Positions 1-64,000 of a DNA stretch of 64,000 nt are shown here, piece by piece. The DNA is from Roseibacillus sp. (lineage in GTDB: Bacteria > Verrucomicrobiota > Verrucomicrobiia > Verrucomicrobiales > Akkermansiaceae): NCBI GenBank assembly GCA_965242925.1, contig CBDEUM010000034.1:1-64000 (forward strand), written 5' to 3'. The notes under the pieces are model-generated. The model ran no database searches. It saw only the letters and a list, made by a program, of their open reading frames with translations, and was not told the origin of the DNA. How positions within the stretch are numbered: the stretch's first letter is position 1; each line of letters opens with the position of its first letter. The position numbers and the translations under genes are program-made.

Positions 1-254
1 CAATCCACCGTGCGACCGGTGAGGTTCACCACCGCGTCGGCACCCTCAAGATGATGGCTCCAATGGCCGACTGTCCGACCATCCCACACCACGTGATCCC
101 ACGGTCCGGATGCTTCGGGTACATGCCGCGAGAGCAGCACGACCTTGTAGCTGAGCTCCGCCAAGTAGCGGGCAAGGCTGGTGCCGATGAATCCTGTGCC
201 GCCGGCGATAACGATCTTGCCCTTGGGCGGTTGGGTTCCGGTTGTTCGGTTCAT
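1..254 (-). CDS. NAD-dependent epimerase/oxidoreductase, TIGR01777 (YfcH-like) family; 5' part, runs off the window
   Basis: Manual translation from ATG at 254: MNRTTGTQPPKGKIVIAGGTGFIGTSLARYL...LEGADAVVNLTGRTVD; Rossmann GGTGFIG and DAVVNLxG motifs. Not in ORF track. Confidence 0.85.
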   Translation of the reverse strand, partial: MNRTTGTQPPKGKIVIAGGTGFIGTSLARYLAELSYKVVLLSRHVPEASGPWDHVVWDGRTVGHWSHHLEGADAVVNLTGRTVD

Positions 255-293
255 TTTTTCCGTATCTGCGAGTGAATCCGTCTTCTCCCGTTT

Positions 294-936
294 TCAGAGC
301 ATGATCTCATCATGCCGAACCCTAGCACACGGCGGGGTCAGGGGAAACAACAGCAGATGCCCCGCATCAGGGTGCAGAATGCAGACTGACGCAGAGTTGT
401 CCGGATTTTCTCGGAAGAGAGGAGGGTTGCGTAATCGAAAGAACTCGGTCGCGGAGCCCAGGGGTATCCTGTAGGGGCTGCGACTGGCAGGAAAGCTGCG
501 CCAGGAGCCAGCCAGGGATCTGGAACGTTCGAGCGTGCCTTCTCCCTCCCAACGCACCGTAAGTTCTGTGTCATCATGCCCGAATTCCAGACCAGGATTG
601 AAGGGCGGCTCAACCGACACCCTGACCGAGAGAGCCACGTCCTCGCTGGTCACTGCCCCGTCGGAGTCCGAGACCACCCCGCTATAGAGCCCGGCGTCGG
701 TGGCCTGCAGGATTCGCAGCCCCAAGGTTGGGTCGCGTTTGCCCCGGCAAATCTCGTCCAGCCAACCTCCACTGATAGGTCAGCCGCCCACTGCCAGTGG
801 CGCGTACGAAAAGGCTGATCGAAGAGCCCTCATTCGCTGTTTGGCTCGCCGGCTGCGCCGTGATCACGGGTTGGCCGCATGCGATCACGGGGAGAGCAGC
901 GGCCAAGGCGACCCAGGCGTTTTGGAATAATCTCAT
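294..936 (-). pseudogene. Frameshifted secreted immunoglobulin (I-set-like) domain protein with FFRL-type tail
   Basis: ORF 682..966 (signal peptide, PVITAQPASQT...LTYQW) joins ORF 294..725 (LQATDAGLYS...SATEFFRL) across one extra base in the C4 run at 720-723; the frame then runs into element A. Confidence 0.7.
360..384 (+). repeat. Element A copy (left part)
   Basis: ccccgcatcagggtgcagaatgcag. Confidence 0.8.
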
Positions 937-1026
937 GAAAGTGTCAATCTGGGTGGCAAAGCGCACTTTGCAAGCAGCTCCCCCACTCGGGCATCGCCGT
1001 AAAAATCACACTATTTCACTGTTGCT

Positions 1027-1083
1027 GAACCGGGTGCCCTTTGCCGCCTGCGTTTTGTGGTGGTAGCCGGGTGGAGGAGCATG
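1027..1083 (+). repeat. Degenerate element A right half with class-1 flank
   Basis: gaaccgggtgccctttgccgcctgcgttttgtggtggtag...ATG resembles gaaacagggtg...ctttgccccctccg...ggtggtaag...ATG at 40431-40498. Confidence 0.5.
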
Positions 1084-1147
1084 AGCTTTGGGGCAAAAGG
1101 ATGGGTGTATGTGGCAACGAATGCCGCAATGCCTGTGAACTGCTTCC

Positions 1148-3616
1148 CTAGTTCTTCCGGAAACTCTCGCTGGCGACGATGGCCTGGATGAGATCCCGGA
1201 GTCCCTTGTCGTTGCCGGCCATTTCCTTGCGGATCTTGTCGATGCTCGGGCGATCGCTGCTGTTGAGTTTACGGCCGATGGCGTAGGTGAGCATTTTCTT
1301 GGTGAGACAGCGGGTGAAGGTTTCGTCCTGCGCGACAAGCAACTTCCTGAAATCGGCATTTGAGGCGAAGGTCTTGCCGCCGGGGAGCTTGCCAGAAGGA
1401 TCCACCTTGAGCTTGCGGTCGTATTGATCGCGCCAGCCGCCGATGGCGTCGTAGTTCTCCAGGGCGAAGCCCGCCGGATCGATCTTGTTGTGGCACTGGG
1501 CGCAGGTGACGTCCGCACGGTGCTTGATCAATTGTTCCCTAAGAGTTGTCGCACCGCGAACGTCTGGTTCAATGGCAGGCACGTCGTCGGGCGGGGGCGG
1601 GGGGGTGTAGTCGAGGAGTTTGTTCATGACGTAAATTCCCCGCACCACCGGCGAGGTGTCCACGCCATTGGCCGAGGCCGTGAGGAAACTGCCGTGGCCA
1701 AGAATGCCACCCCTTGTGTTGCCGGGCAGGCTGACCTGGCGGAAATGGTTACCTTCCAGACCGGGCAGACCATAGTGCTCAGCCAGTTCGCGGTTAAGGA
1801 AACTGTAGTCGGCCGCGAGAAACTCACGGAGCGGCATGTTCTCCTTGAGGATGTGCCCGAAGAAGTGCTCGGTTTCCTTACGCATGGCACTGTCCAGGTT
1901 GTCCCGATAGTAGGTCACAAAGTCCTTGGAGGGCGGCATCTTGCCGATATTATCGAGCTCGAGCCAGATCCGCGTGAAGTTACTCACGAAGCGCTGCCCC
2001 TTCGGATCGGCGAGCATACGTTCCACCTGCTGACGCTGGATCGCCGGTTCACCGAGTGTGCCGGTAGGGGCGAGCTTGAGGAGTTCATCATCAGGCATGG
2101 ACGACCACAGGAAATAGGAGAGGCGCGAGGCCAGGGCGTAATCCTTGAGTTGTCCCTCGCCCTCATGCTGGTAAAGAAAACCGGGCGCGCACAGAATGGT
2201 TTGAAACCCGAGCTGCAATGCGTCCAGTGGCTTGAGCCCGGCATTCAGCTTGGCTGCGACCAGCGCGCGGATCGGCTTGAGCTCGCCCTCGGTCGGCGGC
2301 CGACGAAAAGCGCTGCGGGCGAAGGCGGTTAGTCGTTCGTCAATCGCCTCCGGGTTCACGTCGCCCGGCTTGAGATTTCCATAGAGCACGCGGTGCCCTG
2401 GCGGCGGCCAGCTCTGCTGGTGCGGGCCTTCGACTTTGATTTCCCAGATCCGCAGGCGCGGCCCCTGATAAGCCTTAAGCACGCCGTGAGCCTTTTCGAT
2501 GCCGGCCTTCATGCCGACGAACGGTTTGAACTCCGGTTTATCGGCGGCCTGAGTCGTTAGTGCTCGGACCATTCGCTTAGCCGCCAGAGGGCCATTGCGA
2601 AAGCGGACTTCCGGCTCGTAGCCGGCTTCCATATAGACCTTCCACTCGAACCATTTCGGCTCCTCATTGGTTAGCTCTATACGCGCCAGCGAAGTCATTT
2701 TCGAAACGTTGCCGGTGCTAGTGACACTGCCTCGTCGATCCACTGCCGCAATTTCCATTACCAATGGATCACCATTTCGAAAATCGCCCAGAGCTTGGCC
2801 GTAGTCATGGACGCGGCCCACCGCTGCAGCCCGAACGCGAATGGTGTAAATGCCGCTATGAGTAACTCCGCCTTGTCGAAACAGTGGCAGGAAGCCGATG
2901 TGTCCGCCGCGATAATGACGGCCGTAGAGATCGGTGTAAGGCGTCTCAGGAACAAAACGGAAGCGATCAACTTTGAAGAGTTTGGGCAAATCCTTTGATT
3001 CATTGCCCTTGAAATAAAACGGCGACTTCTGGGCATAGCGCCTGGTCTCGGGCTTTTCCTCGAAGTGCGTGGCGCGTTGAACCGCCCTCTCGGCCGCGGG
3101 GAGGTATTTTTGCAACAGCAGGCCGGAGGTCACGAGTTGGGCGCCGTCGTTGTCGAAGCCCTCGGCTGTGACTTCCGCAGGAAAATCCTCTGCCGGGTTC
3201 CAGGCGTCAATGTTCAGGCTGAGCAGGTCGCTGATAGTCTTTTGATACTCCAGCTTGTTCAGGCGACGGAGAGTCGTGTGTTGGCCTGCGCCGGCGAATT
3301 TTTCACGCGCCCCGGCGATGGCCTCGGTCATACTCTTAACCGCGGCGAGCCGTTCCGCCTCGCTCGGTTGTTTCTCGTCTTCAGGCGGCATCTCCCCCAG
3401 GTTGAGCTGGTCGACCATCTCCTGCCATTGCTCCTGCTGCCGAAAATCTTTGATGGTAGCGGGTAAGTTGTCGAAGCGGTGCTTGGCCTTCTGCTTGTCC
3501 GGTCCGTGGCACTTGTAGCAATACTGCTTGAGGAAGGTTTCGGGCAACGCTGCGTGCAGCACATCTGCTGAGAAGAGTCCAAGGAGGGCAATCGTGATGA
3601 GATGTGAGCGATTCAT
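1148..3616 (-). CDS. DUF1592/DUF1588/DUF1587/DUF1595/DUF1585 protein with Planctomycete-type cytochrome c domains
   Basis: Signal peptide, CYKCH and CAQCH heme motifs, LRRLN..EY, LASRLSYFLWSSMPD, TSPVVRG, IDPAGFALENYD. Confidence 0.92.
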   Translation of the reverse strand: MNRSHLITIALLGLFSADVLHAALPETFLKQYCYKCHGPDKQKAKHRFDNLPATIKDFRQQEQWQEMVDQLNLGEMPPEDEKQPSEAERLAAVKSMTEAIAGAREKFAGAGQHTTLRRLNKLEYQKTISDLLSLNIDAWNPAEDFPAEVTAEGFDNDGAQLVTSGLLLQKYLPAAERAVQRATHFEEKPETRRYAQKSPFYFKGNESKDLPKLFKVDRFRFVPETPYTDLYGRHYRGGHIGFLPLFRQGGVTHSGIYTIRVRAAAVGRVHDYGQALGDFRNGDPLVMEIAAVDRRGSVTSTGNVSKMTSLARIELTNEEPKWFEWKVYMEAGYEPEVRFRNGPLAAKRMVRALTTQAADKPEFKPFVGMKAGIEKAHGVLKAYQGPRLRIWEIKVEGPHQQSWPPPGHRVLYGNLKPGDVNPEAIDERLTAFARSAFRRPPTEGELKPIRALVAAKLNAGLKPLDALQLGFQTILCAPGFLYQHEGEGQLKDYALASRLSYFLWSSMPDDELLKLAPTGTLGEPAIQRQQVERMLADPKGQRFVSNFTRIWLELDNIGKMPPSKDFVTYYRDNLDSAMRKETEHFFGHILKENMPLREFLAADYSFLNRELAEHYGLPGLEGNHFRQVSLPGNTRGGILGHGSFLTASANGVDTSPVVRGIYVMNKLLDYTPPPPPDDVPAIEPDVRGATTLREQLIKHRADVTCAQCHNKIDPAGFALENYDAIGGWRDQYDRKLKVDPSGKLPGGKTFASNADFRKLLVAQDETFTRCLTKKMLTYAIGRKLNSSDRPSIDKIRKEMAGNDKGLRDLIQAIVASESFRKN

Positions 3617-3619
3617 CGT

Positions 3620-4888
3620 TCAGGAAAAATCCATCTGTGAAAAAGTGCCACTGCTCTTGCCGAAGGTGTCGCGCTCGACGCCGAACCATTGCAGGGACGA
3701 CAACCACAGATTGGACAAGGGCACGCGCTTATCTTTGTCAGCAGGAGAGACCACGTGGCCCTGATGCTTGAGGTCGCCGCCGGCCAGGAGCACGGGCAGA
3801 TCCTTGTTGCTGTGCTGGGAAGCGTCGCTCATGCCACTGCCCATGACCACCAGGGTGTCGTTGAAGATCTTTGCCTCCTGCAGACCGTCGAAGAGCCGGT
3901 TGACCTGGGTGAAGATGTAATCCTCCACCACCTTGAGTTGTTCCAACTTGTTCTCGCCCTTGCTATGGTGTGACAGGCCATGGTAGCCGGAGGTGACGTT
4001 GTCCAGGTCGGAGGTCGTAAATCCCATGGGAATCTCGAAGGTGGCGACCCGGGTGGAGTCGGTCTGCAGCGCCAGTGTCAGCAGATCGAAGAAAAGGGGC
4101 AGCTCCTCGATGTGCATGCGTTCTTCATCGGCTATCGGGTCGATGCCCGGCTTCGGCTTCGGCTTGTCGAGCCAGGCCTCGGACATCTGCAGCCTGCGCT
4201 CGACCTCGCGCACCGATGTCAGGTACTGATCGAGCTTGTCGCGATCGGCGTTGTTCAGGTCGCCGTGGAGGGATCTGGCGGACTCCCGAAGCGCATCGAG
4301 GATACTGCCGCGATGCCCCAGGCGCTTTCGCTCCAAGTCGCGCTCGGCTTTTGAACTTTGAACGAAAAGGGCTTCGAAAAGACGGGCCGGATTGTTCACC
4401 GGCGGGATTCGCACGCCCGTGCGAGTCCAGCACATATCCGTGCCTCCCGCCAATCCGGCGTTGATCGAGGGGAAACGGGCGGTGCTGCCGCTGTGTTCGG
4501 CGGCTACCTGATCCAGGGAAACATTCTTCTCGGGGAACCCTCCCGATTCCTCCTTGCGGATGCCGCCACTTAAGAAAGCATGCACCCCTGAATGGCCTCC
4601 ATGGGCCCCATCATCCAGATTCGAGAACACGGTGAAATCCTTACGGTGTTTCTCAATGTTCTTCAGGGTCTGGCTGCTGAGGTAGTTCGCGCCGGGCTCC
4701 TTCGGGAAGAATGCCGGGGGATAAAATCCCAGGTGATTACCGATGGCCAGAATCCTCCGGGGGCGTTCTGCAGGTGCTGCGGCGAAGGCCCGAGGAGTTC
4801 CACTTTTCAGGAATGGCAGGGCCAGCGACAGGCCGGCGCCCTGAAGGAAGCGGCGGCGGTCGATGGCGGATGGTTTATTCATACTCAT
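3620..4888 (-). CDS. DUF1552 (HXXSHH) protein, Tat-exported
   Basis: RRRFL Tat motif, LALPFL, SLDQVAA, YHGLSHH, PLSNLW; stop 3 bp before the DUF1592 gene. Confidence 0.92.
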   Translation of the reverse strand: MSMNKPSAIDRRRFLQGAGLSLALPFLKSGTPRAFAAAPAERPRRILAIGNHLGFYPPAFFPKEPGANYLSSQTLKNIEKHRKDFTVFSNLDDGAHGGHSGVHAFLSGGIRKEESGGFPEKNVSLDQVAAEHSGSTARFPSINAGLAGGTDMCWTRTGVRIPPVNNPARLFEALFVQSSKAERDLERKRLGHRGSILDALRESARSLHGDLNNADRDKLDQYLTSVREVERRLQMSEAWLDKPKPKPGIDPIADEERMHIEELPLFFDLLTLALQTDSTRVATFEIPMGFTTSDLDNVTSGYHGLSHHSKGENKLEQLKVVEDYIFTQVNRLFDGLQEAKIFNDTLVVMGSGMSDASQHSNKDLPVLLAGGDLKHQGHVVSPADKDKRVPLSNLWLSSLQWFGVERDTFGKSSGTFSQMDFS

Positions 4889-5075
4889 AAATTTATCGCT
4901 CTATCCCACCAGCAAGCGATTGATAACTGGAATCAATACCTTCCCCGCTGATGAAATCCTACTCACTATTCTGATTGGGGGAAGTTCAGAGATTTTTCAA
5001 CTCAATCCTACTGTTCTCTCCCATTCCCGTGAGGGACACTGGGATTCACTAAGACAACGAAGCCGTAAATCTACC

Positions 5076-5110
5076 ACCCCCTGTATCAGGGTGCAGGAAA
5101 CAGGGTGCGG
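5076..5110 (+). repeat. Element A copy
   Basis: accccctgtatcagggtgcaggaaacagggtgcgg. Confidence 0.9.
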
Positions 5111-5390
5111 ACAACTCGATGCTCCATCTGATCCCTGGTAAACGAGTCCGCATGAGGAGAAGTGTAACCCTCACCCTGATCGTTGCGCAGTGTGCCCTGT
5201 TTGCCGGATGCGGGGAGAGCGGCAGCCTGATCTTGTCACCATAGGGCGCGGCCCAAGACGGTGAGATCCCACTATGAAGGTCGCAGAAGAGGATTACGGC
5301 TATCTGGCGGGCATGTTGGGGGGCGGGGAGAACAATTCGCACGGATTTTGCGAGGCAAGTCGCTTCACCTGGTGTAACTTTTACCCATTG

Positions 5391-6689
5391 ATGAAGCCTA
5401 TCGTTCTCATTCTCGGTACCGTCTGGCTTCTCACCCTGGGGGCCGCATTCCTGATTGGACAAGGTGCCCGCAATTCCGAATCGCAGGAAAATGCTGAGCT
5501 CGAGCAGCGCTCTTCTTCCCGCCCGCCCTCCTCTTCGCGTTCGCGCCACAGAACCAAGGGTTCCCGCGACTCGCGCTCCAAGGTTTTGCCCACTAGTCAG
5601 ACCGCGCGGATTGTCCGGGTCAACTCACCCCGCCAGGCCGTTACCCAGTTGGCCCAGCTCAACGATCCGGTGGAACGTGCCAAGGGCTTCCTCGCGCTGA
5701 TCGAAACTCTGGAGGCCGATGAATTTCTCGACGTGATCGCCGACTTCCGGGCCCTCGGAATCACTGAGCAGCGCATGAGCGAATACGGTATGTTGCTCCA
5801 TGCCTGGGCCAAGGCAGATCCCGAAGGCGCCCTCGACTACGCCATCAAGAATACCGGGACTCCCTTTGCCCGCCAGGCGATCATGGCCAGTTGGTCCACC
5901 GATGATCCCGAGGCTGCGATTGCCTTTGCCCGTGCCAATCATGAAGGAGAGGGCGCGAATCCCCTCCTGGTTGGAATCATCCGTGGCATTGCCCCCTCCG
6001 ACCTCAGTCGAGCCTCCGATCTTCTGCAGGATCTTCCCTACAGTCGCGAACGTGGTGACGCCTTGCAGAGCATCTTGCCCTTTGTGATGGAGAATGGATC
6101 CGATGTTGCACTCACCTGGGCTGCTGGTATCGCTGACCCGCAGCTCAAGAGTGGTGCCCTCACCTATATCATGAGTGATCTCGCTGGTAGTGAACCGCTG
6201 CGAGCGGCCGAACTGCTCATCACCATCGCCGACAACAACGCGGCGGTGCGAGTGGCGGATGATGTCGCAGGCTCTCTTGCCCGCGTTGATCTCGAGGGAG
6301 CCAAAAACTGGTCGGTAGGCTTGGATGACGACCTTCGGGCCGAAGCTGTGGAAGGTATCATCGGCCATTATGCCTCGCAGGATCCGGTGGCCGCTTCCGA
6401 GTGGTTGGGATCCCTCGCCGGGACGACCAACCTTGATTCTGCCATTCGTCAGTTCGCCTGGAGAAGCCAGGGTTCGCAACCAGAATTGTCCGCAGACTGG
6501 ATCGGCCAAATTCAAAATCCCGAGCGTCGCAATGAGATGTACAACAGTGTCCTCTCGCGCTGGTTACGCAGCGACCCCATCTCCGCGGAGCAATGGATAC
6601 AAACGACTCCCGACCTGCCAGAGGGTATTCGCGAGCTGCCCAACCGCCTCCGACGAAACACCACAGGGGAGGACAGGCAATCCAACTAG
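5391..6689 (+). CDS. Hypothetical membrane-anchored alpha-helical repeat protein
   Basis: N-terminal hydrophobic segment from MKPIVLILG; repeated W..DP..A..(W/F/Y) units; start reassigned from 5274. Confidence 0.8.
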   Translation: MKPIVLILGTVWLLTLGAAFLIGQGARNSESQENAELEQRSSSRPPSSSRSRHRTKGSRDSRSKVLPTSQTARIVRVNSPRQAVTQLAQLNDPVERAKGFLALIETLEADEFLDVIADFRALGITEQRMSEYGMLLHAWAKADPEGALDYAIKNTGTPFARQAIMASWSTDDPEAAIAFARANHEGEGANPLLVGIIRGIAPSDLSRASDLLQDLPYSRERGDALQSILPFVMENGSDVALTWAAGIADPQLKSGALTYIMSDLAGSEPLRAAELLITIADNNAAVRVADDVAGSLARVDLEGAKNWSVGLDDDLRAEAVEGIIGHYASQDPVAASEWLGSLAGTTNLDSAIRQFAWRSQGSQPELSADWIGQIQNPERRNEMYNSVLSRWLRSDPISAEQWIQTTPDLPEGIRELPNRLRRNTTGEDRQSN

Positions 6690-6925
6690 ACAACGCTAAG
6701 CAGCTATTCGCCGATGGGATGAAGTCTTGGGACGGTCAGGGCGACACTGCCGATCCGCTTCCGGTGGCGATCGTGGCCTCGATGGCTCGAGTAGAACTGA
6801 TCGCAGTGGGATCCTCGCAAATGTTCCCGATCCCTGCGAAACTGTCCGGCGATTACGGATCCACTTCAGCTGGTAAGCCAGCCCTGCCACACCGCCGGAG
6901 ACAGGGGGAGGAGAAGACTGCGCAT

Positions 6926-6989
6926 CCCCACCTGCCCCGGCTCCCGAAGCGCCATGAATTCAGGGCTGGGCAAGCGATTTTCAATCAAT
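6926..6989 (+). repeat. Element B copy 1
   Basis: ccccacctgccccggctcccgaagcgccatgaattcagggctgggcaagcgattttcaatcaat; direct repeat of 8492-8556. Confidence 0.85.
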
Positions 6990-7072
6990 AAAATCGACCA
7001 CAAGCGGCCGATGAGAAAAGGCCAGTCGCTTGCCGAGGCAAACAAGATTGCCGCCGGGCAACAACAAGAGGA

Positions 7073-8449
7073 ATGAAAAAATGCCGCCATATGAAATCCA
7101 AATACAGAAGATATCACCTCAACAAATTCCCCGCATCTCTGGGGCTCTGCGTGGGGATCCTCTTCCTTGCCGCCGCCCGGAATGAGGGTAATGCCAAGCC
7201 CTCTGCTGCTGAAAGTTTCCTCATGTGTTCACCGGGACAGGTCGTCTTTGGCGAAACTTTCACTCCCGGCTCTGTCAGTAAGCGCTGGGGCATTCGCGCA
7301 CACTATCAAATTAACGAAGGAATCCTCCAGCGAACAAAGCATGAACCGGAGGAGACGGCGCGGACCTTCCTCAAGGACGCCGCCTTTCACAATGTGATTT
7401 TTCGCTTCGATTTTCGCTTTGAAGGAGCAGCGGAAATCCGGTTGATGACCGGCGGCGGTGGCGGTTATAACACCGTGACGCAAATCTTCCCCACTCATTT
7501 CCAGATCAATACCGCGAAACGAAACAACGAATTCGCGCCTTCAATACAGGGTGAATGCGCATTCGATTTCAAGAAAGGGAATTGGCATACCATGACGGTG
7601 GAATTCCACGATGAGGAAGTGGTTGCCCATGTCGACAAAAAGCACTTTGTCGTGGGCCGGCACCCCATCATCAATACCAAGCGCACCTATCTGGCCTTCC
7701 AGGTCAGCGGCACCGGGGCTGCCTTTGACAATTTTTTTGTCTGGGAATCAGCACCAAAAGAAAACTGGCCGGCACAAAGGAAGCAGTTGGCCGCCTCCCA
7801 GGCGGCCCGGCCACCTGCTATCAAGCGGGATGCAAGGCAACAATACGATCTTATCATGCTCAAGCTGAAGGACCGTCTCAGTCGCAGTGACGCAAAATAC
7901 CGGGATCTCGTCGCCCACCATGAGAAGCTTAAAGCGGCGCTGAAAACAGACTATCCAAGAGCCTTCCGGACTCATAAGGAACTCTCCAAGGGCATCGCCA
8001 GGCAGCGAATAGAGATCAAGGGGAAGGATCCCCGTTTCAAGCAAATGGAGGGAGCAGTCAATCAAGCCCGGAAAACAGAAAAGGAATACATCCACTCCAC
8101 GCACCGGGAACTGAAAAACCTCCCAAAGCATCTCTATTACGCAGCCTTTGAGGAGCGGCGGAAAACCATGGCCTATGATTCCCGGTTAAAGGCACTGGAG
8201 AAAATCACCGCAGGCCTCGAGACGGATTTACACAAAGAATTCCCCGGGGCGTTCCGGGAAGTTGATGCCCTTGTCGAGAAAAGGAATGCTTATGCCGCCA
8301 GTCTCAGGGAGGACGAGAAATTCCGGACACGGAAAAAGTCAATTGCTGAAACCAATACCGAAATCAACAATTACCTGCTCGATGCAGAGCCGAGACTGAA
8401 ACAACTCGCGGCGGCAAGAATGGCGATCATTCAGGAGAAAAAGCAATGA
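7073..8449 (+). CDS. Hypothetical exported protein: beta-sandwich (ConA/DUF1080-like) domain plus charged helical C-terminus
   Basis: 458-aa ORF; signal-like segment; FRFDFRF and GNWHTMTVEF motifs; Lys/Glu-rich C-terminal half. Confidence 0.7.
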   Translation: MKKCRHMKSKYRRYHLNKFPASLGLCVGILFLAAARNEGNAKPSAAESFLMCSPGQVVFGETFTPGSVSKRWGIRAHYQINEGILQRTKHEPEETARTFLKDAAFHNVIFRFDFRFEGAAEIRLMTGGGGGYNTVTQIFPTHFQINTAKRNNEFAPSIQGECAFDFKKGNWHTMTVEFHDEEVVAHVDKKHFVVGRHPIINTKRTYLAFQVSGTGAAFDNFFVWESAPKENWPAQRKQLAASQAARPPAIKRDARQQYDLIMLKLKDRLSRSDAKYRDLVAHHEKLKAALKTDYPRAFRTHKELSKGIARQRIEIKGKDPRFKQMEGAVNQARKTEKEYIHSTHRELKNLPKHLYYAAFEERRKTMAYDSRLKALEKITAGLETDLHKEFPGAFREVDALVEKRNAYAASLREDEKFRTRKKSIAETNTEINNYLLDAEPRLKQLAAARMAIIQEKKQ

Positions 8450-8491
8450 GCGGGCATACGCCAATACAGGGGGAACGCGACTCAGTTGCGC

Positions 8492-8556
8492 TCCCACCTG
8501 CCACGGCTTCCGAAGCTCCATGAATTCAAGGCTGGAAAAGCGATTTTTTGGCAATC
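8492..8556 (+). repeat. Element B copy 2
   Basis: tcccacctgccacggcttccgaagctccatgaattcaaggctggaaaagcgattttttggcaatc. Confidence 0.85.
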
Positions 8557-8606
8557 CCAGCCCTGCTACGCGTCCGGAGGCAGGGCAGGGCCATCGAAAC
8601 TCCACA

Positions 8607-8658
8607 ACCCCTCATCAGGGTGCAGGAAACAGGGTGCGAGTGGATTCCTCTTTGCCCC
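8607..8658 (+). repeat. Element A copy with class-1 flank
   Basis: acccctcatcagggtgcaggaaacagggtgcgagtggattcctctttgcccc. Confidence 0.9.
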
Positions 8659-8737
8659 ACGCAAGGGGTCTGGAAGTCCTGAGCCATCATGAAAGGCATC
8701 GCAGCATTCGGTGCCTTGGTGAGGTCGGGAATGTTGT

Positions 8738-9769
8738 TTAATTTTCTTTTGCCCGCTGCTGGAAGATTTGCATTACCTCGTCATCTGTCTGGCCAATGAA
8801 AGCGTCAAATTTCCCATAGAATTCAGCAAGCGACAAACCCATGTGTTTTTTGAATGCTGCTGATTTTCCGATGCGGGGAATGTCGTGATACCAGTCTTTC
8901 AGGACGACAGTTTCATCGATGCGCTGAACGTGAATCAAGTAGGCGGTCGCCCACGCTCCGAGCATATAGTAGACCTGTGCGGACCCGCCCCGGTCCCAGT
9001 AATCTTCATTATGCAATTGCCAGGTTTTTGTTTTGATCAAGAACTCGTTGATGCTGGGACGACCAATGTTGGCGCCTGATTGTCTTAGTTCTAACATGTA
9101 ACCCTTGAAGTCGATGAGCCCCATGTTTTCCATGAACCTGGCAGAGCTGTAGGTCGCCATGCCCTCCGCCATCCACGAGTTGATGTTTTTCTCAGAGGTT
9201 GGCTCTTGTTTGGTGTCACAGTGTGCCATCTGAAAAACATGGTGGTACTCGTGGAGAGCTCCCCATGTATTTTCAACCGGGTCCTTCTCCCGCCCTTTGG
9301 CGTTGGTCGTGACGTCCTCGTAGAGAATGGGCGGATCCTGAGTCCACGTCAGCCCACCTTCAGCCTTGCCGTCTAAAACGGACTTTATTTCGGCAATCAC
9401 GTTTGGACGCTTGAGAAACTCTTCAACTTGTTTTCTTGCGTTGGAAGGAGTGGAGTTTGGTTCGACCCGGGTCATGGCCCGCTGGCGATAAATTTCGCGG
9501 ACGCTTTCCTCGCTGTCCGATGCCAGCAAATAGACGTAATACGGACCATGGTTGCCGAAGTAGTCCATGGCATATCGTAGCCCGCGTCGATAATTCTTAA
9601 CTAGCGAATCGTCGGCATTTAATCCATCAGCGACAAACAAGACCGGCTCGATTGTTGCGGTTGCCTCGGCATTTAGAGAAGCAGGAGTGGTCTCTTGTGG
9701 TTCCGGGGAAGTCCTCTCTACACACCCCACAACCAGCAAACCAATCATAATTGGGATCAGTGTTTTCAT
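8738..9769 (-). CDS. Lipoprotein, putative zinc metallopeptidase (HEXXH + downstream E, gluzincin-like)
   Basis: Lipobox LVVGC; ALHEYHHVFQ followed by WMAEGMA. Confidence 0.75.
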   Translation of the reverse strand: MKTLIPIMIGLLVVGCVERTSPEPQETTPASLNAEATATIEPVLFVADGLNADDSLVKNYRRGLRYAMDYFGNHGPYYVYLLASDSEESVREIYRQRAMTRVEPNSTPSNARKQVEEFLKRPNVIAEIKSVLDGKAEGGLTWTQDPPILYEDVTTNAKGREKDPVENTWGALHEYHHVFQMAHCDTKQEPTSEKNINSWMAEGMATYSSARFMENMGLIDFKGYMLELRQSGANIGRPSINEFLIKTKTWQLHNEDYWDRGGSAQVYYMLGAWATAYLIHVQRIDETVVLKDWYHDIPRIGKSAAFKKHMGLSLAEFYGKFDAFIGQTDDEVMQIFQQRAKEN

Positions 9770-9834
9770 CGGGAAGAGTAACTACAGGTAATGAGAAGTC
9801 CAGAGCTCTTAGCCCAAGCGGAGACGATCCGCTC

Positions 9835-9886
9835 ACCCCGCATCAGGGTGTTGGAACCAGGGTGCGGGGTGGTTTGACATTGCCCC
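9835..9886 (+). repeat. Element A copy with class-1 flank; best-preserved dyad
   Basis: ACCCCGCA tcagggtgttggaaccaggg TGCGGGGT ggtttgacattgcccc. Confidence 0.9.
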
Positions 9887-10130
9887 TTGAGATCCGCGGC
9901 AACCCCTGCGCGCCGGTCCTGGTGGAGCGAGGTCGACGAGAGTGACCACCGAGCGCTTCCCGAGGCAGACGCCAGACTCGTCGAGGGCCTTCACGACAGA
10001 GCAGGAGCCGATCAGATCGGAAAGCGGGGTGGCGCTGAAAAGGTTGGCAGGGCCGCAATTCGAATCGGACTCCGCAACGTCACAAAGATGGGGTTTGTAT
10101 TTGATGGGCGGCGATCGTAGAGTTCAGGGA

Positions 10131-11444
10131 ATGCGGCGTCGGAAATTCTTCGAGATGGGAGGGCTCTCCATCGGAGCAATTTCTCCCCTCGGGCTTTCCT
10201 TGCCCGAGGTGTTGGCGAACGAGGCCGCGGGTGGGGGGAAGAAGCAGATCAACGTCATTTTCATGTTTCTGCAAGGCGGGGCGAGTCACATCGATATGTA
10301 TGACATGAAGCCCGACATGCCTCCCGAGATCCGGGGGAAGTATCGTCCTGCTCGGACTAACATTCCCGGGCTGCACCTGTCTGAAAAACTGCCCAAGCTC
10401 GGGCGCTGCGCCGACAAATTCTCCCTGATTCGCTCGATGTACTCGTTCAGCAACAAGCACGGTCAGGGAGATGTGGAACTCATGTGCGGGAGCCCGATTG
10501 ACAAGAGTGTGCAGGCTCCGGGAATTGGAGCGGTGCTCAGCAGGCAACAAAATCAGCAGGCTTCTCTTCCTCCCTTCGTGCACCTTGGGAACATGAAGCA
10601 CCCGGCCCATAGCGCTCCCGGCTATGGAGGATATCTCGGACATTCTTACGATCCCTTCCTGATTAAACAGAATCCCAATTCGCCGGATTTTTCCATTCAG
10701 ACGTTTGCCTCGCCCGAGGACATCGGTGCTGATCGACTGGCGGATCGAGGGACTCTGCTCCGATCGCTGGACCGCTACCAAAAGGATCAGGAAAAGCAGC
10801 TCGAGTTCGCGCGAGATCACGACAGCTTCTGGGAAAAGGCCCTCAATCTGGCCACCTCGCACAGAGCAAAAGAAGCCTTCGATCTCTCAAAGGAACCGGA
10901 CAAGCTACGGGACGCTTATGGTCGTAATCAGGTTGGGCAGGGGATGCTGTTGGCGCGTCGCCTGGTCGAGGCCGGAACTCGGTTTGTCACCATCCAGGGC
11001 TATGTGGATACCGGCATCTACGCCTGGGACCACCACTGGGGTATCTTTCCTCATCTGGACATCCAATTACCCATTTATGACAACAGTTATTCCGCGCTCT
11101 TGAACGATCTCGATGAACGGGGACTGCTTGAAACCACTCTCGTGATCACGGCCGGTGAGTTTGGACGGACTCCCAAGCTTAATCAGAACAAGCGAGGGCC
11201 CGGGCGAGACCACTGGGGACGGTGCTTTAGTCTGACAATGGGCGGAGGTGGAGTTAAAACAGGGGCGTTGATCGGCGCCAGTGACAAGTATGGTGCCGTC
11301 CCTGCCGAACGACCCGTGTCCGTAGCCGATTTCGCTGCGACGGTCTATCACGCCCTGGGTCTCGACCCGCAGGAAGAATTCGTGACCAGTGGGCGCAGGA
11401 TGCGAATGCTTCCGGAGGGATCCGTCATCAAGGAGCTTTTCTAA
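10131..11444 (+). CDS. DUF1501 protein
   Basis: RRKF Tat-like start, FLQGGASHIDMYDMKP, LLARRLVEAG, WDHH, GEFGRTP, GRDHW; start uncertain. Confidence 0.92.
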   Translation: MRRRKFFEMGGLSIGAISPLGLSLPEVLANEAAGGGKKQINVIFMFLQGGASHIDMYDMKPDMPPEIRGKYRPARTNIPGLHLSEKLPKLGRCADKFSLIRSMYSFSNKHGQGDVELMCGSPIDKSVQAPGIGAVLSRQQNQQASLPPFVHLGNMKHPAHSAPGYGGYLGHSYDPFLIKQNPNSPDFSIQTFASPEDIGADRLADRGTLLRSLDRYQKDQEKQLEFARDHDSFWEKALNLATSHRAKEAFDLSKEPDKLRDAYGRNQVGQGMLLARRLVEAGTRFVTIQGYVDTGIYAWDHHWGIFPHLDIQLPIYDNSYSALLNDLDERGLLETTLVITAGEFGRTPKLNQNKRGPGRDHWGRCFSLTMGGGGVKTGALIGASDKYGAVPAERPVSVADFAATVYHALGLDPQEEFVTSGRRMRMLPEGSVIKELF

Positions 11445-11668
11445 CGAATGAACTATAGCTCAGCTGCTCAGGGCTCCTGGTAAACGCCATCCCCATGCTT
11501 CTCCACCTGGGCCGGAGCAATCACGGTAAAAAGACACTCTGTGAGCGGAAATCTGATCGTGACACTCTTCTTTGGGTTAGTTGAAGGGGCCCAGATGAAC
11601 TAGCGACGGGGAGGTTGACGCCGTTTTTGTTTTTCGTCCTTATGGGTAGCAGCGCCGGATCCCTGCGC

Positions 11669-11773
11669 CTCCGCATCAGGGCGCGGGGACTACTGCGCGC
11701 TAAAGCGGAAGAAGGCGGCGTTGTCTGACGACGCGAACTCAGGGCAGATGCTGCCATGGACCGCCGATACCGA
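11669..11773 (+). repeat. Collapsed element A plus orphan minus-strand C-terminal tail (class-2 flank)
   Basis: ctccgcatcagggcgcgggga, then minus-strand SVSAVHGSICPEFASSDNAAFFRFSAQ* (11773-11690). Confidence 0.85.
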
Positions 11774-11855
11774 TCCAGGGTTCACGGTGATGGTTGCGAA
11801 GCAAGGTTGGAGGGGGCGTCGCGGCGGCCGGTAATAGGGGGAACTCCAGGAGCGC

Positions 11856-12587
11856 CTACGGAACCTTCTCGACCCTGAGGAAGAGAGAGGGCCGTGAGGC
11901 CGTTTCCACCGTGAGGGTTGCCTTGCCGGTGTCATTCGTTGCGACAACAGCAGGGGTGGAGTTCTCGGTTGTAGGAAACGTTCCATTGCTCAGGTCCGTC
12001 GTGCTTTTCACCACGAAGGTAGAGTGAGGCGGACCGGTGATACTCAGGCTCAGGGTGGTTCCACTCAGCGAGAGGGAGCAGATTGCGGGAAACGCCACTG
12101 GTGTCTGGACCGGTGGTTCGACAGTGACCTTGCCGATCATGCCCCGGTGGCCTGAAATCTCGCAGTAATAGAAGATTTCCTTTCCCTCAAGATCTGCAGG
12201 AAAGGTGAACTCCGATGAGGAGTTAGGAGCTATTCTGTGGAGCCATCCAGGATCTCCGCTGCGCAGGACGCCGGACTGGCGAAAGGCACTGCCTTCCTCC
12301 AGGTCTCCGGAATACGTTACGGCGTTCGGAAAATCCGTATCGTTATGGGCGAAGACGAGCGGGTGCCCCCCACTGGTGCGGGTCAGCGTGTAGGTGACAC
12401 CCGAGCGAAGGGCCAGGGTGGGATTATTGAATCCGTTGACCCTGTAGTGAGACGCTCCAGAATTGCCCAGGTTGATCGAGGGGTCGCTCTCGTCGAAGGA
12501 AATCGTTTCGCCATGGGCGGGGAGCAGGAAGGAGGCCAGGAGCAGAGGGAGGGAACGGGTCACGATGCACCTTACGGCCTTTCCCAT
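11856..12587 (-). CDS. Secreted cupredoxin-like (type-1 copper) domain protein with C-terminal LFLRV tail domain
   Basis: Signal peptide ending PAHG; GHP...YYCEISGHRGM gives His/Cys/His/Met ligands; ends RPSLFLRVEKVP; start reassigned. Confidence 0.7.
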   Translation of the reverse strand: MGKAVRCIVTRSLPLLLASFLLPAHGETISFDESDPSINLGNSGASHYRVNGFNNPTLALRSGVTYTLTRTSGGHPLVFAHNDTDFPNAVTYSGDLEEGSAFRQSGVLRSGDPGWLHRIAPNSSSEFTFPADLEGKEIFYYCEISGHRGMIGKVTVEPPVQTPVAFPAICSLSLSGTTLSLSITGPPHSTFVVKSTTDLSNGTFPTTENSTPAVVATNDTGKATLTVETASRPSLFLRVEKVP

Positions 12588-12861
12588 TCCGTGCAAGGTC
12601 ATGGAGCAGCACCTGCCGGATCTGATCCCCTTATGGCCCCTCGAAGCCCCCACACACGCCACCGGTGGGGTGTCCCTGTCGTTTTGCCGGGTGGACAGGA
12701 GCCACGGAAAGCTGCGCAACAATCTCCTCGTCGAATATAAGAAGAATCGGTGAAGGGTAGCGCTCACAATGTCGCTTAGAACCTTAGCAATAGGCGTGAC
12801 TTGGACCCTATCAACGGGGGGAAGACTCCTGAGCGCTCTTGGCGAAGCCTGTCGCCACCCG

Positions 12862-15800
12862 CTACGGTGTGACGATCTTCACCCGGAAATATGCGGCACT
12901 TTGATTTTCAATCCGCCCGACCTCAGTCGTTGTACTCCATGCTTCTGCCGTGACGAACTCGGAGACGTCGGTCCAGGAGGCAGGGTCCATCCTCTCGCTT
13001 TGCTCCACTACGTAAAGTTCGCCCGGCACGCTTCGCCAGGTCAGCCGAACGCGCTGCGGACTGGAGAGCGTGATCTCCAGGATCCGGAACGGGCATTCGG
13101 AGGGATTGGCCTTCCCAGGTGTAGGGCTCGCAAGGCAAACCGGCTGGGTTCGCACTCCATCGGGCGTTCGCCCGACGCTGAGATCGGCATCCTGGGGGCC
13201 GAATTCCACGGCGTCGACGCGCACGCCCTCCGGCGTAAAGAGGCCAATGTGCTCGCCCGCACTGCTGAGGGAAAAGCCGGCGTGCCACTGGCCCCTGGCC
13301 GGGTCTTGTTGTGTGAGGTCACCGTCCAGCCAAATCAGCAGATACCCATCGGGCTCAATAATTGTGTCGACGGGAAAGGTCCAACGACTCGGAAGGTTCA
13401 GATCATCAGTCAGGGTGAAGCCTGCCAGATCGATGGGTTCGCTACCGGCATTGTAGAGTTCCAGCCAGTCTTCGAACCTGCCGTCGGCCGGGTCGGCGAG
13501 GGTTGACCGGTTTGACACCATCCATTCATTGATCACAATGTCGGGGCTTGTCGGATCGACTCCTCCCGTGAAGGTGACGGAGAACTGGGAAGTGGCCAAA
13601 TCGACCGGATTTCCGTGGCGATCAAATCCCTCAATCAGAAACTCATTCTCGGATTCGAAGAGTGGGATGGTGAGTTCCCATGCGGTGGGGGAGGTCCACC
13701 GGGGAGTGACGGCCACCCCGTTTGCTCTGATTTCCTGAATGGAAACCGGTGCGCTTCCCCGGATCACCAGTGGAGAAGAATCCGTTAAAATGCCCGGCGT
13801 TGAAGGGGTGATAATCTCAAACTCGGCCGCAACATTGCTTGCGAGTTGCTGCAGAATTAGATTCTGTCGTTGTCGCATGTAGGTCTTGATCGCACTCGGA
13901 GATTGGATAGTGCCGCCGAAACTGGTCCTCAGCGCGTTGTACTTCGTATCGACCAACGTTGAAACTCGCTCCGCCGTCATGGGACCGCGGGCGGCTTCTT
14001 CCAGGGTTCGCCAGTAGGCCCGGACAAACTCGGGGTGTTCATACATTCTACCCACGATTTCACGATCGCCATCGACCGAGAAGAACGGGATCGGGTTGGA
14101 GAGCGAAAAGAGGTTGGTGGACGCACGGTCTGCATAGGTCGAGCCACAACTGATATCGAGATCCCAGATCATGAGTTTCCACCGGTCGCCGGCGGGCTTG
14201 TAGGCATACATGTTCTGTCCGTTGCCATAGCCATAGCTGTCCCAATTCCCCACGATGTGTTCCACGGCAAGGATCCCCATCCATTGCTCGATATCGAGAA
14301 GTGACCGGACCCCTCGGGTGTAGGAGGCGGTGTCCTGGATAGCGAGGGTTTCCACCAACTGGAAGATGCTGTCGAAGGAGTTGGGGGAATTTCCAATCGC
14401 CTGCGGGGTCCAGTGCCAACGATAAGCGCTGGTCCGCAGACTGCCATCAGGATTAGACCTGCGCTCAAGGGTAGCAGGCAAGAGTCCCCAGAGGAGGCTA
14501 TTTGTGGCAGCGTCGTTGCTTTCGTAGCGTAGCTGGATCTTGAACAATTCTCCGGCGCTGTCTCCGGGGAACCACTGCCGCAGCATGTCGGAATTTGGCC
14601 TTTGGGTGTCTTCCATCACGGTGCCCCGGCGCACTCCATTGACAATCACGCTGACATAGCGGCGGTAGTTGAAGGGGAGCCCGAGTTGGGATGCGAGCCA
14701 ATAGGAAAACTGTTCGTGCTGCGCGGTGTTGTCCGGGGCGCCAGTCAGGCCCGGCCAGGAGAGAATGATCCGCGTCGCCCCGAGAAAAGACTCGTCGTCG
14801 TAGAAGCGGCAGGCGTAGTCACAGGGACCACCGGTTGGCCCGGTATAGTCGGGACTGTTGAAGAAGCTCCCGGAGTATTTGCCCCCCACGTTATAAAATG
14901 CGCGCTCACCATTGTAAACAAAGGTGACGTCCAGCGGTTCATTACTGGCCTTGCCCCGTGAGCTTGCGGTCCATCGACTGAGGGTGTTACGGGTGAACCA
15001 GAGCCGATAATCCCCGAAGCCCCTCGGAGTGGTCGAGTCTCCAAAGCGGACCAGGCATTCCTGCTCCGGCACCACCTCGGGAAAGGTGCCCATCGCGGGC
15101 GTGGCTTGATTGTCGTCTGTCGACTCAAGGTGAAAGGCCACCAGTCGACCGGTGGCTTGTCCGGGAATCGTTGCGGAATAAGTCCCGTCGCCCTCTCTTT
15201 CATCTGGAGCCAGGCCATCGTCCTTCATCATGATCTCGCCCGTGGCCCCTCCGCTGATATCGACCCGGTAACTCAGGATGACTTCTCCCACTCCATCGGG
15301 ATCACTGACCGCAGCGGTCACCGTTACGGGTTCGGATGCCGCTGGCAAAACGGGGGAGTGGGAGACATCGCGAATCACGGGCGGGCTGTTTTCAACCCAC
15401 CGGCTGTTTTGCAATCCAGGCGTCCCGAGGTTTCCCGGCAGTTGCGCCCTGCCCACCGCTTCCATGTAGTTGCCACGAAGACGAAACAGGATTTCGGAAT
15501 GGCCGCGCAGCCAGCGAATCCTGGCACGGATGGTCGCTTGTCCGGGGGCCGCCAGGCCGCTTGAAATGGTCTGGCGAATTCGGTTCGAATGAGGATCACC
15601 ACGACCGGATGCTTTTATGAGCAAGGTCCGGCTCCTGTTGCCGCTGGCCTCACGGTATCTCGATCTCTCGTGGTTCCCTTGAAAAACCCAGTCAGTGTCG
15701 GAGTCAAAACGGGCATTCCTCACGCGATTGCTCGAGCCAGGCCTGAACACCTCGACATCGTCGACCAGCATTTCTCCGGCAGCCAGGAGAAGGATCTGCA

Positions 15801-17328
15801 GAGAGGTCGGGGTCAATCCGGATATGCGGGACAGATCCGCAGTCACCTCCACGGTGGTCCATCGGGATTTCTCGGACTCATCACTGTCACCCCAGTTTTC
15901 CGCGAGGTCGTTGTCACTGTGGGGATCGATCAACTCGAGGCTGCTGCCGCCCCCGTCCGCCCAACGGTTCCTCCGGTTGGAATCCTGGTAGGTGACTGCG
16001 TCCACCAGGATGAGTGGGACTTCAAGCAGATCATCTGGAAAGTGCCATTCAGCAGGTCTCAGGAGCTTCAATGATTCTCCACCGTTGGACAGGTTACCTT
16101 CATAATCTCCCGTCGAGTTGGTGGCATTCAATTGAAGATGATTACTGCGGAGCCTGACCACGTCTTTGGCGATGACGAGGTAGCCCGAAGAGGGAATGGT
16201 TGTGCCCTGGGGGATCGTGTACTGGATCCCGCCCTCAATTCTCCAGTGGCTCACATCGACCGGACTTGCGCTGCGGTTGTAGAGTTCCAGGTACTCGTCC
16301 GCCTCCAATTCGGAGATCGCATGAAACATGATTTCGTTCATGACGATTGCAGGCTCAAGCGCTGGTCCGTTCCCTGATCCAGGGGAGGCAGTAGCCAGGG
16401 GCTTCCAGTTGAGGGAGCCATCGGGAACACGTCCTGAACTCGTTCCCGGCGAATGTGGCGAATACCGTATCGCATCCAGAACCCTGGTGTTCTCGGGATT
16501 CATGAGCGCCAGGAGGAACGGGCGTCCATCAAGCAGCAGGTCGGGAGCTTGGGCCGTGATCACAAGGAACTCCCCTGAAGCGAGGGTCGTGTCGGGAGGG
16601 ATCACAACACCGGGAGTGCGGTTCACCGAGAGCCGCATTTCGCCAAGCTCGATGGGCGTTTTTCCGCGGTTGAGAATTTCAACAAAGCCCATCCCGGGCT
16701 CAGTTGGATGACTGCTCACCTCGTTGATGACCACCGCGCTCCATGGCTCCGAATCCGATTCATGGTGCGTTCCGGGCGAGCCGTTTATGGTCTCACTTGC
16801 TGCCCAGGCCGCTGGATTTGATTCACCAAAAGAGGGGCTCGCCAGCACCAGAGAGTGTCCGAGGCCATCGGCCGCGAGCGGCCATCCGTCTCCGTCCTGA
16901 TACGGGATCTCGAGCAGAACCGCCCCGCTCGGATTGCGCAGGCGCACGGTCTCACCATCATTGGAGAGCTGACCGGCATAGGGTCCGAGAACATCCTGAA
17001 TGCCGAAGAGGGATTCAGAATCAGATGGTGAGCTGGCGACAACGAGAAAACCACCTCCCGGGATCACGGTATTGCCGGGAAACTCGAAATCTACTGCTCC
17101 GGACAGGCGATAGCCGGAAAGATCCTCTGCCCAGGGCTGCGAGTTATGGAGTTCGACGAACTCACCATCTAATCCATCAACTCGCTTCGACGGATGATAC
17201 ATGATCTCCGAGATTACGAATGGTGTGCGCCGGCTCGAAGGCCCCAGTGACTCACCGGCCTCTGCATTCCCGTGGAGCAGCAAGGTGAGAACAATGCCAG
17301 CGGTCGAGAAGGTGAGGGTGGGGGTCAC
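12862..17328 (-). CDS. Large secreted lamin-tail-domain / CotH-kinase protein
   Basis: Repeated ISEIMYHP/INE..S/EFVEL.N/DLSGY.L LTD motifs; VGNWDSY...NMYAY...IWDLD CotH motif; ends AAYFRVKIVTP. Confidence 0.88.
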   Translation of the reverse strand: MTPTLTFSTAGIVLTLLLHGNAEAGESLGPSSRRTPFVISEIMYHPSKRVDGLDGEFVELHNSQPWAEDLSGYRLSGAVDFEFPGNTVIPGGGFLVVASSPSDSESLFGIQDVLGPYAGQLSNDGETVRLRNPSGAVLLEIPYQDGDGWPLAADGLGHSLVLASPSFGESNPAAWAASETINGSPGTHHESDSEPWSAVVINEVSSHPTEPGMGFVEILNRGKTPIELGEMRLSVNRTPGVVIPPDTTLASGEFLVITAQAPDLLLDGRPFLLALMNPENTRVLDAIRYSPHSPGTSSGRVPDGSLNWKPLATASPGSGNGPALEPAIVMNEIMFHAISELEADEYLELYNRSASPVDVSHWRIEGGIQYTIPQGTTIPSSGYLVIAKDVVRLRSNHLQLNATNSTGDYEGNLSNGGESLKLLRPAEWHFPDDLLEVPLILVDAVTYQDSNRRNRWADGGGSSLELIDPHSDNDLAENWGDSDESEKSRWTTVEVTADLSRISGLTPTSLQILLLAAGEMLVDDVEVFRPGSSNRVRNARFDSDTDWVFQGNHERSRYREASGNRSRTLLIKASGRGDPHSNRIRQTISSGLAAPGQATIRARIRWLRGHSEILFRLRGNYMEAVGRAQLPGNLGTPGLQNSRWVENSPPVIRDVSHSPVLPAASEPVTVTAAVSDPDGVGEVILSYRVDISGGATGEIMMKDDGLAPDEREGDGTYSATIPGQATGRLVAFHLESTDDNQATPAMGTFPEVVPEQECLVRFGDSTTPRGFGDYRLWFTRNTLSRWTASSRGKASNEPLDVTFVYNGERAFYNVGGKYSGSFFNSPDYTGPTGGPCDYACRFYDDESFLGATRIILSWPGLTGAPDNTAQHEQFSYWLASQLGLPFNYRRYVSVIVNGVRRGTVMEDTQRPNSDMLRQWFPGDSAGELFKIQLRYESNDAATNSLLWGLLPATLERRSNPDGSLRTSAYRWHWTPQAIGNSPNSFDSIFQLVETLAIQDTASYTRGVRSLLDIEQWMGILAVEHIVGNWDSYGYGNGQNMYAYKPAGDRWKLMIWDLDISCGSTYADRASTNLFSLSNPIPFFSVDGDREIVGRMYEHPEFVRAYWRTLEEAARGPMTAERVSTLVDTKYNALRTSFGGTIQSPSAIKTYMRQRQNLILQQLASNVAAEFEIITPSTPGILTDSSPLVIRGSAPVSIQEIRANGVAVTPRWTSPTAWELTIPLFESENEFLIEGFDRHGNPVDLATSQFSVTFTGGVDPTSPDIVINEWMVSNRSTLADPADGRFEDWLELYNAGSEPIDLAGFTLTDDLNLPSRWTFPVDTIIEPDGYLLIWLDGDLTQQDPARGQWHAGFSLSSAGEHIGLFTPEGVRVDAVEFGPQDADLSVGRTPDGVRTQPVCLASPTPGKANPSECPFRILEITLSSPQRVRLTWRSVPGELYVVEQSERMDPASWTDVSEFVTAEAWSTTTEVGRIENQSAAYFRVKIVTP

Positions 17329-17433
17329 CGTTCCATGTTAGGAGAAATGTCACGGAACTGAAGGAGGGAATCAAATTACTCCCGGCGGCTGCAGGGATTC
17401 CGAAATGCATTGTCTGAGCAGATCGAACACACA

Positions 17434-17520
17434 TCCGCATCAGGGGCGGGAAACAGGCAGGGGGGTGGTTCAGCTTTTCTCCCCTGTCCCTGGGGGACGA
17501 TAGGGATGAAGAGACTCGTC
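17434..17520 (+). repeat. Element A copy with class-1 flank and truncated leader MKRLV
   Basis: tccgcatcaggggcgggaaacaggcaggggggtggttcagcttttctcccct...gggATGAAGAGACTCGTC, directly abutting element B. Confidence 0.8.
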
Positions 17521-17585
17521 GATTGTCAGCAAACTGCTTTCTCCGACCGGGTTTCCTTGAGCCTGAGGAACCGCCGAAGGAGGGG
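17521..17585 (-). repeat. Element B copy 3
   Basis: Reverse complement aligns without gaps to 8492-8556 at roughly 40/65 positions (manual count); direct repeat of 19114-19177. Confidence 0.75.
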
Positions 17586-17741
17586 CTGCAAACCCGAAAC
17601 GTCCAGGGCCGTTGTCGGGAAAAGGTTTTGGGAGGCGCCCTTATCAGTTACCTGCCCTCGGAGCGCGCGGTGGGACTTCCGAACAAGGTGGCCGCCCCAA
17701 AGGTCTGAAGAGCGCCGTGGCCCTTCATCGCAACTCCTTCA

Positions 17742-19100
17742 TTAACTCTGCGTCAGGCTGTTGATGTAATCCTCAAGATTCGTGAAACCGTCGTTGTTGT
17801 GATCCTTGATTCCATCGGCCGGATCATTGGGGTTAAGGCCCAATTTACGTTCCCACACATCGGGCATACCGTCTTGGTCACTATCGAAACCAGCCGGGCG
17901 TGCGACCGATGGATACATGTCCCAGCCGCCCACCTCGTTCTGCGAATCGATGACCTTGCCGGTTTTGTTGATGATGCTTTTGATGAGTCGCTCATCGACA
18001 GTATCACGCACCAATGAGCAACCGCTCTTCCTGAGGCACGATCGGTATGCTTTTTGGGCCGTTTCAATCCTTGTTAGCTTAAACTTGCCTGCGTCAAAAC
18101 GTGTTGAGGTCTCGAAGTGATTCCGGGTCGTGCCTGTATATTTAGAGCCATACGCGTTGTAGTTAATTGCAGAAAAATTGTCGCGGTTATATTCACTCGG
18201 TAAGCCCTCGAAGTAATTACCCGAAAAGTATCCGCGTGATACAGGCTCAGGTTCCTTGGTTTTATATTGAAGAGGGAGTTCTGCCTTCGTCATAGGACCA
18301 GCCTTATAGTAATTATTGATCAGATTGAATTTCTCACCTGAGATATTGTGCCCCGTGGTCCAATTGAAATCCAAGTTGTTGCAGAACTCAAAAACTTGAG
18401 AGCCACCCGAAGTCGAAGGGTGTCGGCTACGACTGGTGGCGTAGATGTTGTGATGTAAAGTCGCAAACCCTTCACTATCCCGAAAGGACGAGCACATCGC
18501 ATGCGCTTTTTCACGATGGAGGCCAGAGTCATGAAGCGCCTCGCTGAAGATCGACCACTGCACCGTCGTATGCTTGAGACCCCGGAAGTCGCCGTTGCCG
18601 TCGATCCCCCAACTTAGGGAAAGATGATCGAGGATAAGATGATCGTCATAGTCGACCGTGATGCAGTCTGGACTGGATCCGGCAGTCTTGTTCTCGTCAC
18701 CAGTGCGAATGCGCAGATAGCGAACGATAATATGACGGGAGTTCTTAATTTTCAAAGCTCTGTCGGCTAGCGTAATCCCTTTGCCTGGAGCGGTCTGGCC
18801 TGCAATCGTCAGATAAGATTTTCGGTTGATCTTCAAATCAGATTTTAGTCGGATGATGCCGCTAATGCCAAAGACGATCGTCCGTGGCCCCTTGCTCGAA
18901 TCGATGCCTTCCCTGAGTGACCCGGGGCCCGAGTCTTCAAGGGTGGTTACATGAAAAACGTCTCCGCCACGGCCCCCTTTGGTGAACTTTCCAGCACCTT
19001 CGGCGCCGGGGAAGGCGATGATGTTGGCATCTTGCCCGCCGACGATACCGCTCGCGATGAAATGCAGCAGTAGCAATGCTGCAATGGGTTGGATGCTCAT
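17742..19100 (-). CDS. Pectate lyase (PL1-like beta-helix), secreted
   Basis: AFPGAEGAGKFTKGGRGG, SGPGSLR, TIAGQTAPG, DHLSLSWGID, C-terminal DSDQDGMPDVWE; start reassigned from 19184 because the extension is element B. Confidence 0.9.
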   Translation of the reverse strand: MSIQPIAALLLLHFIASGIVGGQDANIIAFPGAEGAGKFTKGGRGGDVFHVTTLEDSGPGSLREGIDSSKGPRTIVFGISGIIRLKSDLKINRKSYLTIAGQTAPGKGITLADRALKIKNSRHIIVRYLRIRTGDENKTAGSSPDCITVDYDDHLILDHLSLSWGIDGNGDFRGLKHTTVQWSIFSEALHDSGLHREKAHAMCSSFRDSEGFATLHHNIYATSRSRHPSTSGGSQVFEFCNNLDFNWTTGHNISGEKFNLINNYYKAGPMTKAELPLQYKTKEPEPVSRGYFSGNYFEGLPSEYNRDNFSAINYNAYGSKYTGTTRNHFETSTRFDAGKFKLTRIETAQKAYRSCLRKSGCSLVRDTVDERLIKSIINKTGKVIDSQNEVGGWDMYPSVARPAGFDSDQDGMPDVWERKLGLNPNDPADGIKDHNNDGFTNLEDYINSLTQS

Positions 19101-19113
19101 CGGTATATTCCTT

Positions 19114-19177
19114 GATTGCCGGCAAATTGCTTTCTCAGGGCGGGCTTCCGTGAACCTGAGAAGCCGGGATGGTGGGG
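19114..19177 (-). repeat. Element B copy 4
   Basis: Reverse complement ccccaccatcccggcttctcaggttcacggaagcccgccctgagaaagcaatttgccggcaatc. Confidence 0.78.
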
Positions 19178-19180
19178 CAT

Positions 19181-19206
19181 GCAACGGATTGGAAATCCGT
19201 TGCTTT
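19181..19206. terminator. Perfect 9-bp hairpin, possible terminator
   Basis: gcaacggat tggaa atccgttgc ttt. Confidence 0.4.
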
Positions 19207-19388
19207 ATCCAGTTGGGCTACGGGAGAATGGGAGGGATTTTATGCGATGCGGGACGCTTGGCAAGACAGCTACACCTCCCCCACCAATCCCGACTTGTGT
19301 GGGTTGGCGGGTTCCGGTGGAGCGCTTGACAGCCAAGGACGGCCTCGATATCGGCGGGAAAGTTTGATTTGTTTGCCGTTCCTTCGGG

Positions 19389-19748
19389 CTATTTCTTCTG
19401 CAGTAGCGTGTTGATAACTTCCACAACCTTCGCCTTGCCGTAGTTGTGCCCTTCCACCGCGGTCACCAATTTGCCGTTCTTGTCCTTGGCGACGATTCCG
19501 TGAGTGGTGAGCTTCGCCTTCTTAATCTCCTCTTCGCTTTGGCCCTCGCCAACTTTGATGGTGGCGATCGTAATGTTCTTCCCATGCTTCTTATTCTGGT
19601 CATTCACGATGACCGTAATCTTGTTGCAGAGCACTCATCCATCGAAATAGTAGTAGGTGAAGGAAGCCTTGTTTTCATCGGCGAGGACCGTGGCCGTGAA
19701 GCTGAAGGGCGCCAGAAGAACCAACAGGAGGAATTTAAGAGATCTCAT
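19389..19748 (-). CDS. Probable exported thioredoxin-fold selenoprotein (UxxC)
   Basis: MRSLKFLLLVLLAPFSFTATVLADENKASFTYYYFDG-TGA-VLCNKI... is in frame with ORF 19389..19634; TGA at 19637-19635. Confidence 0.75.
19598..19614 (-). promoter_or_regulatory. Candidate bacterial SECIS hairpin
   Basis: GGUCAU cguga AUGACC; loop starts 26 nt after the UGA and has G at position 2. Confidence 0.6.
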
Positions 19749-19869
19749 TGGGGCCATCGTAGCAGGCTGACGGAACCGGACTAGTAGTCTTTTCGTGGGG
19801 GGCGGGAGAGTGTAGGCGCTTTCTCCGCACGATACCGGTGGGATTGGCTCTTTTTACGTCTTCCCACAG

Positions 19870-19920
19870 CCCCCGCATCATGGTGCAGGAACAGGGCGCG
19901 GGGTGGTTTGCTTGGCCCCT
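19870..19920 (+). repeat. Element A copy with class-1 flank
   Basis: cccccgcatcatggtgcaggaacagggcgcggggtggtttgcttggcccct. Confidence 0.9.
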
Positions 19921-20034
19921 GCAGCCGGGGGTGGCAGCAAGAGGACGGCATGGAAAAGGGGGGAATTATTATGATCGCAGGAGCTCCGATTGACACCCGC
20001 CGATCCAGACTGCCAAATGCCCGGTGCGTAGCGG

Positions 20035-21372
20035 TCAAATCACTTCTGGGAGCGGCTGGTGCTCGGTGTCGACCAGGAACTGGGGACGGCCGCTGAGGTC
20101 AGGCAGGGTGGCCTTGTTGATGTCGATCCCCATGTTGTGATAGAGGGTTGCGAAGATCTCCTGGAAGCGGACAGGTCGCTCGTCGGCTTCTCCACCCAAT
20201 CTGTCGGTCGTTCCGATGACCTGCCCCGTGCGCATCCCTCCGCAGGCCAGGAGGGCATTGGCCACCCGCGGCCAGTGGTCCCGTCCCGCATTTTTGTTAA
20301 TGGTAGGCGTGCGTCCAAACTCGCCCCATGCAATCACGGTGGTGTCGTCGGCCATTCCACGCTGGTGGAGATCTTCGACCAGTGCCGTGAGAGCTTGATC
20401 GAAATCGGGCAAGTTCTCCTTTGCTCGCGCGAAGTTGCTCCCGTGCCAATCCCAGAAGCTGTAGCTCACCGTCACTACCCGGGCCCCGGCTTCGACCAGT
20501 CGTCGGGCGACGAGAAATTGTTCGTTCATGCGCGGAGCAGCATCGCCCTGCACCTTGCTGGTTCCTTTTCCATATCTCTCCCGAATCCTTGGGTCTTCCT
20601 TGCTGAGGTCGAGCGCTTCCAGCAGTCGGCTCGACGTCAGAAGATCGAAGGCCTCCTCTTGGAAGGCGTCCATGCCCTCCATCATCCCGCTGGCGTCAAG
20701 ATGGCGCCGCAGGCCGTCGAAGCTCCTTAGCAGGTTCCTGCGATCCTCCAAACGCTCCATCGTGATCCCCTGAAGGGTCATGTCCGACTTGGCATCTCCC
20801 AACGGCATAAACGCGCGGTGGCGGACCCCGACGAAGCTGTTCTTCCCAAAGTTATAGGGGCTATGCTTCATTTTCGGGGAAAGATTGATGTAGCCGGGCA
20901 CCGTCTCATTCTCGCCGCCCTGCAAACGCGAAATGACGGTTCCTAGCTCGGGCCAACCTCCTGCGGGTTGATTGTTGTTGCTCCGCCCGGTCGTGCACTG
21001 GAAAGAGGCGTGCTGGCCGATCGATCCCACCAGGGAGTTCACAAAGACGAGTTTGTCCGCCATCGCCGCCATGCGCGGGAGGTGCTCACAAATGCGGATG
21101 CCGGGCACTTTGGTCGAGATTGGAGAAAACTCTCCTCTCACGTTGGATGGAGCGTCCATTTTCAGATCATACATGTCCTGGTGGGGCGGCCCTCCAGGCA
21201 GGTAGATCATGATGATGGCCTTGTTCGATCGTCCGGTTCCCGTCTCCTTCTGCGCGCGGAGCAGCTGAGGAAGGCTCAACCCGCCCAGTCCCAATGCTCC
21301 GATCTTGATAAAATTGCGACGCGATCGACGGTCGCAAAATCCACCGTGTTGTTGTCCGAAGATGTTCAGCAT
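20035..21372 (-). CDS. DUF1501 protein
   Basis: SRRNF Tat motif, YLPGGPPHQDMYDLK, ARRLVEAG, WDWH, GEFGRTP, GRDHWP. Confidence 0.93.
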   Translation of the reverse strand: MLNIFGQQHGGFCDRRSRRNFIKIGALGLGGLSLPQLLRAQKETGTGRSNKAIIMIYLPGGPPHQDMYDLKMDAPSNVRGEFSPISTKVPGIRICEHLPRMAAMADKLVFVNSLVGSIGQHASFQCTTGRSNNNQPAGGWPELGTVISRLQGGENETVPGYINLSPKMKHSPYNFGKNSFVGVRHRAFMPLGDAKSDMTLQGITMERLEDRRNLLRSFDGLRRHLDASGMMEGMDAFQEEAFDLLTSSRLLEALDLSKEDPRIRERYGKGTSKVQGDAAPRMNEQFLVARRLVEAGARVVTVSYSFWDWHGSNFARAKENLPDFDQALTALVEDLHQRGMADDTTVIAWGEFGRTPTINKNAGRDHWPRVANALLACGGMRTGQVIGTTDRLGGEADERPVRFQEIFATLYHNMGIDINKATLPDLSGRPQFLVDTEHQPLPEVI

Positions 21373-21512
21373 GCCTGAGAAGACTGGGGGCAGAGAACGC
21401 CGGCACTATTATAGAGCAACGAAGCTGGATAAACAACTTCGCTGGCTTGTCTGCCGGTGACACGATGGGAGGACTTGGGGTAAGGGCCACCCTTCTGCAG
21501 TAGCCCAGACAC

Positions 21513-21549
21513 ACTCCGTATCAAGGTGTGGGGTGCAGGGGATCAGGGT
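21513..21549 (+). repeat. Degenerate element A copy
   Basis: actccgtatcaaggtgtggggtgcaggggatcagggt. Confidence 0.6.
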
Positions 21550-21620
21550 TTCTCTCTGATCAACTTGACCGGTCGTCGCGGAGGGGCTGAACTCTTTGAC
21601 CGGCTCACTCAGAGCGACTG

Positions 21621-23729
21621 ATGATTATGAACTCCACTTTCCGGGTCGTTGCCCCCTTGGCGCTGGTTGCCGGGTTGTCGGCGTCCTCAGTGGCAGACGA
21701 GTCCTTCGCGGTGTTGCAGTCGGCATTCAAGGCACATTGCATCAAGTGTCATGGTAAGGATGGCAAGGTGAAGGGCAGGGTCGACCTCCTGGCATTAAAA
21801 TCGAACGGGGACCTGCTGGCCAGGCCCGAGTTGATGGAGGCACTTCTCGGGGTGCTGGGGGATCGCGAGATGCCACCCAAGGACGAGCCTCTCCTGCCGG
21901 AAACCAAACGAATGCAGATGATCGGGCAGGTCGAGGCGAAGCTCCAGTCAGCGCTGAAGACCCATGCCTTCGAGCCCACGCCGATCCGGCGCATGAACCG
22001 CTTTCAGTACAACAACGCAGTGGTGGATCTCCTCGAACTGGACCGCGAAATCTTTCGGCTTAACGAGCGGCTCATGCGACGCCGGGATGACTACTTTCGC
22101 CCGGAAACCAGGAAGATGCCCGCGCAGGTCCAGGTCTCCAGTCGCCCGCTCAGCAAGGACATCGACAACCAGCGACCTGAGGGCTTCAGGGGTGTGGCGT
22201 CTTTCCCGCAAGACAAGCGTGCCGAGCATGGCTTCGACAATCGCGCTGATCACTTGACCCTTTCTCCCTTGTTGATGGAGTCGTTTCTCAAGCTCAGCCA
22301 GACCATCGTAGAGAGCCCTGATCTTAATCCCAAGGAATGCCGGAGCTGGAACCGGTTCTTCGCCACCCCTGCGCAACTCGCCGGAGCAGCGGGCCAGGAC
22401 TCGGTGAAAAAGGAAGTTCGGAACAGGGTAAAGAAACTGCTGCGGCGCGCTTTTCGGCGGCCGGTCGATTCCGAAACCTTCGCTCGTTTTGTAAAGTTTG
22501 CGGAAGATCAACTCGCCTCCGGCGCTTCATTTGAGCAGACGATGCGTACGGTGGTCGGAGCGATTCTCGGCATGCCGGAGTTTCTCTATCTCTACGAATC
22601 ACCGGATCCGGAGAGTCCGGGCAGGCAGAAAGACGGCCGTCAGAGGATAGACGACTTCGAACTGGCCACCCGCCTGTCCCAGTTTTTTTGGAGCAGTATC
22701 CCGGACGACCCCTTGCTCGACCTTGCGGAATCCGGCCAACTAAGCGATCCAGTCACGCTGGGCGCACAGGTCGACCGGATGCTAGACGATCGCAGGTCGA
22801 GCCGTTTCTGTGACAACTTTCCGAGCCAATGGCTTCAACTCGACCGGTTAATCACCTCGGTTCCAGATCCCAAGATGTTCCCGAGGTTTTATCACAGCGA
22901 CGGCTACCGAATGAGCATGCACATGATAGCGGAACCATTACTTCTGTTTGAGACCATCTACATTGAAGATCGCTCCATCGTGGAACTGGTTAATCCGTCG
23001 TTCACCTGGCAAAGCAACATGCTCGATGCAATTTATGCCGGCCATTTCAAAGGGCACCATCAGGTTACCGTGCAGCAGTTCAGGCGGAAGCCACTCGCCG
23101 ATCCACGGCGTGGCGGCGTCATCACCAATGCAGCTGTCATGACGATGACCGCCACCCCGACACGCACCCAACCCATCACTCGCGGCGCCTGGGTGAACGC
23201 GGTGATATTCAACGACCCTCCCGAACCTCCTCCCGCAGACGTCCCGCCTCTGCCGGAAGCCAACGAGGTGCAACTGGCGAAACTTACCATTCGCGAACGC
23301 CTGGCGGCCCACCGCAAGCGTGAGGACTGTGCTGGTTGTCACAACAAGATCGATCCTTTTGGCTTTGCCCTGGAGAACTATGGGCCGACCGGCTTCTGGC
23401 GCGACAAATACAGGAATGGACGTGAAGTGGATGTCAGCGGGGTGCTCTTCAACCAGCATGAGTTCAAGAATGTGGTGGAATTCAAGGAGCTGATCCTCAA
23501 AGAGAAGCAACGGTTCATCCGGGGATTCAGCGCGCATCTGCTCTCCTACGGACTGGGACGAGAACTCGGGTTGGCGGATGGACCCACCCTGGACAAAATC
23601 ACCGCCAGGGCCATGGCCGGTCAGGACCAGATGCGAGCCGTTCTCAAGAGCATTGCAATGAGCGAGCCGTTTCTTCACAAGAACACACTCACGACTGTAT
23701 CAAAGAAGAAATCACACGGGCAAAAGTGA
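21621..23729 (+). CDS. DUF1592/DUF1588-family cytochrome c domain protein
   Basis: CIKCH, CAGCH, IRRMNRFQY, LATRLSQFFWSSIPD, PITRGAW, IDPFGFALENY. Confidence 0.92.
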   Translation: MIMNSTFRVVAPLALVAGLSASSVADESFAVLQSAFKAHCIKCHGKDGKVKGRVDLLALKSNGDLLARPELMEALLGVLGDREMPPKDEPLLPETKRMQMIGQVEAKLQSALKTHAFEPTPIRRMNRFQYNNAVVDLLELDREIFRLNERLMRRRDDYFRPETRKMPAQVQVSSRPLSKDIDNQRPEGFRGVASFPQDKRAEHGFDNRADHLTLSPLLMESFLKLSQTIVESPDLNPKECRSWNRFFATPAQLAGAAGQDSVKKEVRNRVKKLLRRAFRRPVDSETFARFVKFAEDQLASGASFEQTMRTVVGAILGMPEFLYLYESPDPESPGRQKDGRQRIDDFELATRLSQFFWSSIPDDPLLDLAESGQLSDPVTLGAQVDRMLDDRRSSRFCDNFPSQWLQLDRLITSVPDPKMFPRFYHSDGYRMSMHMIAEPLLLFETIYIEDRSIVELVNPSFTWQSNMLDAIYAGHFKGHHQVTVQQFRRKPLADPRRGGVITNAAVMTMTATPTRTQPITRGAWVNAVIFNDPPEPPPADVPPLPEANEVQLAKLTIRERLAAHRKREDCAGCHNKIDPFGFALENYGPTGFWRDKYRNGREVDVSGVLFNQHEFKNVVEFKELILKEKQRFIRGFSAHLLSYGLGRELGLADGPTLDKITARAMAGQDQMRAVLKSIAMSEPFLHKNTLTTVSKKKSHGQK

Positions 23730-23811
23730 ATTCCGGACGAAGCCACATGATTCGACGATTGGTCAAACTCACTTCGTTCTGTATTATAACCTGACGAAAG
23801 ACCTTTTCACG

Positions 23812-25182
23812 ATGAGCGACCACAACGATCTGCCTTCCTCTCCTTCACGACGCCGTTTTCTAAGATGCGCCGGGGGAGCGGCCCTCAGCCTGCCCTGGCT
23901 CGAAAGCGTCGCCGGGGCCAAGGAGCGACAAACGGCAAAACCGGCACAACGGATGGCGTTTTTCTATCTCCCAAACGGCATTACCCGCCGAGGCTTCTTT
24001 CCCGGCGAGAACAACCGACCCCTGCCAGGCTTCGCCGGTCAGAACAATGTCTGGCGATTCGAAGGCAAAACCGTTCCGACTGGAAAACATCCCCTTGCAC
24101 TCACCCCTACCTTGGAGCCCCTGGACAGGATGCGGGACAAAATCTCGCTCATCACCGGGATGGACCGCACCTTCCAGCACGGCACCGATTCGCACGCGCA
24201 GTGCGCGTCCTGCTTCCTCACCAGTGTGGCCCCCTACGAGGTCGTCGGTTCCGCTTATCCGCTTGACCGCACCCTGGACCACATCGCGGCCGACAGCATC
24301 GGGCAAACGACTCCCTACCCAACCCTCGAACTGAGCTGCAACGACCATAAGAATAACATTGAGTCGATCTACTTCGACAACATGTCCTGGTACGGCACAG
24401 GCCATGTTGCTCCATCAATGAGAAATCCGCGCGCGGTTTACGACCGTCTCTTCGGCACGCAGGCCCACACCCGTTTCCGCAATATCACCGATCTCGCCCT
24501 CGGAAATGCCCGCCAGATGCAAAAACGCCTGAGCTCCCATGACCGGGGAAAGTTTGGGGAGTACGTCGAGTCGATTCGAACAATCGAGAAGCGGATGGAT
24601 CGCATCGAAGAGATGAAAGCCGAATTGACCGCGGCGGAGATAAAACGTCCAGCCGAGCATTTGCCGCGCAATGAGTACATTCACCTGATGGGCGACCTGC
24701 TGGTGACCGCCTTGCAGAGCGGCCTGACGAACGTTGGATCTCTGATGGTGGGACCCGAACGATGGACGACGGCCACCAACTGGGAGGGAATTCTGGACAA
24801 GCCATACAGTCATCACGCCATGACCCACGCCATCGGCAACCATATGGAACACCTCCTTAAACTGGATCGCTTCCACATTTCTGCCTTCGCACGATTGCTC
24901 GAGCGCATGGACGGCATTGAGGAGTCCGACGGCACAACATTGCTGGACAATACCATCTTCACCCTTGGAGCCGGGATGGGCGATGGCACCACCCATCAGT
25001 ATAATGACTTGCCGCTGGTCGTGGCGGGTGGCGGGGGCGGCACGCTTAAGCTAGGTAGCCACATCCACTGCAAGGTAGGAACTCCGCTGGCTAATCTCTG
25101 GTTGACTCAGCTGCATGCCCTGGGGATCGATCGAAAAAAATACGCCGACAGCACCGGGACCGTGAGCGAGATTCAAATCTGA
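23812..25182 (+). CDS. DUF1552 protein
   Basis: SRRRFL, LSLPWLES, YLPNG, HHAMTH, PLANLW. Confidence 0.9.
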   Translation: MSDHNDLPSSPSRRRFLRCAGGAALSLPWLESVAGAKERQTAKPAQRMAFFYLPNGITRRGFFPGENNRPLPGFAGQNNVWRFEGKTVPTGKHPLALTPTLEPLDRMRDKISLITGMDRTFQHGTDSHAQCASCFLTSVAPYEVVGSAYPLDRTLDHIAADSIGQTTPYPTLELSCNDHKNNIESIYFDNMSWYGTGHVAPSMRNPRAVYDRLFGTQAHTRFRNITDLALGNARQMQKRLSSHDRGKFGEYVESIRTIEKRMDRIEEMKAELTAAEIKRPAEHLPRNEYIHLMGDLLVTALQSGLTNVGSLMVGPERWTTATNWEGILDKPYSHHAMTHAIGNHMEHLLKLDRFHISAFARLLERMDGIEESDGTTLLDNTIFTLGAGMGDGTTHQYNDLPLVVAGGGGGTLKLGSHIHCKVGTPLANLWLTQLHALGIDRKKYADSTGTVSEIQI

Positions 25183-25457
25183 GATCAACCCCGGAAAGAA
25201 GGTTCAAATGAGACCCCTCCTGCTCAACATGGCCATGATGTGACCGTCGTCGCAACCCACCCGGCAGCGAAGCGACAGGAGGGATCCGCGATGAAGGAGG
25301 ACAATGTCGATCCAGAATGCCAGCGAGGAGCTTTTGGGGAGCCTCTGGGTTGAGGGCGGTCTGCGACACTCAAGATCCGCGGGGACTGTGATTCAGATGG
25401 GCACCGCCTCTTGTTAGAGTTTGCACCCTTCACCTGGGGAATGTTAAGGGTGAAGAA

Positions 25458-26072
25458 ATGAAAATTCTTCTATTGCTGCCGGCCGCCTTATTAATCGTCG
25501 GGTGCGGCGAGAACAATGCAGTTGAGGACACCGAAACCGGCGGAGTTGACGCAGGTCAACCCGAACAGGCCGCCCTGAATTCATCCTCATCCGGAGACAG
25601 TCAAGCGTCCGGGGGCCCATCCGAAAAGGTCGACCCATCCGAAGCGGGAGCCAAGGCTTTGCTCGGAGAGTTTATGGCCGCGGGAGCAGACCACGCCGAG
25701 CTGTCGGCCGCCCTGACTCCGAACCCGGATGACTACTCAGCCGCGTTCATCGGGGACGGGGCGGATAAGGCCGCGGCGGGATATCAACAGGCCTGGGAGA
25801 AAGGACAGATTGTCCTTAAGGCCGGCGCGGGCCAGACCGAACTCCTTCTCTGGAAGGCCACTACCGAGGAGCTGACCGCGTGGACCGGCGATGCCAGGGA
25901 TCAATTTCCCGGTGGTTACCGCGAAGTGGCCAAGCACCTGAAACCGGGAGTCACCTGGTACCGATTCAAGTTCGTCGAACCGGACAAAACCGTGGGAATG
26001 GCCTATGATGGCCTCGTCTGCGTCAACGGACGCTGGACCATCTTTCCCAAGCCCTGGCGAGTGCTCAGATAG
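25458..26072 (+). CDS. Hypothetical lipoprotein
   Basis: MKILLLLPAALLIVGC lipobox, low-complexity linker, globular C-terminus (FPGGY...FPKPWR). Confidence 0.82.
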   Translation: MKILLLLPAALLIVGCGENNAVEDTETGGVDAGQPEQAALNSSSSGDSQASGGPSEKVDPSEAGAKALLGEFMAAGADHAELSAALTPNPDDYSAAFIGDGADKAAAGYQQAWEKGQIVLKAGAGQTELLLWKATTEELTAWTGDARDQFPGGYREVAKHLKPGVTWYRFKFVEPDKTVGMAYDGLVCVNGRWTIFPKPWRVLR

Positions 26073-26276
26073 CGATCACCTGCGTGATTGGGAAGTTCTT
26101 GAGACGGGAATCCAAGGCCGCGTCGAAATTGAACAAAGTTTTCCCGCTGACGGAGCAAGGTGCTGCATTCGAGTCAGTGAGGAGTGGTAATATACCGAGG
26201 CTAAAGAGGTCAGGGAGGGAGCCGTGATGCTCGTCAGTCCCGGAGAGCAATAAGGCGACACTTTTCCGCATGCAGA

Positions 26277-26305
26277 TATCAGGGGGCGGGGTGGGGGATC
26301 AGGGG
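26277..26305 (+). repeat. Degenerate, collapsed element A copy
   Basis: tatcagggggcggggtgggggatcagggg; resembles the 21513 variant. Confidence 0.55.
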
Positions 26306-26419
26306 AGATGCTCCGCGGGAGCTTGCAAGGCGGAAGGGGCACGCCTGGCGAAGGATCGGAAATCAGGAATTACTCGCACCGCGGATTCTGGACTGATCGA
26401 ACTCGTCGGCGGCCCCGGA

Positions 26420-26604
26420 CCACAGGGGCGGGAGATCTCATCATCGGGGTTAACGGCCAGGAGGTGCGCAGCTCCCTTGATATTGGACGTCAACTCGCGG
26501 GCTGCAATCCGGGGGACCTCGTTCCCTTCCTGCCCACCCGGGACGGGGTGGAACACGCCAGGAATATTTCCCTGATGCCGCGTCAGAGCTTTTCGGCTCC
26601 GTAG
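26420..26604 (+). pseudogene. PDZ-domain gene fragment
   Basis: GAGDLIIGVNGQEVRSSLDI...PGDLV...RDG in ORF 26308..26604, without a credible N-terminus. Confidence 0.55.
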
Positions 26605-26827
26605 AGGGTTGTCCTATAGCCAGGCAATTGCATATCCAGACCTGGTGCGGGTGGTCGGTCAAGTCGATCAGCGAAAGGCCCTCGTCCACTGGCGCGGAGT
26701 CCCCGGCATAGCTTCACCAATAACATGCGCAACTCGGTAGCAGGGTCAAAGCGCGGCCTTCATGGATCTATTTGATTGCCTCGACGGAAAGGGCGAAAAG
26801 GCGGGGGAAATTGCCATGACGGCTCCG

Positions 26828-28288
26828 TCAAAACAGCTCCTTAATAGGCCTGCCCTCGAGGATGGTCCGGGAGACCTCGGGAGGCAACAGGTCAGGGGCG
26901 GTGCGGAGTTGATTCGCGTCAAATAAGGTATGCAGCACGGTCGCGAGGAGATTTTCGGGACCATAAGGCTCCGAGGCAGGACGACTGCCGGTTCGGTCGG
27001 ATTTACCTATCACCTGTCCCATTTTCAAGCCGCCACCCGCGAGCAAAAGGGGAGTCAGGTCGCCGTGATGATCCGTGCCGGCGTCCCGGTTCTTCTTGAT
27101 CGGCGAACGTCCCATCTCGCCTGAGACGACCAATAGAATCTGGTCGCTCAGGCCGCGCGCCTCGACGTCATCGAGAAAGGCGGCCACCGCGTGATCCATC
27201 TGGGCTCCCAAAGTTTGCATGCCAACCAAGGTGCCGGGATTGTTGGCTCCCCCTCCGTGAAAGTCCCAACTGGAATCGACCACGGTGACGAATCCGCAAC
27301 CCGCCTCGCATAGACGCCGGGCCAGCAGCATCTCCTTGCCCAGTAAATTTGTCCACCGCGCCTGGTCCACGAGCTTCTTCTTTCCCTTGAACAGAAAGTG
27401 CTTGCCTCCTTCGTGGTAATCCGCCATCCGGAATAGATGGCTGGTGTCGTATCGCGCAATGGTTTTTGGATCCTCTTTCGATAAATCAAACGCATCCGAT
27501 ACGCCTCGCAGCAACAGGTCGTAGGTTTGGCGTTGCATCTGACTCATGCTCTTCGCTTCTCCGGCTCGATCCATCCGACGATTTAATGCATCAAGTTGCC
27601 CCAATAGCTGGAATCGATCGACAAAACGACCGTGAGGGATCTTTAAATCGAAGTTGCCCAACTGGTCCGGACTGCCGTCGAGAACAAACCCCTTACAGGA
27701 ACCGGCAAGTTGTCCCGCCCCCGCAACTTGCTGCTTTATTCGGGGAAGTCCGAACGTTGATGTCGGTGACCCCAGCTGGAGATTGGGCTCTACGGCCTCC
27801 GGCACGATAACGGTATTCATCGGCATGCCCGTCCTGGGATGAAAGGCGCCTGAGCCATGGGCGCACATTGCGGCCATCGCCGCACCCGATGGATGCCGAC
27901 CGGTCAGAATGGGGAGATGATTGTGACTGCCATCATTGGTGGCGAAGGATCGCACCACGGCCAAGCGATCGGCCCTTTGGGCCAGCTGAGGCAAGGTGCC
28001 GCCGAACAAGACACCCGGAAGTTTGGTTCTAATTTCGCCCGTGCAACTGCGGTTGTTGCTGGCGACGTCGACCTTAGGATCGAAGGTTTCAATCTGTGGC
28101 GGGCCACCTTGCAAAAACAAAAAGACAACGGATTTGTTTCTAAATACATTCCGGTCCATTGCGGCCTGAGAGCGGGTCGTCAGCAACTCCGGCAATGCCA
28201 AGCCGCCCAGACTTCCGATACGAAGAAAATCACGGCGGCCGATCAAGGAGGGCCCCCGGGCAAACCGATCGTCTGTAAATGTCAGCAT
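26828..28288 (-). CDS. DUF1501 protein
   Basis: GRRDFL, FLQGGPPQIETFDPK, LLARRLCEAG, WDFH, GEMGRSP, GTDH. Confidence 0.92.
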   Translation of the reverse strand: MLTFTDDRFARGPSLIGRRDFLRIGSLGGLALPELLTTRSQAAMDRNVFRNKSVVFLFLQGGPPQIETFDPKVDVASNNRSCTGEIRTKLPGVLFGGTLPQLAQRADRLAVVRSFATNDGSHNHLPILTGRHPSGAAMAAMCAHGSGAFHPRTGMPMNTVIVPEAVEPNLQLGSPTSTFGLPRIKQQVAGAGQLAGSCKGFVLDGSPDQLGNFDLKIPHGRFVDRFQLLGQLDALNRRMDRAGEAKSMSQMQRQTYDLLLRGVSDAFDLSKEDPKTIARYDTSHLFRMADYHEGGKHFLFKGKKKLVDQARWTNLLGKEMLLARRLCEAGCGFVTVVDSSWDFHGGGANNPGTLVGMQTLGAQMDHAVAAFLDDVEARGLSDQILLVVSGEMGRSPIKKNRDAGTDHHGDLTPLLLAGGGLKMGQVIGKSDRTGSRPASEPYGPENLLATVLHTLFDANQLRTAPDLLPPEVSRTILEGRPIKELF

Positions 28289-28722
28289 TTTCCCGGTCCT
28301 TTATAGCCCATAAAGTATTCTGCTGGAATCAGCCATCACATAATGGCTCGTTGTAAATTCGGATTTTTTTCCGGCACTTGGGTGGCGGGTCGTCTGGGAC
28401 AGGCTTATCGGCCGTGGGGGTCGGCAAGAGGGCGCACTCGATGTGCAACTCGCAGTTCCCTGGGTGGGGGTGAGAAAGGCGCGCCGGGAATGCCAGCCCT
28501 CTTGTCAAAGTGAGGCCGCTACCGTGTGGGCGTTGCGGGACAGATTCACCAAGAGCGCAGAGCGATGTTGGTTCATATCCAACCGCAGAATACACTTTAA
28601 GGCATACAAGATTAGCACGTTAGGGGGGATTCCCTTTGAGGGCAAGGGGTGGCGCAGGCAATTTCCCCACGGGCCGTTCCCTGCGCCTCCTGCGTCTGGT
28701 GGGCGGTTCAGGATTGGGGGTT

Positions 28723-28779
28723 ATGAAGAGCATTGGTCTGCTCCTTGTTGCGCTACTCGGTGCTTTTTTGTGAGAGAAA
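28723..28779 (+). pseudogene. Orphan degenerate signal-peptide remnant
   Basis: MKSIGLLLVALLGAFL*EK is collinear with MRRLALLFAALLVAGFGEK at 40496; weak element-A-like sequence just upstream (28686-28722). Confidence 0.55.
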
Positions 28780-28928
28780 ATCTGATGATAACCGAAGCAG
28801 GGGGGTGAACCCGTAAGCATTTACGTAAGCCATGTCGACGCCGCGCCGTTGATTATCGACAAGGGCTGGAAACTTGCCTAGCAAAGCTAGGCTGATCCAG
28901 ATTCCTGTTTTGTATGAGGTCTAAATTG

Positions 28929-30719
28929 ATGAAACGATTGTCCTGCCTGAATGCCGTTAGTTTTACTGTGATTAGCATGGCGGCATCGGGCCCGGTATTA
29001 GCCCAGCGCGGGGCCGAGGTGCCCGCGGATGCCAACTACCGGTTCGCACAGGGCCAGAGGTTGGTGGCAGGGGGCAAGCCAATCGACGTCACGACTGGGC
29101 ACGCTTCGCCTTATGTTTACGACTTTAACGGCGACGGCAAGAGAGACCTGCTTGTCGGGGAGTTTGGTTCCGGGGTCTTTCGGGGCGAAACGACCACCGA
29201 CAATTCAGTGGTCAATGCCCGGCTGCGAATCTACCTGAACACGGGCACCAACGACTTGCCCCGGTATGGCAGTTTCAAGTATCTGCAGGGCGGTGGAGAA
29301 AACGCGTCAGTCCCCAGCACGTGATGCAGCACTTTCTGTCCACAGTTTGTGGACTACGACGCGGACGGGATAGATGACGTCATCACTGGTTCGATCTATG
29401 AAGACGTTTATCTCTTTCGGGGACTTGGGGACGGGAAGTTTGCGAAAGCGGAGCTCCTGAAAGACAAGGACGGAAAACCTCTTGAGGGAGGCTACTGTTG
29501 CACGACCGAGTTGCTTGACATGGATTCCGACGGGGATCTGGATCTGGTATGCGCCACACGCATCGGCAAAGTAACGTGGCGCGAAAATGTTGGCACGAGA
29601 AGTTCACCGAAATTTGATTCGGAAGCGCAATCACTTCCCATGGAGAAAGGCGTTGCATCAATTGAAGGTTTCAACGCAACCTATGCCGACTGGGACGGCG
29701 ATGGACGAAGGGACCTGGTGGTCGGGTCTGGACGTGGTCACGTCGTCTGGCACCGCAATGTTGGGGCAGACGACAAACCGAAGTTCTCGTCGGGGCGAAA
29801 GTTGTTGAGCGATTCCGGATTCCAGGAGATCAGGGAGGGCGATGTCCCCGCAACACACGGAGGACGAGCCAAAGTTCATCTTGTCGATTACGACAACGAT
29901 GGCTTGCTCGACGTCCTGCTGGGCGATTTCACATCCTGCACTTACAACACGCGCCCGCCGTTGACGGACGAAGAAATGGAAGAAAAAGCGGCCCTGGAAA
30001 AAGAGCTCAAGGAGACGGGGGACAAGACGTATTACGCAGAAGTAAATCGCCTCAATAAATTGTACTGGGCGGCAAAAAAGGCCGGGAACCCTGAGGAAGT
30101 CAAAAGGATCAAGGCGATGCAGGCAGAACAGCGACGTCCGCTCGATGAACTGTACAGGAAACTCAGGCCGTTCAGGACAACCGGCTCCAAGGCTCACGGG
30201 TGGGTGTGGTTCTATCGCCAATTACCGAAGAGCAATAGAGGTCTCGCGGTGGCCGTGCTTTCCGTCGAACCGGCAAGTCGAACACCAGAGGTGACGCTTC
30301 GGGCGTTGACCAGCCACACGACTGTCGCGCCCGGGCAGGAGTTCCAGGTGGCGATCAGTTTTCAGGTGGCCGACGGCTGGCACATCTATGGAGCGGAAAA
30401 GGGTGACTCTTACCTGCCCACCAGAATCGAATGGACCCTGCCCGCTGGCACAACGCTCAAGAATGTTCAATGGCCAGAGCCCTTGGCCATTGAGAATGGC
30501 GATGATGTTCAGCCAACTTATGAAGGAACTGCCATAGTGCTGGCAACGATTCTCGTTTCCAGGGATGCCGGGCCTGACGCAAAGCTCAAACTGGCGGCGG
30601 ATGTAAGCTGGCAGGTTTGCACGGAATCGATTTGCAAATCCGGTCGTGCGAAGATCAAGACTGGTGTCGTTGTGACCAAATCCGTCAGGCGCGAATCGGC
30701 ATCAACCGCTACCGAGTAG
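28929..30719 (+). CDS. Probable selenoprotein: secreted FG-GAP/VCBS-repeat protein with C-terminal DsbD N-terminal-type domain
   Basis: ORFs 28914..29324 and 29349..30719 are in frame across one TGA (VPST-U-CSTFCPQFVDYD); DxDGDG..DL repeats on both sides; GWHIY...WQVCTESIC domain. Confidence 0.8.
29338..29354 (+). promoter_or_regulatory. Candidate bacterial SECIS hairpin
   Basis: GUCCACA guu UGUGGAC; loop starts 20 nt after UGA (29322-29324) with G first. Confidence 0.65.
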
Positions 30720-30787
30720 CTGCCAAGGTCTGCAATCCTTGCCTCTCCTCGGATTGAGGATATCTGACTCCGTGGTTAGCATCATGT

Positions 30788-30854
30788 TGTCAGGGTGCAG
30801 GAAACAGGGTGGGGCGGGCTACTGCACACTGAAACGGAAGAAGGCGGTGTTATC
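30788..30854 (+). repeat. Element A copy plus orphan C-terminal tail (class-2 flank)
   Basis: tgtcagggtgcaggaaacagggtggggcggg, then minus-strand DNTAFFRFSVQ* (30854-30819). Confidence 0.9.
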
Positions 30855-32406
30855 GAACGAACACCGCAACGTCATCAATGTACCATCCCGAGGCGTCGGA
30901 ATCCGCGAAGTCGTCGCTCACAAACCCGAACTCCAGCGCGACCAGCCGACCGAGCGCGGCCGCGGGTAACTCCGCCGAGAACTCCCGCCAGCCGCCGGGG
31001 GAGAATCCGGTGATATTAACCTGCACCACTCCCAATTCCGTCACCGTTCCCGCGGATAGCGCGGGGCCATCGAGGACACGCACCGTGCCGCGGTCGAGGT
31101 TGTCGAAATCATCCATGTCCACCCACTGTTGGAAGACGAGAGTCGCCACGGATGCGCCGTTGAGATTAATGTCACCCGGGGTGCGCTGCCAGATGCTGGA
31201 GTTGAGCCCGTAGTTGGCCGACAGGTTGGTGCCCACGCAGTTGGGGGCACTTGGCAGCGGGATCCCGGGGGGAACCGGACCGACCGAGGAAGGCGTCCCC
31301 AGTTCCCAAGCCGTATTCATGAGGGTGTCCCCGGCACCGAAGCCGGTGGTCCACCCGGCGGGGAGGGCTCCAGCCGCGGTGCTGTCGAAGTTCTCCGTGA
31401 AGACCGTGACCGGGGGCGTGGGAAACTCCTCCACGACGAAGAAACGCTCCGGGTCCCCGGGAAGGGTAAATTCCAGGGCATTCTCCGGTGGAGTGGCTTC
31501 GATGTTCTCGTTGCCGTCGAAGATGGGCCAAGCGGCAGAAGCTGCGGAGGAGGGATCCACAACACTCCGCAAATTGTAGAGCATCCCGTCCTGGCTTTCC
31601 CAGCCAATGGTAAGAGTTTGGGTGCCCGCATCGAGGGAGAGGTCCAACTGGGGTGGCTGCGGCAGGGAGAAGACAGTCAGGGGAGTGCGCCTCCGGGCGG
31701 CAAGGTTGAGGATTTGGTCGGCGCTCAAAACCACGTTGAAGAATGCAAGGTCATCCAGGGAGCCGTCCAATCCAAGGACTGCTGAACCGTTGATATTACC
31801 GATCCATAAATCCTGGGTAGGGTCGAGAATGCCGGAAACCGGAGTCGGATCGTGCAGGGAATCGAGTTGGCCATCGATGTAGATGATGAGTCCCGCGGGA
31901 TCGTCGCGGTCCACTGTGACCGCTAAATGGTGCCAAGTGCCATCCGGCGGAAGGATTGTATCGGAGTCGGCCAACAGGAAGTCTGCGCCGGGTTCGTCCA
32001 TGCGGAGCCGGAACCTGTTTCCAATAAAGAGCGCCTGGAATCCCTGGCTGGTGCCGCCCAGGGCGTCGAAGATGCCGTCGACCTCATTGGAGTCCGCCGC
32101 GCTGTCGACACGACGGGCCCAGAAGCTGAAAGAAAAGTCTTCGAGACCAAATGCCGGAAAGGAGTCTTGCGAGATTGTCACGACCTCCTCCGGGACCGCA
32201 CCGCTCACGCCGATCGAGATGGCCTCACCAGTTGGACTGCCTGGATCCACCTCCACATTGGTGCCGCCCACCCCGTTCGCTCCGTTTCCGGACCGGTCAT
32301 CATAACGGTTGGGAGATTCAAAATCCCAGTAGGCGGCCAACTCTGCACGCGCCGGTAAAAGGATACCTGCAGCAGCCATGATGGCCGCTATCGTCCGAAC
32401 TATCAT
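30850..32406 (-). CDS. Secreted LamG-like domain protein with conserved two-domain C-terminus
   Basis: Signal peptide; AYWDFE, FSFSFW, WHHLAVT, YIDG, LDDLAFF; C-terminal half paralogous to 60796..62331. Confidence 0.88.
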   Translation of the reverse strand: MIVRTIAAIMAAAGILLPARAELAAYWDFESPNRYDDRSGNGANGVGGTNVEVDPGSPTGEAISIGVSGAVPEEVVTISQDSFPAFGLEDFSFSFWARRVDSAADSNEVDGIFDALGGTSQGFQALFIGNRFRLRMDEPGADFLLADSDTILPPDGTWHHLAVTVDRDDPAGLIIYIDGQLDSLHDPTPVSGILDPTQDLWIGNINGSAVLGLDGSLDDLAFFNVVLSADQILNLAARRRTPLTVFSLPQPPQLDLSLDAGTQTLTIGWESQDGMLYNLRSVVDPSSAASAAWPIFDGNENIEATPPENALEFTLPGDPERFFVVEEFPTPPVTVFTENFDSTAAGALPAGWTTGFGAGDTLMNTAWELGTPSSVGPVPPGIPLPSAPNCVGTNLSANYGLNSSIWQRTPGDINLNGASVATLVFQQWVDMDDFDNLDRGTVRVLDGPALSAGTVTELGVVQVNITGFSPGGWREFSAELPAAALGRLVALEFGFVSDDFADSDASGWYIDDVAVFVR

Positions 32407-32450
32407 TGTATGGACAGGGGCGAGAGAGTGTTGTGTGAGACGGGCCGATG

Positions 32451-33143
32451 TTATTGCCGCCTTCGGCGAAGTGCGAGTAATCCGGTGCCCACCAAAGCGA
32501 GCAGGGCACCCGAAGGTTCCGGGATTACGCTGCCTTCGACGGTGAGTCCATTGATGTGGAAGTTGCCCGTGGAACCCTGACCGGCATTACGCGGGGTGAA
32601 GCGGATCTCCACGCTGCTGGCGCCCATGATCGACTCGTTGAATTCGCGCAGGATGGGCACCCCGGCCCCGGTACCCTGCGTCTGCACCGCGTCGTAGAGT
32701 TCGAACGGACCGGAATCGACGCTGACGTCGAACGCGATACCATTTGGTGCGCCGCCACCATTGCGCCACAGGTTGATGGAAAGAGTGTCGATATTCAGGG
32801 TGTTTCCAGCATTTGCAGCGAGGGTAAAGAAGATGTAGTGGTCATTGATTCCATCGCCACCACGGTCGAAGTTTTTGACGTTGAGTTCACCTGCAACCGC
32901 GGTGCCCACACCGCCCGGAGCGACGGCTGTGGAATAGGTTAGCCCGACATGATCCAAGTCGGAGGAAGAGAGACCGGCTGCCGCGTTGGCATTGGTTGAG
33001 AGAAGCAGCGGGTGAGGTGGAGGTGTGTTCTCACTGCCGACCGGTTCAGCAGGAATCCCGCTGAAATCCCAATCGACCAGGACGGCAGCGTTTGCGGAAA
33101 CCTGTGCAATGAGAACGAGGGAAGCGATGACGACAGTTTTCAT
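32451..33143 (-). CDS. PEP-CTERM sorting domain protein
   Basis: Signal peptide; ends IPEPSGALLALVGTGLLALRRRRQ. Confidence 0.93.
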   Translation of the reverse strand: MKTVVIASLVLIAQVSANAAVLVDWDFSGIPAEPVGSENTPPPHPLLLSTNANAAAGLSSSDLDHVGLTYSTAVAPGGVGTAVAGELNVKNFDRGGDGINDHYIFFTLAANAGNTLNIDTLSINLWRNGGGAPNGIAFDVSVDSGPFELYDAVQTQGTGAGVPILREFNESIMGASSVEIRFTPRNAGQGSTGNFHINGLTVEGSVIPEPSGALLALVGTGLLALRRRRQ

Positions 33144-33274
33144 GCAGCGATTATGATCAAGGTTGATTAGATGAATTAGTATCCTCAGGTGTTTTCTACG
33201 ACAAGAAAATTGGAGCGCAGGTCATCCCCCTTTCCCTCACTCCGTTCAGTTCCGCGTTGAGTCCGCACCAGCAG

Positions 33275-33322
33275 CCTCTGCCTGGGTGCGGGCAGGGTGA
33301 ACTGGTCTGGCTTTTTTGCCTC
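33275..33322 (+). repeat. Degenerate element A copy, followed by a Lys/Ala/Glu-rich gene remnant
   Basis: cctctgcctgggtgcgggcagggtgaactggtctggcttttttgcctc. Confidence 0.45.
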
Positions 33323-33828
33323 GCCCCATGCGGTCCTAACGGCCACGAAGAGAAGTCATCCGAAAGGAAGACGGAAGCAAAAGCTAAATCTCCAGAACCA
33401 AGACAAGTTGCCAGGAAGAAGGCCGAAGCTGACAGGAAATCTGCTCAATCGAAAAGGGCTGCCCAGGAGAAAAGAGGCAAAGAGGCGACTGCTGCTGAAA
33501 AGGCCATAGAGGAAGCTCTGCGGAGGACGGTTGAAGCCAGAACAGAATCCCGCTCAAATGCGCGACTGAAAGAACGAAAACCGAAATCTCTGGATCCGGG
33601 TTTGTCCTTGGATTTAAACCTCTTCGCCCTTTCTCCTGGAGCTTCTAAATCGTCATCACTCGACCTCCTTCAGAGGCTTGCTGATGGACCAGATCCATGA
33701 CCCCGTGTGTCTTCCAGGAACGCCATCTCGGAAAAGGATTTCCCTAGCATTATTCCTGGTAAGAGATAAAAATATCCGGGGGAAACAGGGATTAAAAACC
33801 AATCTCCCAGCAAGAGCAGTCAATTTCC

Positions 33829-36800
33829 ATGAAGCGAGTTCTCGCCCTAATGCTCAGCCTCAGTCCCTCTGTGGGGTTGGCAGCTTCTCCGACGGTGACC
33901 AACGTCACACCCGTTCCGGGCACGGTGAGCGAGCTTTCCCCGATCACGATCACCTTCTCGGAGGCTGTCAGAGGTGTGGAGGCGTCCGATCTTATCATGA
34001 ACGGTGTGGCGGCCAGCACGGTTTCCGGATCCGGCGACGAGTATGCCTTCAGCTTCGTCTCTGTTCCGCTTGGGTTGGTGACCGTGACGTGGGGGTCCAA
34101 TCACGATATTACGGATGCAGAATTGCCCGCCAATGCCTTCGATTCTACCGCCCCGGGAGAAGTCCGGCACTACGTCGTTGTCGATCAGGAGGCGCCCACC
34201 ATTATCAATCGATCTCCAGTAGCAGATGGCAGACTGCGCGGCCTGACAGAAGTTTCGGTCACCTTCTCCGAACTCATCACCGGCCTCGAGGCTGCAGATC
34301 TCACCGCCAATGGCGCTCCTGCCACCTCTCTCACGGGAGAGGGCGCCGGTCCCTATCTCTTCACCTTTGGTTCCATCGCCGATGGCCCGGTCACCCTCTC
34401 GTGGGCTGCCGGACACGCCATTGCGGACCTCGCATCCAATGCACTGATCGGCGAAGACTGGTCCTACATCCTGGCGTCCAACGCACGCATTCCGAATGTC
34501 GTCATCAACGAATTGATGGCCTCCAACCGCTCCGGTCTGACCGATGAAGATGAAGAGCACTCCGACTGGATCGAACTCCTTAACAGGGACAATTCCGCCG
34601 TCAACCTTCTTGGCTGGTCCCTCAGCGACGATATTGATGAACCCGGTAAATTTGTTCTCCCGGACAGGACTCTGCAACCTGGTGCCAGGCTCCTTGTCAT
34701 TGCTTCGGGCAAGGATCGCTCTCCATCGGGCGAGGCAGAGATCCACACCAATTTCAAGCTGGCGGCCTTCGGCGAGTACCTCGGGCTTTTCCCTCCGGAG
34801 CTTCCCCGGGAAGCGGTAGACGAGATCGCTCCGGCCTATCCGGTCCAGCGCATCGACCATTCCTATGGTCGCGAAAACAACGGCGAAATATGGCGCTATT
34901 TCGCCAGTCCCACTCCACGGGTTTCAAACAGTTCACAGTCCCTGATCCTCGGCCTCCTCGGATCACCCCATTTCAGCAGTTCCCGCGGATTCTATGCTCG
35001 ACCCTTTAACCTGCGTCTCACGGCACCCGATCCCCAATCGGTTATTCGCTACACCACCGACGGGAGTGAACCCACCGCCGGGAGCGGAAGAATCTATTCC
35101 GCTCCCATTCCCGTCGAAGCGACCCGCATCATCCGCGCTGCTGCCTTCCGCCGGAACTACCTCCCCTCGGAGATTATCACCCACAGTTATTTCTACGATG
35201 AAGCACCGGGGGTTCCCGGGTGGGTGGTGACCTCCAGTGCGATTCGCTCCCTCCCCATCATCTCCGTCAGTACCGATGACTCCAACCTCTGGGGACCCAC
35301 CGGCATTCAGACACCCGGCAATGCCGCTCAGCGTGGCATCGCCTGGGAACGTCCTGCTTCCGTCGAGTTGATCCGCCCCGACCAGAGTGGTTTTCAGGAG
35401 AACTGCGGGATCCGTGTGCAGGGCGGCGACCACATCCGGGGGCGCTATAATCCCAACAGTAGTCCACCGGCGTCCAAGTACTCGTTCCGCATCTACTTTC
35501 GCGGCGACTATGGGGCAACCATGCTCCACTTCCCTTTCTTCGAGGGATCCGAAGTGAAGGATTTTGACCGCTTCACTCTTCGTGCCGGAATGAACGATCA
35601 CTCCAATCCCTTTGTCGTGGACGAGATGGTCCGCCGCATGCAAATCGCGACCGGCAATATCGGAGCGAGAGGAAATTTTGTGAACCTCTTCATTAACGGC
35701 CAATACAAAGGCTACTACAACGCCACGGAACGCATCGATGACGACTTCATGCGATCCTGGCACGGCGGAGAAAACGACTGGGACGTCATCGCACAATTCG
35801 GAGAAGTCCGGGAAGGCGACTCCCGGGAATGGCAACGCATGATGGGAGTCGTCAGGCGCGACCAGAGCAATATCAGCAACTATCGCAGATCTTCCATGCT
35901 GCTCGATATGGACAACTTCATCGACTACCTCCTGGTCAATGTCTATTGCGGCACCACGGACTGGCCGCACAACAACTGGCGGGCAGCTCGAGAGCGTGCT
36001 TCTCGTGCGAAGTTTCGGTTCTACGTCTGGGACGCCGAACATGCTCTTGGCAGAGGCGGAAGTGTCGAAGGTAATACCCTCACCAGTGCGCTCGCGGGCG
36101 GTTCTGAGATCGCGCAGATGTATCAGGCCCTGGTTCAAAGTCCGGAGTTCCGCTTGCGCTGGGCGGACCGCGCCCACAAACATCTGTTCAACGGCGGCGC
36201 CTTGACAGACAGGACACACAACCTGAATTTCCGGCTCCTCCGACGGGAGATGCGAGCCGTTATCCCCCACATGGACGACTCCGTTATCAGGCGCTGGATT
36301 CCGCATCGGCGCACTGCCATCATCGGTCACATGCGAAGCGCCGGACTCTACAGGTCTGACGAAGCACCGGAAATGCGGCCCTTCGGCGGCGCTGTTACGC
36401 CGACCGACCTGATCGAGCTGTCTTCCATCGGCGATGGCATTTACTACACCACTGACGGAAGTGATCCACGTGCAACAGCCACACCACAGAATCCACTGGG
36501 TAGCGTCTCCCCTCAAGCCGCTCTCTACACCGGCCCATTCACACTCAACGGCACGAGCACGATTAAATGCCGCTCACTTTCCGGAGCCGACTGGAGCGCG
36601 CTCACCGAGGCCGAATTCCTTCAGGAACCCCCATTCCCGAACCTCCGCATCACCGAGATCATGTATAATCCACCCGGAGGCAGTGCCTACGAGTTCATCG
36701 AGCTGCATAATCCATCCAGCCACCCGATCGATCTTGGACACTTCAGCTTCCAGGGCATCACCTGGGAATTCCCGGGCGACGCGACTCTGAGGCCCCAACA

Positions 36801-39177
36801 GCGGATTATCCTGAGTTCCAATGATGATCCACAGTCCTTCGCTCAACGGTATCCGGGGGTTGGCTCCTACGGCACCTTTGGGGGCAGCCTTTCCAATGGT
36901 GGAGAACGCCTTGCTCTGGTCGACGCCTTTGGAAACAATATCATCTCCGTCCGTTACAACGATCGCGCTGGCTGGCCCCGCTCTGCGGACGGCGGCGGCT
37001 ACTCGCTGGTGCTGCGGGACATCGACGGAGACCTCAACGATCCGACCTCCTGGGGCGCGAGTCCTCAGGTGCACGGTTCGCCGGGCAGGGGAGATTCCGC
37101 CGAGGTTCGCGCCAGTGTCGCCATCAACGAGGTGCTTGCCCATAACGAGAGCGCCGTTGCACATGGCAATGAGTTCCCTCCCTTTGTTGAACTCCAAAAC
37201 CCCGGTGGAAGCGCCGTTGATCTCAGTGGTTGGAGCCTGAGCGACGATGCCGACCTCCCTCATAAGTTCAGCTTTCCTCAAGGGGCCTCCATCGAAGGCG
37301 GTGGACATCTCCTGGTCTGGTGCACCAATCCCATGGGCGCGCCCGGCTTGCATTCCGGCTTCGAGTTAAGGTCTGAGGGTGGGTTCCTCTTTCTCACGAA
37401 TTCGTCAGGGGTCCAAACCGACGCCGCCTCCTACGGGTTGCAGGTCGCGGACTTCTCGATCAGCAGGAACGAGAGGAACTGGAGCCTCACCGTCCCCACC
37501 CCTGGAAGTCCTAATGGCGCTGCCGTTCCTCTCGCCTCCCAATCCGAACTCACTATCAACGAGTGGGTCACCAACCGCATTTCTGGCGAAGGAGACTGGC
37601 TCGAACTCCACAATAAGGACGCCAACCGCCCTGTCGCTCTGCGGAATCTCTATTTCGCCAGTGATCAATCCGTCTATCGCTACGGAGCGATCTCATTCAT
37701 GGCCCCGCGCGCATTCCAGCGCTTCTGGGCCGATGAAGGTTCCGGCCCCGAGCATCTCGGATTTCGTCTTCCGGCCTCCGGGGGCACCCTCCAACTGATC
37801 GAATTGAACGGCGTGCTGATCGAAAATTTGAGACACACCGCGCAGGACGAGAATGTCGCAAGCGGTCGCTTGCCCGATGGATCCACCACGGTGCACCACT
37901 TCACCAACTCTTCCAGTCCCGGCGCCTCCAACTACCTGAACGTAGTTTCCGGTCTGAGCATCTCCGAGCTACACGCGGATTTAAACGGCGGGGGCCGCGG
38001 ATGGGTTGAGATCTCTAACAGCACACCCCATCCCCTCTCCCTGAGCGGATGCTCCCTCGTGGTGGGAAATCGTGATAGCACGCACTGGACCTTCCCGTCC
38101 GACCTTTCCGTCCCGGCCAGCGGATTCCTTGTGATCGCCTGCGACCCTACCCGTGTGCCCTCTTCCTCCCCGGGGGGGCTCAATACAGGACACTCTCTTC
38201 CTGGCATCGGCGGTGAAATCTATTTCTTCGATGATGCGGCTCGGGAGATTGATCGCGTGCACTACGGCGCACAGGTTCCCGGTCTCTCCATTGGCTCGGC
38301 CCTCGATGGCAACTGGAGATTGCTGTCGTCGCCGACTCCGGGTGAGGTTAATGCCCCAGCCGCTTTGCTTGGAAATAGACGGCTTCTCTCCATCAACGAA
38401 TGGCTGGCCAAAGCACCGCTCGACCTCGAAGATTTTGTAGAACTCTATAACAGTTCGGATCGTCCCGTCGCGTTGCACCTGCTCTGCCTGACGGACGACC
38501 TGTCCAGCACCGGGTTCAACCAGTTTTCATTCCCCGAACTCAGCTACATTGCGCCACGCGGATTTCTCGTGCTCCTCGCCGACGGAGGATCTGGCGTCGG
38601 GCATCTTCCCTTCCGTCTGCACGCGATGGGTGATGCACTGCGGCTCTACCAGGACGCCGACGGCAGCTCGATCATCGACGAAGTGAGTTGGGGTGTGGAA
38701 GAGGAAGGGGTGTCGAGCGGTCGCCTCACGGATGGAGGTTCCGATCTCGGCCCCTTGCAGTTCCAATCGCCGGGAGGATCTAATCGGATCAACCCCAATG
38801 CCGATCGCGACGGGGACGGGATGTCGGACTCATGGGAAACCGCGCATGGGCTCGATCCCGACTCGGCGGCTGACGCAAATTTTGATCTCGATGGCGACCA
38901 CCGAACGAACCTCTACGAATACCGAAGCAACACCGATCCCGGCGACGCCACTAGCTTCCTCCAGTTTTCTGCATTCTCGCACGACGAGACCGAAATTGCG
39001 CTGAAGTTCAACGCCCAACCCGGCATCCGCTACAGGATTGAGCAGAGTGACAACGGGATTGACTGGAGCGCCTTCAGCGTCATCCCGGCCGGGCCCGCCA
39101 TGCGCATTGAGAGACTCAGTGACCTGCACGGCGGCTCCAGCGAATTCTATCGCCTCGTCGCCGAACGGATGCCCTGA
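33829..39177 (+). CDS. Large secreted Ig-like / lamin-tail / Fn3-associated / CotH-kinase protein
   Basis: Two ITFSE Ig-like repeats, several INE/DWIEL LTD units, IRYTTDGSEP, TDWPHNNW...VWDAE CotH motif, DRDGDGMSD, ends SEFYRLVAERMP. Confidence 0.9.
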   Translation: MKRVLALMLSLSPSVGLAASPTVTNVTPVPGTVSELSPITITFSEAVRGVEASDLIMNGVAASTVSGSGDEYAFSFVSVPLGLVTVTWGSNHDITDAELPANAFDSTAPGEVRHYVVVDQEAPTIINRSPVADGRLRGLTEVSVTFSELITGLEAADLTANGAPATSLTGEGAGPYLFTFGSIADGPVTLSWAAGHAIADLASNALIGEDWSYILASNARIPNVVINELMASNRSGLTDEDEEHSDWIELLNRDNSAVNLLGWSLSDDIDEPGKFVLPDRTLQPGARLLVIASGKDRSPSGEAEIHTNFKLAAFGEYLGLFPPELPREAVDEIAPAYPVQRIDHSYGRENNGEIWRYFASPTPRVSNSSQSLILGLLGSPHFSSSRGFYARPFNLRLTAPDPQSVIRYTTDGSEPTAGSGRIYSAPIPVEATRIIRAAAFRRNYLPSEIITHSYFYDEAPGVPGWVVTSSAIRSLPIISVSTDDSNLWGPTGIQTPGNAAQRGIAWERPASVELIRPDQSGFQENCGIRVQGGDHIRGRYNPNSSPPASKYSFRIYFRGDYGATMLHFPFFEGSEVKDFDRFTLRAGMNDHSNPFVVDEMVRRMQIATGNIGARGNFVNLFINGQYKGYYNATERIDDDFMRSWHGGENDWDVIAQFGEVREGDSREWQRMMGVVRRDQSNISNYRRSSMLLDMDNFIDYLLVNVYCGTTDWPHNNWRAARERASRAKFRFYVWDAEHALGRGGSVEGNTLTSALAGGSEIAQMYQALVQSPEFRLRWADRAHKHLFNGGALTDRTHNLNFRLLRREMRAVIPHMDDSVIRRWIPHRRTAIIGHMRSAGLYRSDEAPEMRPFGGAVTPTDLIELSSIGDGIYYTTDGSDPRATATPQNPLGSVSPQAALYTGPFTLNGTSTIKCRSLSGADWSALTEAEFLQEPPFPNLRITEIMYNPPGGSAYEFIELHNPSSHPIDLGHFSFQGITWEFPGDATLRPQQRIILSSNDDPQSFAQRYPGVGSYGTFGGSLSNGGERLALVDAFGNNIISVRYNDRAGWPRSADGGGYSLVLRDIDGDLNDPTSWGASPQVHGSPGRGDSAEVRASVAINEVLAHNESAVAHGNEFPPFVELQNPGGSAVDLSGWSLSDDADLPHKFSFPQGASIEGGGHLLVWCTNPMGAPGLHSGFELRSEGGFLFLTNSSGVQTDAASYGLQVADFSISRNERNWSLTVPTPGSPNGAAVPLASQSELTINEWVTNRISGEGDWLELHNKDANRPVALRNLYFASDQSVYRYGAISFMAPRAFQRFWADEGSGPEHLGFRLPASGGTLQLIELNGVLIENLRHTAQDENVASGRLPDGSTTVHHFTNSSSPGASNYLNVVSGLSISELHADLNGGGRGWVEISNSTPHPLSLSGCSLVVGNRDSTHWTFPSDLSVPASGFLVIACDPTRVPSSSPGGLNTGHSLPGIGGEIYFFDDAAREIDRVHYGAQVPGLSIGSALDGNWRLLSSPTPGEVNAPAALLGNRRLLSINEWLAKAPLDLEDFVELYNSSDRPVALHLLCLTDDLSSTGFNQFSFPELSYIAPRGFLVLLADGGSGVGHLPFRLHAMGDALRLYQDADGSSIIDEVSWGVEEEGVSSGRLTDGGSDLGPLQFQSPGGSNRINPNADRDGDGMSDSWETAHGLDPDSAADANFDLDGDHRTNLYEYRSNTDPGDATSFLQFSAFSHDETEIALKFNAQPGIRYRIEQSDNGIDWSAFSVIPAGPAMRIERLSDLHGGSSEFYRLVAERMP

Positions 39178-39413
39178 CAGCTCCTGAAGGCGATCAGCAA
39201 GAGGCCCAGCATGGAGCCCAGGTGATCCGTTCACGAGCCAGCTCCTCACCTCTGGGGCGGGTTATTCCCGCATCGCGGGCGGTGGCACGCTTCTGTGTTT
39301 CGCAGACTAATGTCTCAGGTCATCGACAGACGGAAGGCCTGGCATCTATCAGAGGAGATCGGTTGCGATCATTCCTGCCACCCTGCCGGAGACAGAGGAG
39401 CCAGCACCCAGGT

Positions 39414-39462
39414 CCAGGGATCAGGATGCGCGGTTGCTGTCCGTTGAACCCCAAGAAAGCGG
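39414..39462 (+). repeat. Highly degenerate element A plus class-2 tail
   Basis: ccagggatcaggatgcgcggttgctgtccgttgaaccccaagaaagcgg, compared with ctagtccacgctgaaccggaagaa at 55717. Confidence 0.4.
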
Positions 39463-39473
39463 AGCAGGGTCTG

Positions 39474-40373
39474 TCACCGTTTCTTTCCAGTCAACCGGTC
39501 CAGAAACTGGCAGAGTTTGTCTGTCGCAGGATCATCGGGTTTTCCCAAGTCGTTATTGAGCCGGCTGTGGTTGGAGTCCCCGTTGCCATAGGCCTCGACC
39601 GGAATCCCCGATTTCTTCAACGCTTCTTGGAGACATCTTGCCTGGGCTCTCGTATTTGGATTGCCGGGAAAATAGAGGATGAGAAAGGGAGGGATACCCT
39701 TACCCTTCGCGACGTGAGTGACCGACGAGAAATTGACGTGCTTCTTCGGATCGTTTCCGAACTTCTGCCGGTGCCCGAAGCCGGGGAGTCGGCCCTCGTA
39801 CAATTGCTGACGCAATTCAGCCGTCGTGATTATCTTAGGGATGTCGTAAGTGTCGCCGTCTACCGGCACGCATCCCTTGAGGGCCTCAAAGGATACGTTC
39901 TCTTTTTCCAGGTAGCTGTCATCGGTGCAGACCAGCGCCGCGAGCTGAGCGCCCGCCGAATGCCCGCCCACGAAGATCTGCTCCGGATCGCCTCCGAATC
40001 TGCCGATATTTGCGTATACCCAACCGAGCGCCTTGGCCACATCACCGATGAGGACGTCCATCGTTACACCGGGCAGGAGTCGGTAATTGGTCGAAACAAA
40101 GATGAACCCACGCTCCGTCAACGCTTTTGGCTTCAATCCGACCTCGCTCTTGTCCCCGGCCTGCCATCCTCCGCCGTGAATCCAGAACATAACGGGAAGA
40201 CGCTTCTTACTCGATTTGGAAGGTGTGTAGACATCCAGGATCTGGCGGTCATGACCGGACTCCACATAGGGGATGTCAGGCTTCAGTTTCTGGGCCAATG
40301 CAAGCTCAGGAAGGAACAGAAGCGAGAGCAAAGGAAGGACAGAGAACGATTTCACGATGCGAAGCCCTACCAC
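39474..40373 (-). CDS. Secreted alpha/beta hydrolase (HSL-like/BD-FAE-type esterase)
   Basis: IHGGGW oxyanion motif, NYRL, GHSAG nucleophile elbow, C-terminal His (NHS). Confidence 0.9.
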
Positions 40374-40411
40374 ACTGCGGGAAGCAGGGGAAGCGGCACC
40401 CGATCCTCATA

Positions 40412-40465
40412 TCTCTGCATCAGGGGACGGGAAACAGGGTGTGGGGAGGTTTGGCTTTGCCCCCT
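40412..40465 (+). repeat. Element A copy with class-1 flank
   Basis: tctctgcatcaggggacgggaaacagggtgtggggaggtttggctttgccccct, leading into the ATG at 40496. Confidence 0.88.
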
Positions 40466-40495
40466 CCGCCAAATGGGTGGTAAGGATGAGGCGAA

Positions 40496-41803
40496 ATGAG
40501 AAGGCTCGCTCTGCTGTTTGCTGCGCTGCTCGTCGCGGGGTTCGGTGAGAAGTTGTCGGGTGAAACAGAGCGGGTCTGGACCAGGGCCGACGGTAAGAAG
40601 CTCACAGGCACCCTGGAGGGCCAGGGGGAGGGTTGGGTAAAACTCAGGATAAAGGATAAGGTCTACAAGGTGAAGTTCGAGAAACTCAGCCAAGCCGACC
40701 AAGACTACCTCAGGACCCAGACCGGCAGTAAGCAGTCCGCCAGAAGGAAACCTGATCCCGGTGAGAAATATATCTGGGAGATCGGGACGATAGACAATGG
40801 AGGAGTTGTAGACACCTCCCCCTCCCTGGCCTTCAGGCGCTCCGGCCAACCAGCGATCTCGTATTATGACGGATCCAGCCGGGCCCTGAGATACGCCTCG
40901 TTTGACGGGTTTAATTGGATCACTGAAACGATCGCCCGCGAAGGGGATGTTGGGGACTCCACCTCGCTGGCCTTCACCCCTTCCGGTCAACCAGCGATCT
41001 CGTATTATGACTTAACGAATAAGGACCTGAAATACGCGTTGTTTGACGGGCGGAAGTGGACGAGCCAGACAATCGACAGCGAAGGGGATGTCGGCAAGTA
41101 CATCTCGCTGGCCTTCAGTCGCTCCGGTCAACCAGCGATCTCGTATTACGACTTAACCAACGGGGATCTGAAATACGCGTCGTTTGACGGGCGGAAGTGG
41201 ACGATCCAGACAGTCGACAGTGAGGGTCGGGTCGGCTGGTTCAACTCCCTGAGCTTTAGTCCCTCAGGCCACCCCGCTATTTCGTATCATAAATACCCAA
41301 ATGACCTGAAATATGCCTCCTTTAACGGGCGGAAGTGGGCCACTGAAGCAATCGACAGCGAAGGCGGAAGCCCCGCTGCAAACACCTCCCTCAAGCATGG
41401 CCCTGACGGGCATCAAGCGATCTCCTATTCTGACGACACCAACAAGGACCTGAAATACGCGTCTTATGACGGGCGGAAGTGGACGACCCAGACAATCGAC
41501 AGTAAAGGGCGGGTTGGCAGTTTCACCTCGCTGGCCTTCAGAGGCTCCGGCCAGCCAGCTATCTCTTATTGCGACTTCAGGGACCTGAAATACGCGTCTT
41601 ATGACGGGCGGAGCTGGACCACGCAAACAATCGAGAGGGCAGGGCAGATTGGCGGGTATACCTCGCTGGCCTTCAGCCCCCCTGGTCAAGCTGGCATCGC
41701 ATATGTTGACAAGTTTAGCGGAGACCTGAAATACGCCTACGAGGTGATCGTAAAGAAAGAGGGGGCGGTTTTGAAGAGCGCATCCGAGAATGCGGAGAAG
41801 TAA
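40496..41803 (+). CDS. Exported protein: SHD1-like domain plus seven ~46-aa repeats (probable beta-propeller)
   Basis: RVWTRADGK...KLSQADQDYL; 7x TIDSEG.VG..SLAF..SGQPAISYYD....LKYA.FDG..W, also visible as DNA repeats at ~40775-41743. Confidence 0.85.
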   Translation: MRRLALLFAALLVAGFGEKLSGETERVWTRADGKKLTGTLEGQGEGWVKLRIKDKVYKVKFEKLSQADQDYLRTQTGSKQSARRKPDPGEKYIWEIGTIDNGGVVDTSPSLAFRRSGQPAISYYDGSSRALRYASFDGFNWITETIAREGDVGDSTSLAFTPSGQPAISYYDLTNKDLKYALFDGRKWTSQTIDSEGDVGKYISLAFSRSGQPAISYYDLTNGDLKYASFDGRKWTIQTVDSEGRVGWFNSLSFSPSGHPAISYHKYPNDLKYASFNGRKWATEAIDSEGGSPAANTSLKHGPDGHQAISYSDDTNKDLKYASYDGRKWTTQTIDSKGRVGSFTSLAFRGSGQPAISYCDFRDLKYASYDGRSWTTQTIERAGQIGGYTSLAFSPPGQAGIAYVDKFSGDLKYAYEVIVKKEGAVLKSASENAEK

Positions 41804-41811
41804 TCCCCACG

Positions 41812-41927
41812 ATCCGTATGATGGCAGGGTGGGGGATGGGGCAATACTCCACGCTTAACCGGAAGAAGGCGGCATTGTCTGTCCGGGCGAACTCCAGGGA
41901 GATGCTGCCGTCGATCACGGGCACCGA
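41812..41927 (+). repeat. Degenerate element A plus orphan C-terminal tail (class-2 flank)
   Basis: atccgtatgatggcagggtgggggatgggg, then minus-strand SVPVIDGSISLEFARTDNAAFFRLSVE with TAT where other copies have TAG. Confidence 0.8.
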
Positions 41928-41958
41928 TTGGGCTTCACGACGAAGGGAGCAGAGGCCC

Positions 41959-42008
41959 AAAACAAAAACGATCTGCAAGCCCTCATCAAAGGGCGCTGCA
42001 GATCGTTT
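41959..42008 (-). terminator. Rho-independent terminator of the small lipoprotein gene
   Basis: aaacgatctgca...tgcagatcgttt stem with inner gccct/agggc; T-tract (gtttttgtttt) follows on the minus strand. Confidence 0.7.
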
Positions 42009-42067
42009 CGTGATCTTTTGAAAGCTTTACCAGTGTCCAATGACAATGGAATGAGCCCTTTTAGCGA

Positions 42068-42199
42068 TTACTTGTGACTGTGCCCAGCGCCGCCGGTGCA
42101 GCACTTGCCATCAGATCCACAACAATTGGATGTAGCACATGAGTTTAAGGAAAAAGTAACCATTGCAACTGCACCGATCAGAATGAGAATTTTTTTCAT
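42068..42199 (-). CDS. 43-aa Cys/His-rich lipoprotein
   Basis: Manual translation MKKILILIGAVAMVTFSLNSCATSNCCGSDGKCCTGGAGHSHK*; lipobox LNSC; terminator downstream; below ORF-track cutoff. Confidence 0.8.
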   Translation of the reverse strand: MKKILILIGAVAMVTFSLNSCATSNCCGSDGKCCTGGAGHSHK

Positions 42200-42602
42200 A
42201 TCGAAGAAAACCCAACATATTTTCAGAAGAGGTCCAGCAATTTTTCACTGAGGGATCTCCAGCATGAGTTATCCACACGCAGAAACTGGGTAATGCGCAA
42301 CTCTAAGCAATTACTGCCAGAACCATGGTGAAGGGAGAGGCAGGTCCCGGAACCCCATATTCCAACTGGCCTCAAAAGTCTGTCCCAATCAATTCCTCCT
42401 TTGAAGCCGGCTCACCCTGCTGATGGTGGGAGCGGGCAAGCCCGTCCCTTGTGGGCACGGCCGCACTGCCATCAGGATGCAAAGCGGGCGCGGAGGAGGC
42501 AGAGGAGACGACGGAGTCAGCAACTCGATCACCGACGATCGGTTGCAGGAATCGAAAGTGCTTCCTCCGCTCTGGCCGAACCGGCGGAGCACAACCACGC
42601 AC

Positions 42603-42640
42603 GCCCCCGTGTCAGGGTGGAGGAAACCGGTTGCGCAGGG
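42603..42640 (+). repeat. Element A copy
   Basis: gcccccgtgtcagggtggaggaaaccggttgcgcaggg. Confidence 0.75.
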
Positions 42641-42716
42641 CGCGACAGCGACGGATTCATCAAGAATCCGAAATGAGCCGGCAGGCCGGGGTGAGGGGCT
42701 CTGTCTCAACCATGCC

Positions 42717-45700
42717 TCACCGGCCACCCTTCTCATCACTGCCAACCACCGGACTCGGCCGGAATGCCATGCTGGCTTGGATCGGATAGCTGCAGATACA
42801 CCCGGAACTGCCCTCCGGAATGAGGAGGAGGCCGCTGGCCGGGATCATGTTGATCCAACACCCCGGCCGCGAAACATTCGCGATTTTTTGCTGTTTCCGA
42901 TTTTGCAGGTCGAAGGTGGTGGGGTGCGAGGCGCGATAGTAGAGCCGGCTCGCCGAGGCTGAAAGTGCGCCGCATCCACCTCCACCGCTGCGCCGGAAGG
43001 TGAAGAGTGGCTTGCCGGTCGCGAGTTCGTAGACCTGCGGCTCCACGATGAGCATTTCACCTGTAATGACGGGATGCAGATCCTGTTCGCCGTGGGTGAG
43101 GTCCTTGCCGCGGCCGGTGTCAAAAGTGTGCTGCCACCGGCGTTTGCCGTTGGCTGGGTCGTAGACCTGGGTGTCGTAGTGCAGGGTGACGCGCCCATCC
43201 TTCGCCCTGCTGGGCCCGTTGCGCGAGTCCACAACCACGAGTTGCCCTGCCGCACAGGAAAGGAAGAGCGTTTGGATTCCGGATTGCAGTTCGAGTGGTT
43301 TGCGCCAGAGGGGCTTGCCGGAATCCAGATCGAGGGCGACGATGGTGGCGCCCTTGGACTCGATCAAATCGGAGTAGTGCCATCGTCCTGCCACCCGTTT
43401 TGCCTTGCCGCTCGCGACCGTGTCGCTTCGGTCTCCGTCGTGTGATCCGGGCACAACCAGCGTTTGTGGTTCGTTGCTCTCGAGAAAGAAAATGCGTCCG
43501 GAGTGAATACAGAGCGAGGGATTGAAGATGGCCCCGCTTGGGCGGTAGGTCCACTGCCGGGTGCCTGACTTTCGAGCAAGGGCGAAGAGGCTCTCGCTGC
43601 ACACGATCCGCTGTCGGTCACCGTAGGCTCCGCTGAAGATGCTGACCGGGGCGAGCTCGCGGCGTATTGCCCCTGTGGGGGAAGCGGATCCGATCAGCAG
43701 ATCGTCGTTCACTCCACCAATCGCGAGATAGCCCCACTCCTGCGACTCCGGATCGACTGAAAACTTCCGGTGGTGTTTTCCGGTATTGACGTCAATCTCA
43801 AGACAATCCGGGCCGGCGGCGGCATAGAGCGAGTTGTCCTTTGCCAGCGCCAGGTTTCCGCCATCGCGCAGCACGGCAACCCGTGTAAAATTCTCGATCT
43901 GCTGTTCCCAGAGAATGGTTCCGTTGAAGGCGTCGATACCAAACAAGTATTCGCGACCGGGAACGAAGAGGAAGCCGTTTGCTGCAAGTGGTGGTGGGGC
44001 GCGGAGATGACGGTCGACCATGTGGTGGGGACCCGGAGCGCCGAACCACTGCGGGCGAAGCGGACCATCGGGGAGGCGATCACCTCCGCTCGAGGCACTG
44101 TTTCCCGGATCGCCGTAAATGTGTGTCCAGCCCCCGGCTGCGGGCACCTCCTTGGCGCGGTGGATCCTGTGGTTGAGGGCTGCTACCCCGTCGTAGGGCC
44201 GAAGGAGGCGTTGTAATTCCGCCACGGGAAGGCGCAGGGAGCGGTGCTCACTGGTCACCAGATTGAAAATGCCGTCGACGTAGGGGAGCTTATGGTAATC
44301 GCTCACGTGCTGAATCGAAGGTTGGGTGAGGTTGTCCCAGTTCTTCATCCCAATCTTCTTCCGTAGCGCTTTTACTCGCGATTCATCGCGGTCAACAGCC
44401 ACCACCTTCATCGAAGTGGAGAGGGCCAACTCTTCGATCAGTGCTCCATCCTTGATCCCGACCACGAGAATATAACCGCGATTTCGTGGCAGGATCTTCA
44501 CCAGGTACTGGCCGACCGTGGTCGATTTCGTGGTGGGAGGCGCCGGGGCTGGGCTGACCTCCGCTCCCGAATGGCCCTCACTGGAAAAGGAATAGATGCG
44601 ACCGCTCTCGGTGCTCACGAAGAGACGGCCTGCTGCCGCCGCCAGGCTCCGGGCGGGACCATCGACTTCGGCTTCCCAGATTTTTTTTCCCGCCTCGTCA
44701 AAACCAGCGACCGATCGACTGCCCCCGGCGTAGGTCACGCCGCCGGCCATCACCGAGGAGTGAGGATAGCCCTTGATCGGAACGGTCGGGGCGAGGGCAT
44801 CCGACTTTTGCTGGCGGTGCTTGGAGATCGTTGCGAAGGCTCCGCCTCCTGGTGCGCGACCGGTCGAGGCAACCACGTTACCGTCACGCTCGGTCAGGTA
44901 TCCCTGCGGACTGATGCTCACTGGTTTCTCGGAGAGAATTCTTCCAGTGCGAATGTCGACCGCGCACTGCCAGCAGCCTTCCGCGGGAAACAGCCCTGCG
45001 CCGAAGTATGCGGCGTCATCCTTCACCAGGACGCCGGTGCGCACGGGCCAAAGGCTGATCAATCGCCCATTTCCCGGCAGGCGTTCGTCGCGTGCAGAGG
45101 GCGGACGGGCCTTCCATCGGAGTGCTCCGCTCCTGGCATCGAGACAATAGACTGCCCCGTCGTCGCATCCGAACAGGACGGTGTTTTTTATCACGGTGGG
45201 AGCAAGTCGAATGGGTCCTCCCGCGATGAAATTCCACTGCTCCTCGCCAGTGGTTGCATCGAGACAGCGCAGCGAATCATCTGCCGACGATCCATAGAAG
45301 AGGCGATCATCTGATACTGCCACGCTGTGAATCCAATCGAAGGTCACGCGCGGCACTTCGGGAGTGAGGCGATTGCGCCAGTAGTCGCTGAGAGCGGTTT
45401 CCGGCCAGGCCGGCACTGGCTGGCGTGATGGGACGTGCACCCACGAAGCCTGCTGAGAAAGCACGGGAAGCGCCTCGCCAGCTCGCCCGCTGCGTGCGTT
45501 ATCGCCCATCCAGGTGGGCCAGTCCGAGGGCCCGCCCATCCGCTCCACGACTGCTTCTTCGATTCCAGGAAACTCATCCTTGCGTTTCGCAAACCGCTTC
45601 GCCAGTTCCTCCGCCGGGAGCGCGCGATGCCAGAGAGTGATCCTCTCGAGCTTTCCCGAGAAAGGATAGTAATCGTTGTCGTCGCGATAGGAGCCGATCG

Positions 45701-46322
45701 TGAAGAACGGCGACTCGGGGTGGAGAATGGGTCCGCTTTGTCCGGTGTGCTGCGCGCTCAGTTGTCCGTCGACATAGAGGCGCATCTCGTTGCCGTCGTA
45801 GCTCGCCGCCACGTGGTACCAGGCCCCCGTGACAAAACTGCCGGCCGCTCGCAGGTAAGTGATGCGCGCCGGTTTCTCCGCGACCAGGCCGAAATAGAAC
45901 TGGTTGTTCCCATAACCGAGAATCCAACCGCGCTCATGGGTGCCGGTGTCGTGGACCGCACCCAGAATGCCACCCCATTCGATCGAACGGTCGATCTGGA
46001 CCCACGCCTCCACCGTCATCGCCTTGGCCGGTAGTCGTGCTTCGTTGATTTCCCGCGAGAGCAGGATGCCACCGACTTTAAGATTCCTGGCAGAGGGAAG
46101 AAGCCGCATGAACTGGAGCTCGCCGTCCCGCTCGAGTCGGTACTCTCCGATCATCTCACCCCGGAGGCCCCCGACCGCTGCGCGCAGTTTTCCTCCCTGG
46201 ACGCTGCCGGGCACGAACCGCCACTCATGGATCGGACCCTGCTCCCCAAGCGCTCCCAGAGCAGCTACGAGGAACAGTGCAGGAACACGCAGGCATCTTG
46301 CGAAGAGGAGTGCTGGATTCAT
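42717..46322 (-). CDS. LamG + PQQ-like (BamB-type) beta-propeller protein with central methyltransferase-like segment
   Basis: TVEAWV/WYHVAASYDG; DWPTW.GDNARSG; CLDA.TG...W repeats; LPYVDGIFNLV; WTH.YGD.GN; RPGCWIN...GCICSYP. Confidence 0.88.
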   Translation of the reverse strand: MNPALLFARCLRVPALFLVAALGALGEQGPIHEWRFVPGSVQGGKLRAAVGGLRGEMIGEYRLERDGELQFMRLLPSARNLKVGGILLSREINEARLPAKAMTVEAWVQIDRSIEWGGILGAVHDTGTHERGWILGYGNNQFYFGLVAEKPARITYLRAAGSFVTGAWYHVAASYDGNEMRLYVDGQLSAQHTGQSGPILHPESPFFTIGSYRDDNDYYPFSGKLERITLWHRALPAEELAKRFAKRKDEFPGIEEAVVERMGGPSDWPTWMGDNARSGRAGEALPVLSQQASWVHVPSRQPVPAWPETALSDYWRNRLTPEVPRVTFDWIHSVAVSDDRLFYGSSADDSLRCLDATTGEEQWNFIAGGPIRLAPTVIKNTVLFGCDDGAVYCLDARSGALRWKARPPSARDERLPGNGRLISLWPVRTGVLVKDDAAYFGAGLFPAEGCWQCAVDIRTGRILSEKPVSISPQGYLTERDGNVVASTGRAPGGGAFATISKHRQQKSDALAPTVPIKGYPHSSVMAGGVTYAGGSRSVAGFDEAGKKIWEAEVDGPARSLAAAAGRLFVSTESGRIYSFSSEGHSGAEVSPAPAPPTTKSTTVGQYLVKILPRNRGYILVVGIKDGALIEELALSTSMKVVAVDRDESRVKALRKKIGMKNWDNLTQPSIQHVSDYHKLPYVDGIFNLVTSEHRSLRLPVAELQRLLRPYDGVAALNHRIHRAKEVPAAGGWTHIYGDPGNSASSGGDRLPDGPLRPQWFGAPGPHHMVDRHLRAPPPLAANGFLFVPGREYLFGIDAFNGTILWEQQIENFTRVAVLRDGGNLALAKDNSLYAAAGPDCLEIDVNTGKHHRKFSVDPESQEWGYLAIGGVNDDLLIGSASPTGAIRRELAPVSIFSGAYGDRQRIVCSESLFALARKSGTRQWTYRPSGAIFNPSLCIHSGRIFFLESNEPQTLVVPGSHDGDRSDTVASGKAKRVAGRWHYSDLIESKGATIVALDLDSGKPLWRKPLELQSGIQTLFLSCAAGQLVVVDSRNGPSRAKDGRVTLHYDTQVYDPANGKRRWQHTFDTGRGKDLTHGEQDLHPVITGEMLIVEPQVYELATGKPLFTFRRSGGGGCGALSASASRLYYRASHPTTFDLQNRKQQKIANVSRPGCWINMIPASGLLLIPEGSSGCICSYPIQASMAFRPSPVVGSDEKGGR

Positions 46323-46323
46323 A

Positions 46324-46773
46324 TTAACAGGCGAGGAAGGTGCTCCGTCGTTCCTTACATATTCTTAACAGGTTCCTTCGCAAATCGCACGAAAATGAAG
46401 CGTTTCTTCCCTCCTTTTGACGGATCAACCGGTCCCTCTTCCGGTAAAACTCCGTGACGGCACGCAGCCGCGGCCATGGACGCTTCAGCATCGTAACACT
46501 GCTCAGGCCTGCCAGGTTTCGCACAAGCTTCTGTGTGCGATCAAACTGCGTTTGCACGATTGCCCTGGCAGCGCGGCCCAGGGCAGGGGGCATGGATGCC
46601 AGAGATGCCGGAGCGCGTAGCTTCTGATGATGTGGAAACCGCACGAACATGGGCCCCTCTACTGGACCGTAAACAACACGACCGTGTGTAATTGCGGTGT
46701 CGTCAAAACGCGCCGCTGCAGAAAGAACCGGATCCCTTGCAATCTCCTCTCCACTCAAAGACTTCTTTCTCAC
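46324..46773 (-). pseudogene. Possible detached C-terminal part of the upstream SGNH hydrolase gene
   Basis: In frame with 46789..48087, separated only by TAA and five sense codons (RK*LQTNWVRKK). Confidence 0.5.
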
Positions 46774-46788
46774 CCAGTTGGTCTGCAG

Positions 46789-48087
46789 TTACTTTCTGAC
46801 AGGATCAAGATCAATGCGGGAAGAGGCCCTTTCCGCCGGGGACATTGATCCCGGAGAATTCAGCGTTGCCTTGTGAGTCGGCTTTGCCAATCGGGCTTTC
46901 ATTAACTGTGACTCTCCACTGATCAGGCGGACACTTGAAATCACGGCGTCTTCCTCTGCTCCATCCGGGCACCAGATCCGAATTCTGTAATTACCCTTCC
47001 GTTCCTTTTTTGTGATTCCAAATTCCCTTACCGGGATCGTATCCCAGAAAAAAGACTGTTTTCCGTTCCCTCGGGAAGGGTGACTCCTGGTCAAATGGCG
47101 TCCATTGACTTCGATGGTCATAGAGCGAATTGGGCCGTGCTTTGTGATCCATTGGAAAGCGAGATGGTGCCCAGGTTCTGGCTCCACAGTCATTGTCAGC
47201 TCCAACGGCTTTTCCCGATTAGTGTAGTAGATGTAGAAATCGTTGTAGCGAGCGACTTCCCGATCGTAACGGGTGAAGTGAATCCATGCGTGTGGGTCTG
47301 GTGTGCCGTCACCCAGTCCAAGGCGGGCGAAAATCGGATGCAGCGCCTTTGCCCAGACTGCATATCCAGTCGTATTGGGATGGACGCGATCAGGCAGAAG
47401 ATTCGGCATCGAGGCTCCATCAGTCCCCGCAAAAAGCTCGTAAGTTTTAGCAATCGTCACTTGAGGATCGTCCTCCCAGGCCTTGGTGTAGTGCGAGTTG
47501 ATCTTTTGGATCTCGCTTACCGGGCGATAGTTGTCTGGAGCACAGGGAAAGGTCTCGCATACGATAATGGGCATCGTTGAACTGTGATCTTTCAACCGCT
47601 TCACAATGAGTTTCACATTGCCGAATACCGTTTCGCCCTTCGCTTTTTCAGCGAGATCATTCGCGCCAATCATGATCACCACCGCCTTCGGGTTGAGCGC
47701 AAGAACATCGCCAGGCAATCGCAGGAGGAGTCCGCGACTGGTGTCTCCATTGATACCGCGATTGGTTACCTTCAGGTCGCCAAAGAATCCACGGAAGTCG
47801 TCGCGCCAACCCTGTGTGATTGAGTCTCCCAGGAACACAATTGAGTTCTTTTCCTCATCCGTTTTGTTCAGCCAGGAGCTGCGCCGATTGCGCCAAACCC
47901 CGCGGAACCACTCCGTTCGCCTTAGTGGTCCTGCACCGGGCAGGCCTTCATCTGTATCTGGAATATTAAGCGGATCTCGTTCAGGAGCTGCGCTGGGATG
48001 GAACAGAAAAAGGAGAGAGAACAGGGTAAAGGTGGTGGCCGGAAACGTGGCTGTCATTATGAGAAATAGTGATGACCCGGACCTCAC
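46789..48087 (-). CDS. GDSL/SGNH hydrolase with extra C-terminal domain
   Basis: FLGDSIT, NRGINGD, GAND, DRVHP blocks. Confidence 0.88.
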   Translation of the reverse strand: MRSGSSLFLIMTATFPATTFTLFSLLFLFHPSAAPERDPLNIPDTDEGLPGAGPLRRTEWFRGVWRNRRSSWLNKTDEEKNSIVFLGDSITQGWRDDFRGFFGDLKVTNRGINGDTSRGLLLRLPGDVLALNPKAVVIMIGANDLAEKAKGETVFGNVKLIVKRLKDHSSTMPIIVCETFPCAPDNYRPVSEIQKINSHYTKAWEDDPQVTIAKTYELFAGTDGASMPNLLPDRVHPNTTGYAVWAKALHPIFARLGLGDGTPDPHAWIHFTRYDREVARYNDFYIYYTNREKPLELTMTVEPEPGHHLAFQWITKHGPIRSMTIEVNGRHLTRSHPSRGNGKQSFFWDTIPVREFGITKKERKGNYRIRIWCPDGAEEDAVISSVRLISGESQLMKARLAKPTHKATLNSPGSMSPAERASSRIDLDPVRK

Positions 48088-48172
48088 CTAGTCAAGCCTC
48101 TCGCCCGTGACCCTGCCAGCGTTTCAAAAGGCTTCATCCAGGAAATCGAGACGAGCAGGGAGAATCCCTGAG

Positions 48173-48215
48173 GCCCCCTTGTCAGGGCGCAGGAAACTGG
48201 GGGCGGGGTGGGTTT
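48173..48215 (+). repeat. Element A copy
   Basis: gcccccttgtcagggcgcaggaaactgggggcggggtgggttt. Confidence 0.8.
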
Positions 48216-48319
48216 CCCTCAATCCAGGGGGGCTGAAGACCTTGGCTTTCAAAGTGCCGCGGAAAACTCTTAACTGTTCCACGCTGCCGCGTCGGATATT
48301 CCGGCGGGCAACAAAGGTC

Positions 48320-49570
48320 ATGCGACTTGTCACAATATCTATCCTGATTTCCCTTTTTTCTGCTGCTCTTTGCTCTGCGGACTGGCCGCAGTTCCGCGGG
48401 CCCGATGGCCAGGGGCATTCTGATGCAAAGGGCATTCCCATTGTGTGGAGCGAGGAGAAAAACATCACGTGGAAATCCGCGGTCCCGGGGCAGGGGTATT
48501 CCTCGCCGGTCATTGCCGGAAATCAGATCTGGCTGACCAGTTCGCAGGAGGGTGGCAAATCGTTGCACGCGGTTTGCCTGGACAAGGTTACCGGTAAGTT
48601 GATGCACGATGTGGAGGTCCTGAGGGCGAAGGACGCCGGCTCAAAGCATCGGCTGAATGGTTACGCCTCTCCCACGCCCGTGTTGGATGGCGAACGTGTG
48701 TTTGTGCATTTTGGTCCGCGGGGAACGGTGTGTCTGGACACCGCCGGAAGAATCGTATGGAAGAACACCGAGTTCATATTCAATGTGATCCAGGGCGCGG
48801 CCAGTTCGCCTGTTCTTCATGAGGATCTCTTGATTCTCACCTGTGACGGTATCGACAATCAGTTTATTGTCGCCCTCGACAAGCAGACGGGCAGAACCAA
48901 ATGGAAGCAACCCCGCGCTCATCTTGAGGCAGCCGCCAAGAAACGGCTCATTGCGAAAATGTCCTATTCCACCCCGTTGATTCAAGCTGTCAATGGTGTC
49001 CCGCAACTGGTGTGCTCCGGGGCTGATCATGTGGCGGCATATGACCTTTCCACCGGCAAGGAAATCTGGTGGATGCCCTACAATGGCTTCTCCATCGTTG
49101 GACGCCCTTCCTATGGGAACGATCTGTTCTACGTTGTCGGTTCCATTCGACAGGATCACTTTTGCATCTTCGCTCTCCGCCCTGGAAAAGGCAGGCTTCG
49201 TGAGGACCAGCGCGTCTGGCAATTCTCCACCGGAATCGGCCACGTGCCTTCACCGATCCTGGTGGGCAGGGAAATTTTCGCCGTGCACGATACCGGCGTG
49301 GCTACGTGTATCGATGCCCTCACCGGCAGGGAGGTCTGGCGCGAACGCCTCGGCGGCAACCACGACGCCTCGCCGATTGAGATTCGTGGTCGCATCTATT
49401 TCTGCAACCGCGAAGGAAAAACCACCGTGCTGGCCGCTGGCAGGAAATTCAAGGTGCTGTCGACAAATCAGTTGAAGGGTATTTTTAAGGCTTCGCCAGC
49501 GGTGGAAGAGGGAGCGTTGTTCCTGCGAAGCGATACCCACCTCTACCGGATCGAGAAGCCCTTAAAATAA
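48320..49570 (+). CDS. PQQ-binding-like beta-propeller protein
   Basis: Signal peptide, DWPQFRGP, GYSSPV, ASPTPV, ALDK.TG...W repeats; start reassigned from 48107. Confidence 0.9.
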   Translation: MRLVTISILISLFSAALCSADWPQFRGPDGQGHSDAKGIPIVWSEEKNITWKSAVPGQGYSSPVIAGNQIWLTSSQEGGKSLHAVCLDKVTGKLMHDVEVLRAKDAGSKHRLNGYASPTPVLDGERVFVHFGPRGTVCLDTAGRIVWKNTEFIFNVIQGAASSPVLHEDLLILTCDGIDNQFIVALDKQTGRTKWKQPRAHLEAAAKKRLIAKMSYSTPLIQAVNGVPQLVCSGADHVAAYDLSTGKEIWWMPYNGFSIVGRPSYGNDLFYVVGSIRQDHFCIFALRPGKGRLREDQRVWQFSTGIGHVPSPILVGREIFAVHDTGVATCIDALTGREVWRERLGGNHDASPIEIRGRIYFCNREGKTTVLAAGRKFKVLSTNQLKGIFKASPAVEEGALFLRSDTHLYRIEKPLK

Positions 49571-49571
49571 C

Positions 49572-49606
49572 ATCCCATATCAGAGCGCCCCTAACAGGGA
49601 GGGGTG
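49572..49606 (+). repeat. Degenerate element A copy
   Basis: atcccatatcagagcgcccctaacagggaggggtg, 1 bp after the stop of the PQQ gene. Confidence 0.55.
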
Positions 49607-49634
49607 CTCCACCCTGTTCCGGCAGAGGGTTGCA

Positions 49635-52388
49635 TTGCCGGTCTGTTCATCTTGCTGCTTGCAGCATCCTGCGATAACCGGTCGAATAGGGTCAATGAGC
49701 GGATTTTGCATCCTGCCTGCCCCTGAAAGCTCTTCCGACGGGCAACGGGGATGCCGGGAGCGAACAAGGGCGCTCCTGGCAGTTGCCAGGTTCACTTTGC
49801 TCGCAGGATCGGCATGCATGTCTCCGGTCAGCGCTCGGGAACCTTCTGCAACAACGAATGACTTTGGAAAGGGTATTGGAGGCATTCTCCAGGAATATTG
49901 CCACGACTGCCATGGGCCCGAAAAAGCCAAGGGCAGGATCAGACTGACTGACTACGGATCATGGGCTGACCTCGAGAAGAACCCGCAACTCATTGAAAAG
50001 ATGATCGAGGCATTGGGGAAGAGAGAGATGCCTCCCGAAGAGAAGAAGCAGCCCAGTGGTGACCAACGCGAACTCATGTTGCTGGAGCTGGAAGGGGCAT
50101 TCAGGAGAGCCATGGCGCATCGTCAACCGGTGGTCCCGCTACGCCTTCGGCGAATGAACCGGTTTGAATATGGTAATGCAGTGAGAGACTTGTTCGATCT
50201 TAAGTCGTGGGTCTACTCGATCAACGACCGTATTATTCGAGACCACAACAACTATTTCAGACCCGAAACAGGCAGGATGCCCAAGGTTGCAAGAGTGGGC
50301 AATCGAATCATGGGCCTGCAGCAGTTGCTGGAGAATCGGTTGCTGGGCGTGATGGCCTTTCCCAAAGATCCTCCCGCGGAAAACGGGTTCAACAATCGCG
50401 GGGATCATCTCAGTCTGACGCCAGTGCTCATGGAGTCCTTCCTGGAGCTCAGCCGGTCGGTTGTGAACGCAGAGAATTTCGATAAGAACTGTCGGATCTG
50501 GAATGATCTGTTTCAGGATCCATCAAAGGAGCCCTTGACCACAGGATTTGGCTCGATTAGGGCAGATAAGTCTGTTGCGACGCATAGCACGGGATTGACT
50601 CTTAGCGCCTGGATCCTCCCATCCAAAACGACCGCGAAGTGGCAGACCATTGTTCGCCGTGAGGATTCGTGGCGACGCCAGTTGTTGGCCATTGGCGGCA
50701 CGGGCGGAACCTGGGGAATCTGGATGGGTGCGGGGATTGAAGGTCGCTATGTCGAATTTGGTGCCCCGGTGAAACCAAGTGCTCTTGGTGACGGGAAGTG
50801 GCATCACGTTGCCGGGACCTACGACGGCAATCAAATGAGCCTCTACGTGGACGGAGAGCAGGTCGGCCGCAAGGCGGTCGAGGGTCAGCTCCATACCCGG
50901 AGTGCCGGGCCGATGGAGATCGGCTCGTTTGGGAACGAGCCTTTCCACGGAGATATCAATGACGTTCGCTTGTTTCGATCCGGGTTGAGCAAGCTCCAGA
51001 TAGAGGAAATTGCGGCTGGCAACCAAGACGTCGCCAAAGAGGAGCTGGTGGGTAGCTGGAAGCGGGAGAATAAGGTCAAAGCGGAACTGAAGCAACCGAT
51101 CGAAAAGGTAGCGCATGAACGAATCCGGAAACTTCTCCTCAGAGCATTCAGATCTCCCGCTGACGCAAAAACCGTGAAGTTGTACACGGAGTATTTTGAC
51201 AGGAGCTATAAGAGAAGCGGCGATTTCACCAGGAGCATGAAGGATGTCGTGTCAGGGGCGTTGGCTTCTCCGCGATTTATTCTCGTTCACAACGAGGCAA
51301 GTGGCGACTCGTCGAATCATGCGTCATTTAATCTGGCAACCCGTCTGTCCTTTTTTCTGTGGAGTTCGATTCCCGACGATGAATTGCTGGCATTGGCGGG
51401 GGAGGGGAGACTTCAGGATCCGGAGATCCTGAAAGGACAGGTCGATCGAATGCTCAACGATCGGCGCGTGAAAAACTTCTGCGACAGTTTTGCGCCTCAA
51501 TGGCTAAAGATTAACAATTTGGTTTCCGCATCACCTGATTTCAGGACCCATCGGAATTACTACTTCGGTGGGGACGACAAGATATCCTACAAGAGAGGGA
51601 TGCACATGATGTTGGAGCCGCTTCTGAATTTTGAAACGGTTTTCATTGAGAACAGGCCCATCATGGAATTGGTCGATTCCGACTTTACCTACCGCAGTCA
51701 CTTGTTGGAAGAATGGTACCAAGGCAGGGCTGCCACCTATGGCATTAACGTCAACCTCCGCGATATTGAATTCACCCGGACGCCGCTAAAGGACAGAAGA
51801 TTCGGGGGCGTGATCACGACAGGAGCTGTCATGGTGATGACATCGGGGCCGTTTCGATCATTGCCCATCACGCGAGGGTCTTGGGTCTCTTCGGTCATTT
51901 TCAATGATCCCCCCGAACCTCCTCCTGACAATGTGCCGGACTTGAAGGCGGACGACACCACGCTGGAAAAAGAAGGCCTGACCGTAAGGCAAAAGCTAAA
52001 TCAGCACAGTGAAGACTCCCGATGCGCGGGATGTCATCAAAAGATAGATCCCCTGGGCTTTGCCTTGGAAAATTACGATTTACTGGGGCGCTGGCGAGAT
52101 CGGTATCGAACCGGCTTGAAGGTGGACGCCAGTGGTATATTGTTTGGCAAACATGAGTTCAAAGACGTTGTCGGTTTTAAGGATGCCGTGCTCGCGGAAA
52201 AGGATTTGTTTGCCAGGGCCTTCATCAAGCACCTGCTTTCCTATGGCCTGGGGCGAGAGTTGACGTTGGCGGATCGAATTGCCGTGGATGAAATTGCGAA
52301 GGTCAGCGAGAAGGAGAATTACAAATTGAGAGCACTCATCAAACATACGGTGCTTCATCCAGTATTTAACCAAAAGAGAAAAGAATGA
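49635..52388 (+). CDS. DUF1592/DUF1588-family cytochrome c protein with inserted LamG domain
   Basis: CHDCH, CAGCH, LRRMNRFEY, internal TLSAWI...WHHVAGTYDG..LYVDG, LATRLSFFLWSSIPD; true start probably downstream. Confidence 0.9.
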   Translation: MPVCSSCCLQHPAITGRIGSMSGFCILPAPESSSDGQRGCRERTRALLAVARFTLLAGSACMSPVSAREPSATTNDFGKGIGGILQEYCHDCHGPEKAKGRIRLTDYGSWADLEKNPQLIEKMIEALGKREMPPEEKKQPSGDQRELMLLELEGAFRRAMAHRQPVVPLRLRRMNRFEYGNAVRDLFDLKSWVYSINDRIIRDHNNYFRPETGRMPKVARVGNRIMGLQQLLENRLLGVMAFPKDPPAENGFNNRGDHLSLTPVLMESFLELSRSVVNAENFDKNCRIWNDLFQDPSKEPLTTGFGSIRADKSVATHSTGLTLSAWILPSKTTAKWQTIVRREDSWRRQLLAIGGTGGTWGIWMGAGIEGRYVEFGAPVKPSALGDGKWHHVAGTYDGNQMSLYVDGEQVGRKAVEGQLHTRSAGPMEIGSFGNEPFHGDINDVRLFRSGLSKLQIEEIAAGNQDVAKEELVGSWKRENKVKAELKQPIEKVAHERIRKLLLRAFRSPADAKTVKLYTEYFDRSYKRSGDFTRSMKDVVSGALASPRFILVHNEASGDSSNHASFNLATRLSFFLWSSIPDDELLALAGEGRLQDPEILKGQVDRMLNDRRVKNFCDSFAPQWLKINNLVSASPDFRTHRNYYFGGDDKISYKRGMHMMLEPLLNFETVFIENRPIMELVDSDFTYRSHLLEEWYQGRAATYGINVNLRDIEFTRTPLKDRRFGGVITTGAVMVMTSGPFRSLPITRGSWVSSVIFNDPPEPPPDNVPDLKADDTTLEKEGLTVRQKLNQHSEDSRCAGCHQKIDPLGFALENYDLLGRWRDRYRTGLKVDASGILFGKHEFKDVVGFKDAVLAEKDLFARAFIKHLLSYGLGRELTLADRIAVDEIAKVSEKENYKLRALIKHTVLHPVFNQKRKE

Positions 52389-53662
52389 GACATATTGATA
52401 GACGCAAGTTCTTGTTGGGAGCGGGAGGCAGCATAATGGCTCTCCCTTGGCTGGAGATGTATGCAGAAGAGGCCGTAACGAAGAAGTTAAAGGAACCTTC
52501 CCTGCGGTTTGCGTCTTTTTATTCGCCGATGGGTTTTGTGAGGGATCATTTCTTTCCCGGGAATGACACCCAGGATTTCTTGGCGATGCCCACTTTGAGT
52601 CCGCTGAAGAAGGTCGGTGAAAAGGTCACGCTGATCACGGGCCTGTCCCGGGTTAACGTGAGAGGGATTGATGTGCACAATCAATGCAGTTCCTGTTACC
52701 TGTCCTCGGCCGATCCTCATGGCGAACTCAAGTCGCCTTACCCGATGGACAGGACCTTGGACCATCTGATTGCGGACAAGGTAAGCCAGCGGACACCCAT
52801 TCGGTCATTGGAGCTGAATTGCAATACGTTTAAAGATCTCAAGGAATCGATCTACCTGGACAACATCTCCTGGTACGGACCGGAGCATGTAGCGACGTCG
52901 ATGAAAGACCCGCGACAGGTCTATCAGCGTCTGTTTAAAACCGGAAAATCGAACAAGGATATTACGGATCTGATTTTGGAGGACGCTGCCAATTTCGAAA
53001 AGAATCTGAGTCGTCAGGACAAGGACAAGTTGGATGAGTACTTCACTTCCGTGAGGGAAATCGAAAGACAGATCGAGAAACTAAGCAGGTACTACGCCAC
53101 GCATGAGAGGGCGGACATGAAAGAACCTGATGAGACCCCCATGACGCGCGGAGAGTACATACGGATGATGGGCAAATTGCTTGTGCTGGCATTTCAGGGA
53201 GACCTCACACATGTCGCCACGTTCATGCTCGCACCTGAAAGGTGGGGGACGCCGCAGCGATTCCATGAATTGAATTTCACGAAATCACATCATGGCCTCA
53301 CCCATTCCCAGGACAGAGAAGACGTAAAGAGGATCCTGTCGCAAGTGGATCGGTTTTATGTGGAACTGTTCGCCGAAGTGTTGGAGCAGTTGGATGCGAT
53401 CAGAGAGGGAGAAGGCACCCTTTTGGATCACTCCATGATCACCCTGGGGTCAGGATTGGGTGATGGAAAAGACCATACCATGGATGAGCTTCCGATTATT
53501 GTGGCAGGTTCTGCCAACGGCAGAATCAAGACGGGCCGCATCCTTAATTGCCCTGAAAAAACGCCACTGGCCAATTTATGGCTCTCGCAAGCTCAGCTGA
53601 TGGGTACAGGTATGGAGCACTTTGCTGACAGCACCGGGCCTTTGAAAGGATTGCTTGCCTGA
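52385..53662 (+). CDS. DUF1552 protein
   Basis: DRRKFL, ALPWLE, HHGLTH, PLANLW; ATGA overlap with the upstream gene. Confidence 0.9.
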   Translation: MRHIDRRKFLLGAGGSIMALPWLEMYAEEAVTKKLKEPSLRFASFYSPMGFVRDHFFPGNDTQDFLAMPTLSPLKKVGEKVTLITGLSRVNVRGIDVHNQCSSCYLSSADPHGELKSPYPMDRTLDHLIADKVSQRTPIRSLELNCNTFKDLKESIYLDNISWYGPEHVATSMKDPRQVYQRLFKTGKSNKDITDLILEDAANFEKNLSRQDKDKLDEYFTSVREIERQIEKLSRYYATHERADMKEPDETPMTRGEYIRMMGKLLVLAFQGDLTHVATFMLAPERWGTPQRFHELNFTKSHHGLTHSQDREDVKRILSQVDRFYVELFAEVLEQLDAIREGEGTLLDHSMITLGSGLGDGKDHTMDELPIIVAGSANGRIKTGRILNCPEKTPLANLWLSQAQLMGTGMEHFADSTGPLKGLLA

Positions 53663-54006
53663 GCGACAGGAGCCTTGTCGCCCCATACACGCCATTCGTG
53701 GCTGAGCGCTTCCATGCAGTCATTCGTGCGATCGTGCCGGGGATGGCCTGTGTTTTGCTGCCGGGTACGGCTGCGCCTTGGCAAGACAGAGGCAGCTGAA
53801 GGCAAGTGCCATGCCCGGGAGCAGTTGACGGAAGTGCTTGGGTTTCGACATAACCAAAAGCTGCCCGGGGTGGCGGCCCGCCTCTTCCGCTGATTTCAGC
53901 CGGGTGACCGGGAGCATGGAGTCGAAAATGATTCTCAGGTTGAGCGACTCCCAGGGAGGATTCCAGTGGAGAACCGCTCAGCCAAAGCAAGGAGCTGGCA
54001 ACATTC

Positions 54007-54447
54007 TTAGCTGTCAAGCAGTTGCCACTTGCCGTCGGCAAACCGTAAAGATTTGGTTTCGCGGTCTCCGCCCTTTTGTTCGTGTTTGAAGCTAACTTCA
54101 ACTTCAAGGAGTGTCCCGCCCTCCGACGCTCTCTTTACAATGGGGTTCAAAAAATGGGTGCCCTGCCATAACCGGTAGCCAAGCAGGAACCGTTCGCGGT
54201 GTTCTTGTCCTATCATGGCTGCAGCTGTCTCTGCCTTGCTCTCAGAGAGGGCGATCGAGAATTCCTTGAAAAAGGATTCCGCTTGTTGCTGGAGGGTCTT
54301 CTGCCTTTTCCCGTTCTCTTCTTCTGATGTCGATTGTTGAGGTCCCGTTGCAGGAAGAGGCGTGTTATTCCGATGGTGAACTTCGCTATCCGGCCTGTCA
54401 CAGGAAATGAACAGGATGGCAATAAGCAGGGAGGTGATCGACTTCAT
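54007..54447 (-). CDS. Hypothetical lipoprotein
   Basis: MKSITSLLIAILFISC lipobox; NTF2-like ending (LRFADGKWQL). Confidence 0.75.
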   Translation of the reverse strand: MKSITSLLIAILFISCDRPDSEVHHRNNTPLPATGPQQSTSEEENGKRQKTLQQQAESFFKEFSIALSESKAETAAAMIGQEHRERFLLGYRLWQGTHFLNPIVKRASEGGTLLEVEVSFKHEQKGGDRETKSLRFADGKWQLLDS

Positions 54448-54507
54448 GACTGCCAGTCTTGCCAGACTGCAGGGCGAGACAACTGTTATCGGTGGCCGGC
54501 TTTCTCT

Positions 54508-55602
54508 TCAGTCGGTGCCTTGGTTTATTCGAATGAGCCTTCCGATGACTTGATCGCAAATAAGATGGGAGCGCTCATCACGAGAATTCGTTGCTACAAG
54601 AAAGGACCGGTTCAACTTTGGAGCCACCCAGACGGTGGCGTACCACATCGTGTTGCTTCCGCTGTGGGTCAGCACCGTCCCTTTGCCCCACGGGCGTTTG
54701 GCAAGAATCCATCCTCCTGCATATGTCCCTGTGGGCGTGATCAATCTGCTCCGAGTTTTTCGATCCAGTCCAAGGTTCTTGCCGCCTGGTAGCTGCATGG
54801 CGAGGAATTTGGCCCAATCCGCAACCGAGCAATGCACGCGACCGGCCGGACCAAGGGCCTCCGCGTTGTCGAATTGGCGAGGTCGCCATCCGTCTCCTGA
54901 CCAAATGTGACCCCATGGCTGATCCGTATTTCCAGGTACGCCAGGGGCGCCAAATCCAGCCGAGTCCATCCCAAGCGGATCGAAGATGCGTTTTCCCATC
55001 AAGGACTCCCAATTCGAGCCGGTGACTCTCTCCGCCATGCATCCGGCGATCATATATCCCAAGTTGGAATAGTGATACCCTCCTTTCTTGAGGGGTGGGG
55101 CTTCCTTGAGGGTTTCCTTCAAAATCGCTAGGCGCCTTTTCTTCAGCTCAATCTTCCCATGAGCCCACCAGTTCTCCGCATTAGCCGGCACCCTCGCCCG
55201 ATGGGTGAGCAATTCCCAGACGGTGACGGAATAGTAATCGGGATGGATGCTGTCCTTGAGGTCAGGAAGGGCTTCGATGAGCGAGGTCTCCCAAGTGAGT
55301 TTTCCTTCGGCCACCAGGGTGGCCAGCAGGACCGACGTCATGGCCTTGGTGCAGGAACCCAGGTGAATCAGATCCTGGGCTGTCAGTTTCTTGTCGCTGC
55401 CTATTCTCCGTATCCCTGCGGCACCCACTGCCAATACTCCCTTCGACGAAGTAATCGCTGCCACCATACCCGGAGCTTTCTCCCGGCTCACGGTGTCCGC
55501 GAGAACCTCTTCAATCTTCTTAGACATGCCGACTGCCTTCACCGGCGACGCATAAGCTGCTGGGGTCAGCAAAAGGAGGAAAGGCAGCACCGATAGCTTC
55601 AT
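54508..55602 (-). CDS. Serine hydrolase, beta-lactamase class C/AmpC-like family
   Basis: GSCTK (SxxK), LLTH, YHYSN (YxN), HSGS motifs; signal peptide. Confidence 0.9.
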   Translation of the reverse strand: MKLSVLPFLLLLTPAAYASPVKAVGMSKKIEEVLADTVSREKAPGMVAAITSSKGVLAVGAAGIRRIGSDKKLTAQDLIHLGSCTKAMTSVLLATLVAEGKLTWETSLIEALPDLKDSIHPDYYSVTVWELLTHRARVPANAENWWAHGKIELKKRRLAILKETLKEAPPLKKGGYHYSNLGYMIAGCMAERVTGSNWESLMGKRIFDPLGMDSAGFGAPGVPGNTDQPWGHIWSGDGWRPRQFDNAEALGPAGRVHCSVADWAKFLAMQLPGGKNLGLDRKTRSRLITPTGTYAGGWILAKRPWGKGTVLTHSGSNTMWYATVWVAPKLNRSFLVATNSRDERSHLICDQVIGRLIRINQGTD

Positions 55603-55676
55603 CTGGTCAGCGTAAGGACAACCCACCAGTCAGCCTATTTAAAAAGGCGCCAGCGCCAATGGAGAGAGGGGCACGG

Positions 55677-55750
55677 CCACGCATCGGGGAGCAGGAATCA
55701 GGTGCCTGGTGGGGGACTAGTCCACGCTGAACCGGAAGAATGCGCGTTGC
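55677..55750 (+). repeat. Element A copy plus orphan C-terminal tail (class-2 flank)
   Basis: ccacgcatcggggagcaggaatcaggtgcctggtggggga, then minus-strand AFFRFSVD* (55743-55717). Confidence 0.8.
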
Positions 55751-56023
55751 AGGGTGTAAGGGGATTGAGATCGGCTGATTTTCATCTGCGCGTTTCCTGC
55801 CCCGTTCAGAACAGGGGGGGTAATCGGCTGCCATGGCGCAGATCTGGTCTCCGTTGAAGCGGGTGTCTCGCTCGACTACTACTGCTTCGGGCGGCTAATG
55901 CGCACGGGCACCACCCCATGATGCCCTGTTTCTGCCTCTCCAGAGACTGTTTCGACCCACTAAAAAAGGGCCCTTGTCAGGCATTCAGGAACTCCCTATT
56001 CTTTTTCTGAGTCCATAACCCCA

Positions 56024-56731
56024 ATGGCTTCGGCCACCATGAAAACCTGCTTCGTCACCTTTGCTGTTATCGCCGCTTTCCTTGCCCCTTCCCAAGCCGC
56101 CGTTGTCTGGACCGGAGCGACAAGCACGGATCCCTTCGACGACAGCAACTGGGATTTCAGTGGTTCGGGAGTGAGCGCGGTCGATGCTAATGTCAGTGTT
56201 GCTGACGACATCTCGATCGTAAATGGATCTATAGAAATCCCCAATCTGGGTGGCCAGCAGAGATTGCAGATCGGGAACGGCTTCACCATGACTCTCGATA
56301 ACGCGACCTTCGGACTGGTCGCGGGCGGAAACGACGGCACCGGTGGTCAGCCCGGCAGCACGGGGGTGAGCATCAACCTTACCAATGGCAGCCAGTTCAA
56401 TCCGTTCTTTATCGTAAACGCCGTCTCGCTTGACATCGACAGCACCAGCTCTGCGACGTTTGGGGGTGGCGGCAACCCGGTGAATATTTCGACAATCAAT
56501 CTCACATTCGGATCGACCTTGTCCTTCCGGGCAGAGACACCGGCTGCTTTCAGAGGCGAGCACCTCGGCAAGATCACGGTCAATGGCGTGCCCGCCGTCG
56601 ATGGTGTGAACATCGAGATCGCTCCCTTCAATGGCGCATCGGGCTCACTGATCACAGCTATTCCCGAGCCCTCCTCCGCCGTCCTCCTTGGTTTCGCCGG
56701 TATCGCACTTGTGTTCCGGCGCCGAAAGTAG
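56024..56731 (+). CDS. PEP-CTERM sorting domain protein
   Basis: Signal peptide; ends IPEPSSAVLLGFAGIALVFRRRK. Confidence 0.93.
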   Translation: MASATMKTCFVTFAVIAAFLAPSQAAVVWTGATSTDPFDDSNWDFSGSGVSAVDANVSVADDISIVNGSIEIPNLGGQQRLQIGNGFTMTLDNATFGLVAGGNDGTGGQPGSTGVSINLTNGSQFNPFFIVNAVSLDIDSTSSATFGGGGNPVNISTINLTFGSTLSFRAETPAAFRGEHLGKITVNGVPAVDGVNIEIAPFNGASGSLITAIPEPSSAVLLGFAGIALVFRRRK

Positions 56732-56816
56732 CCAGAATCGGAGCATTTCTTCCGGGTGGGGAGTGGAGCTGCGGCAGCGGTTCGGCAACTATTTGGTTTG
56801 TAGGATTCTCCCAAAG

Positions 56817-59800
56817 ATGCGCTCCCAGACCTCGCCCATCTGCCCTCTCATATTCATGCTCTGCTACCTGGGGGCTTGTTCGTTTCTGGCAGACGGGGGT
56901 GAGGTCATCATTAGCGAGTTCCTGGCGGTCAATACCAGCGGTCTTGCTGACGAGAATGGCGATGACTCGGATTGGATCGAACTGTCGAGTATTTCCGGGG
57001 CAGCAGTTGATCTGACTGGTTGGCACCTGACAGACAATGCCCTCACACTCGACAAGTGGGCTTTTCCCGGGGTGACGCTCAATTCCGGTGCTAAGCTTGT
57101 CGTGTTTGCTTCGGGCAAGGACCGCGCGGTGAACGGAGAGGAGTTGCACACCAACTTTAAACTTGCCAGGGGGGGTGAGTACCTCGCCCTGGTGCGTCCC
57201 GATGGGGTCACCATAGAGTCTGAATTCGCCCCGTCCTACCCGCCGCAGTATCCGGATATATCCTACGGTGCCGGGGACGCAGATGGTTCGACCGTGCAAC
57301 TGGTGGGTCCTGGGAATGATGTCCGGTTCACTGTGCCCGGCGATTCATCCGAAGACGTCGATGGTGCGAGGCCTTTCAACGCGACGGGATTTGACGATAG
57401 CGCATGGACCTGGGCTGCGCTCGGAATCGGATATGCTACGCAGGCTGGCGATCCGTATGACGATTTCATCGGCCCCGGAGGTGACGTCGAGGGCCCCCTC
57501 TACCAGAGGAACACGACGATCTACCTGCGTATTCCGTTCAACATCGACGGTTCTGATGAGGTGACCTCTCTCATCCTCAGAGCACGTTACGACGATGGAT
57601 TCGCGATCTATATCAACGGCAGTGCGATGCTCGCCTCCTCCAATCCGCCTGCCGACGGCGTGTTCGACTACGAGGCGGAAGCGGGTTCAGACCACAGCGA
57701 CACCGCGGCCATCGCGCTGGAATCCTTCGCGATCAATCTCGACGACGTCAATCTTTTGGCCGGAACGAACATCCTCGCGGTTCATGGGATGAACCGCGGC
57801 GTTTCCGGATCTAACATGCTGTTCGATTGCGAACTTGATGCTCAGCTCACGCCCGCATCAGGCAGCTCCCAGCTGATCTATATGACAACACCAACGCCGG
57901 GGAGCGAGAATGCTGGCGGCGTGCCCGATCTCGGCCCCATCATCCGGAACGTCACCGAGAATCCTGAGCGGCCAGACGTTGCGATCCAGAGCGAATTGCT
58001 CATCACAGCCGAGGTGACCCCGTCGAGAGATCCAATCGCCTCCGTGACCCTGGTGCACCGGCGGGGCTTTGGGGGCGAGAGTTCTGTCCAAATGAAAGAT
58101 GACGGGCTCTCTCCGGATGTAGTTGTGGCTGACGGGGTCTACAGTGCAGCTCTTCCGCTCGCCCATCTGGCCGCAGGCGAGATGGTGCGCTGGCGCATCG
58201 AGTCGACCGACCGCGGCGGCACAATCTCACGCAATCCTTTCTTCGGAGATCCGCTCAATTCCCCGGAATACTTCGGAACCGCGGCAACGAACCCCGGAGT
58301 GGTGTCCAACTTGCCCGTGCTGGAGTGGTTCATCCGGAACCCGGGGGCCGCCAACAACCGCGCCGGGACGCGGGCGTCGTGTATCTACCTTGGCGAATTC
58401 TACGATAACATTTTCTGTCGAGTGCGCGGCGGTTCATCTGCCGGTCTCTCGAAGAAGAGCTACAAGTTCGATTTCAATACCGATCACCATTTCCGTTTCG
58501 ACCCCGATCCGGATTCGGTGCGCGCCGAGGAATTCAATCTGAACACAACATGGACGGACAAGTCTTACGTGCGTCAACCGCTCAGCTACGAGTTCTACGA
58601 CCTCGCGGGCTCTCCGGGTTCGGTGTGTTTTCTGACCCGCGTGCAGCAGAACGGTGCCTTCTTCAGCGTTGCCGCATACACTGAGCAGGTCGACAGGCGT
58701 TTGTTGCGCCGCGAGGAGCGGATCGACGACGACGGGGCGCTCTACAAGATGTTCAACGGAGGGAGCAGCAGCACAAGTGGTGTTGAGAAGAAAAACCGCA
58801 TGCACGAGAACAACTCCGATCTCGCAGCCTTTCTGTCTGGTATGAACGCCAGTGGTTCCACCCTGGAGAATTTCATTTTCGACAATATCGACCTGCCCCG
58901 CCAACTCAATTATCTCGCCGCCACCGTATTGACACAGAATAACGACAACATGCGCAAGAACTACTACCTCTATCGCGACAGCGATGGCACGGGAGAGTGG
59001 ACGCAGTTACCGTGGGACCTCGACCTCACCTGGGGAAGCCACTACATGACCAGCGATAATATCTCCGACGACGGCATCTGGGCGACAGCCGACTATGTCC
59101 TGGGGGGCAGGAGTTCCAACACCCCCATTTCCCCCTCGCATCCTTTCGTGGGCATTCAGGAGCTTCCAGGAAACCGTAGCTGGAACAGGATTATTGACAA
59201 GCTGTTGGAAAATGGGCGCTTCAAGGCCATGTTTCAACGTCGCCTGCGCACCCTCGTTGACGAGTTGCTGATTTCCACGGTCGCTGACGACAGGATTGAG
59301 GAGATGGTCCTGGCGCTTGGGAATGACGCAGTGCTCGACAAGAACAAGTGGGGACAGTTCGGACAACCGCAGTCGCTGGCCCGGGCGATCAGGACGCTGA
59401 AGAGCGGATATCTCGCGCCCCGCCGCACCCATCTGTCGGTCACTCACCAGGCCAGCAATGCCCGCAGTTACCAGGCCCCGGTCGGGGCCCCTGCCGCAGT
59501 GAACTCGGCACGCTTGCCGGAGCCACAACCTACGAATCCCCGGATCACGTTCGGCAGTTTCGAAAACAATCCGTCCTCGGGCAACCAGGACGAGGAATAC
59601 ATCGAACTGCGAAATGCGAACTCCTTCGCAGTCGATATCAGCGGATGGCGCCTTACCGGAGGAGTTGCGTTCACCTTCCTGCCCGGCACCATTATCGAAG
59701 CGCGCCACAGCCTGTATGTTTCGCCGAAGGTCTCCGCGTTCCGCACGCGCACGGTTAGCCCGAAAGGCGGCGAAGGACTGAACGTCGAGGGCGATTACGA

Positions 59801-60755
59801 CGGACAAATCTCCACTCGCGGCGAAACGATCGGGTTGCTCGACGCGAGCGCATCTGAGATTGACTCGCTGACAACACCGAGCACGCCCTCGGCCCAGCAG
59901 GATTCGCTGCGCATCACGGAGTTGCACTACGCCCCCCCGGGAGGGAGGTCATTCGAGTTTATCGAATTGAAGAATATCGGAGACGGCCCGCTCGATCTTG
60001 CCGGCGTGCATTTCAGCAACGGCGTGACTTTCAATTTCACTGGCGGAGAGCTGGCACCGGGAGCCTATGGGATCCTCGTCACCGACCCGGCCAACTTCCC
60101 TGGCTGGAATGTGCTCGGCACCTATGCCGGCTCGCTCGACAACGGAGGAGAGCAGCTTGTCCTGCGCGATTCCACAGGGGAGAACATCCTGTCCTTCAGA
60201 TTTGACGGAGATTGGTTCCCCCCGGCGCGAAGAGGCGGTCACAGTATCGATATTCTTGACGAGAACTCCGACTGGAGCGCTTGGGATTTCCGGTCGAACT
60301 GGGCCCTCAGTGCCGAACTCAATGGATCGCCGGGAGAAGTTAACCCGACACCACAACGCCATACCTACCGCTCGTGGAGCGCCCAGTTCTTCACTCCGGC
60401 GGAGTTGACCGACCCCTTGGTCAGCGCTGCGGAGGCGGACGCCAGTGGTGATGGCGTTCCCAACCTTATCAAGTATGCCCTGGGAATTGATCCCGTCATC
60501 CGGACCCGGGCGGGACTGCCTGCCGTTGACACCGAGAGCGGCTTCCTCAGCTTCAGTTTCCGGAGGCTCGCGAAGGCCGGCGATCTCAGCCTGGTGGTCG
60601 AGATTTCGACCGACTTGATTTCGTGGAGCGCGCTTACTGCTGTGGCCGCCGTCATCGAGAATGGCGATGGCACCGAGAACCTCACTTTTCGTTCAGACTT
60701 ACCGCTCTCTGATCAGCCGCGGCAGTTCATTCGTCTGAAGGTCATCCAGAACTAG
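56817..60755 (+). CDS. Secreted lamin-tail / CotH-kinase protein
   Basis: ISEFLA.N..DWIEL LTD motifs; RVRGGSS...KKSYKF and NND...KNYY...PWDLD CotH motifs; ends RQFIRLKVIQN; start reassigned. Confidence 0.9.
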   Translation: MRSQTSPICPLIFMLCYLGACSFLADGGEVIISEFLAVNTSGLADENGDDSDWIELSSISGAAVDLTGWHLTDNALTLDKWAFPGVTLNSGAKLVVFASGKDRAVNGEELHTNFKLARGGEYLALVRPDGVTIESEFAPSYPPQYPDISYGAGDADGSTVQLVGPGNDVRFTVPGDSSEDVDGARPFNATGFDDSAWTWAALGIGYATQAGDPYDDFIGPGGDVEGPLYQRNTTIYLRIPFNIDGSDEVTSLILRARYDDGFAIYINGSAMLASSNPPADGVFDYEAEAGSDHSDTAAIALESFAINLDDVNLLAGTNILAVHGMNRGVSGSNMLFDCELDAQLTPASGSSQLIYMTTPTPGSENAGGVPDLGPIIRNVTENPERPDVAIQSELLITAEVTPSRDPIASVTLVHRRGFGGESSVQMKDDGLSPDVVVADGVYSAALPLAHLAAGEMVRWRIESTDRGGTISRNPFFGDPLNSPEYFGTAATNPGVVSNLPVLEWFIRNPGAANNRAGTRASCIYLGEFYDNIFCRVRGGSSAGLSKKSYKFDFNTDHHFRFDPDPDSVRAEEFNLNTTWTDKSYVRQPLSYEFYDLAGSPGSVCFLTRVQQNGAFFSVAAYTEQVDRRLLRREERIDDDGALYKMFNGGSSSTSGVEKKNRMHENNSDLAAFLSGMNASGSTLENFIFDNIDLPRQLNYLAATVLTQNNDNMRKNYYLYRDSDGTGEWTQLPWDLDLTWGSHYMTSDNISDDGIWATADYVLGGRSSNTPISPSHPFVGIQELPGNRSWNRIIDKLLENGRFKAMFQRRLRTLVDELLISTVADDRIEEMVLALGNDAVLDKNKWGQFGQPQSLARAIRTLKSGYLAPRRTHLSVTHQASNARSYQAPVGAPAAVNSARLPEPQPTNPRITFGSFENNPSSGNQDEEYIELRNANSFAVDISGWRLTGGVAFTFLPGTIIEARHSLYVSPKVSAFRTRTVSPKGGEGLNVEGDYDGQISTRGETIGLLDASASEIDSLTTPSTPSAQQDSLRITELHYAPPGGRSFEFIELKNIGDGPLDLAGVHFSNGVTFNFTGGELAPGAYGILVTDPANFPGWNVLGTYAGSLDNGGEQLVLRDSTGENILSFRFDGDWFPPARRGGHSIDILDENSDWSAWDFRSNWALSAELNGSPGEVNPTPQRHTYRSWSAQFFTPAELTDPLVSAAEADASGDGVPNLIKYALGIDPVIRTRAGLPAVDTESGFLSFSFRRLAKAGDLSLVVEISTDLISWSALTAVAAVIENGDGTENLTFRSDLPLSDQPRQFIRLKVIQN

Positions 60756-60795
60756 ACCCTCCTCCCCAATCCAACCCATCCACACCGTTAGTCCA

Positions 60796-62331
60796 ATGAA
60801 AACCAGAATCCTGATCGCCGTCGCTTTCGCCCTTGGGGCAACCTCCATGTCCATGGCCGATTTCCCCGCGGTCGTCCTTTCCGATTCCCCTCTTGCCTAT
60901 TACCGCTTCGAGGAGGTGCCGGGAGCAAGCGTGATTGCCGACTCCAGCGGGAACGGGCTCGATGCTGATTACAGTGCTCCTATCGGGACGACCGTTCTGG
61001 GTGAGCCCGGGGTGGTCGGTCTGGCCGCCCTCTTCAATGGTGACGATGGTATCTTGACGCCCCTGAGGTTCGACCCTTCCGCAGGCGACTTCTCCATTGA
61101 GACTGTCTTCAACCCGACGATCATCCCTGGCGACGCGGGAATCATCGTCTCAAACCAGAACGGCAACGGTATAGGCCGCAGCAACCTGTTCGTCCATAGC
61201 ACCGCGAACTTCCGGTCGTACATTGGCGGAGGACCCACAAATGCCGGACCACTTTTCGAAGCGGAAACCTGGTATCACATCATTCTCACGTATGACCAGA
61301 GTGCGGTTGCAGGCGGCGTCGATTCGACGATCCGCTTCTACGTCGACGGTGTCGAGCAAAGTGGCAGTCAGCGGGTGACCGAGCCCGCCGACGGAGGCTG
61401 GGTCCTCGGCTCGCACAAGCTCCTCGACCGACAGTTCTTCACCGGCTTGCTCGATGAGGTTGCGATCTACGATTTTCGACTCGACGATCCGGACGGTGAT
61501 GGCGACACGTCCGACTCGCGCGTGGAACCCCACTACGATGCCTACCAGAAAGGGAGCGTGATCAAAACACCGGACCTTGCTTTGGCCGTCACCAGGAGTG
61601 GTTCCGATCTCGTGTTTGAATGGGAGAGCCAACCCGGAATGGTCTACAATCTCACGAGCAGTACCGATCTCGCTGACGACCCTCTCACTTGGGAATTGGT
61701 AGAAGGAAGCATTCCAGCGGATCCGCCCACCAACACCAAGATCATCCTGAGGCCGGGTGATCCGACCCGTTTTTATCGGATCGAGGAGTTTCTCCCGCCC
61801 CCGATCACATTGTTCTCGGAGAACTTCGACGGTGGCCCGGGCCTTCCGGTGGGCTGGACGACTGGGGGCAATGCCCCCTCCGACACCGGGACGACTCGAT
61901 GGGAACTGGGGGATCCGACCGGCGGTTCCTTGACAGGTCCGCAAGGAGCCAACAGCGTCCCCAACTGTGTAGGAACAAACATCGCGGCCGATTATGGGAC
62001 CGAGACCGATATCTGGCTTCGGTCGCCGGGCACGATCGATCTTGCCACCGCGACCAATGCGGCTCTGACCTTCCAGCAGTTTCGCGATATCGAGGCCTTC
62101 TTCGACCTCGGTTCGATTCGCGTCCTCAAGGCCAGCGATGACAGTCAACTCGGCGCCGATCTCCTCAATCCCACAGATGGCACCGGTGATTGGGAGCAAA
62201 TCAAGGTGAACCTGCCCGCCGAAGCGCTGGGGGAAATCATCAAACTCGAATTCAGCTTCCAGGCCGACGATTTTGGGAACCAGGCCGGCTGGTACATCGA
62301 CGATGTGACCGTAACGGCCCGAGTTCCTTGA
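60796..62331 (+). CDS. Secreted LamG-like domain protein with conserved two-domain C-terminus
   Basis: LAYYRFEE, WYHIILTYD, LDEVAIY; C-terminal half paralogous to 30850..32406. Confidence 0.88.
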   Translation: MKTRILIAVAFALGATSMSMADFPAVVLSDSPLAYYRFEEVPGASVIADSSGNGLDADYSAPIGTTVLGEPGVVGLAALFNGDDGILTPLRFDPSAGDFSIETVFNPTIIPGDAGIIVSNQNGNGIGRSNLFVHSTANFRSYIGGGPTNAGPLFEAETWYHIILTYDQSAVAGGVDSTIRFYVDGVEQSGSQRVTEPADGGWVLGSHKLLDRQFFTGLLDEVAIYDFRLDDPDGDGDTSDSRVEPHYDAYQKGSVIKTPDLALAVTRSGSDLVFEWESQPGMVYNLTSSTDLADDPLTWELVEGSIPADPPTNTKIILRPGDPTRFYRIEEFLPPPITLFSENFDGGPGLPVGWTTGGNAPSDTGTTRWELGDPTGGSLTGPQGANSVPNCVGTNIAADYGTETDIWLRSPGTIDLATATNAALTFQQFRDIEAFFDLGSIRVLKASDDSQLGADLLNPTDGTGDWEQIKVNLPAEALGEIIKLEFSFQADDFGNQAGWYIDDVTVTARVP

Positions 62332-62443
62332 ACTCTGAGAGGACGGTGATCGGGCCGCAAGGGCAGCAGTCAAAAAGGCGATGGATTCCCCCCTCAAAGA
62401 TCGATGCACTGAACTCCCTGGAGAGATCAATGCTCATCGAACC

Positions 62444-64000
62444 ATGAAGAAAATCCTCCCCCTTCTTGTCCTCACCGCTCTATCAGCGGGTGGCCTGAGC
62501 GCCGGTGACGCACCGCGTCCCAACATTCTTTACTTATATGTCGATGACCTGGGGTGGGGGTCGATTGGGCCCAACGGTCAGGAGGCCCGCCGCGTCAGCG
62601 GCCTCCCCCGCGTCCTGACTCCTAATATCGACCGGCTTGCCGCGTTGGGGGTTAACTTCACGCGTGGCTACGGATGTACGGTTTGCTCTCCGGCCCGCTC
62701 ATCGCAGCAGTCGGGATTTCATCAGGGACACACTTATGCGGATCGCAACCATACTAATAATGCGAAGAAGGCGATGCGTGCTGACGACGTCTTGATTGGT
62801 GACGTCCTTTCCGCGGCCGGTTACGCCACTGGATACTGGGGGAAGTGGGGATATGGGGCCTCACAGAGCCAGATCAACCCAGTTATCCTGAACGTGCAGA
62901 CTCTTCCCAGTTCGCACGGCTATCAGCACGTTCTCGCCGAGCTCCATCACGTCCGGGCTCACACCTTCTTCCAGCCGACCCTCTGGTCATTTCGACCCGG
63001 TGATGCTGGCATGAGTCTGATCCCGAATTCGATGAGTGCTTATGCCCACAATTCGACCTATCCCGAGTATCCCGCGTTGCAGAGTGACGAAACCTACCCG
63101 ACGACTGCCTACTGCGACGACTCGTATGCCTTTGCGGCACTCGACTTTGTGCGCTCTCAGGCACAGGTCTCTCATCAGACCGGCCGCCCCTTCTTCGGTC
63201 TTCTTGCGGTTCAGGTTCCGCACTCACCCTACGGGGACATCGCAGCGTTGCCGGGATGGGACGGCGCCTACCGTGGGAATGCGCCATTCAGAACCCTGGC
63301 GCCGCAGGCAAGGCAATGGGCGGCAATGGTCACCCGGGTTGATGCGCACTTTGGCAACATTATCGCCGCTCTAGAGGACCCCAACGGCGATGGCGATCGA
63401 TCTGATTCGGTGACGGACAACACTCTCGTGATCTTTCAATCCGACAACGGGGGTCCCGGAAATAACGCTCGATCCGAGCTGGACGCCAACGGTGGCTTGC
63501 GGGGAAACAAAGGCAGCATCTGGGAAGGAGGGATCCGCGTGCCTCTCGTGGTTCGTTGGCCGGCAATGATCACGGGCAGCTCGACGCTGCGAGCCGGAAC
63601 GAGTAGCGATCTTGTGGTCGATGTCACCGACTTTCTCCCCACATTCTGTGAGCTTGCCGGCGTCGATGTCCCCGTGGGCATAGACGGGGTGTCGCTCGCG
63701 CCGACCCTCACCGGGACGGGACACCAGCGGCAACGCGAATTCCTCATTCACGAGGCAGGTTCCAACCATTCGATCATCCGGGGCAGGCACAAGCTCGTTG
63801 GTCCGGCCAATCTCCTTTATGATCTCGCTGCTGATCCCGGCGAGTCGGAGGACATATCGGGAGCCCATCCGGAACTCGTGGCGGAACTCGAATCCCTGAT
63901 GCGGGGTGAGCGAGTCACCGAGCCTCAGTGGTTCGCGAACACTTACCACCGGTGGTCCGGAGCCGACGGAGCCGGCACGTCCGATGCCGGGAATTGGTCC
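62444..64000 (+). CDS. Sulfatase (S1, Cys-type formylglycine), runs off the window
   Basis: Manual translation MKKILPLLVL...RPNILLLYVDDLGWG...TPNIDRLA...CSPAR (Cys codon at 62684), GKWG, SDNG, G.KG..WEGGIRVP. Not in ORF track. Confidence 0.92.
   Translation, partial: MKKILPLLVLTALSAGGLSAGDAPRPNILYLYVDDLGWGSIGPNGQEARRVSGLPRVLTPNIDRLAALGVNFTRGYGCTVCSPARSSQQSGFHQGHTYADRNHTNNAKKAMRADDVLIGDVLSAAGYATGYWGKWGYGASQSQINPVILNVQTLPSSHGYQHVLAELHHVRAHTFFQPTLWSFRPGDAGMSLIPNSMSAYAHNSTYPEYPALQSDETYPTTAYCDDSYAFAALDFVRSQAQVSHQTGRPFFGLLAVQVPHSPYGDIAALPGWDGAYRGNAPFRTLAPQARQWAAMVTRVDAHFGNIIAALEDPNGDGDRSDSVTDNTLVIFQSDNGGPGNNARSELDANGGLRGNKGSIWEGGIRVPLVVRWPAMITGSSTLRAGTSSDLVVDVTDFLPTFCELAGVDVPVGIDGVSLAPTLTGTGHQRQREFLIHEAGSNHSIIRGRHKLVGPANLLYDLAADPGESEDISGAHPELVAELESLMRGERVTEPQWFANTYHRWSGADGAGTSDAGNWS

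What the first reader, a model, noticed from the sequence alone, without database searches (positions are those of the whole stretch)
360..55716. Integron-like cassette array delimited by a co-oriented, non-attC ~36-bp element
Seen: a motif with consensus ACCCCGCATCAGGGTGCAGGAAACAGGGTGCGGGGT lies in most intergenic gaps between transcription units. Clear copies are at 360, 5076, 8607, 9835, 11669, 17434, 19870, 30788, 40412, 42603, 48173 and 55677; weaker ones at 1027, 21513, 26277, 28686, 33275, 39414, 41812 and 49572. All are on the + strand although the enclosed genes face both ways. They divide 55 kb into modules of mostly 1-2 unrelated exported-protein genes, and I saw none inside tight operons (DUF1592/DUF1552 pairs, 56024-64000). 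Left flanks diverge abruptly while right flanks fall into two conserved classes, as expected of a crossover point. Known: integron attC sites have RYYYAAC...GTTRRRY ends, which this element lacks. Inference: a site-specific accretion platform whose recombinase lies outside the window.
Basis: partly seen in the sequence, partly recalled or inferred. Interest (0 to 1): 0.9.

Follow-up and report, generated by a model that had tools for sequence, protein, structure and literature searches.

The report
Polar junction repeat bounding swappable gene slots
A short, one-directional DNA repeat sits between gene units in variable "island" regions of marine Roseibacillus bacteria, and neighbouring genes have been re-shuffled exactly at it, but it is not an integron and no enzyme that acts on it was found.

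Summary
The repeat is real. A profile finds 10 copies in the window at E<=0.01, all on the + strand and all intergenic, plus 3 marginal ones. The conserved part is a ~25-bp core (ATCAGGGTGCAGGAAnCAGGGTGCGG), not the 36-mer. It does not fold and has no attC ends.

It is not genome-wide: G000 has 14 hits, 10 of them in this window. It was found in 14 of 20 Roseibacillus genomes. Of 28 contigs with two or more copies, 27 have all copies on one strand.

Modules between copies sit in different orders and loci in different species. Among 223 copies, flanks re-assort around the core, and the switch lies inside it. At least one array gene is a core-genome gene moved in as a bare ORF.

Roughly half of the synteny breaks, one 1.26-kb indel and the outer island borders are not at the repeat. 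G000 has only XerC/XerD-like recombinases and one unlinked integrase, with no IntI, serine, IS110, HUH or RT gene.

Verdict: a new, polar, cassette-like junction element. Recombination at the core is supported. A dedicated site-specific recombinase is not shown.

The parts
360..377 (+). Element copy, left half only (truncated)
   Evidence: Profile hit E 4e-4, model positions 2-19. The sequence diverges after CAGGGTGCAG.
5078..5110 (+). Element copy between divergent genes (3620-4888 minus, 5274-6689 plus)
   Evidence: E 3.6e-11. Homology to G006:C396 starts at 5079.
8608..8638 (+). Element copy between convergent genes, followed by a class-A leader remnant (to about 8720)
   Evidence: E 1.1e-10. 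The remnant encodes about 13 codons of a signal peptide joined to the 3' end of the M60-like gene.
9836..9868 (+). Element copy between divergent genes. The only copy with a good outer hairpin.
   Evidence: E 6.2e-9. Fold -13.1 kcal/mol, z -1.57.
11669..11801 (+). Short-form (one-repeat) element copy plus a class-B arm (~120-nt relic of a minus-strand gene 3' end, ...FFRFSAQ stop)
   Evidence: Profile E 0.15. Relic translation. The arm recurs in at least 12 contexts in 7 genomes.
17434..17457 (+). Element copy upstream of the minus-strand CotH/LTD gene
   Evidence: E 0.0028. Homology to G008:C147 ends at 17433.
19870..19902 (+). Element copy with a class-A remnant
   Evidence: E 3.5e-7. Flank.
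21514..21528 (+). Marginal or decayed element copy
   Evidence: E 0.57. G006:C511 has a strong copy at the homologous junction, 1236-1278.
30790..30813 (+). Element copy between convergent genes, followed by a class-B-like relic
   Evidence: E 1.1e-6. Homology to G008:C166 ends at 30814. Relic translation.
39414..39450 (+). Decayed copy (not found by the profile) at the left border of module 39445-40393
   Evidence: No profile hit. The homologous module in G008:C180 (2220-1271) is bounded by copies at 2259 and 1257.
40413..40445 (+). Element copy followed by the class-A leader (5'UTR plus lipoprotein signal peptide) of gene 40496-41803
   Evidence: E 8e-5. Leader MRRLALLFAALLVAG.... Module equals G008:C211 26287-27675.
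41812..41928 (+). Decayed copy plus class-B arm at the right border of module 40420-41808
   Evidence: No profile hit. The position is homologous to a copy at L012 7678. Arm.
42604..42635 (+). Element copy at the 3' side of the minus-strand operon 42717-48087
   Evidence: E 1.4e-5. Homology to G008:C211 starts at 42673.
48174..48207 (+). Element copy between divergent units. Left border of the PQQ module 48182-49572.
   Evidence: E 1.5e-5. Junction alignment.
49572..49610 (+). Decayed copy at the right border of the PQQ module
   Evidence: No + strand profile hit. G008:C211 has a copy at the homologous point, 6689.
55679..55702 (+). Marginal copy plus class-B-like relic. The last copy before the operon 56024-64000.
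   Evidence: E 2.0. Homologous to the copy at L012 8957. Relic.
8720..9739 (-). M60-like gene, a core-genome gene relocated into the array as a bare ORF
   Evidence: In 6 of 6 congeners examined it lies beside blocks homologous to G000 C38:295-304 kb. Homology to the ancestral locus stops about 15 nt beyond the stop and start codons.
19184..19290 (-). Relic of a tRNA-Arg gene (promoter plus 5' half up to the anticodon stem)
   Evidence: Alignment with G000 C33 tRNA-Arg(tct) and G008:C169. ARAGORN finds no intact tRNA in the window.

Best explanation
The element (here 'E') is a genus-specific, strongly polar junction repeat. It delimits exchangeable gene slots in the flexible islands of marine Roseibacillus. 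These islands encode surface and exported proteins.

Its working part is a ~25-bp double-stranded core: two direct CAGGGTGC repeats 14 bp apart. The core is present once, or as 2-4 tandem units with a 41-42-bp period.

I think E most likely acts as a sequence-specific recombination site or hot spot, recognised by a factor encoded elsewhere and not identified. Exchange inside the core joins the left neighbour of one copy to the right neighbour of another. This moves, swaps and deletes the units between copies and keeps all copies in one orientation.

Slot contents are also replaced by ordinary illegitimate recombination close to E. That leaves leader and trailer stumps next to it and lets bare ORFs from the core genome enter.

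Shown: polarity, restriction to islands, shuffling between species, flank re-assortment within the core, and capture of a core gene.

Inferred: that the exchange is sequence-specific rather than general homologous recombination, and that a dedicated protein exists.
For: (1) Ten of 10 window copies are on the + strand and intergenic. Across 20 genomes, 27 of 28 multi-copy contigs have all copies on one strand. In the fetched loci, 38 of 39 adjacent pairs agree. All multi-copy metagenome contigs but one are uniform.

(2) Information content is about 1.4 bits x 35 positions. Core positions are 70-99% conserved in 65 copies. That is far more than a typical regulator site carries.

(3) Modules change neighbours between species, with borders at E. 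G000 48182-49572 and 5212-6680 are adjacent in G008:C211 but 43 kb apart here. 40420-41808 and 54518-55744 are adjacent there. 39445-40393 lies on another G008 contig, bounded by E on both sides.

(4) Of 223 unique copies, 71 pairs share only the right flank, 42 share only the left flank and 15 share both. Linkage switches between core positions -32 and -10.

(5) A non-coding ~120-nt relic (class B) travels with E into at least 12 contexts. It ends at an E-like sequence in about 10 of 14 copies.

(6) The M60-like gene moved from a conserved core locus into the array as an ORF with +-15 nt.

(7) Tandem cores have a 41-42-bp period, about four helical turns by my arithmetic.
Against: No recombinase is linked to E. 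G000 (90% complete) has only XerD-like and XerC-like genes and one 411-aa integrase at C30:199 kb. G014, G006 and G012 show only Xer-like pairs. PF00239, PF01548, PF01797, PF00078 and PF04986 give 0 hits in G000. The array ORFs scanned hold none either.

Linkage decays gradually across the core rather than as a step. That fits homologous recombination or gene conversion at least as well.

By my hand count, only about 14 of 30 block ends lie within 50 nt of an E in either genome.

A 1.26-kb indel (W 25277-26535) in a 97-99% relative is a GGA(C/G)GGG microhomology deletion. A strain-level replacement at C30:331 kb and an island inserted at C34:65080-65188 have non-E borders.

The core has direct arms, not the inverted arms of tyrosine or serine recombinase core sites. 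The order of the first 20 kb is the same in contigs from two other studies, so the array is not visibly dynamic within the species.
Confidence: 0.45

Rival explanations
1. E is a conserved protein-binding repeat with a non-recombinational job, such as a boundary, insulator, regulator or nucleoid site between transcription units. The shuffling is a by-product: RecA-dependent or replication-slippage recombination and gene conversion between many near-identical direct repeats. Co-orientation follows because arrays grow by unequal exchange or duplication.
For: Exchange points are spread over the whole shared core. No recombinase was found. Many rearrangements occur away from E. E sits at a fixed 53 nt upstream of the ATG of a shared lipoprotein leader. 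It packs tightly against stop codons on both sides. Tandem units are in helical phase. The order is stable within the species.
Against: There is no consistent relation to gene direction: E lies in divergent, convergent and tandem gaps. A fixed polarity therefore has no obvious regulatory sense. The information content is far above that of usual regulator sites. A 25-bp identity is at or below the length usually needed for efficient homologous recombination (my knowledge, not tested). No candidate binding protein is known.
Confidence: 0.3
2. E is a miniature non-autonomous mobile element (REP- or MITE-like) that inserted copy by copy into intergenic DNA. A strand-specific (single-strand, replication-linked) mechanism would give the uniform orientation.
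For: E is short, strictly intergenic, near-identical between copies and restricted to the genus. The consensus has 8-bp outer inverted repeats (motif). In 6 of 7 contigs with |GC skew|>0.05, the E strand agrees with the G-rich strand.
Against: The outer inverted repeats are poorly conserved, and 7 of 8 folds are no better than shuffles. There is no Y1 or Y2 HUH, IS110 or other transposase in G000. Copies cluster in islands instead of scattering. Flank re-assortment is not explained by insertion alone. The singles at C29 and C30 lie against the skew. No empty-site/filled-site pair or target duplication was seen.
Confidence: 0.1
3. E is a replication- or segregation-linked polar chromosome signal (Ter-like fork barrier, or a KOPS- or Chi-like motif) of the terminus region.
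For: The window lies 100-164 kb from the GC-skew switch of C34 and from a dif-like 28-mer at C34:164444. The G-rich strand of E points toward it.
Against: The most strand-skewed octamers genome-wide are of the GGGGAGGG type, and E's own k-mers are only ordinarily skewed. No opposed set of copies lies beyond the switch. Six of 20 congeners have none. Arrays in relatives lie at other loci, such as beside tRNA-Arg. The singles at C29 and C30 have the opposite polarity.
Confidence: 0.05
4. It is a true integron or a CALIN with an unusual attC.
For: Co-oriented sites separate small gene units.
Against: No integron integrase was found: the two Xer-like proteins score 127-131 bits against a cut-off of 265 for TIGR02249. 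There is no conserved hairpin and no RYYYAAC/GTTRRRY ends. Units hold 1-3 genes in both directions with their own leaders.
Confidence: 0.02

Closest known systems
Integron cassette arrays (IntI + attC), including CALINs
   Same: Both have an array of co-oriented short sites separating small, unrelated gene units. Unit order differs between relatives. Non-coding 'empty' units exist. One unit here is a tightly trimmed ORF.
   Different: E has no intI, no folded attC and no R/L boxes. The site is a ~25-bp duplex core with direct repeats. Units face both ways and often carry their own leader. Many breakpoints fall off-site.
Xer-dependent pdif modules of Acinetobacter plasmids, and IMEX elements
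   Same: Small gene modules are bounded by a ~28-bp site, use host-encoded recombinases, and have no recombinase gene in the module.
   Different: pdif sites have inverted XerC/XerD arms around a 6-bp spacer and alternate in orientation (my knowledge). E has direct arms and uniform orientation. It does not resemble the candidate chromosomal dif at C34:164444 beyond a CCGCAT stretch.
Tandem accretion of integrative elements (CIME/ICE arrays) at an att site
   Same: A direct-repeat junction sequence sits at every border. Arrays in relatives abut a tRNA gene (tRNA-Arg), and a tRNA relic lies inside this array.
   Different: Units here are 0.1-6 kb, not elements. E is unrelated to the tRNA sequence. 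No integrase was found in or next to the arrays.
REP/BIME and other small intergenic repeats
   Same: Short, strictly extragenic, species-group specific, and sometimes tandem.
   Different: REPs are palindromic, number in the hundreds genome-wide, occur in both orientations and come with a RAYT gene (my knowledge). E does not fold, has 14 hits in G000 (10 in one 56-kb stretch), is polar, and G000 has no Y1 transposase.
Variable lipoprotein loci of mycoplasmas (vsp/vpma/vsa) with a recombination site in a conserved 5' leader
   Same: A conserved 5'UTR plus lipoprotein signal peptide is shared by unrelated mature proteins, with a short conserved site just upstream.
   Different: Those systems work by inversion between inverted sites with an adjacent Xer-like recombinase and a single promoter (my knowledge). 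Here the sites are direct, only some units carry the leader, and no adjacent recombinase is present.

Membership tests
Integron / CALIN | Integron integrase (IntI) gene at the array, or at least in the genome | tested here: not met
   PF00589 finds 3 genes in G000, none on the array. NCBIfam TIGR02249 scores 127 and 131 bits against a cut-off of 265. The assembly is 90% complete.
Integron / CALIN | attC: imperfect inverted repeats (R''/L''...L'/R') that fold as a single-strand hairpin, with RYYYAAC/GTTRRRY ends | tested here: not met
   Eight folds (4 copies, both strands) gave z from -1.57 to +2.14; only the 9836 copy forms a long stem. The outer repeats are 30-60% conserved. The core motifs are absent from the consensus.
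Integron / CALIN | Co-oriented sites separating gene cassettes | tested here: met
   10 of 10 copies on the + strand. 27 of 28 multi-copy contigs are uniform.
REP/BIME with RAYT | Palindromic unit, hundreds of dispersed copies, RAYT (Y1 HUH) gene | tested here: not met
   No conserved hairpin. 14 hits in G000, 10 of them in 56 kb. PF01797 gives 0 hits in G000, G008, G014 and G006.
MITE | Terminal inverted repeats, target-site duplication, presence/absence at conserved sites | tested here: inconclusive
   The consensus has 8-bp outer inverted repeats, but they are weakly conserved. No target duplication was seen in the flank listings. No empty/filled pair was found, and the search was not exhaustive.
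Xer (dif-like / pdif) modules | 28-bp site with inverted XerC and XerD arms around a 6-bp spacer, and resemblance to the host dif | tested here: not met
   The E arms are direct repeats. The candidate dif at C34:164444, at the skew switch, shares only a CCGCAT stretch with E's weakly conserved left edge. The comparison motif for dif was recalled.
Tandem accretion of integrative elements at an att site | att repeat derived from the target (e.g. a tRNA end), and an integrase in one member | tested here: not met
   E is unrelated to tRNA-Arg. No integrase is in the arrays or array edges scanned. The tRNA-Arg adjacency and the relic are real.
Iteron / centromere-like repeat arrays | In-phase tandem direct repeats next to a rep or par gene | tested here: inconclusive
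   A 41-42-bp tandem period occurs at some junctions. No rep/par gene was seen in the ORFs scanned. Most copies are single.

The most novel reading that the evidence does not exclude
Roseibacillus carries a cassette platform of a new kind. A ~25-bp duplex core with direct half-sites is used by a trans-encoded, so far unrecognised recombinase (or by re-targeted XerC/D). This excises and inserts gene slots, builds polar arrays beside tRNA-Arg and elsewhere, and recruits bare ORFs from the core genome behind ready-made promoter and lipoprotein-leader adaptors. It would be a functional analogue of integrons that arose independently in Verrucomicrobiota.
Probability: 0.25. Interest if true: 0.9.

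Novelty: new variant of a known kind. Interest (0 to 1): 0.62.

Why it matters
Integrons are the only well-understood system that files unrelated genes into ordered, co-oriented arrays, and how cassettes are born is still open. This element shows the same outward pattern: polar sites, swappable units, empty units and a core gene captured as a bare ORF. It lacks both integron hallmarks, and it occurs in an abundant, uncultured marine lineage.

If a specific enzyme works on the core, this is an independent invention of cassette genetics and a possible tool for site-directed insertion. If not, it is a clear natural case of how a 25-bp repeat can organise the turnover of surface-protein genes.

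It also explains why these regions break metagenome assemblies and end up mis-binned in public MAGs.

Tried and rejected
(a) Exact 36-mer search: 1 match only. I replaced it with profiles.

(b) Rfam on the window: 0 families.

(c) Hairpin/attC reading: folds are not better than shuffles.

(d) KOPS-like reading: E k-mers are not among the most skewed octamers.

(e) Replichore tracking: local skew agrees in 19 of 27 contigs, and in 6 of 7 with |skew|>0.05. The G000 singles at C29 and C30 disagree. Unresolved.

(f) Public runs. All four laid runs were Logan contigs, not reads. Contigs of X18 and X1 bridge the copies at 5078, 8608, 9836, 11669 and 17434 in the window's order. The 'joints' 5110>9859 and 8638>9859 have sides of <=26 nt with 11-12 other letters between them. 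They are other copies of the repeat, not excision products. No circles or deletions were seen, and contigs cannot show rare forms.

(g) Recombinase hunt by Pfam family in up to 5 genomes per search, and in array ORFs: nothing linked.

(h) The centres of the two mixed-orientation contigs (G008:C180, PVBE010798754.1) hold CotH, F5/8-type-C and 3-keto-disaccharide-hydrolase-like proteins, with no platform gene.

(i) The region around the G000 integrase (C30:190-210 kb) has no E at <=3 mismatches.

(j) Hits in MAGs labelled Deltaproteobacteria, Poribacteria, Halieaceae, Acidiferrobacter, Limisphaerales and others. Their flanks are 86-96% identical to Roseibacillus loci, so these are mis-binned contigs, not spread to other phyla. 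Five single hits (Acidobacteriaceae x2, Streptomyces, Zoogloeaceae, Trebonia/Pseudonocardiales) have no flank homology and are chance matches of the 19 specified bases.

(k) Earlier findings of this scan: nothing on record.

(l) Literature: three full-text searches returned no paper on such an element. The searches were Roseibacillus+integron (0 papers); Verrucomicrobia+integron+attC (14 papers, listing and abstract starts seen); and Verrucomicrobia / flexible genomic island / intergenic repeat (8 papers, listing seen). No paper was read in full.
Full report
WHAT IS THERE

The window is G000:C34:1-64000 of a 4.58-Mb, 42-contig assembly. Public record titles of its relatives name the genus Roseibacillus, from marine metagenome-assembled genomes.

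Its halves are over-represented and almost all on the + strand. A profile built from eight copies, then refined on 223, gives 10 hits in the window at E<=0.01: 360, 5078, 8608, 9836, 17434, 19870, 30790, 40413, 42604 and 48174. All are on the + strand and all are intergenic. Three more are marginal (11669, 21514, 55679).

Three of these (39414, 41812, 49572) sit where G008 has a good copy at the homologous junction.

The conserved unit is a ~25-bp core, ATCAGGGTGCAGGAAnCAGGGTGCGG, at 70-99% per position in 65 copies. The outer ACCCCGC and GGGGTGG parts are only 30-60% conserved. The core contains two direct CAGGGTGC repeats 14 bp apart. At some junctions it is present as 2-4 tandem units with a 41-42-bp period.

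Single-strand folds of four copies on both strands are no better than shuffles in 7 of 8 cases. Rfam finds nothing.

WHERE IT OCCURS

E is not genome-wide. A sequence-only covariance model finds 14 hits in G000: 10 in C34:1-56 kb, 3 on the small contig C23, and singles at C30:331159 and C38:90344. The refined HMM adds C29:313904.

Across the 20 genomes of the genus, 14 have hits at E<=0.01: G008 37, G005 21, G000 14, G014 12, G009 11, G006 9, G012 7, G016 5, G010 3, and five genomes with 1-2. Six have none. These counts are lower bounds, because only 150 candidates per genome were scored.

The 26-mer was found in no other genus among 21 further genomes of the family and order. Hits in MAGs labelled as other phyla have flanks 86-96% identical to Roseibacillus loci. 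They are therefore mis-binned contigs.

Polarity is general. By my count of the rows, 27 of 28 contigs with two or more hits carry them all on one strand. In the fetched loci, 38 of 39 adjacent pairs agree. All multi-copy metagenome contigs but one are uniform. The two mixed contigs (G008:C180 and one metagenome contig) are both divergent, with minus copies on the left and plus copies on the right.

SURROUNDINGS

The genes between copies are typical exported and surface proteins of Planctomycetes-Verrucomicrobia: DUF1592/DUF1552 pairs, DUF1501, CotH plus lamin-tail giants, LamG, PQQ-propeller, GDSL, a beta-lactamase-fold protein and PEP-CTERM proteins.

E lies in divergent, convergent and tandem gaps alike. 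It is therefore tied neither to promoters nor to terminators in any simple way. Stop codons of genes on either side often abut it within a few bases.

- Class A is a 5'UTR plus a lipoprotein signal peptide (MKRLVLLFAALLVAGCGE...), 53 nt from the core. It is shared by otherwise unrelated mature proteins.
- Class B is a ~120-nt relic of the 3' end of a minus-strand gene (...FFRFSxQ stop). It is usually not attached to a gene. In about 10 of 14 aligned copies it ends at the same point, in a sequence that itself resembles a shortened core.

Left flanks also fall into families in the wider data, for example a plus-strand gene end ...KGEEVET....

THE ARRAY IN ITS CHROMOSOME

All large contigs have a uniform GC skew of about 0.1. 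C34 is the exception. Its first 160 kb has a skew near zero, and from 170 kb onward the skew is negative. A dif-like 28-mer lies at C34:164444, at the switch. It matches the E. coli motif, as I recalled it, at 19 of 28 positions. So the window lies 100-164 kb from the probable terminus, in a scrambled zone.

In relatives, E copies lie at other loci, at synteny breaks against G000.
- In G008:C169 and G009:C11 they flank the 5' side of tRNA-Arg(tct). G000 (C33:49.7-51.5 kb) has no array there.
- In G014:C12 and G008:C166 they lie at the C31:8.5-kb boundary.
- In G006:C511 and G012:C154 they lie next to genes that are on C4 and C18 in G000.

Window 19184-19290 (minus strand) is a relic of the tRNA-Arg promoter and 5' half. 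It has the same position relative to the next E as in G008. This suggests that part of this array once lay beside tRNA-Arg.

EVIDENCE THAT UNITS MOVE

BLASTN of the window against fetched loci shows the same modules in other orders.
- 48182-49572 and 5212-6680 are adjacent in G008:C211 but 43 kb apart here.
- 40420-41808 and 54518-55744 are adjacent there.
- 39445-40393 is on another G008 contig, with E on both sides.

Junction alignments show that homology starts or stops at the element. In a genus-wide search, each gene of window 1-20 kb lies on a different contig in every other genome.

The M60-like gene (8738-9769) lies beside blocks homologous to G000 C38:295-304 kb in 6 of 6 congeners examined (G004, G011, G016, G015, G012, G005). 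Both sides were seen in three of them and one side in the other three. In G000 that locus lacks the gene, which sits in the array instead. Homology to the ancestral copy covers only the ORF plus about 15 nt at each end. On one side it is joined to a 13-codon stump of a class-A leader. The array copy is 86% identical to G012's, while the C38 flanks are 90-95% identical. It may therefore have arrived from another congener rather than by an internal move. Gene 7073-8449 likewise has its homologues next to C34:299.8-kb equivalents in G012 and G019.

WHERE EXCHANGE HAPPENS

For 223 unique copies I compared flanks pairwise. The result was 71 pairs sharing only the right flank, 42 sharing only the left flank, and 15 sharing both.

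In right-only pairs, identity is above background from the right end of the core. It falls to background left of position -33. In left-only pairs the pattern is the mirror image. The switch therefore lies inside the core.

It is gradual, as judged at the few variable positions (-32, -21, -10). It is not a step. The pairs are not independent, and the comparison was ungapped.

WHAT SPEAKS AGAINST A DEDICATED SITE-SPECIFIC SYSTEM

G000 has three tyrosine recombinases: XerD-like (C13), XerC-like (C31) and a 411-aa integrase (C30). None is near a copy of E. G014, G006 and G012 show only Xer-like genes. Serine recombinase, IS110, Y1 and Y2 HUH, and RT families give 0 hits in G000. The assemblies are 70-96% complete, so absence is not proven.

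By my hand count against the E positions, about 14 of 30 homology-block ends lie within 50 nt of an E in one or both genomes. The other 16 or so do not.

A 97-99% relative lacks window 25277-26535 through a microhomology deletion with no E at the joint. A 99% strain differs from G000 at C30:331 kb on both sides of a shared 26-nt core, but the variable stretch ends at a sharp non-E border. An island holding module 40411-41808 sits in another genome inside the E-free gap C34:65080-65188, with non-E outer borders.

Contigs from two other studies bridge five copies in the window's order, and no excision joints were seen. Those data are contigs and cannot show rare forms.

READING

The descriptive claim is solid. 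E is a polar, island-restricted junction repeat around which neighbours re-assort.

For mechanism, I favour a sequence-specific recombination site or hot spot served in trans (0.45). Four points support this:
- the very high information content;
- strict polarity irrespective of gene direction;
- the spread of a functionless E-bounded relic, which ends at an E-like pseudo-site;
- borders that fall in a 25-bp stretch too short for efficient general recombination (the last point is from my knowledge).

The main rival (0.30) is a protein-binding repeat with another function whose copies recombine by homology or slippage. The graded exchange profile and the missing enzyme fit it well. MITE/REP-like insertion (0.10), a terminus-linked polar signal (0.05) and a true integron (0.02) fit worse.

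Replacement of slot contents by illegitimate joins near E, which leaves leader and trailer stumps, happens under any of these readings.

NOVELTY

Three full-text searches found no description of such an element. I saw only listings and the starts of abstracts, and read no paper in full. The scan's own records hold nothing. I file it as a new variant of repeat-bounded cassette arrays. If an enzyme is found, it would be a new kind.

Noticed in passing
G000:C34:164444-164471 (outside the window): A dif-like 28-mer lies exactly at the GC-skew switch of contig C34 (cumulative skew maximum about 150-170 kb). This is probably the chromosome terminus. The first 160 kb of C34 have almost no skew, unlike every other large contig.
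   Followed up: partly
window 19184-19290 (minus strand): Relic of a tRNA-Arg gene (promoter plus 5' half up to the anticodon stem). The intact tRNA-Arg(tct) is at G000 C33:51447-51524. In G008 and G009 the arrays abut that tRNA.
   Followed up: partly
window 8720-9739; G000 C38:297927-299216: The M60-like gene and a neighbour (now at C34:269840-270802) are missing from their conserved locus on C38 and sit elsewhere in G000. What remains at the C38 site (1.29 kb, against 4.07 kb in G012) was not examined.
   Followed up: partly
window 6921-6992: A separate ~70-nt intergenic repeat with many copies (81-94% identity) in G009 and G014. It is unrelated to the element studied.
   Followed up: no
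G000:C30 (coordinates not determined): An 18-mer family (GAGCCTCCCATCGCAGAG) occurs about 36 times on one strand of contig C30. It could be a tandem coding repeat or a CRISPR-like array.
   Followed up: no
window 46413-46464 versus G008:C211:35768-45550: G008 has about 10 kb inserted inside what is a tight minus-strand operon here (42717-48087). No copy of the element was detected at either border.
   Followed up: no
window 40496-41803: This lipoprotein gene is internally repetitive: many staggered self-like BLAST hits to its G008 homologue, and weak DUF2510 hits.
   Followed up: no
L028, L037, L047-L049, L051, L056, L057, L061, L062, L067 (public MAG contigs): Small contigs binned as Deltaproteobacteria, Poribacteria, Halieaceae, Acidiferrobacter, Planctomycetota, Opitutia and Limisphaerales carry the element. 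Several have flanks 86-96% identical to Roseibacillus loci, so these are likely binning errors in public MAGs.
   Followed up: yes
L130:3236-3803 and G000 C30:198291-198855: In a metagenome contig, a 570-nt piece that lies just upstream of the 411-aa integrase gene in G000 sits next to an element copy. No link between that integrase and the element could be shown.
   Followed up: partly
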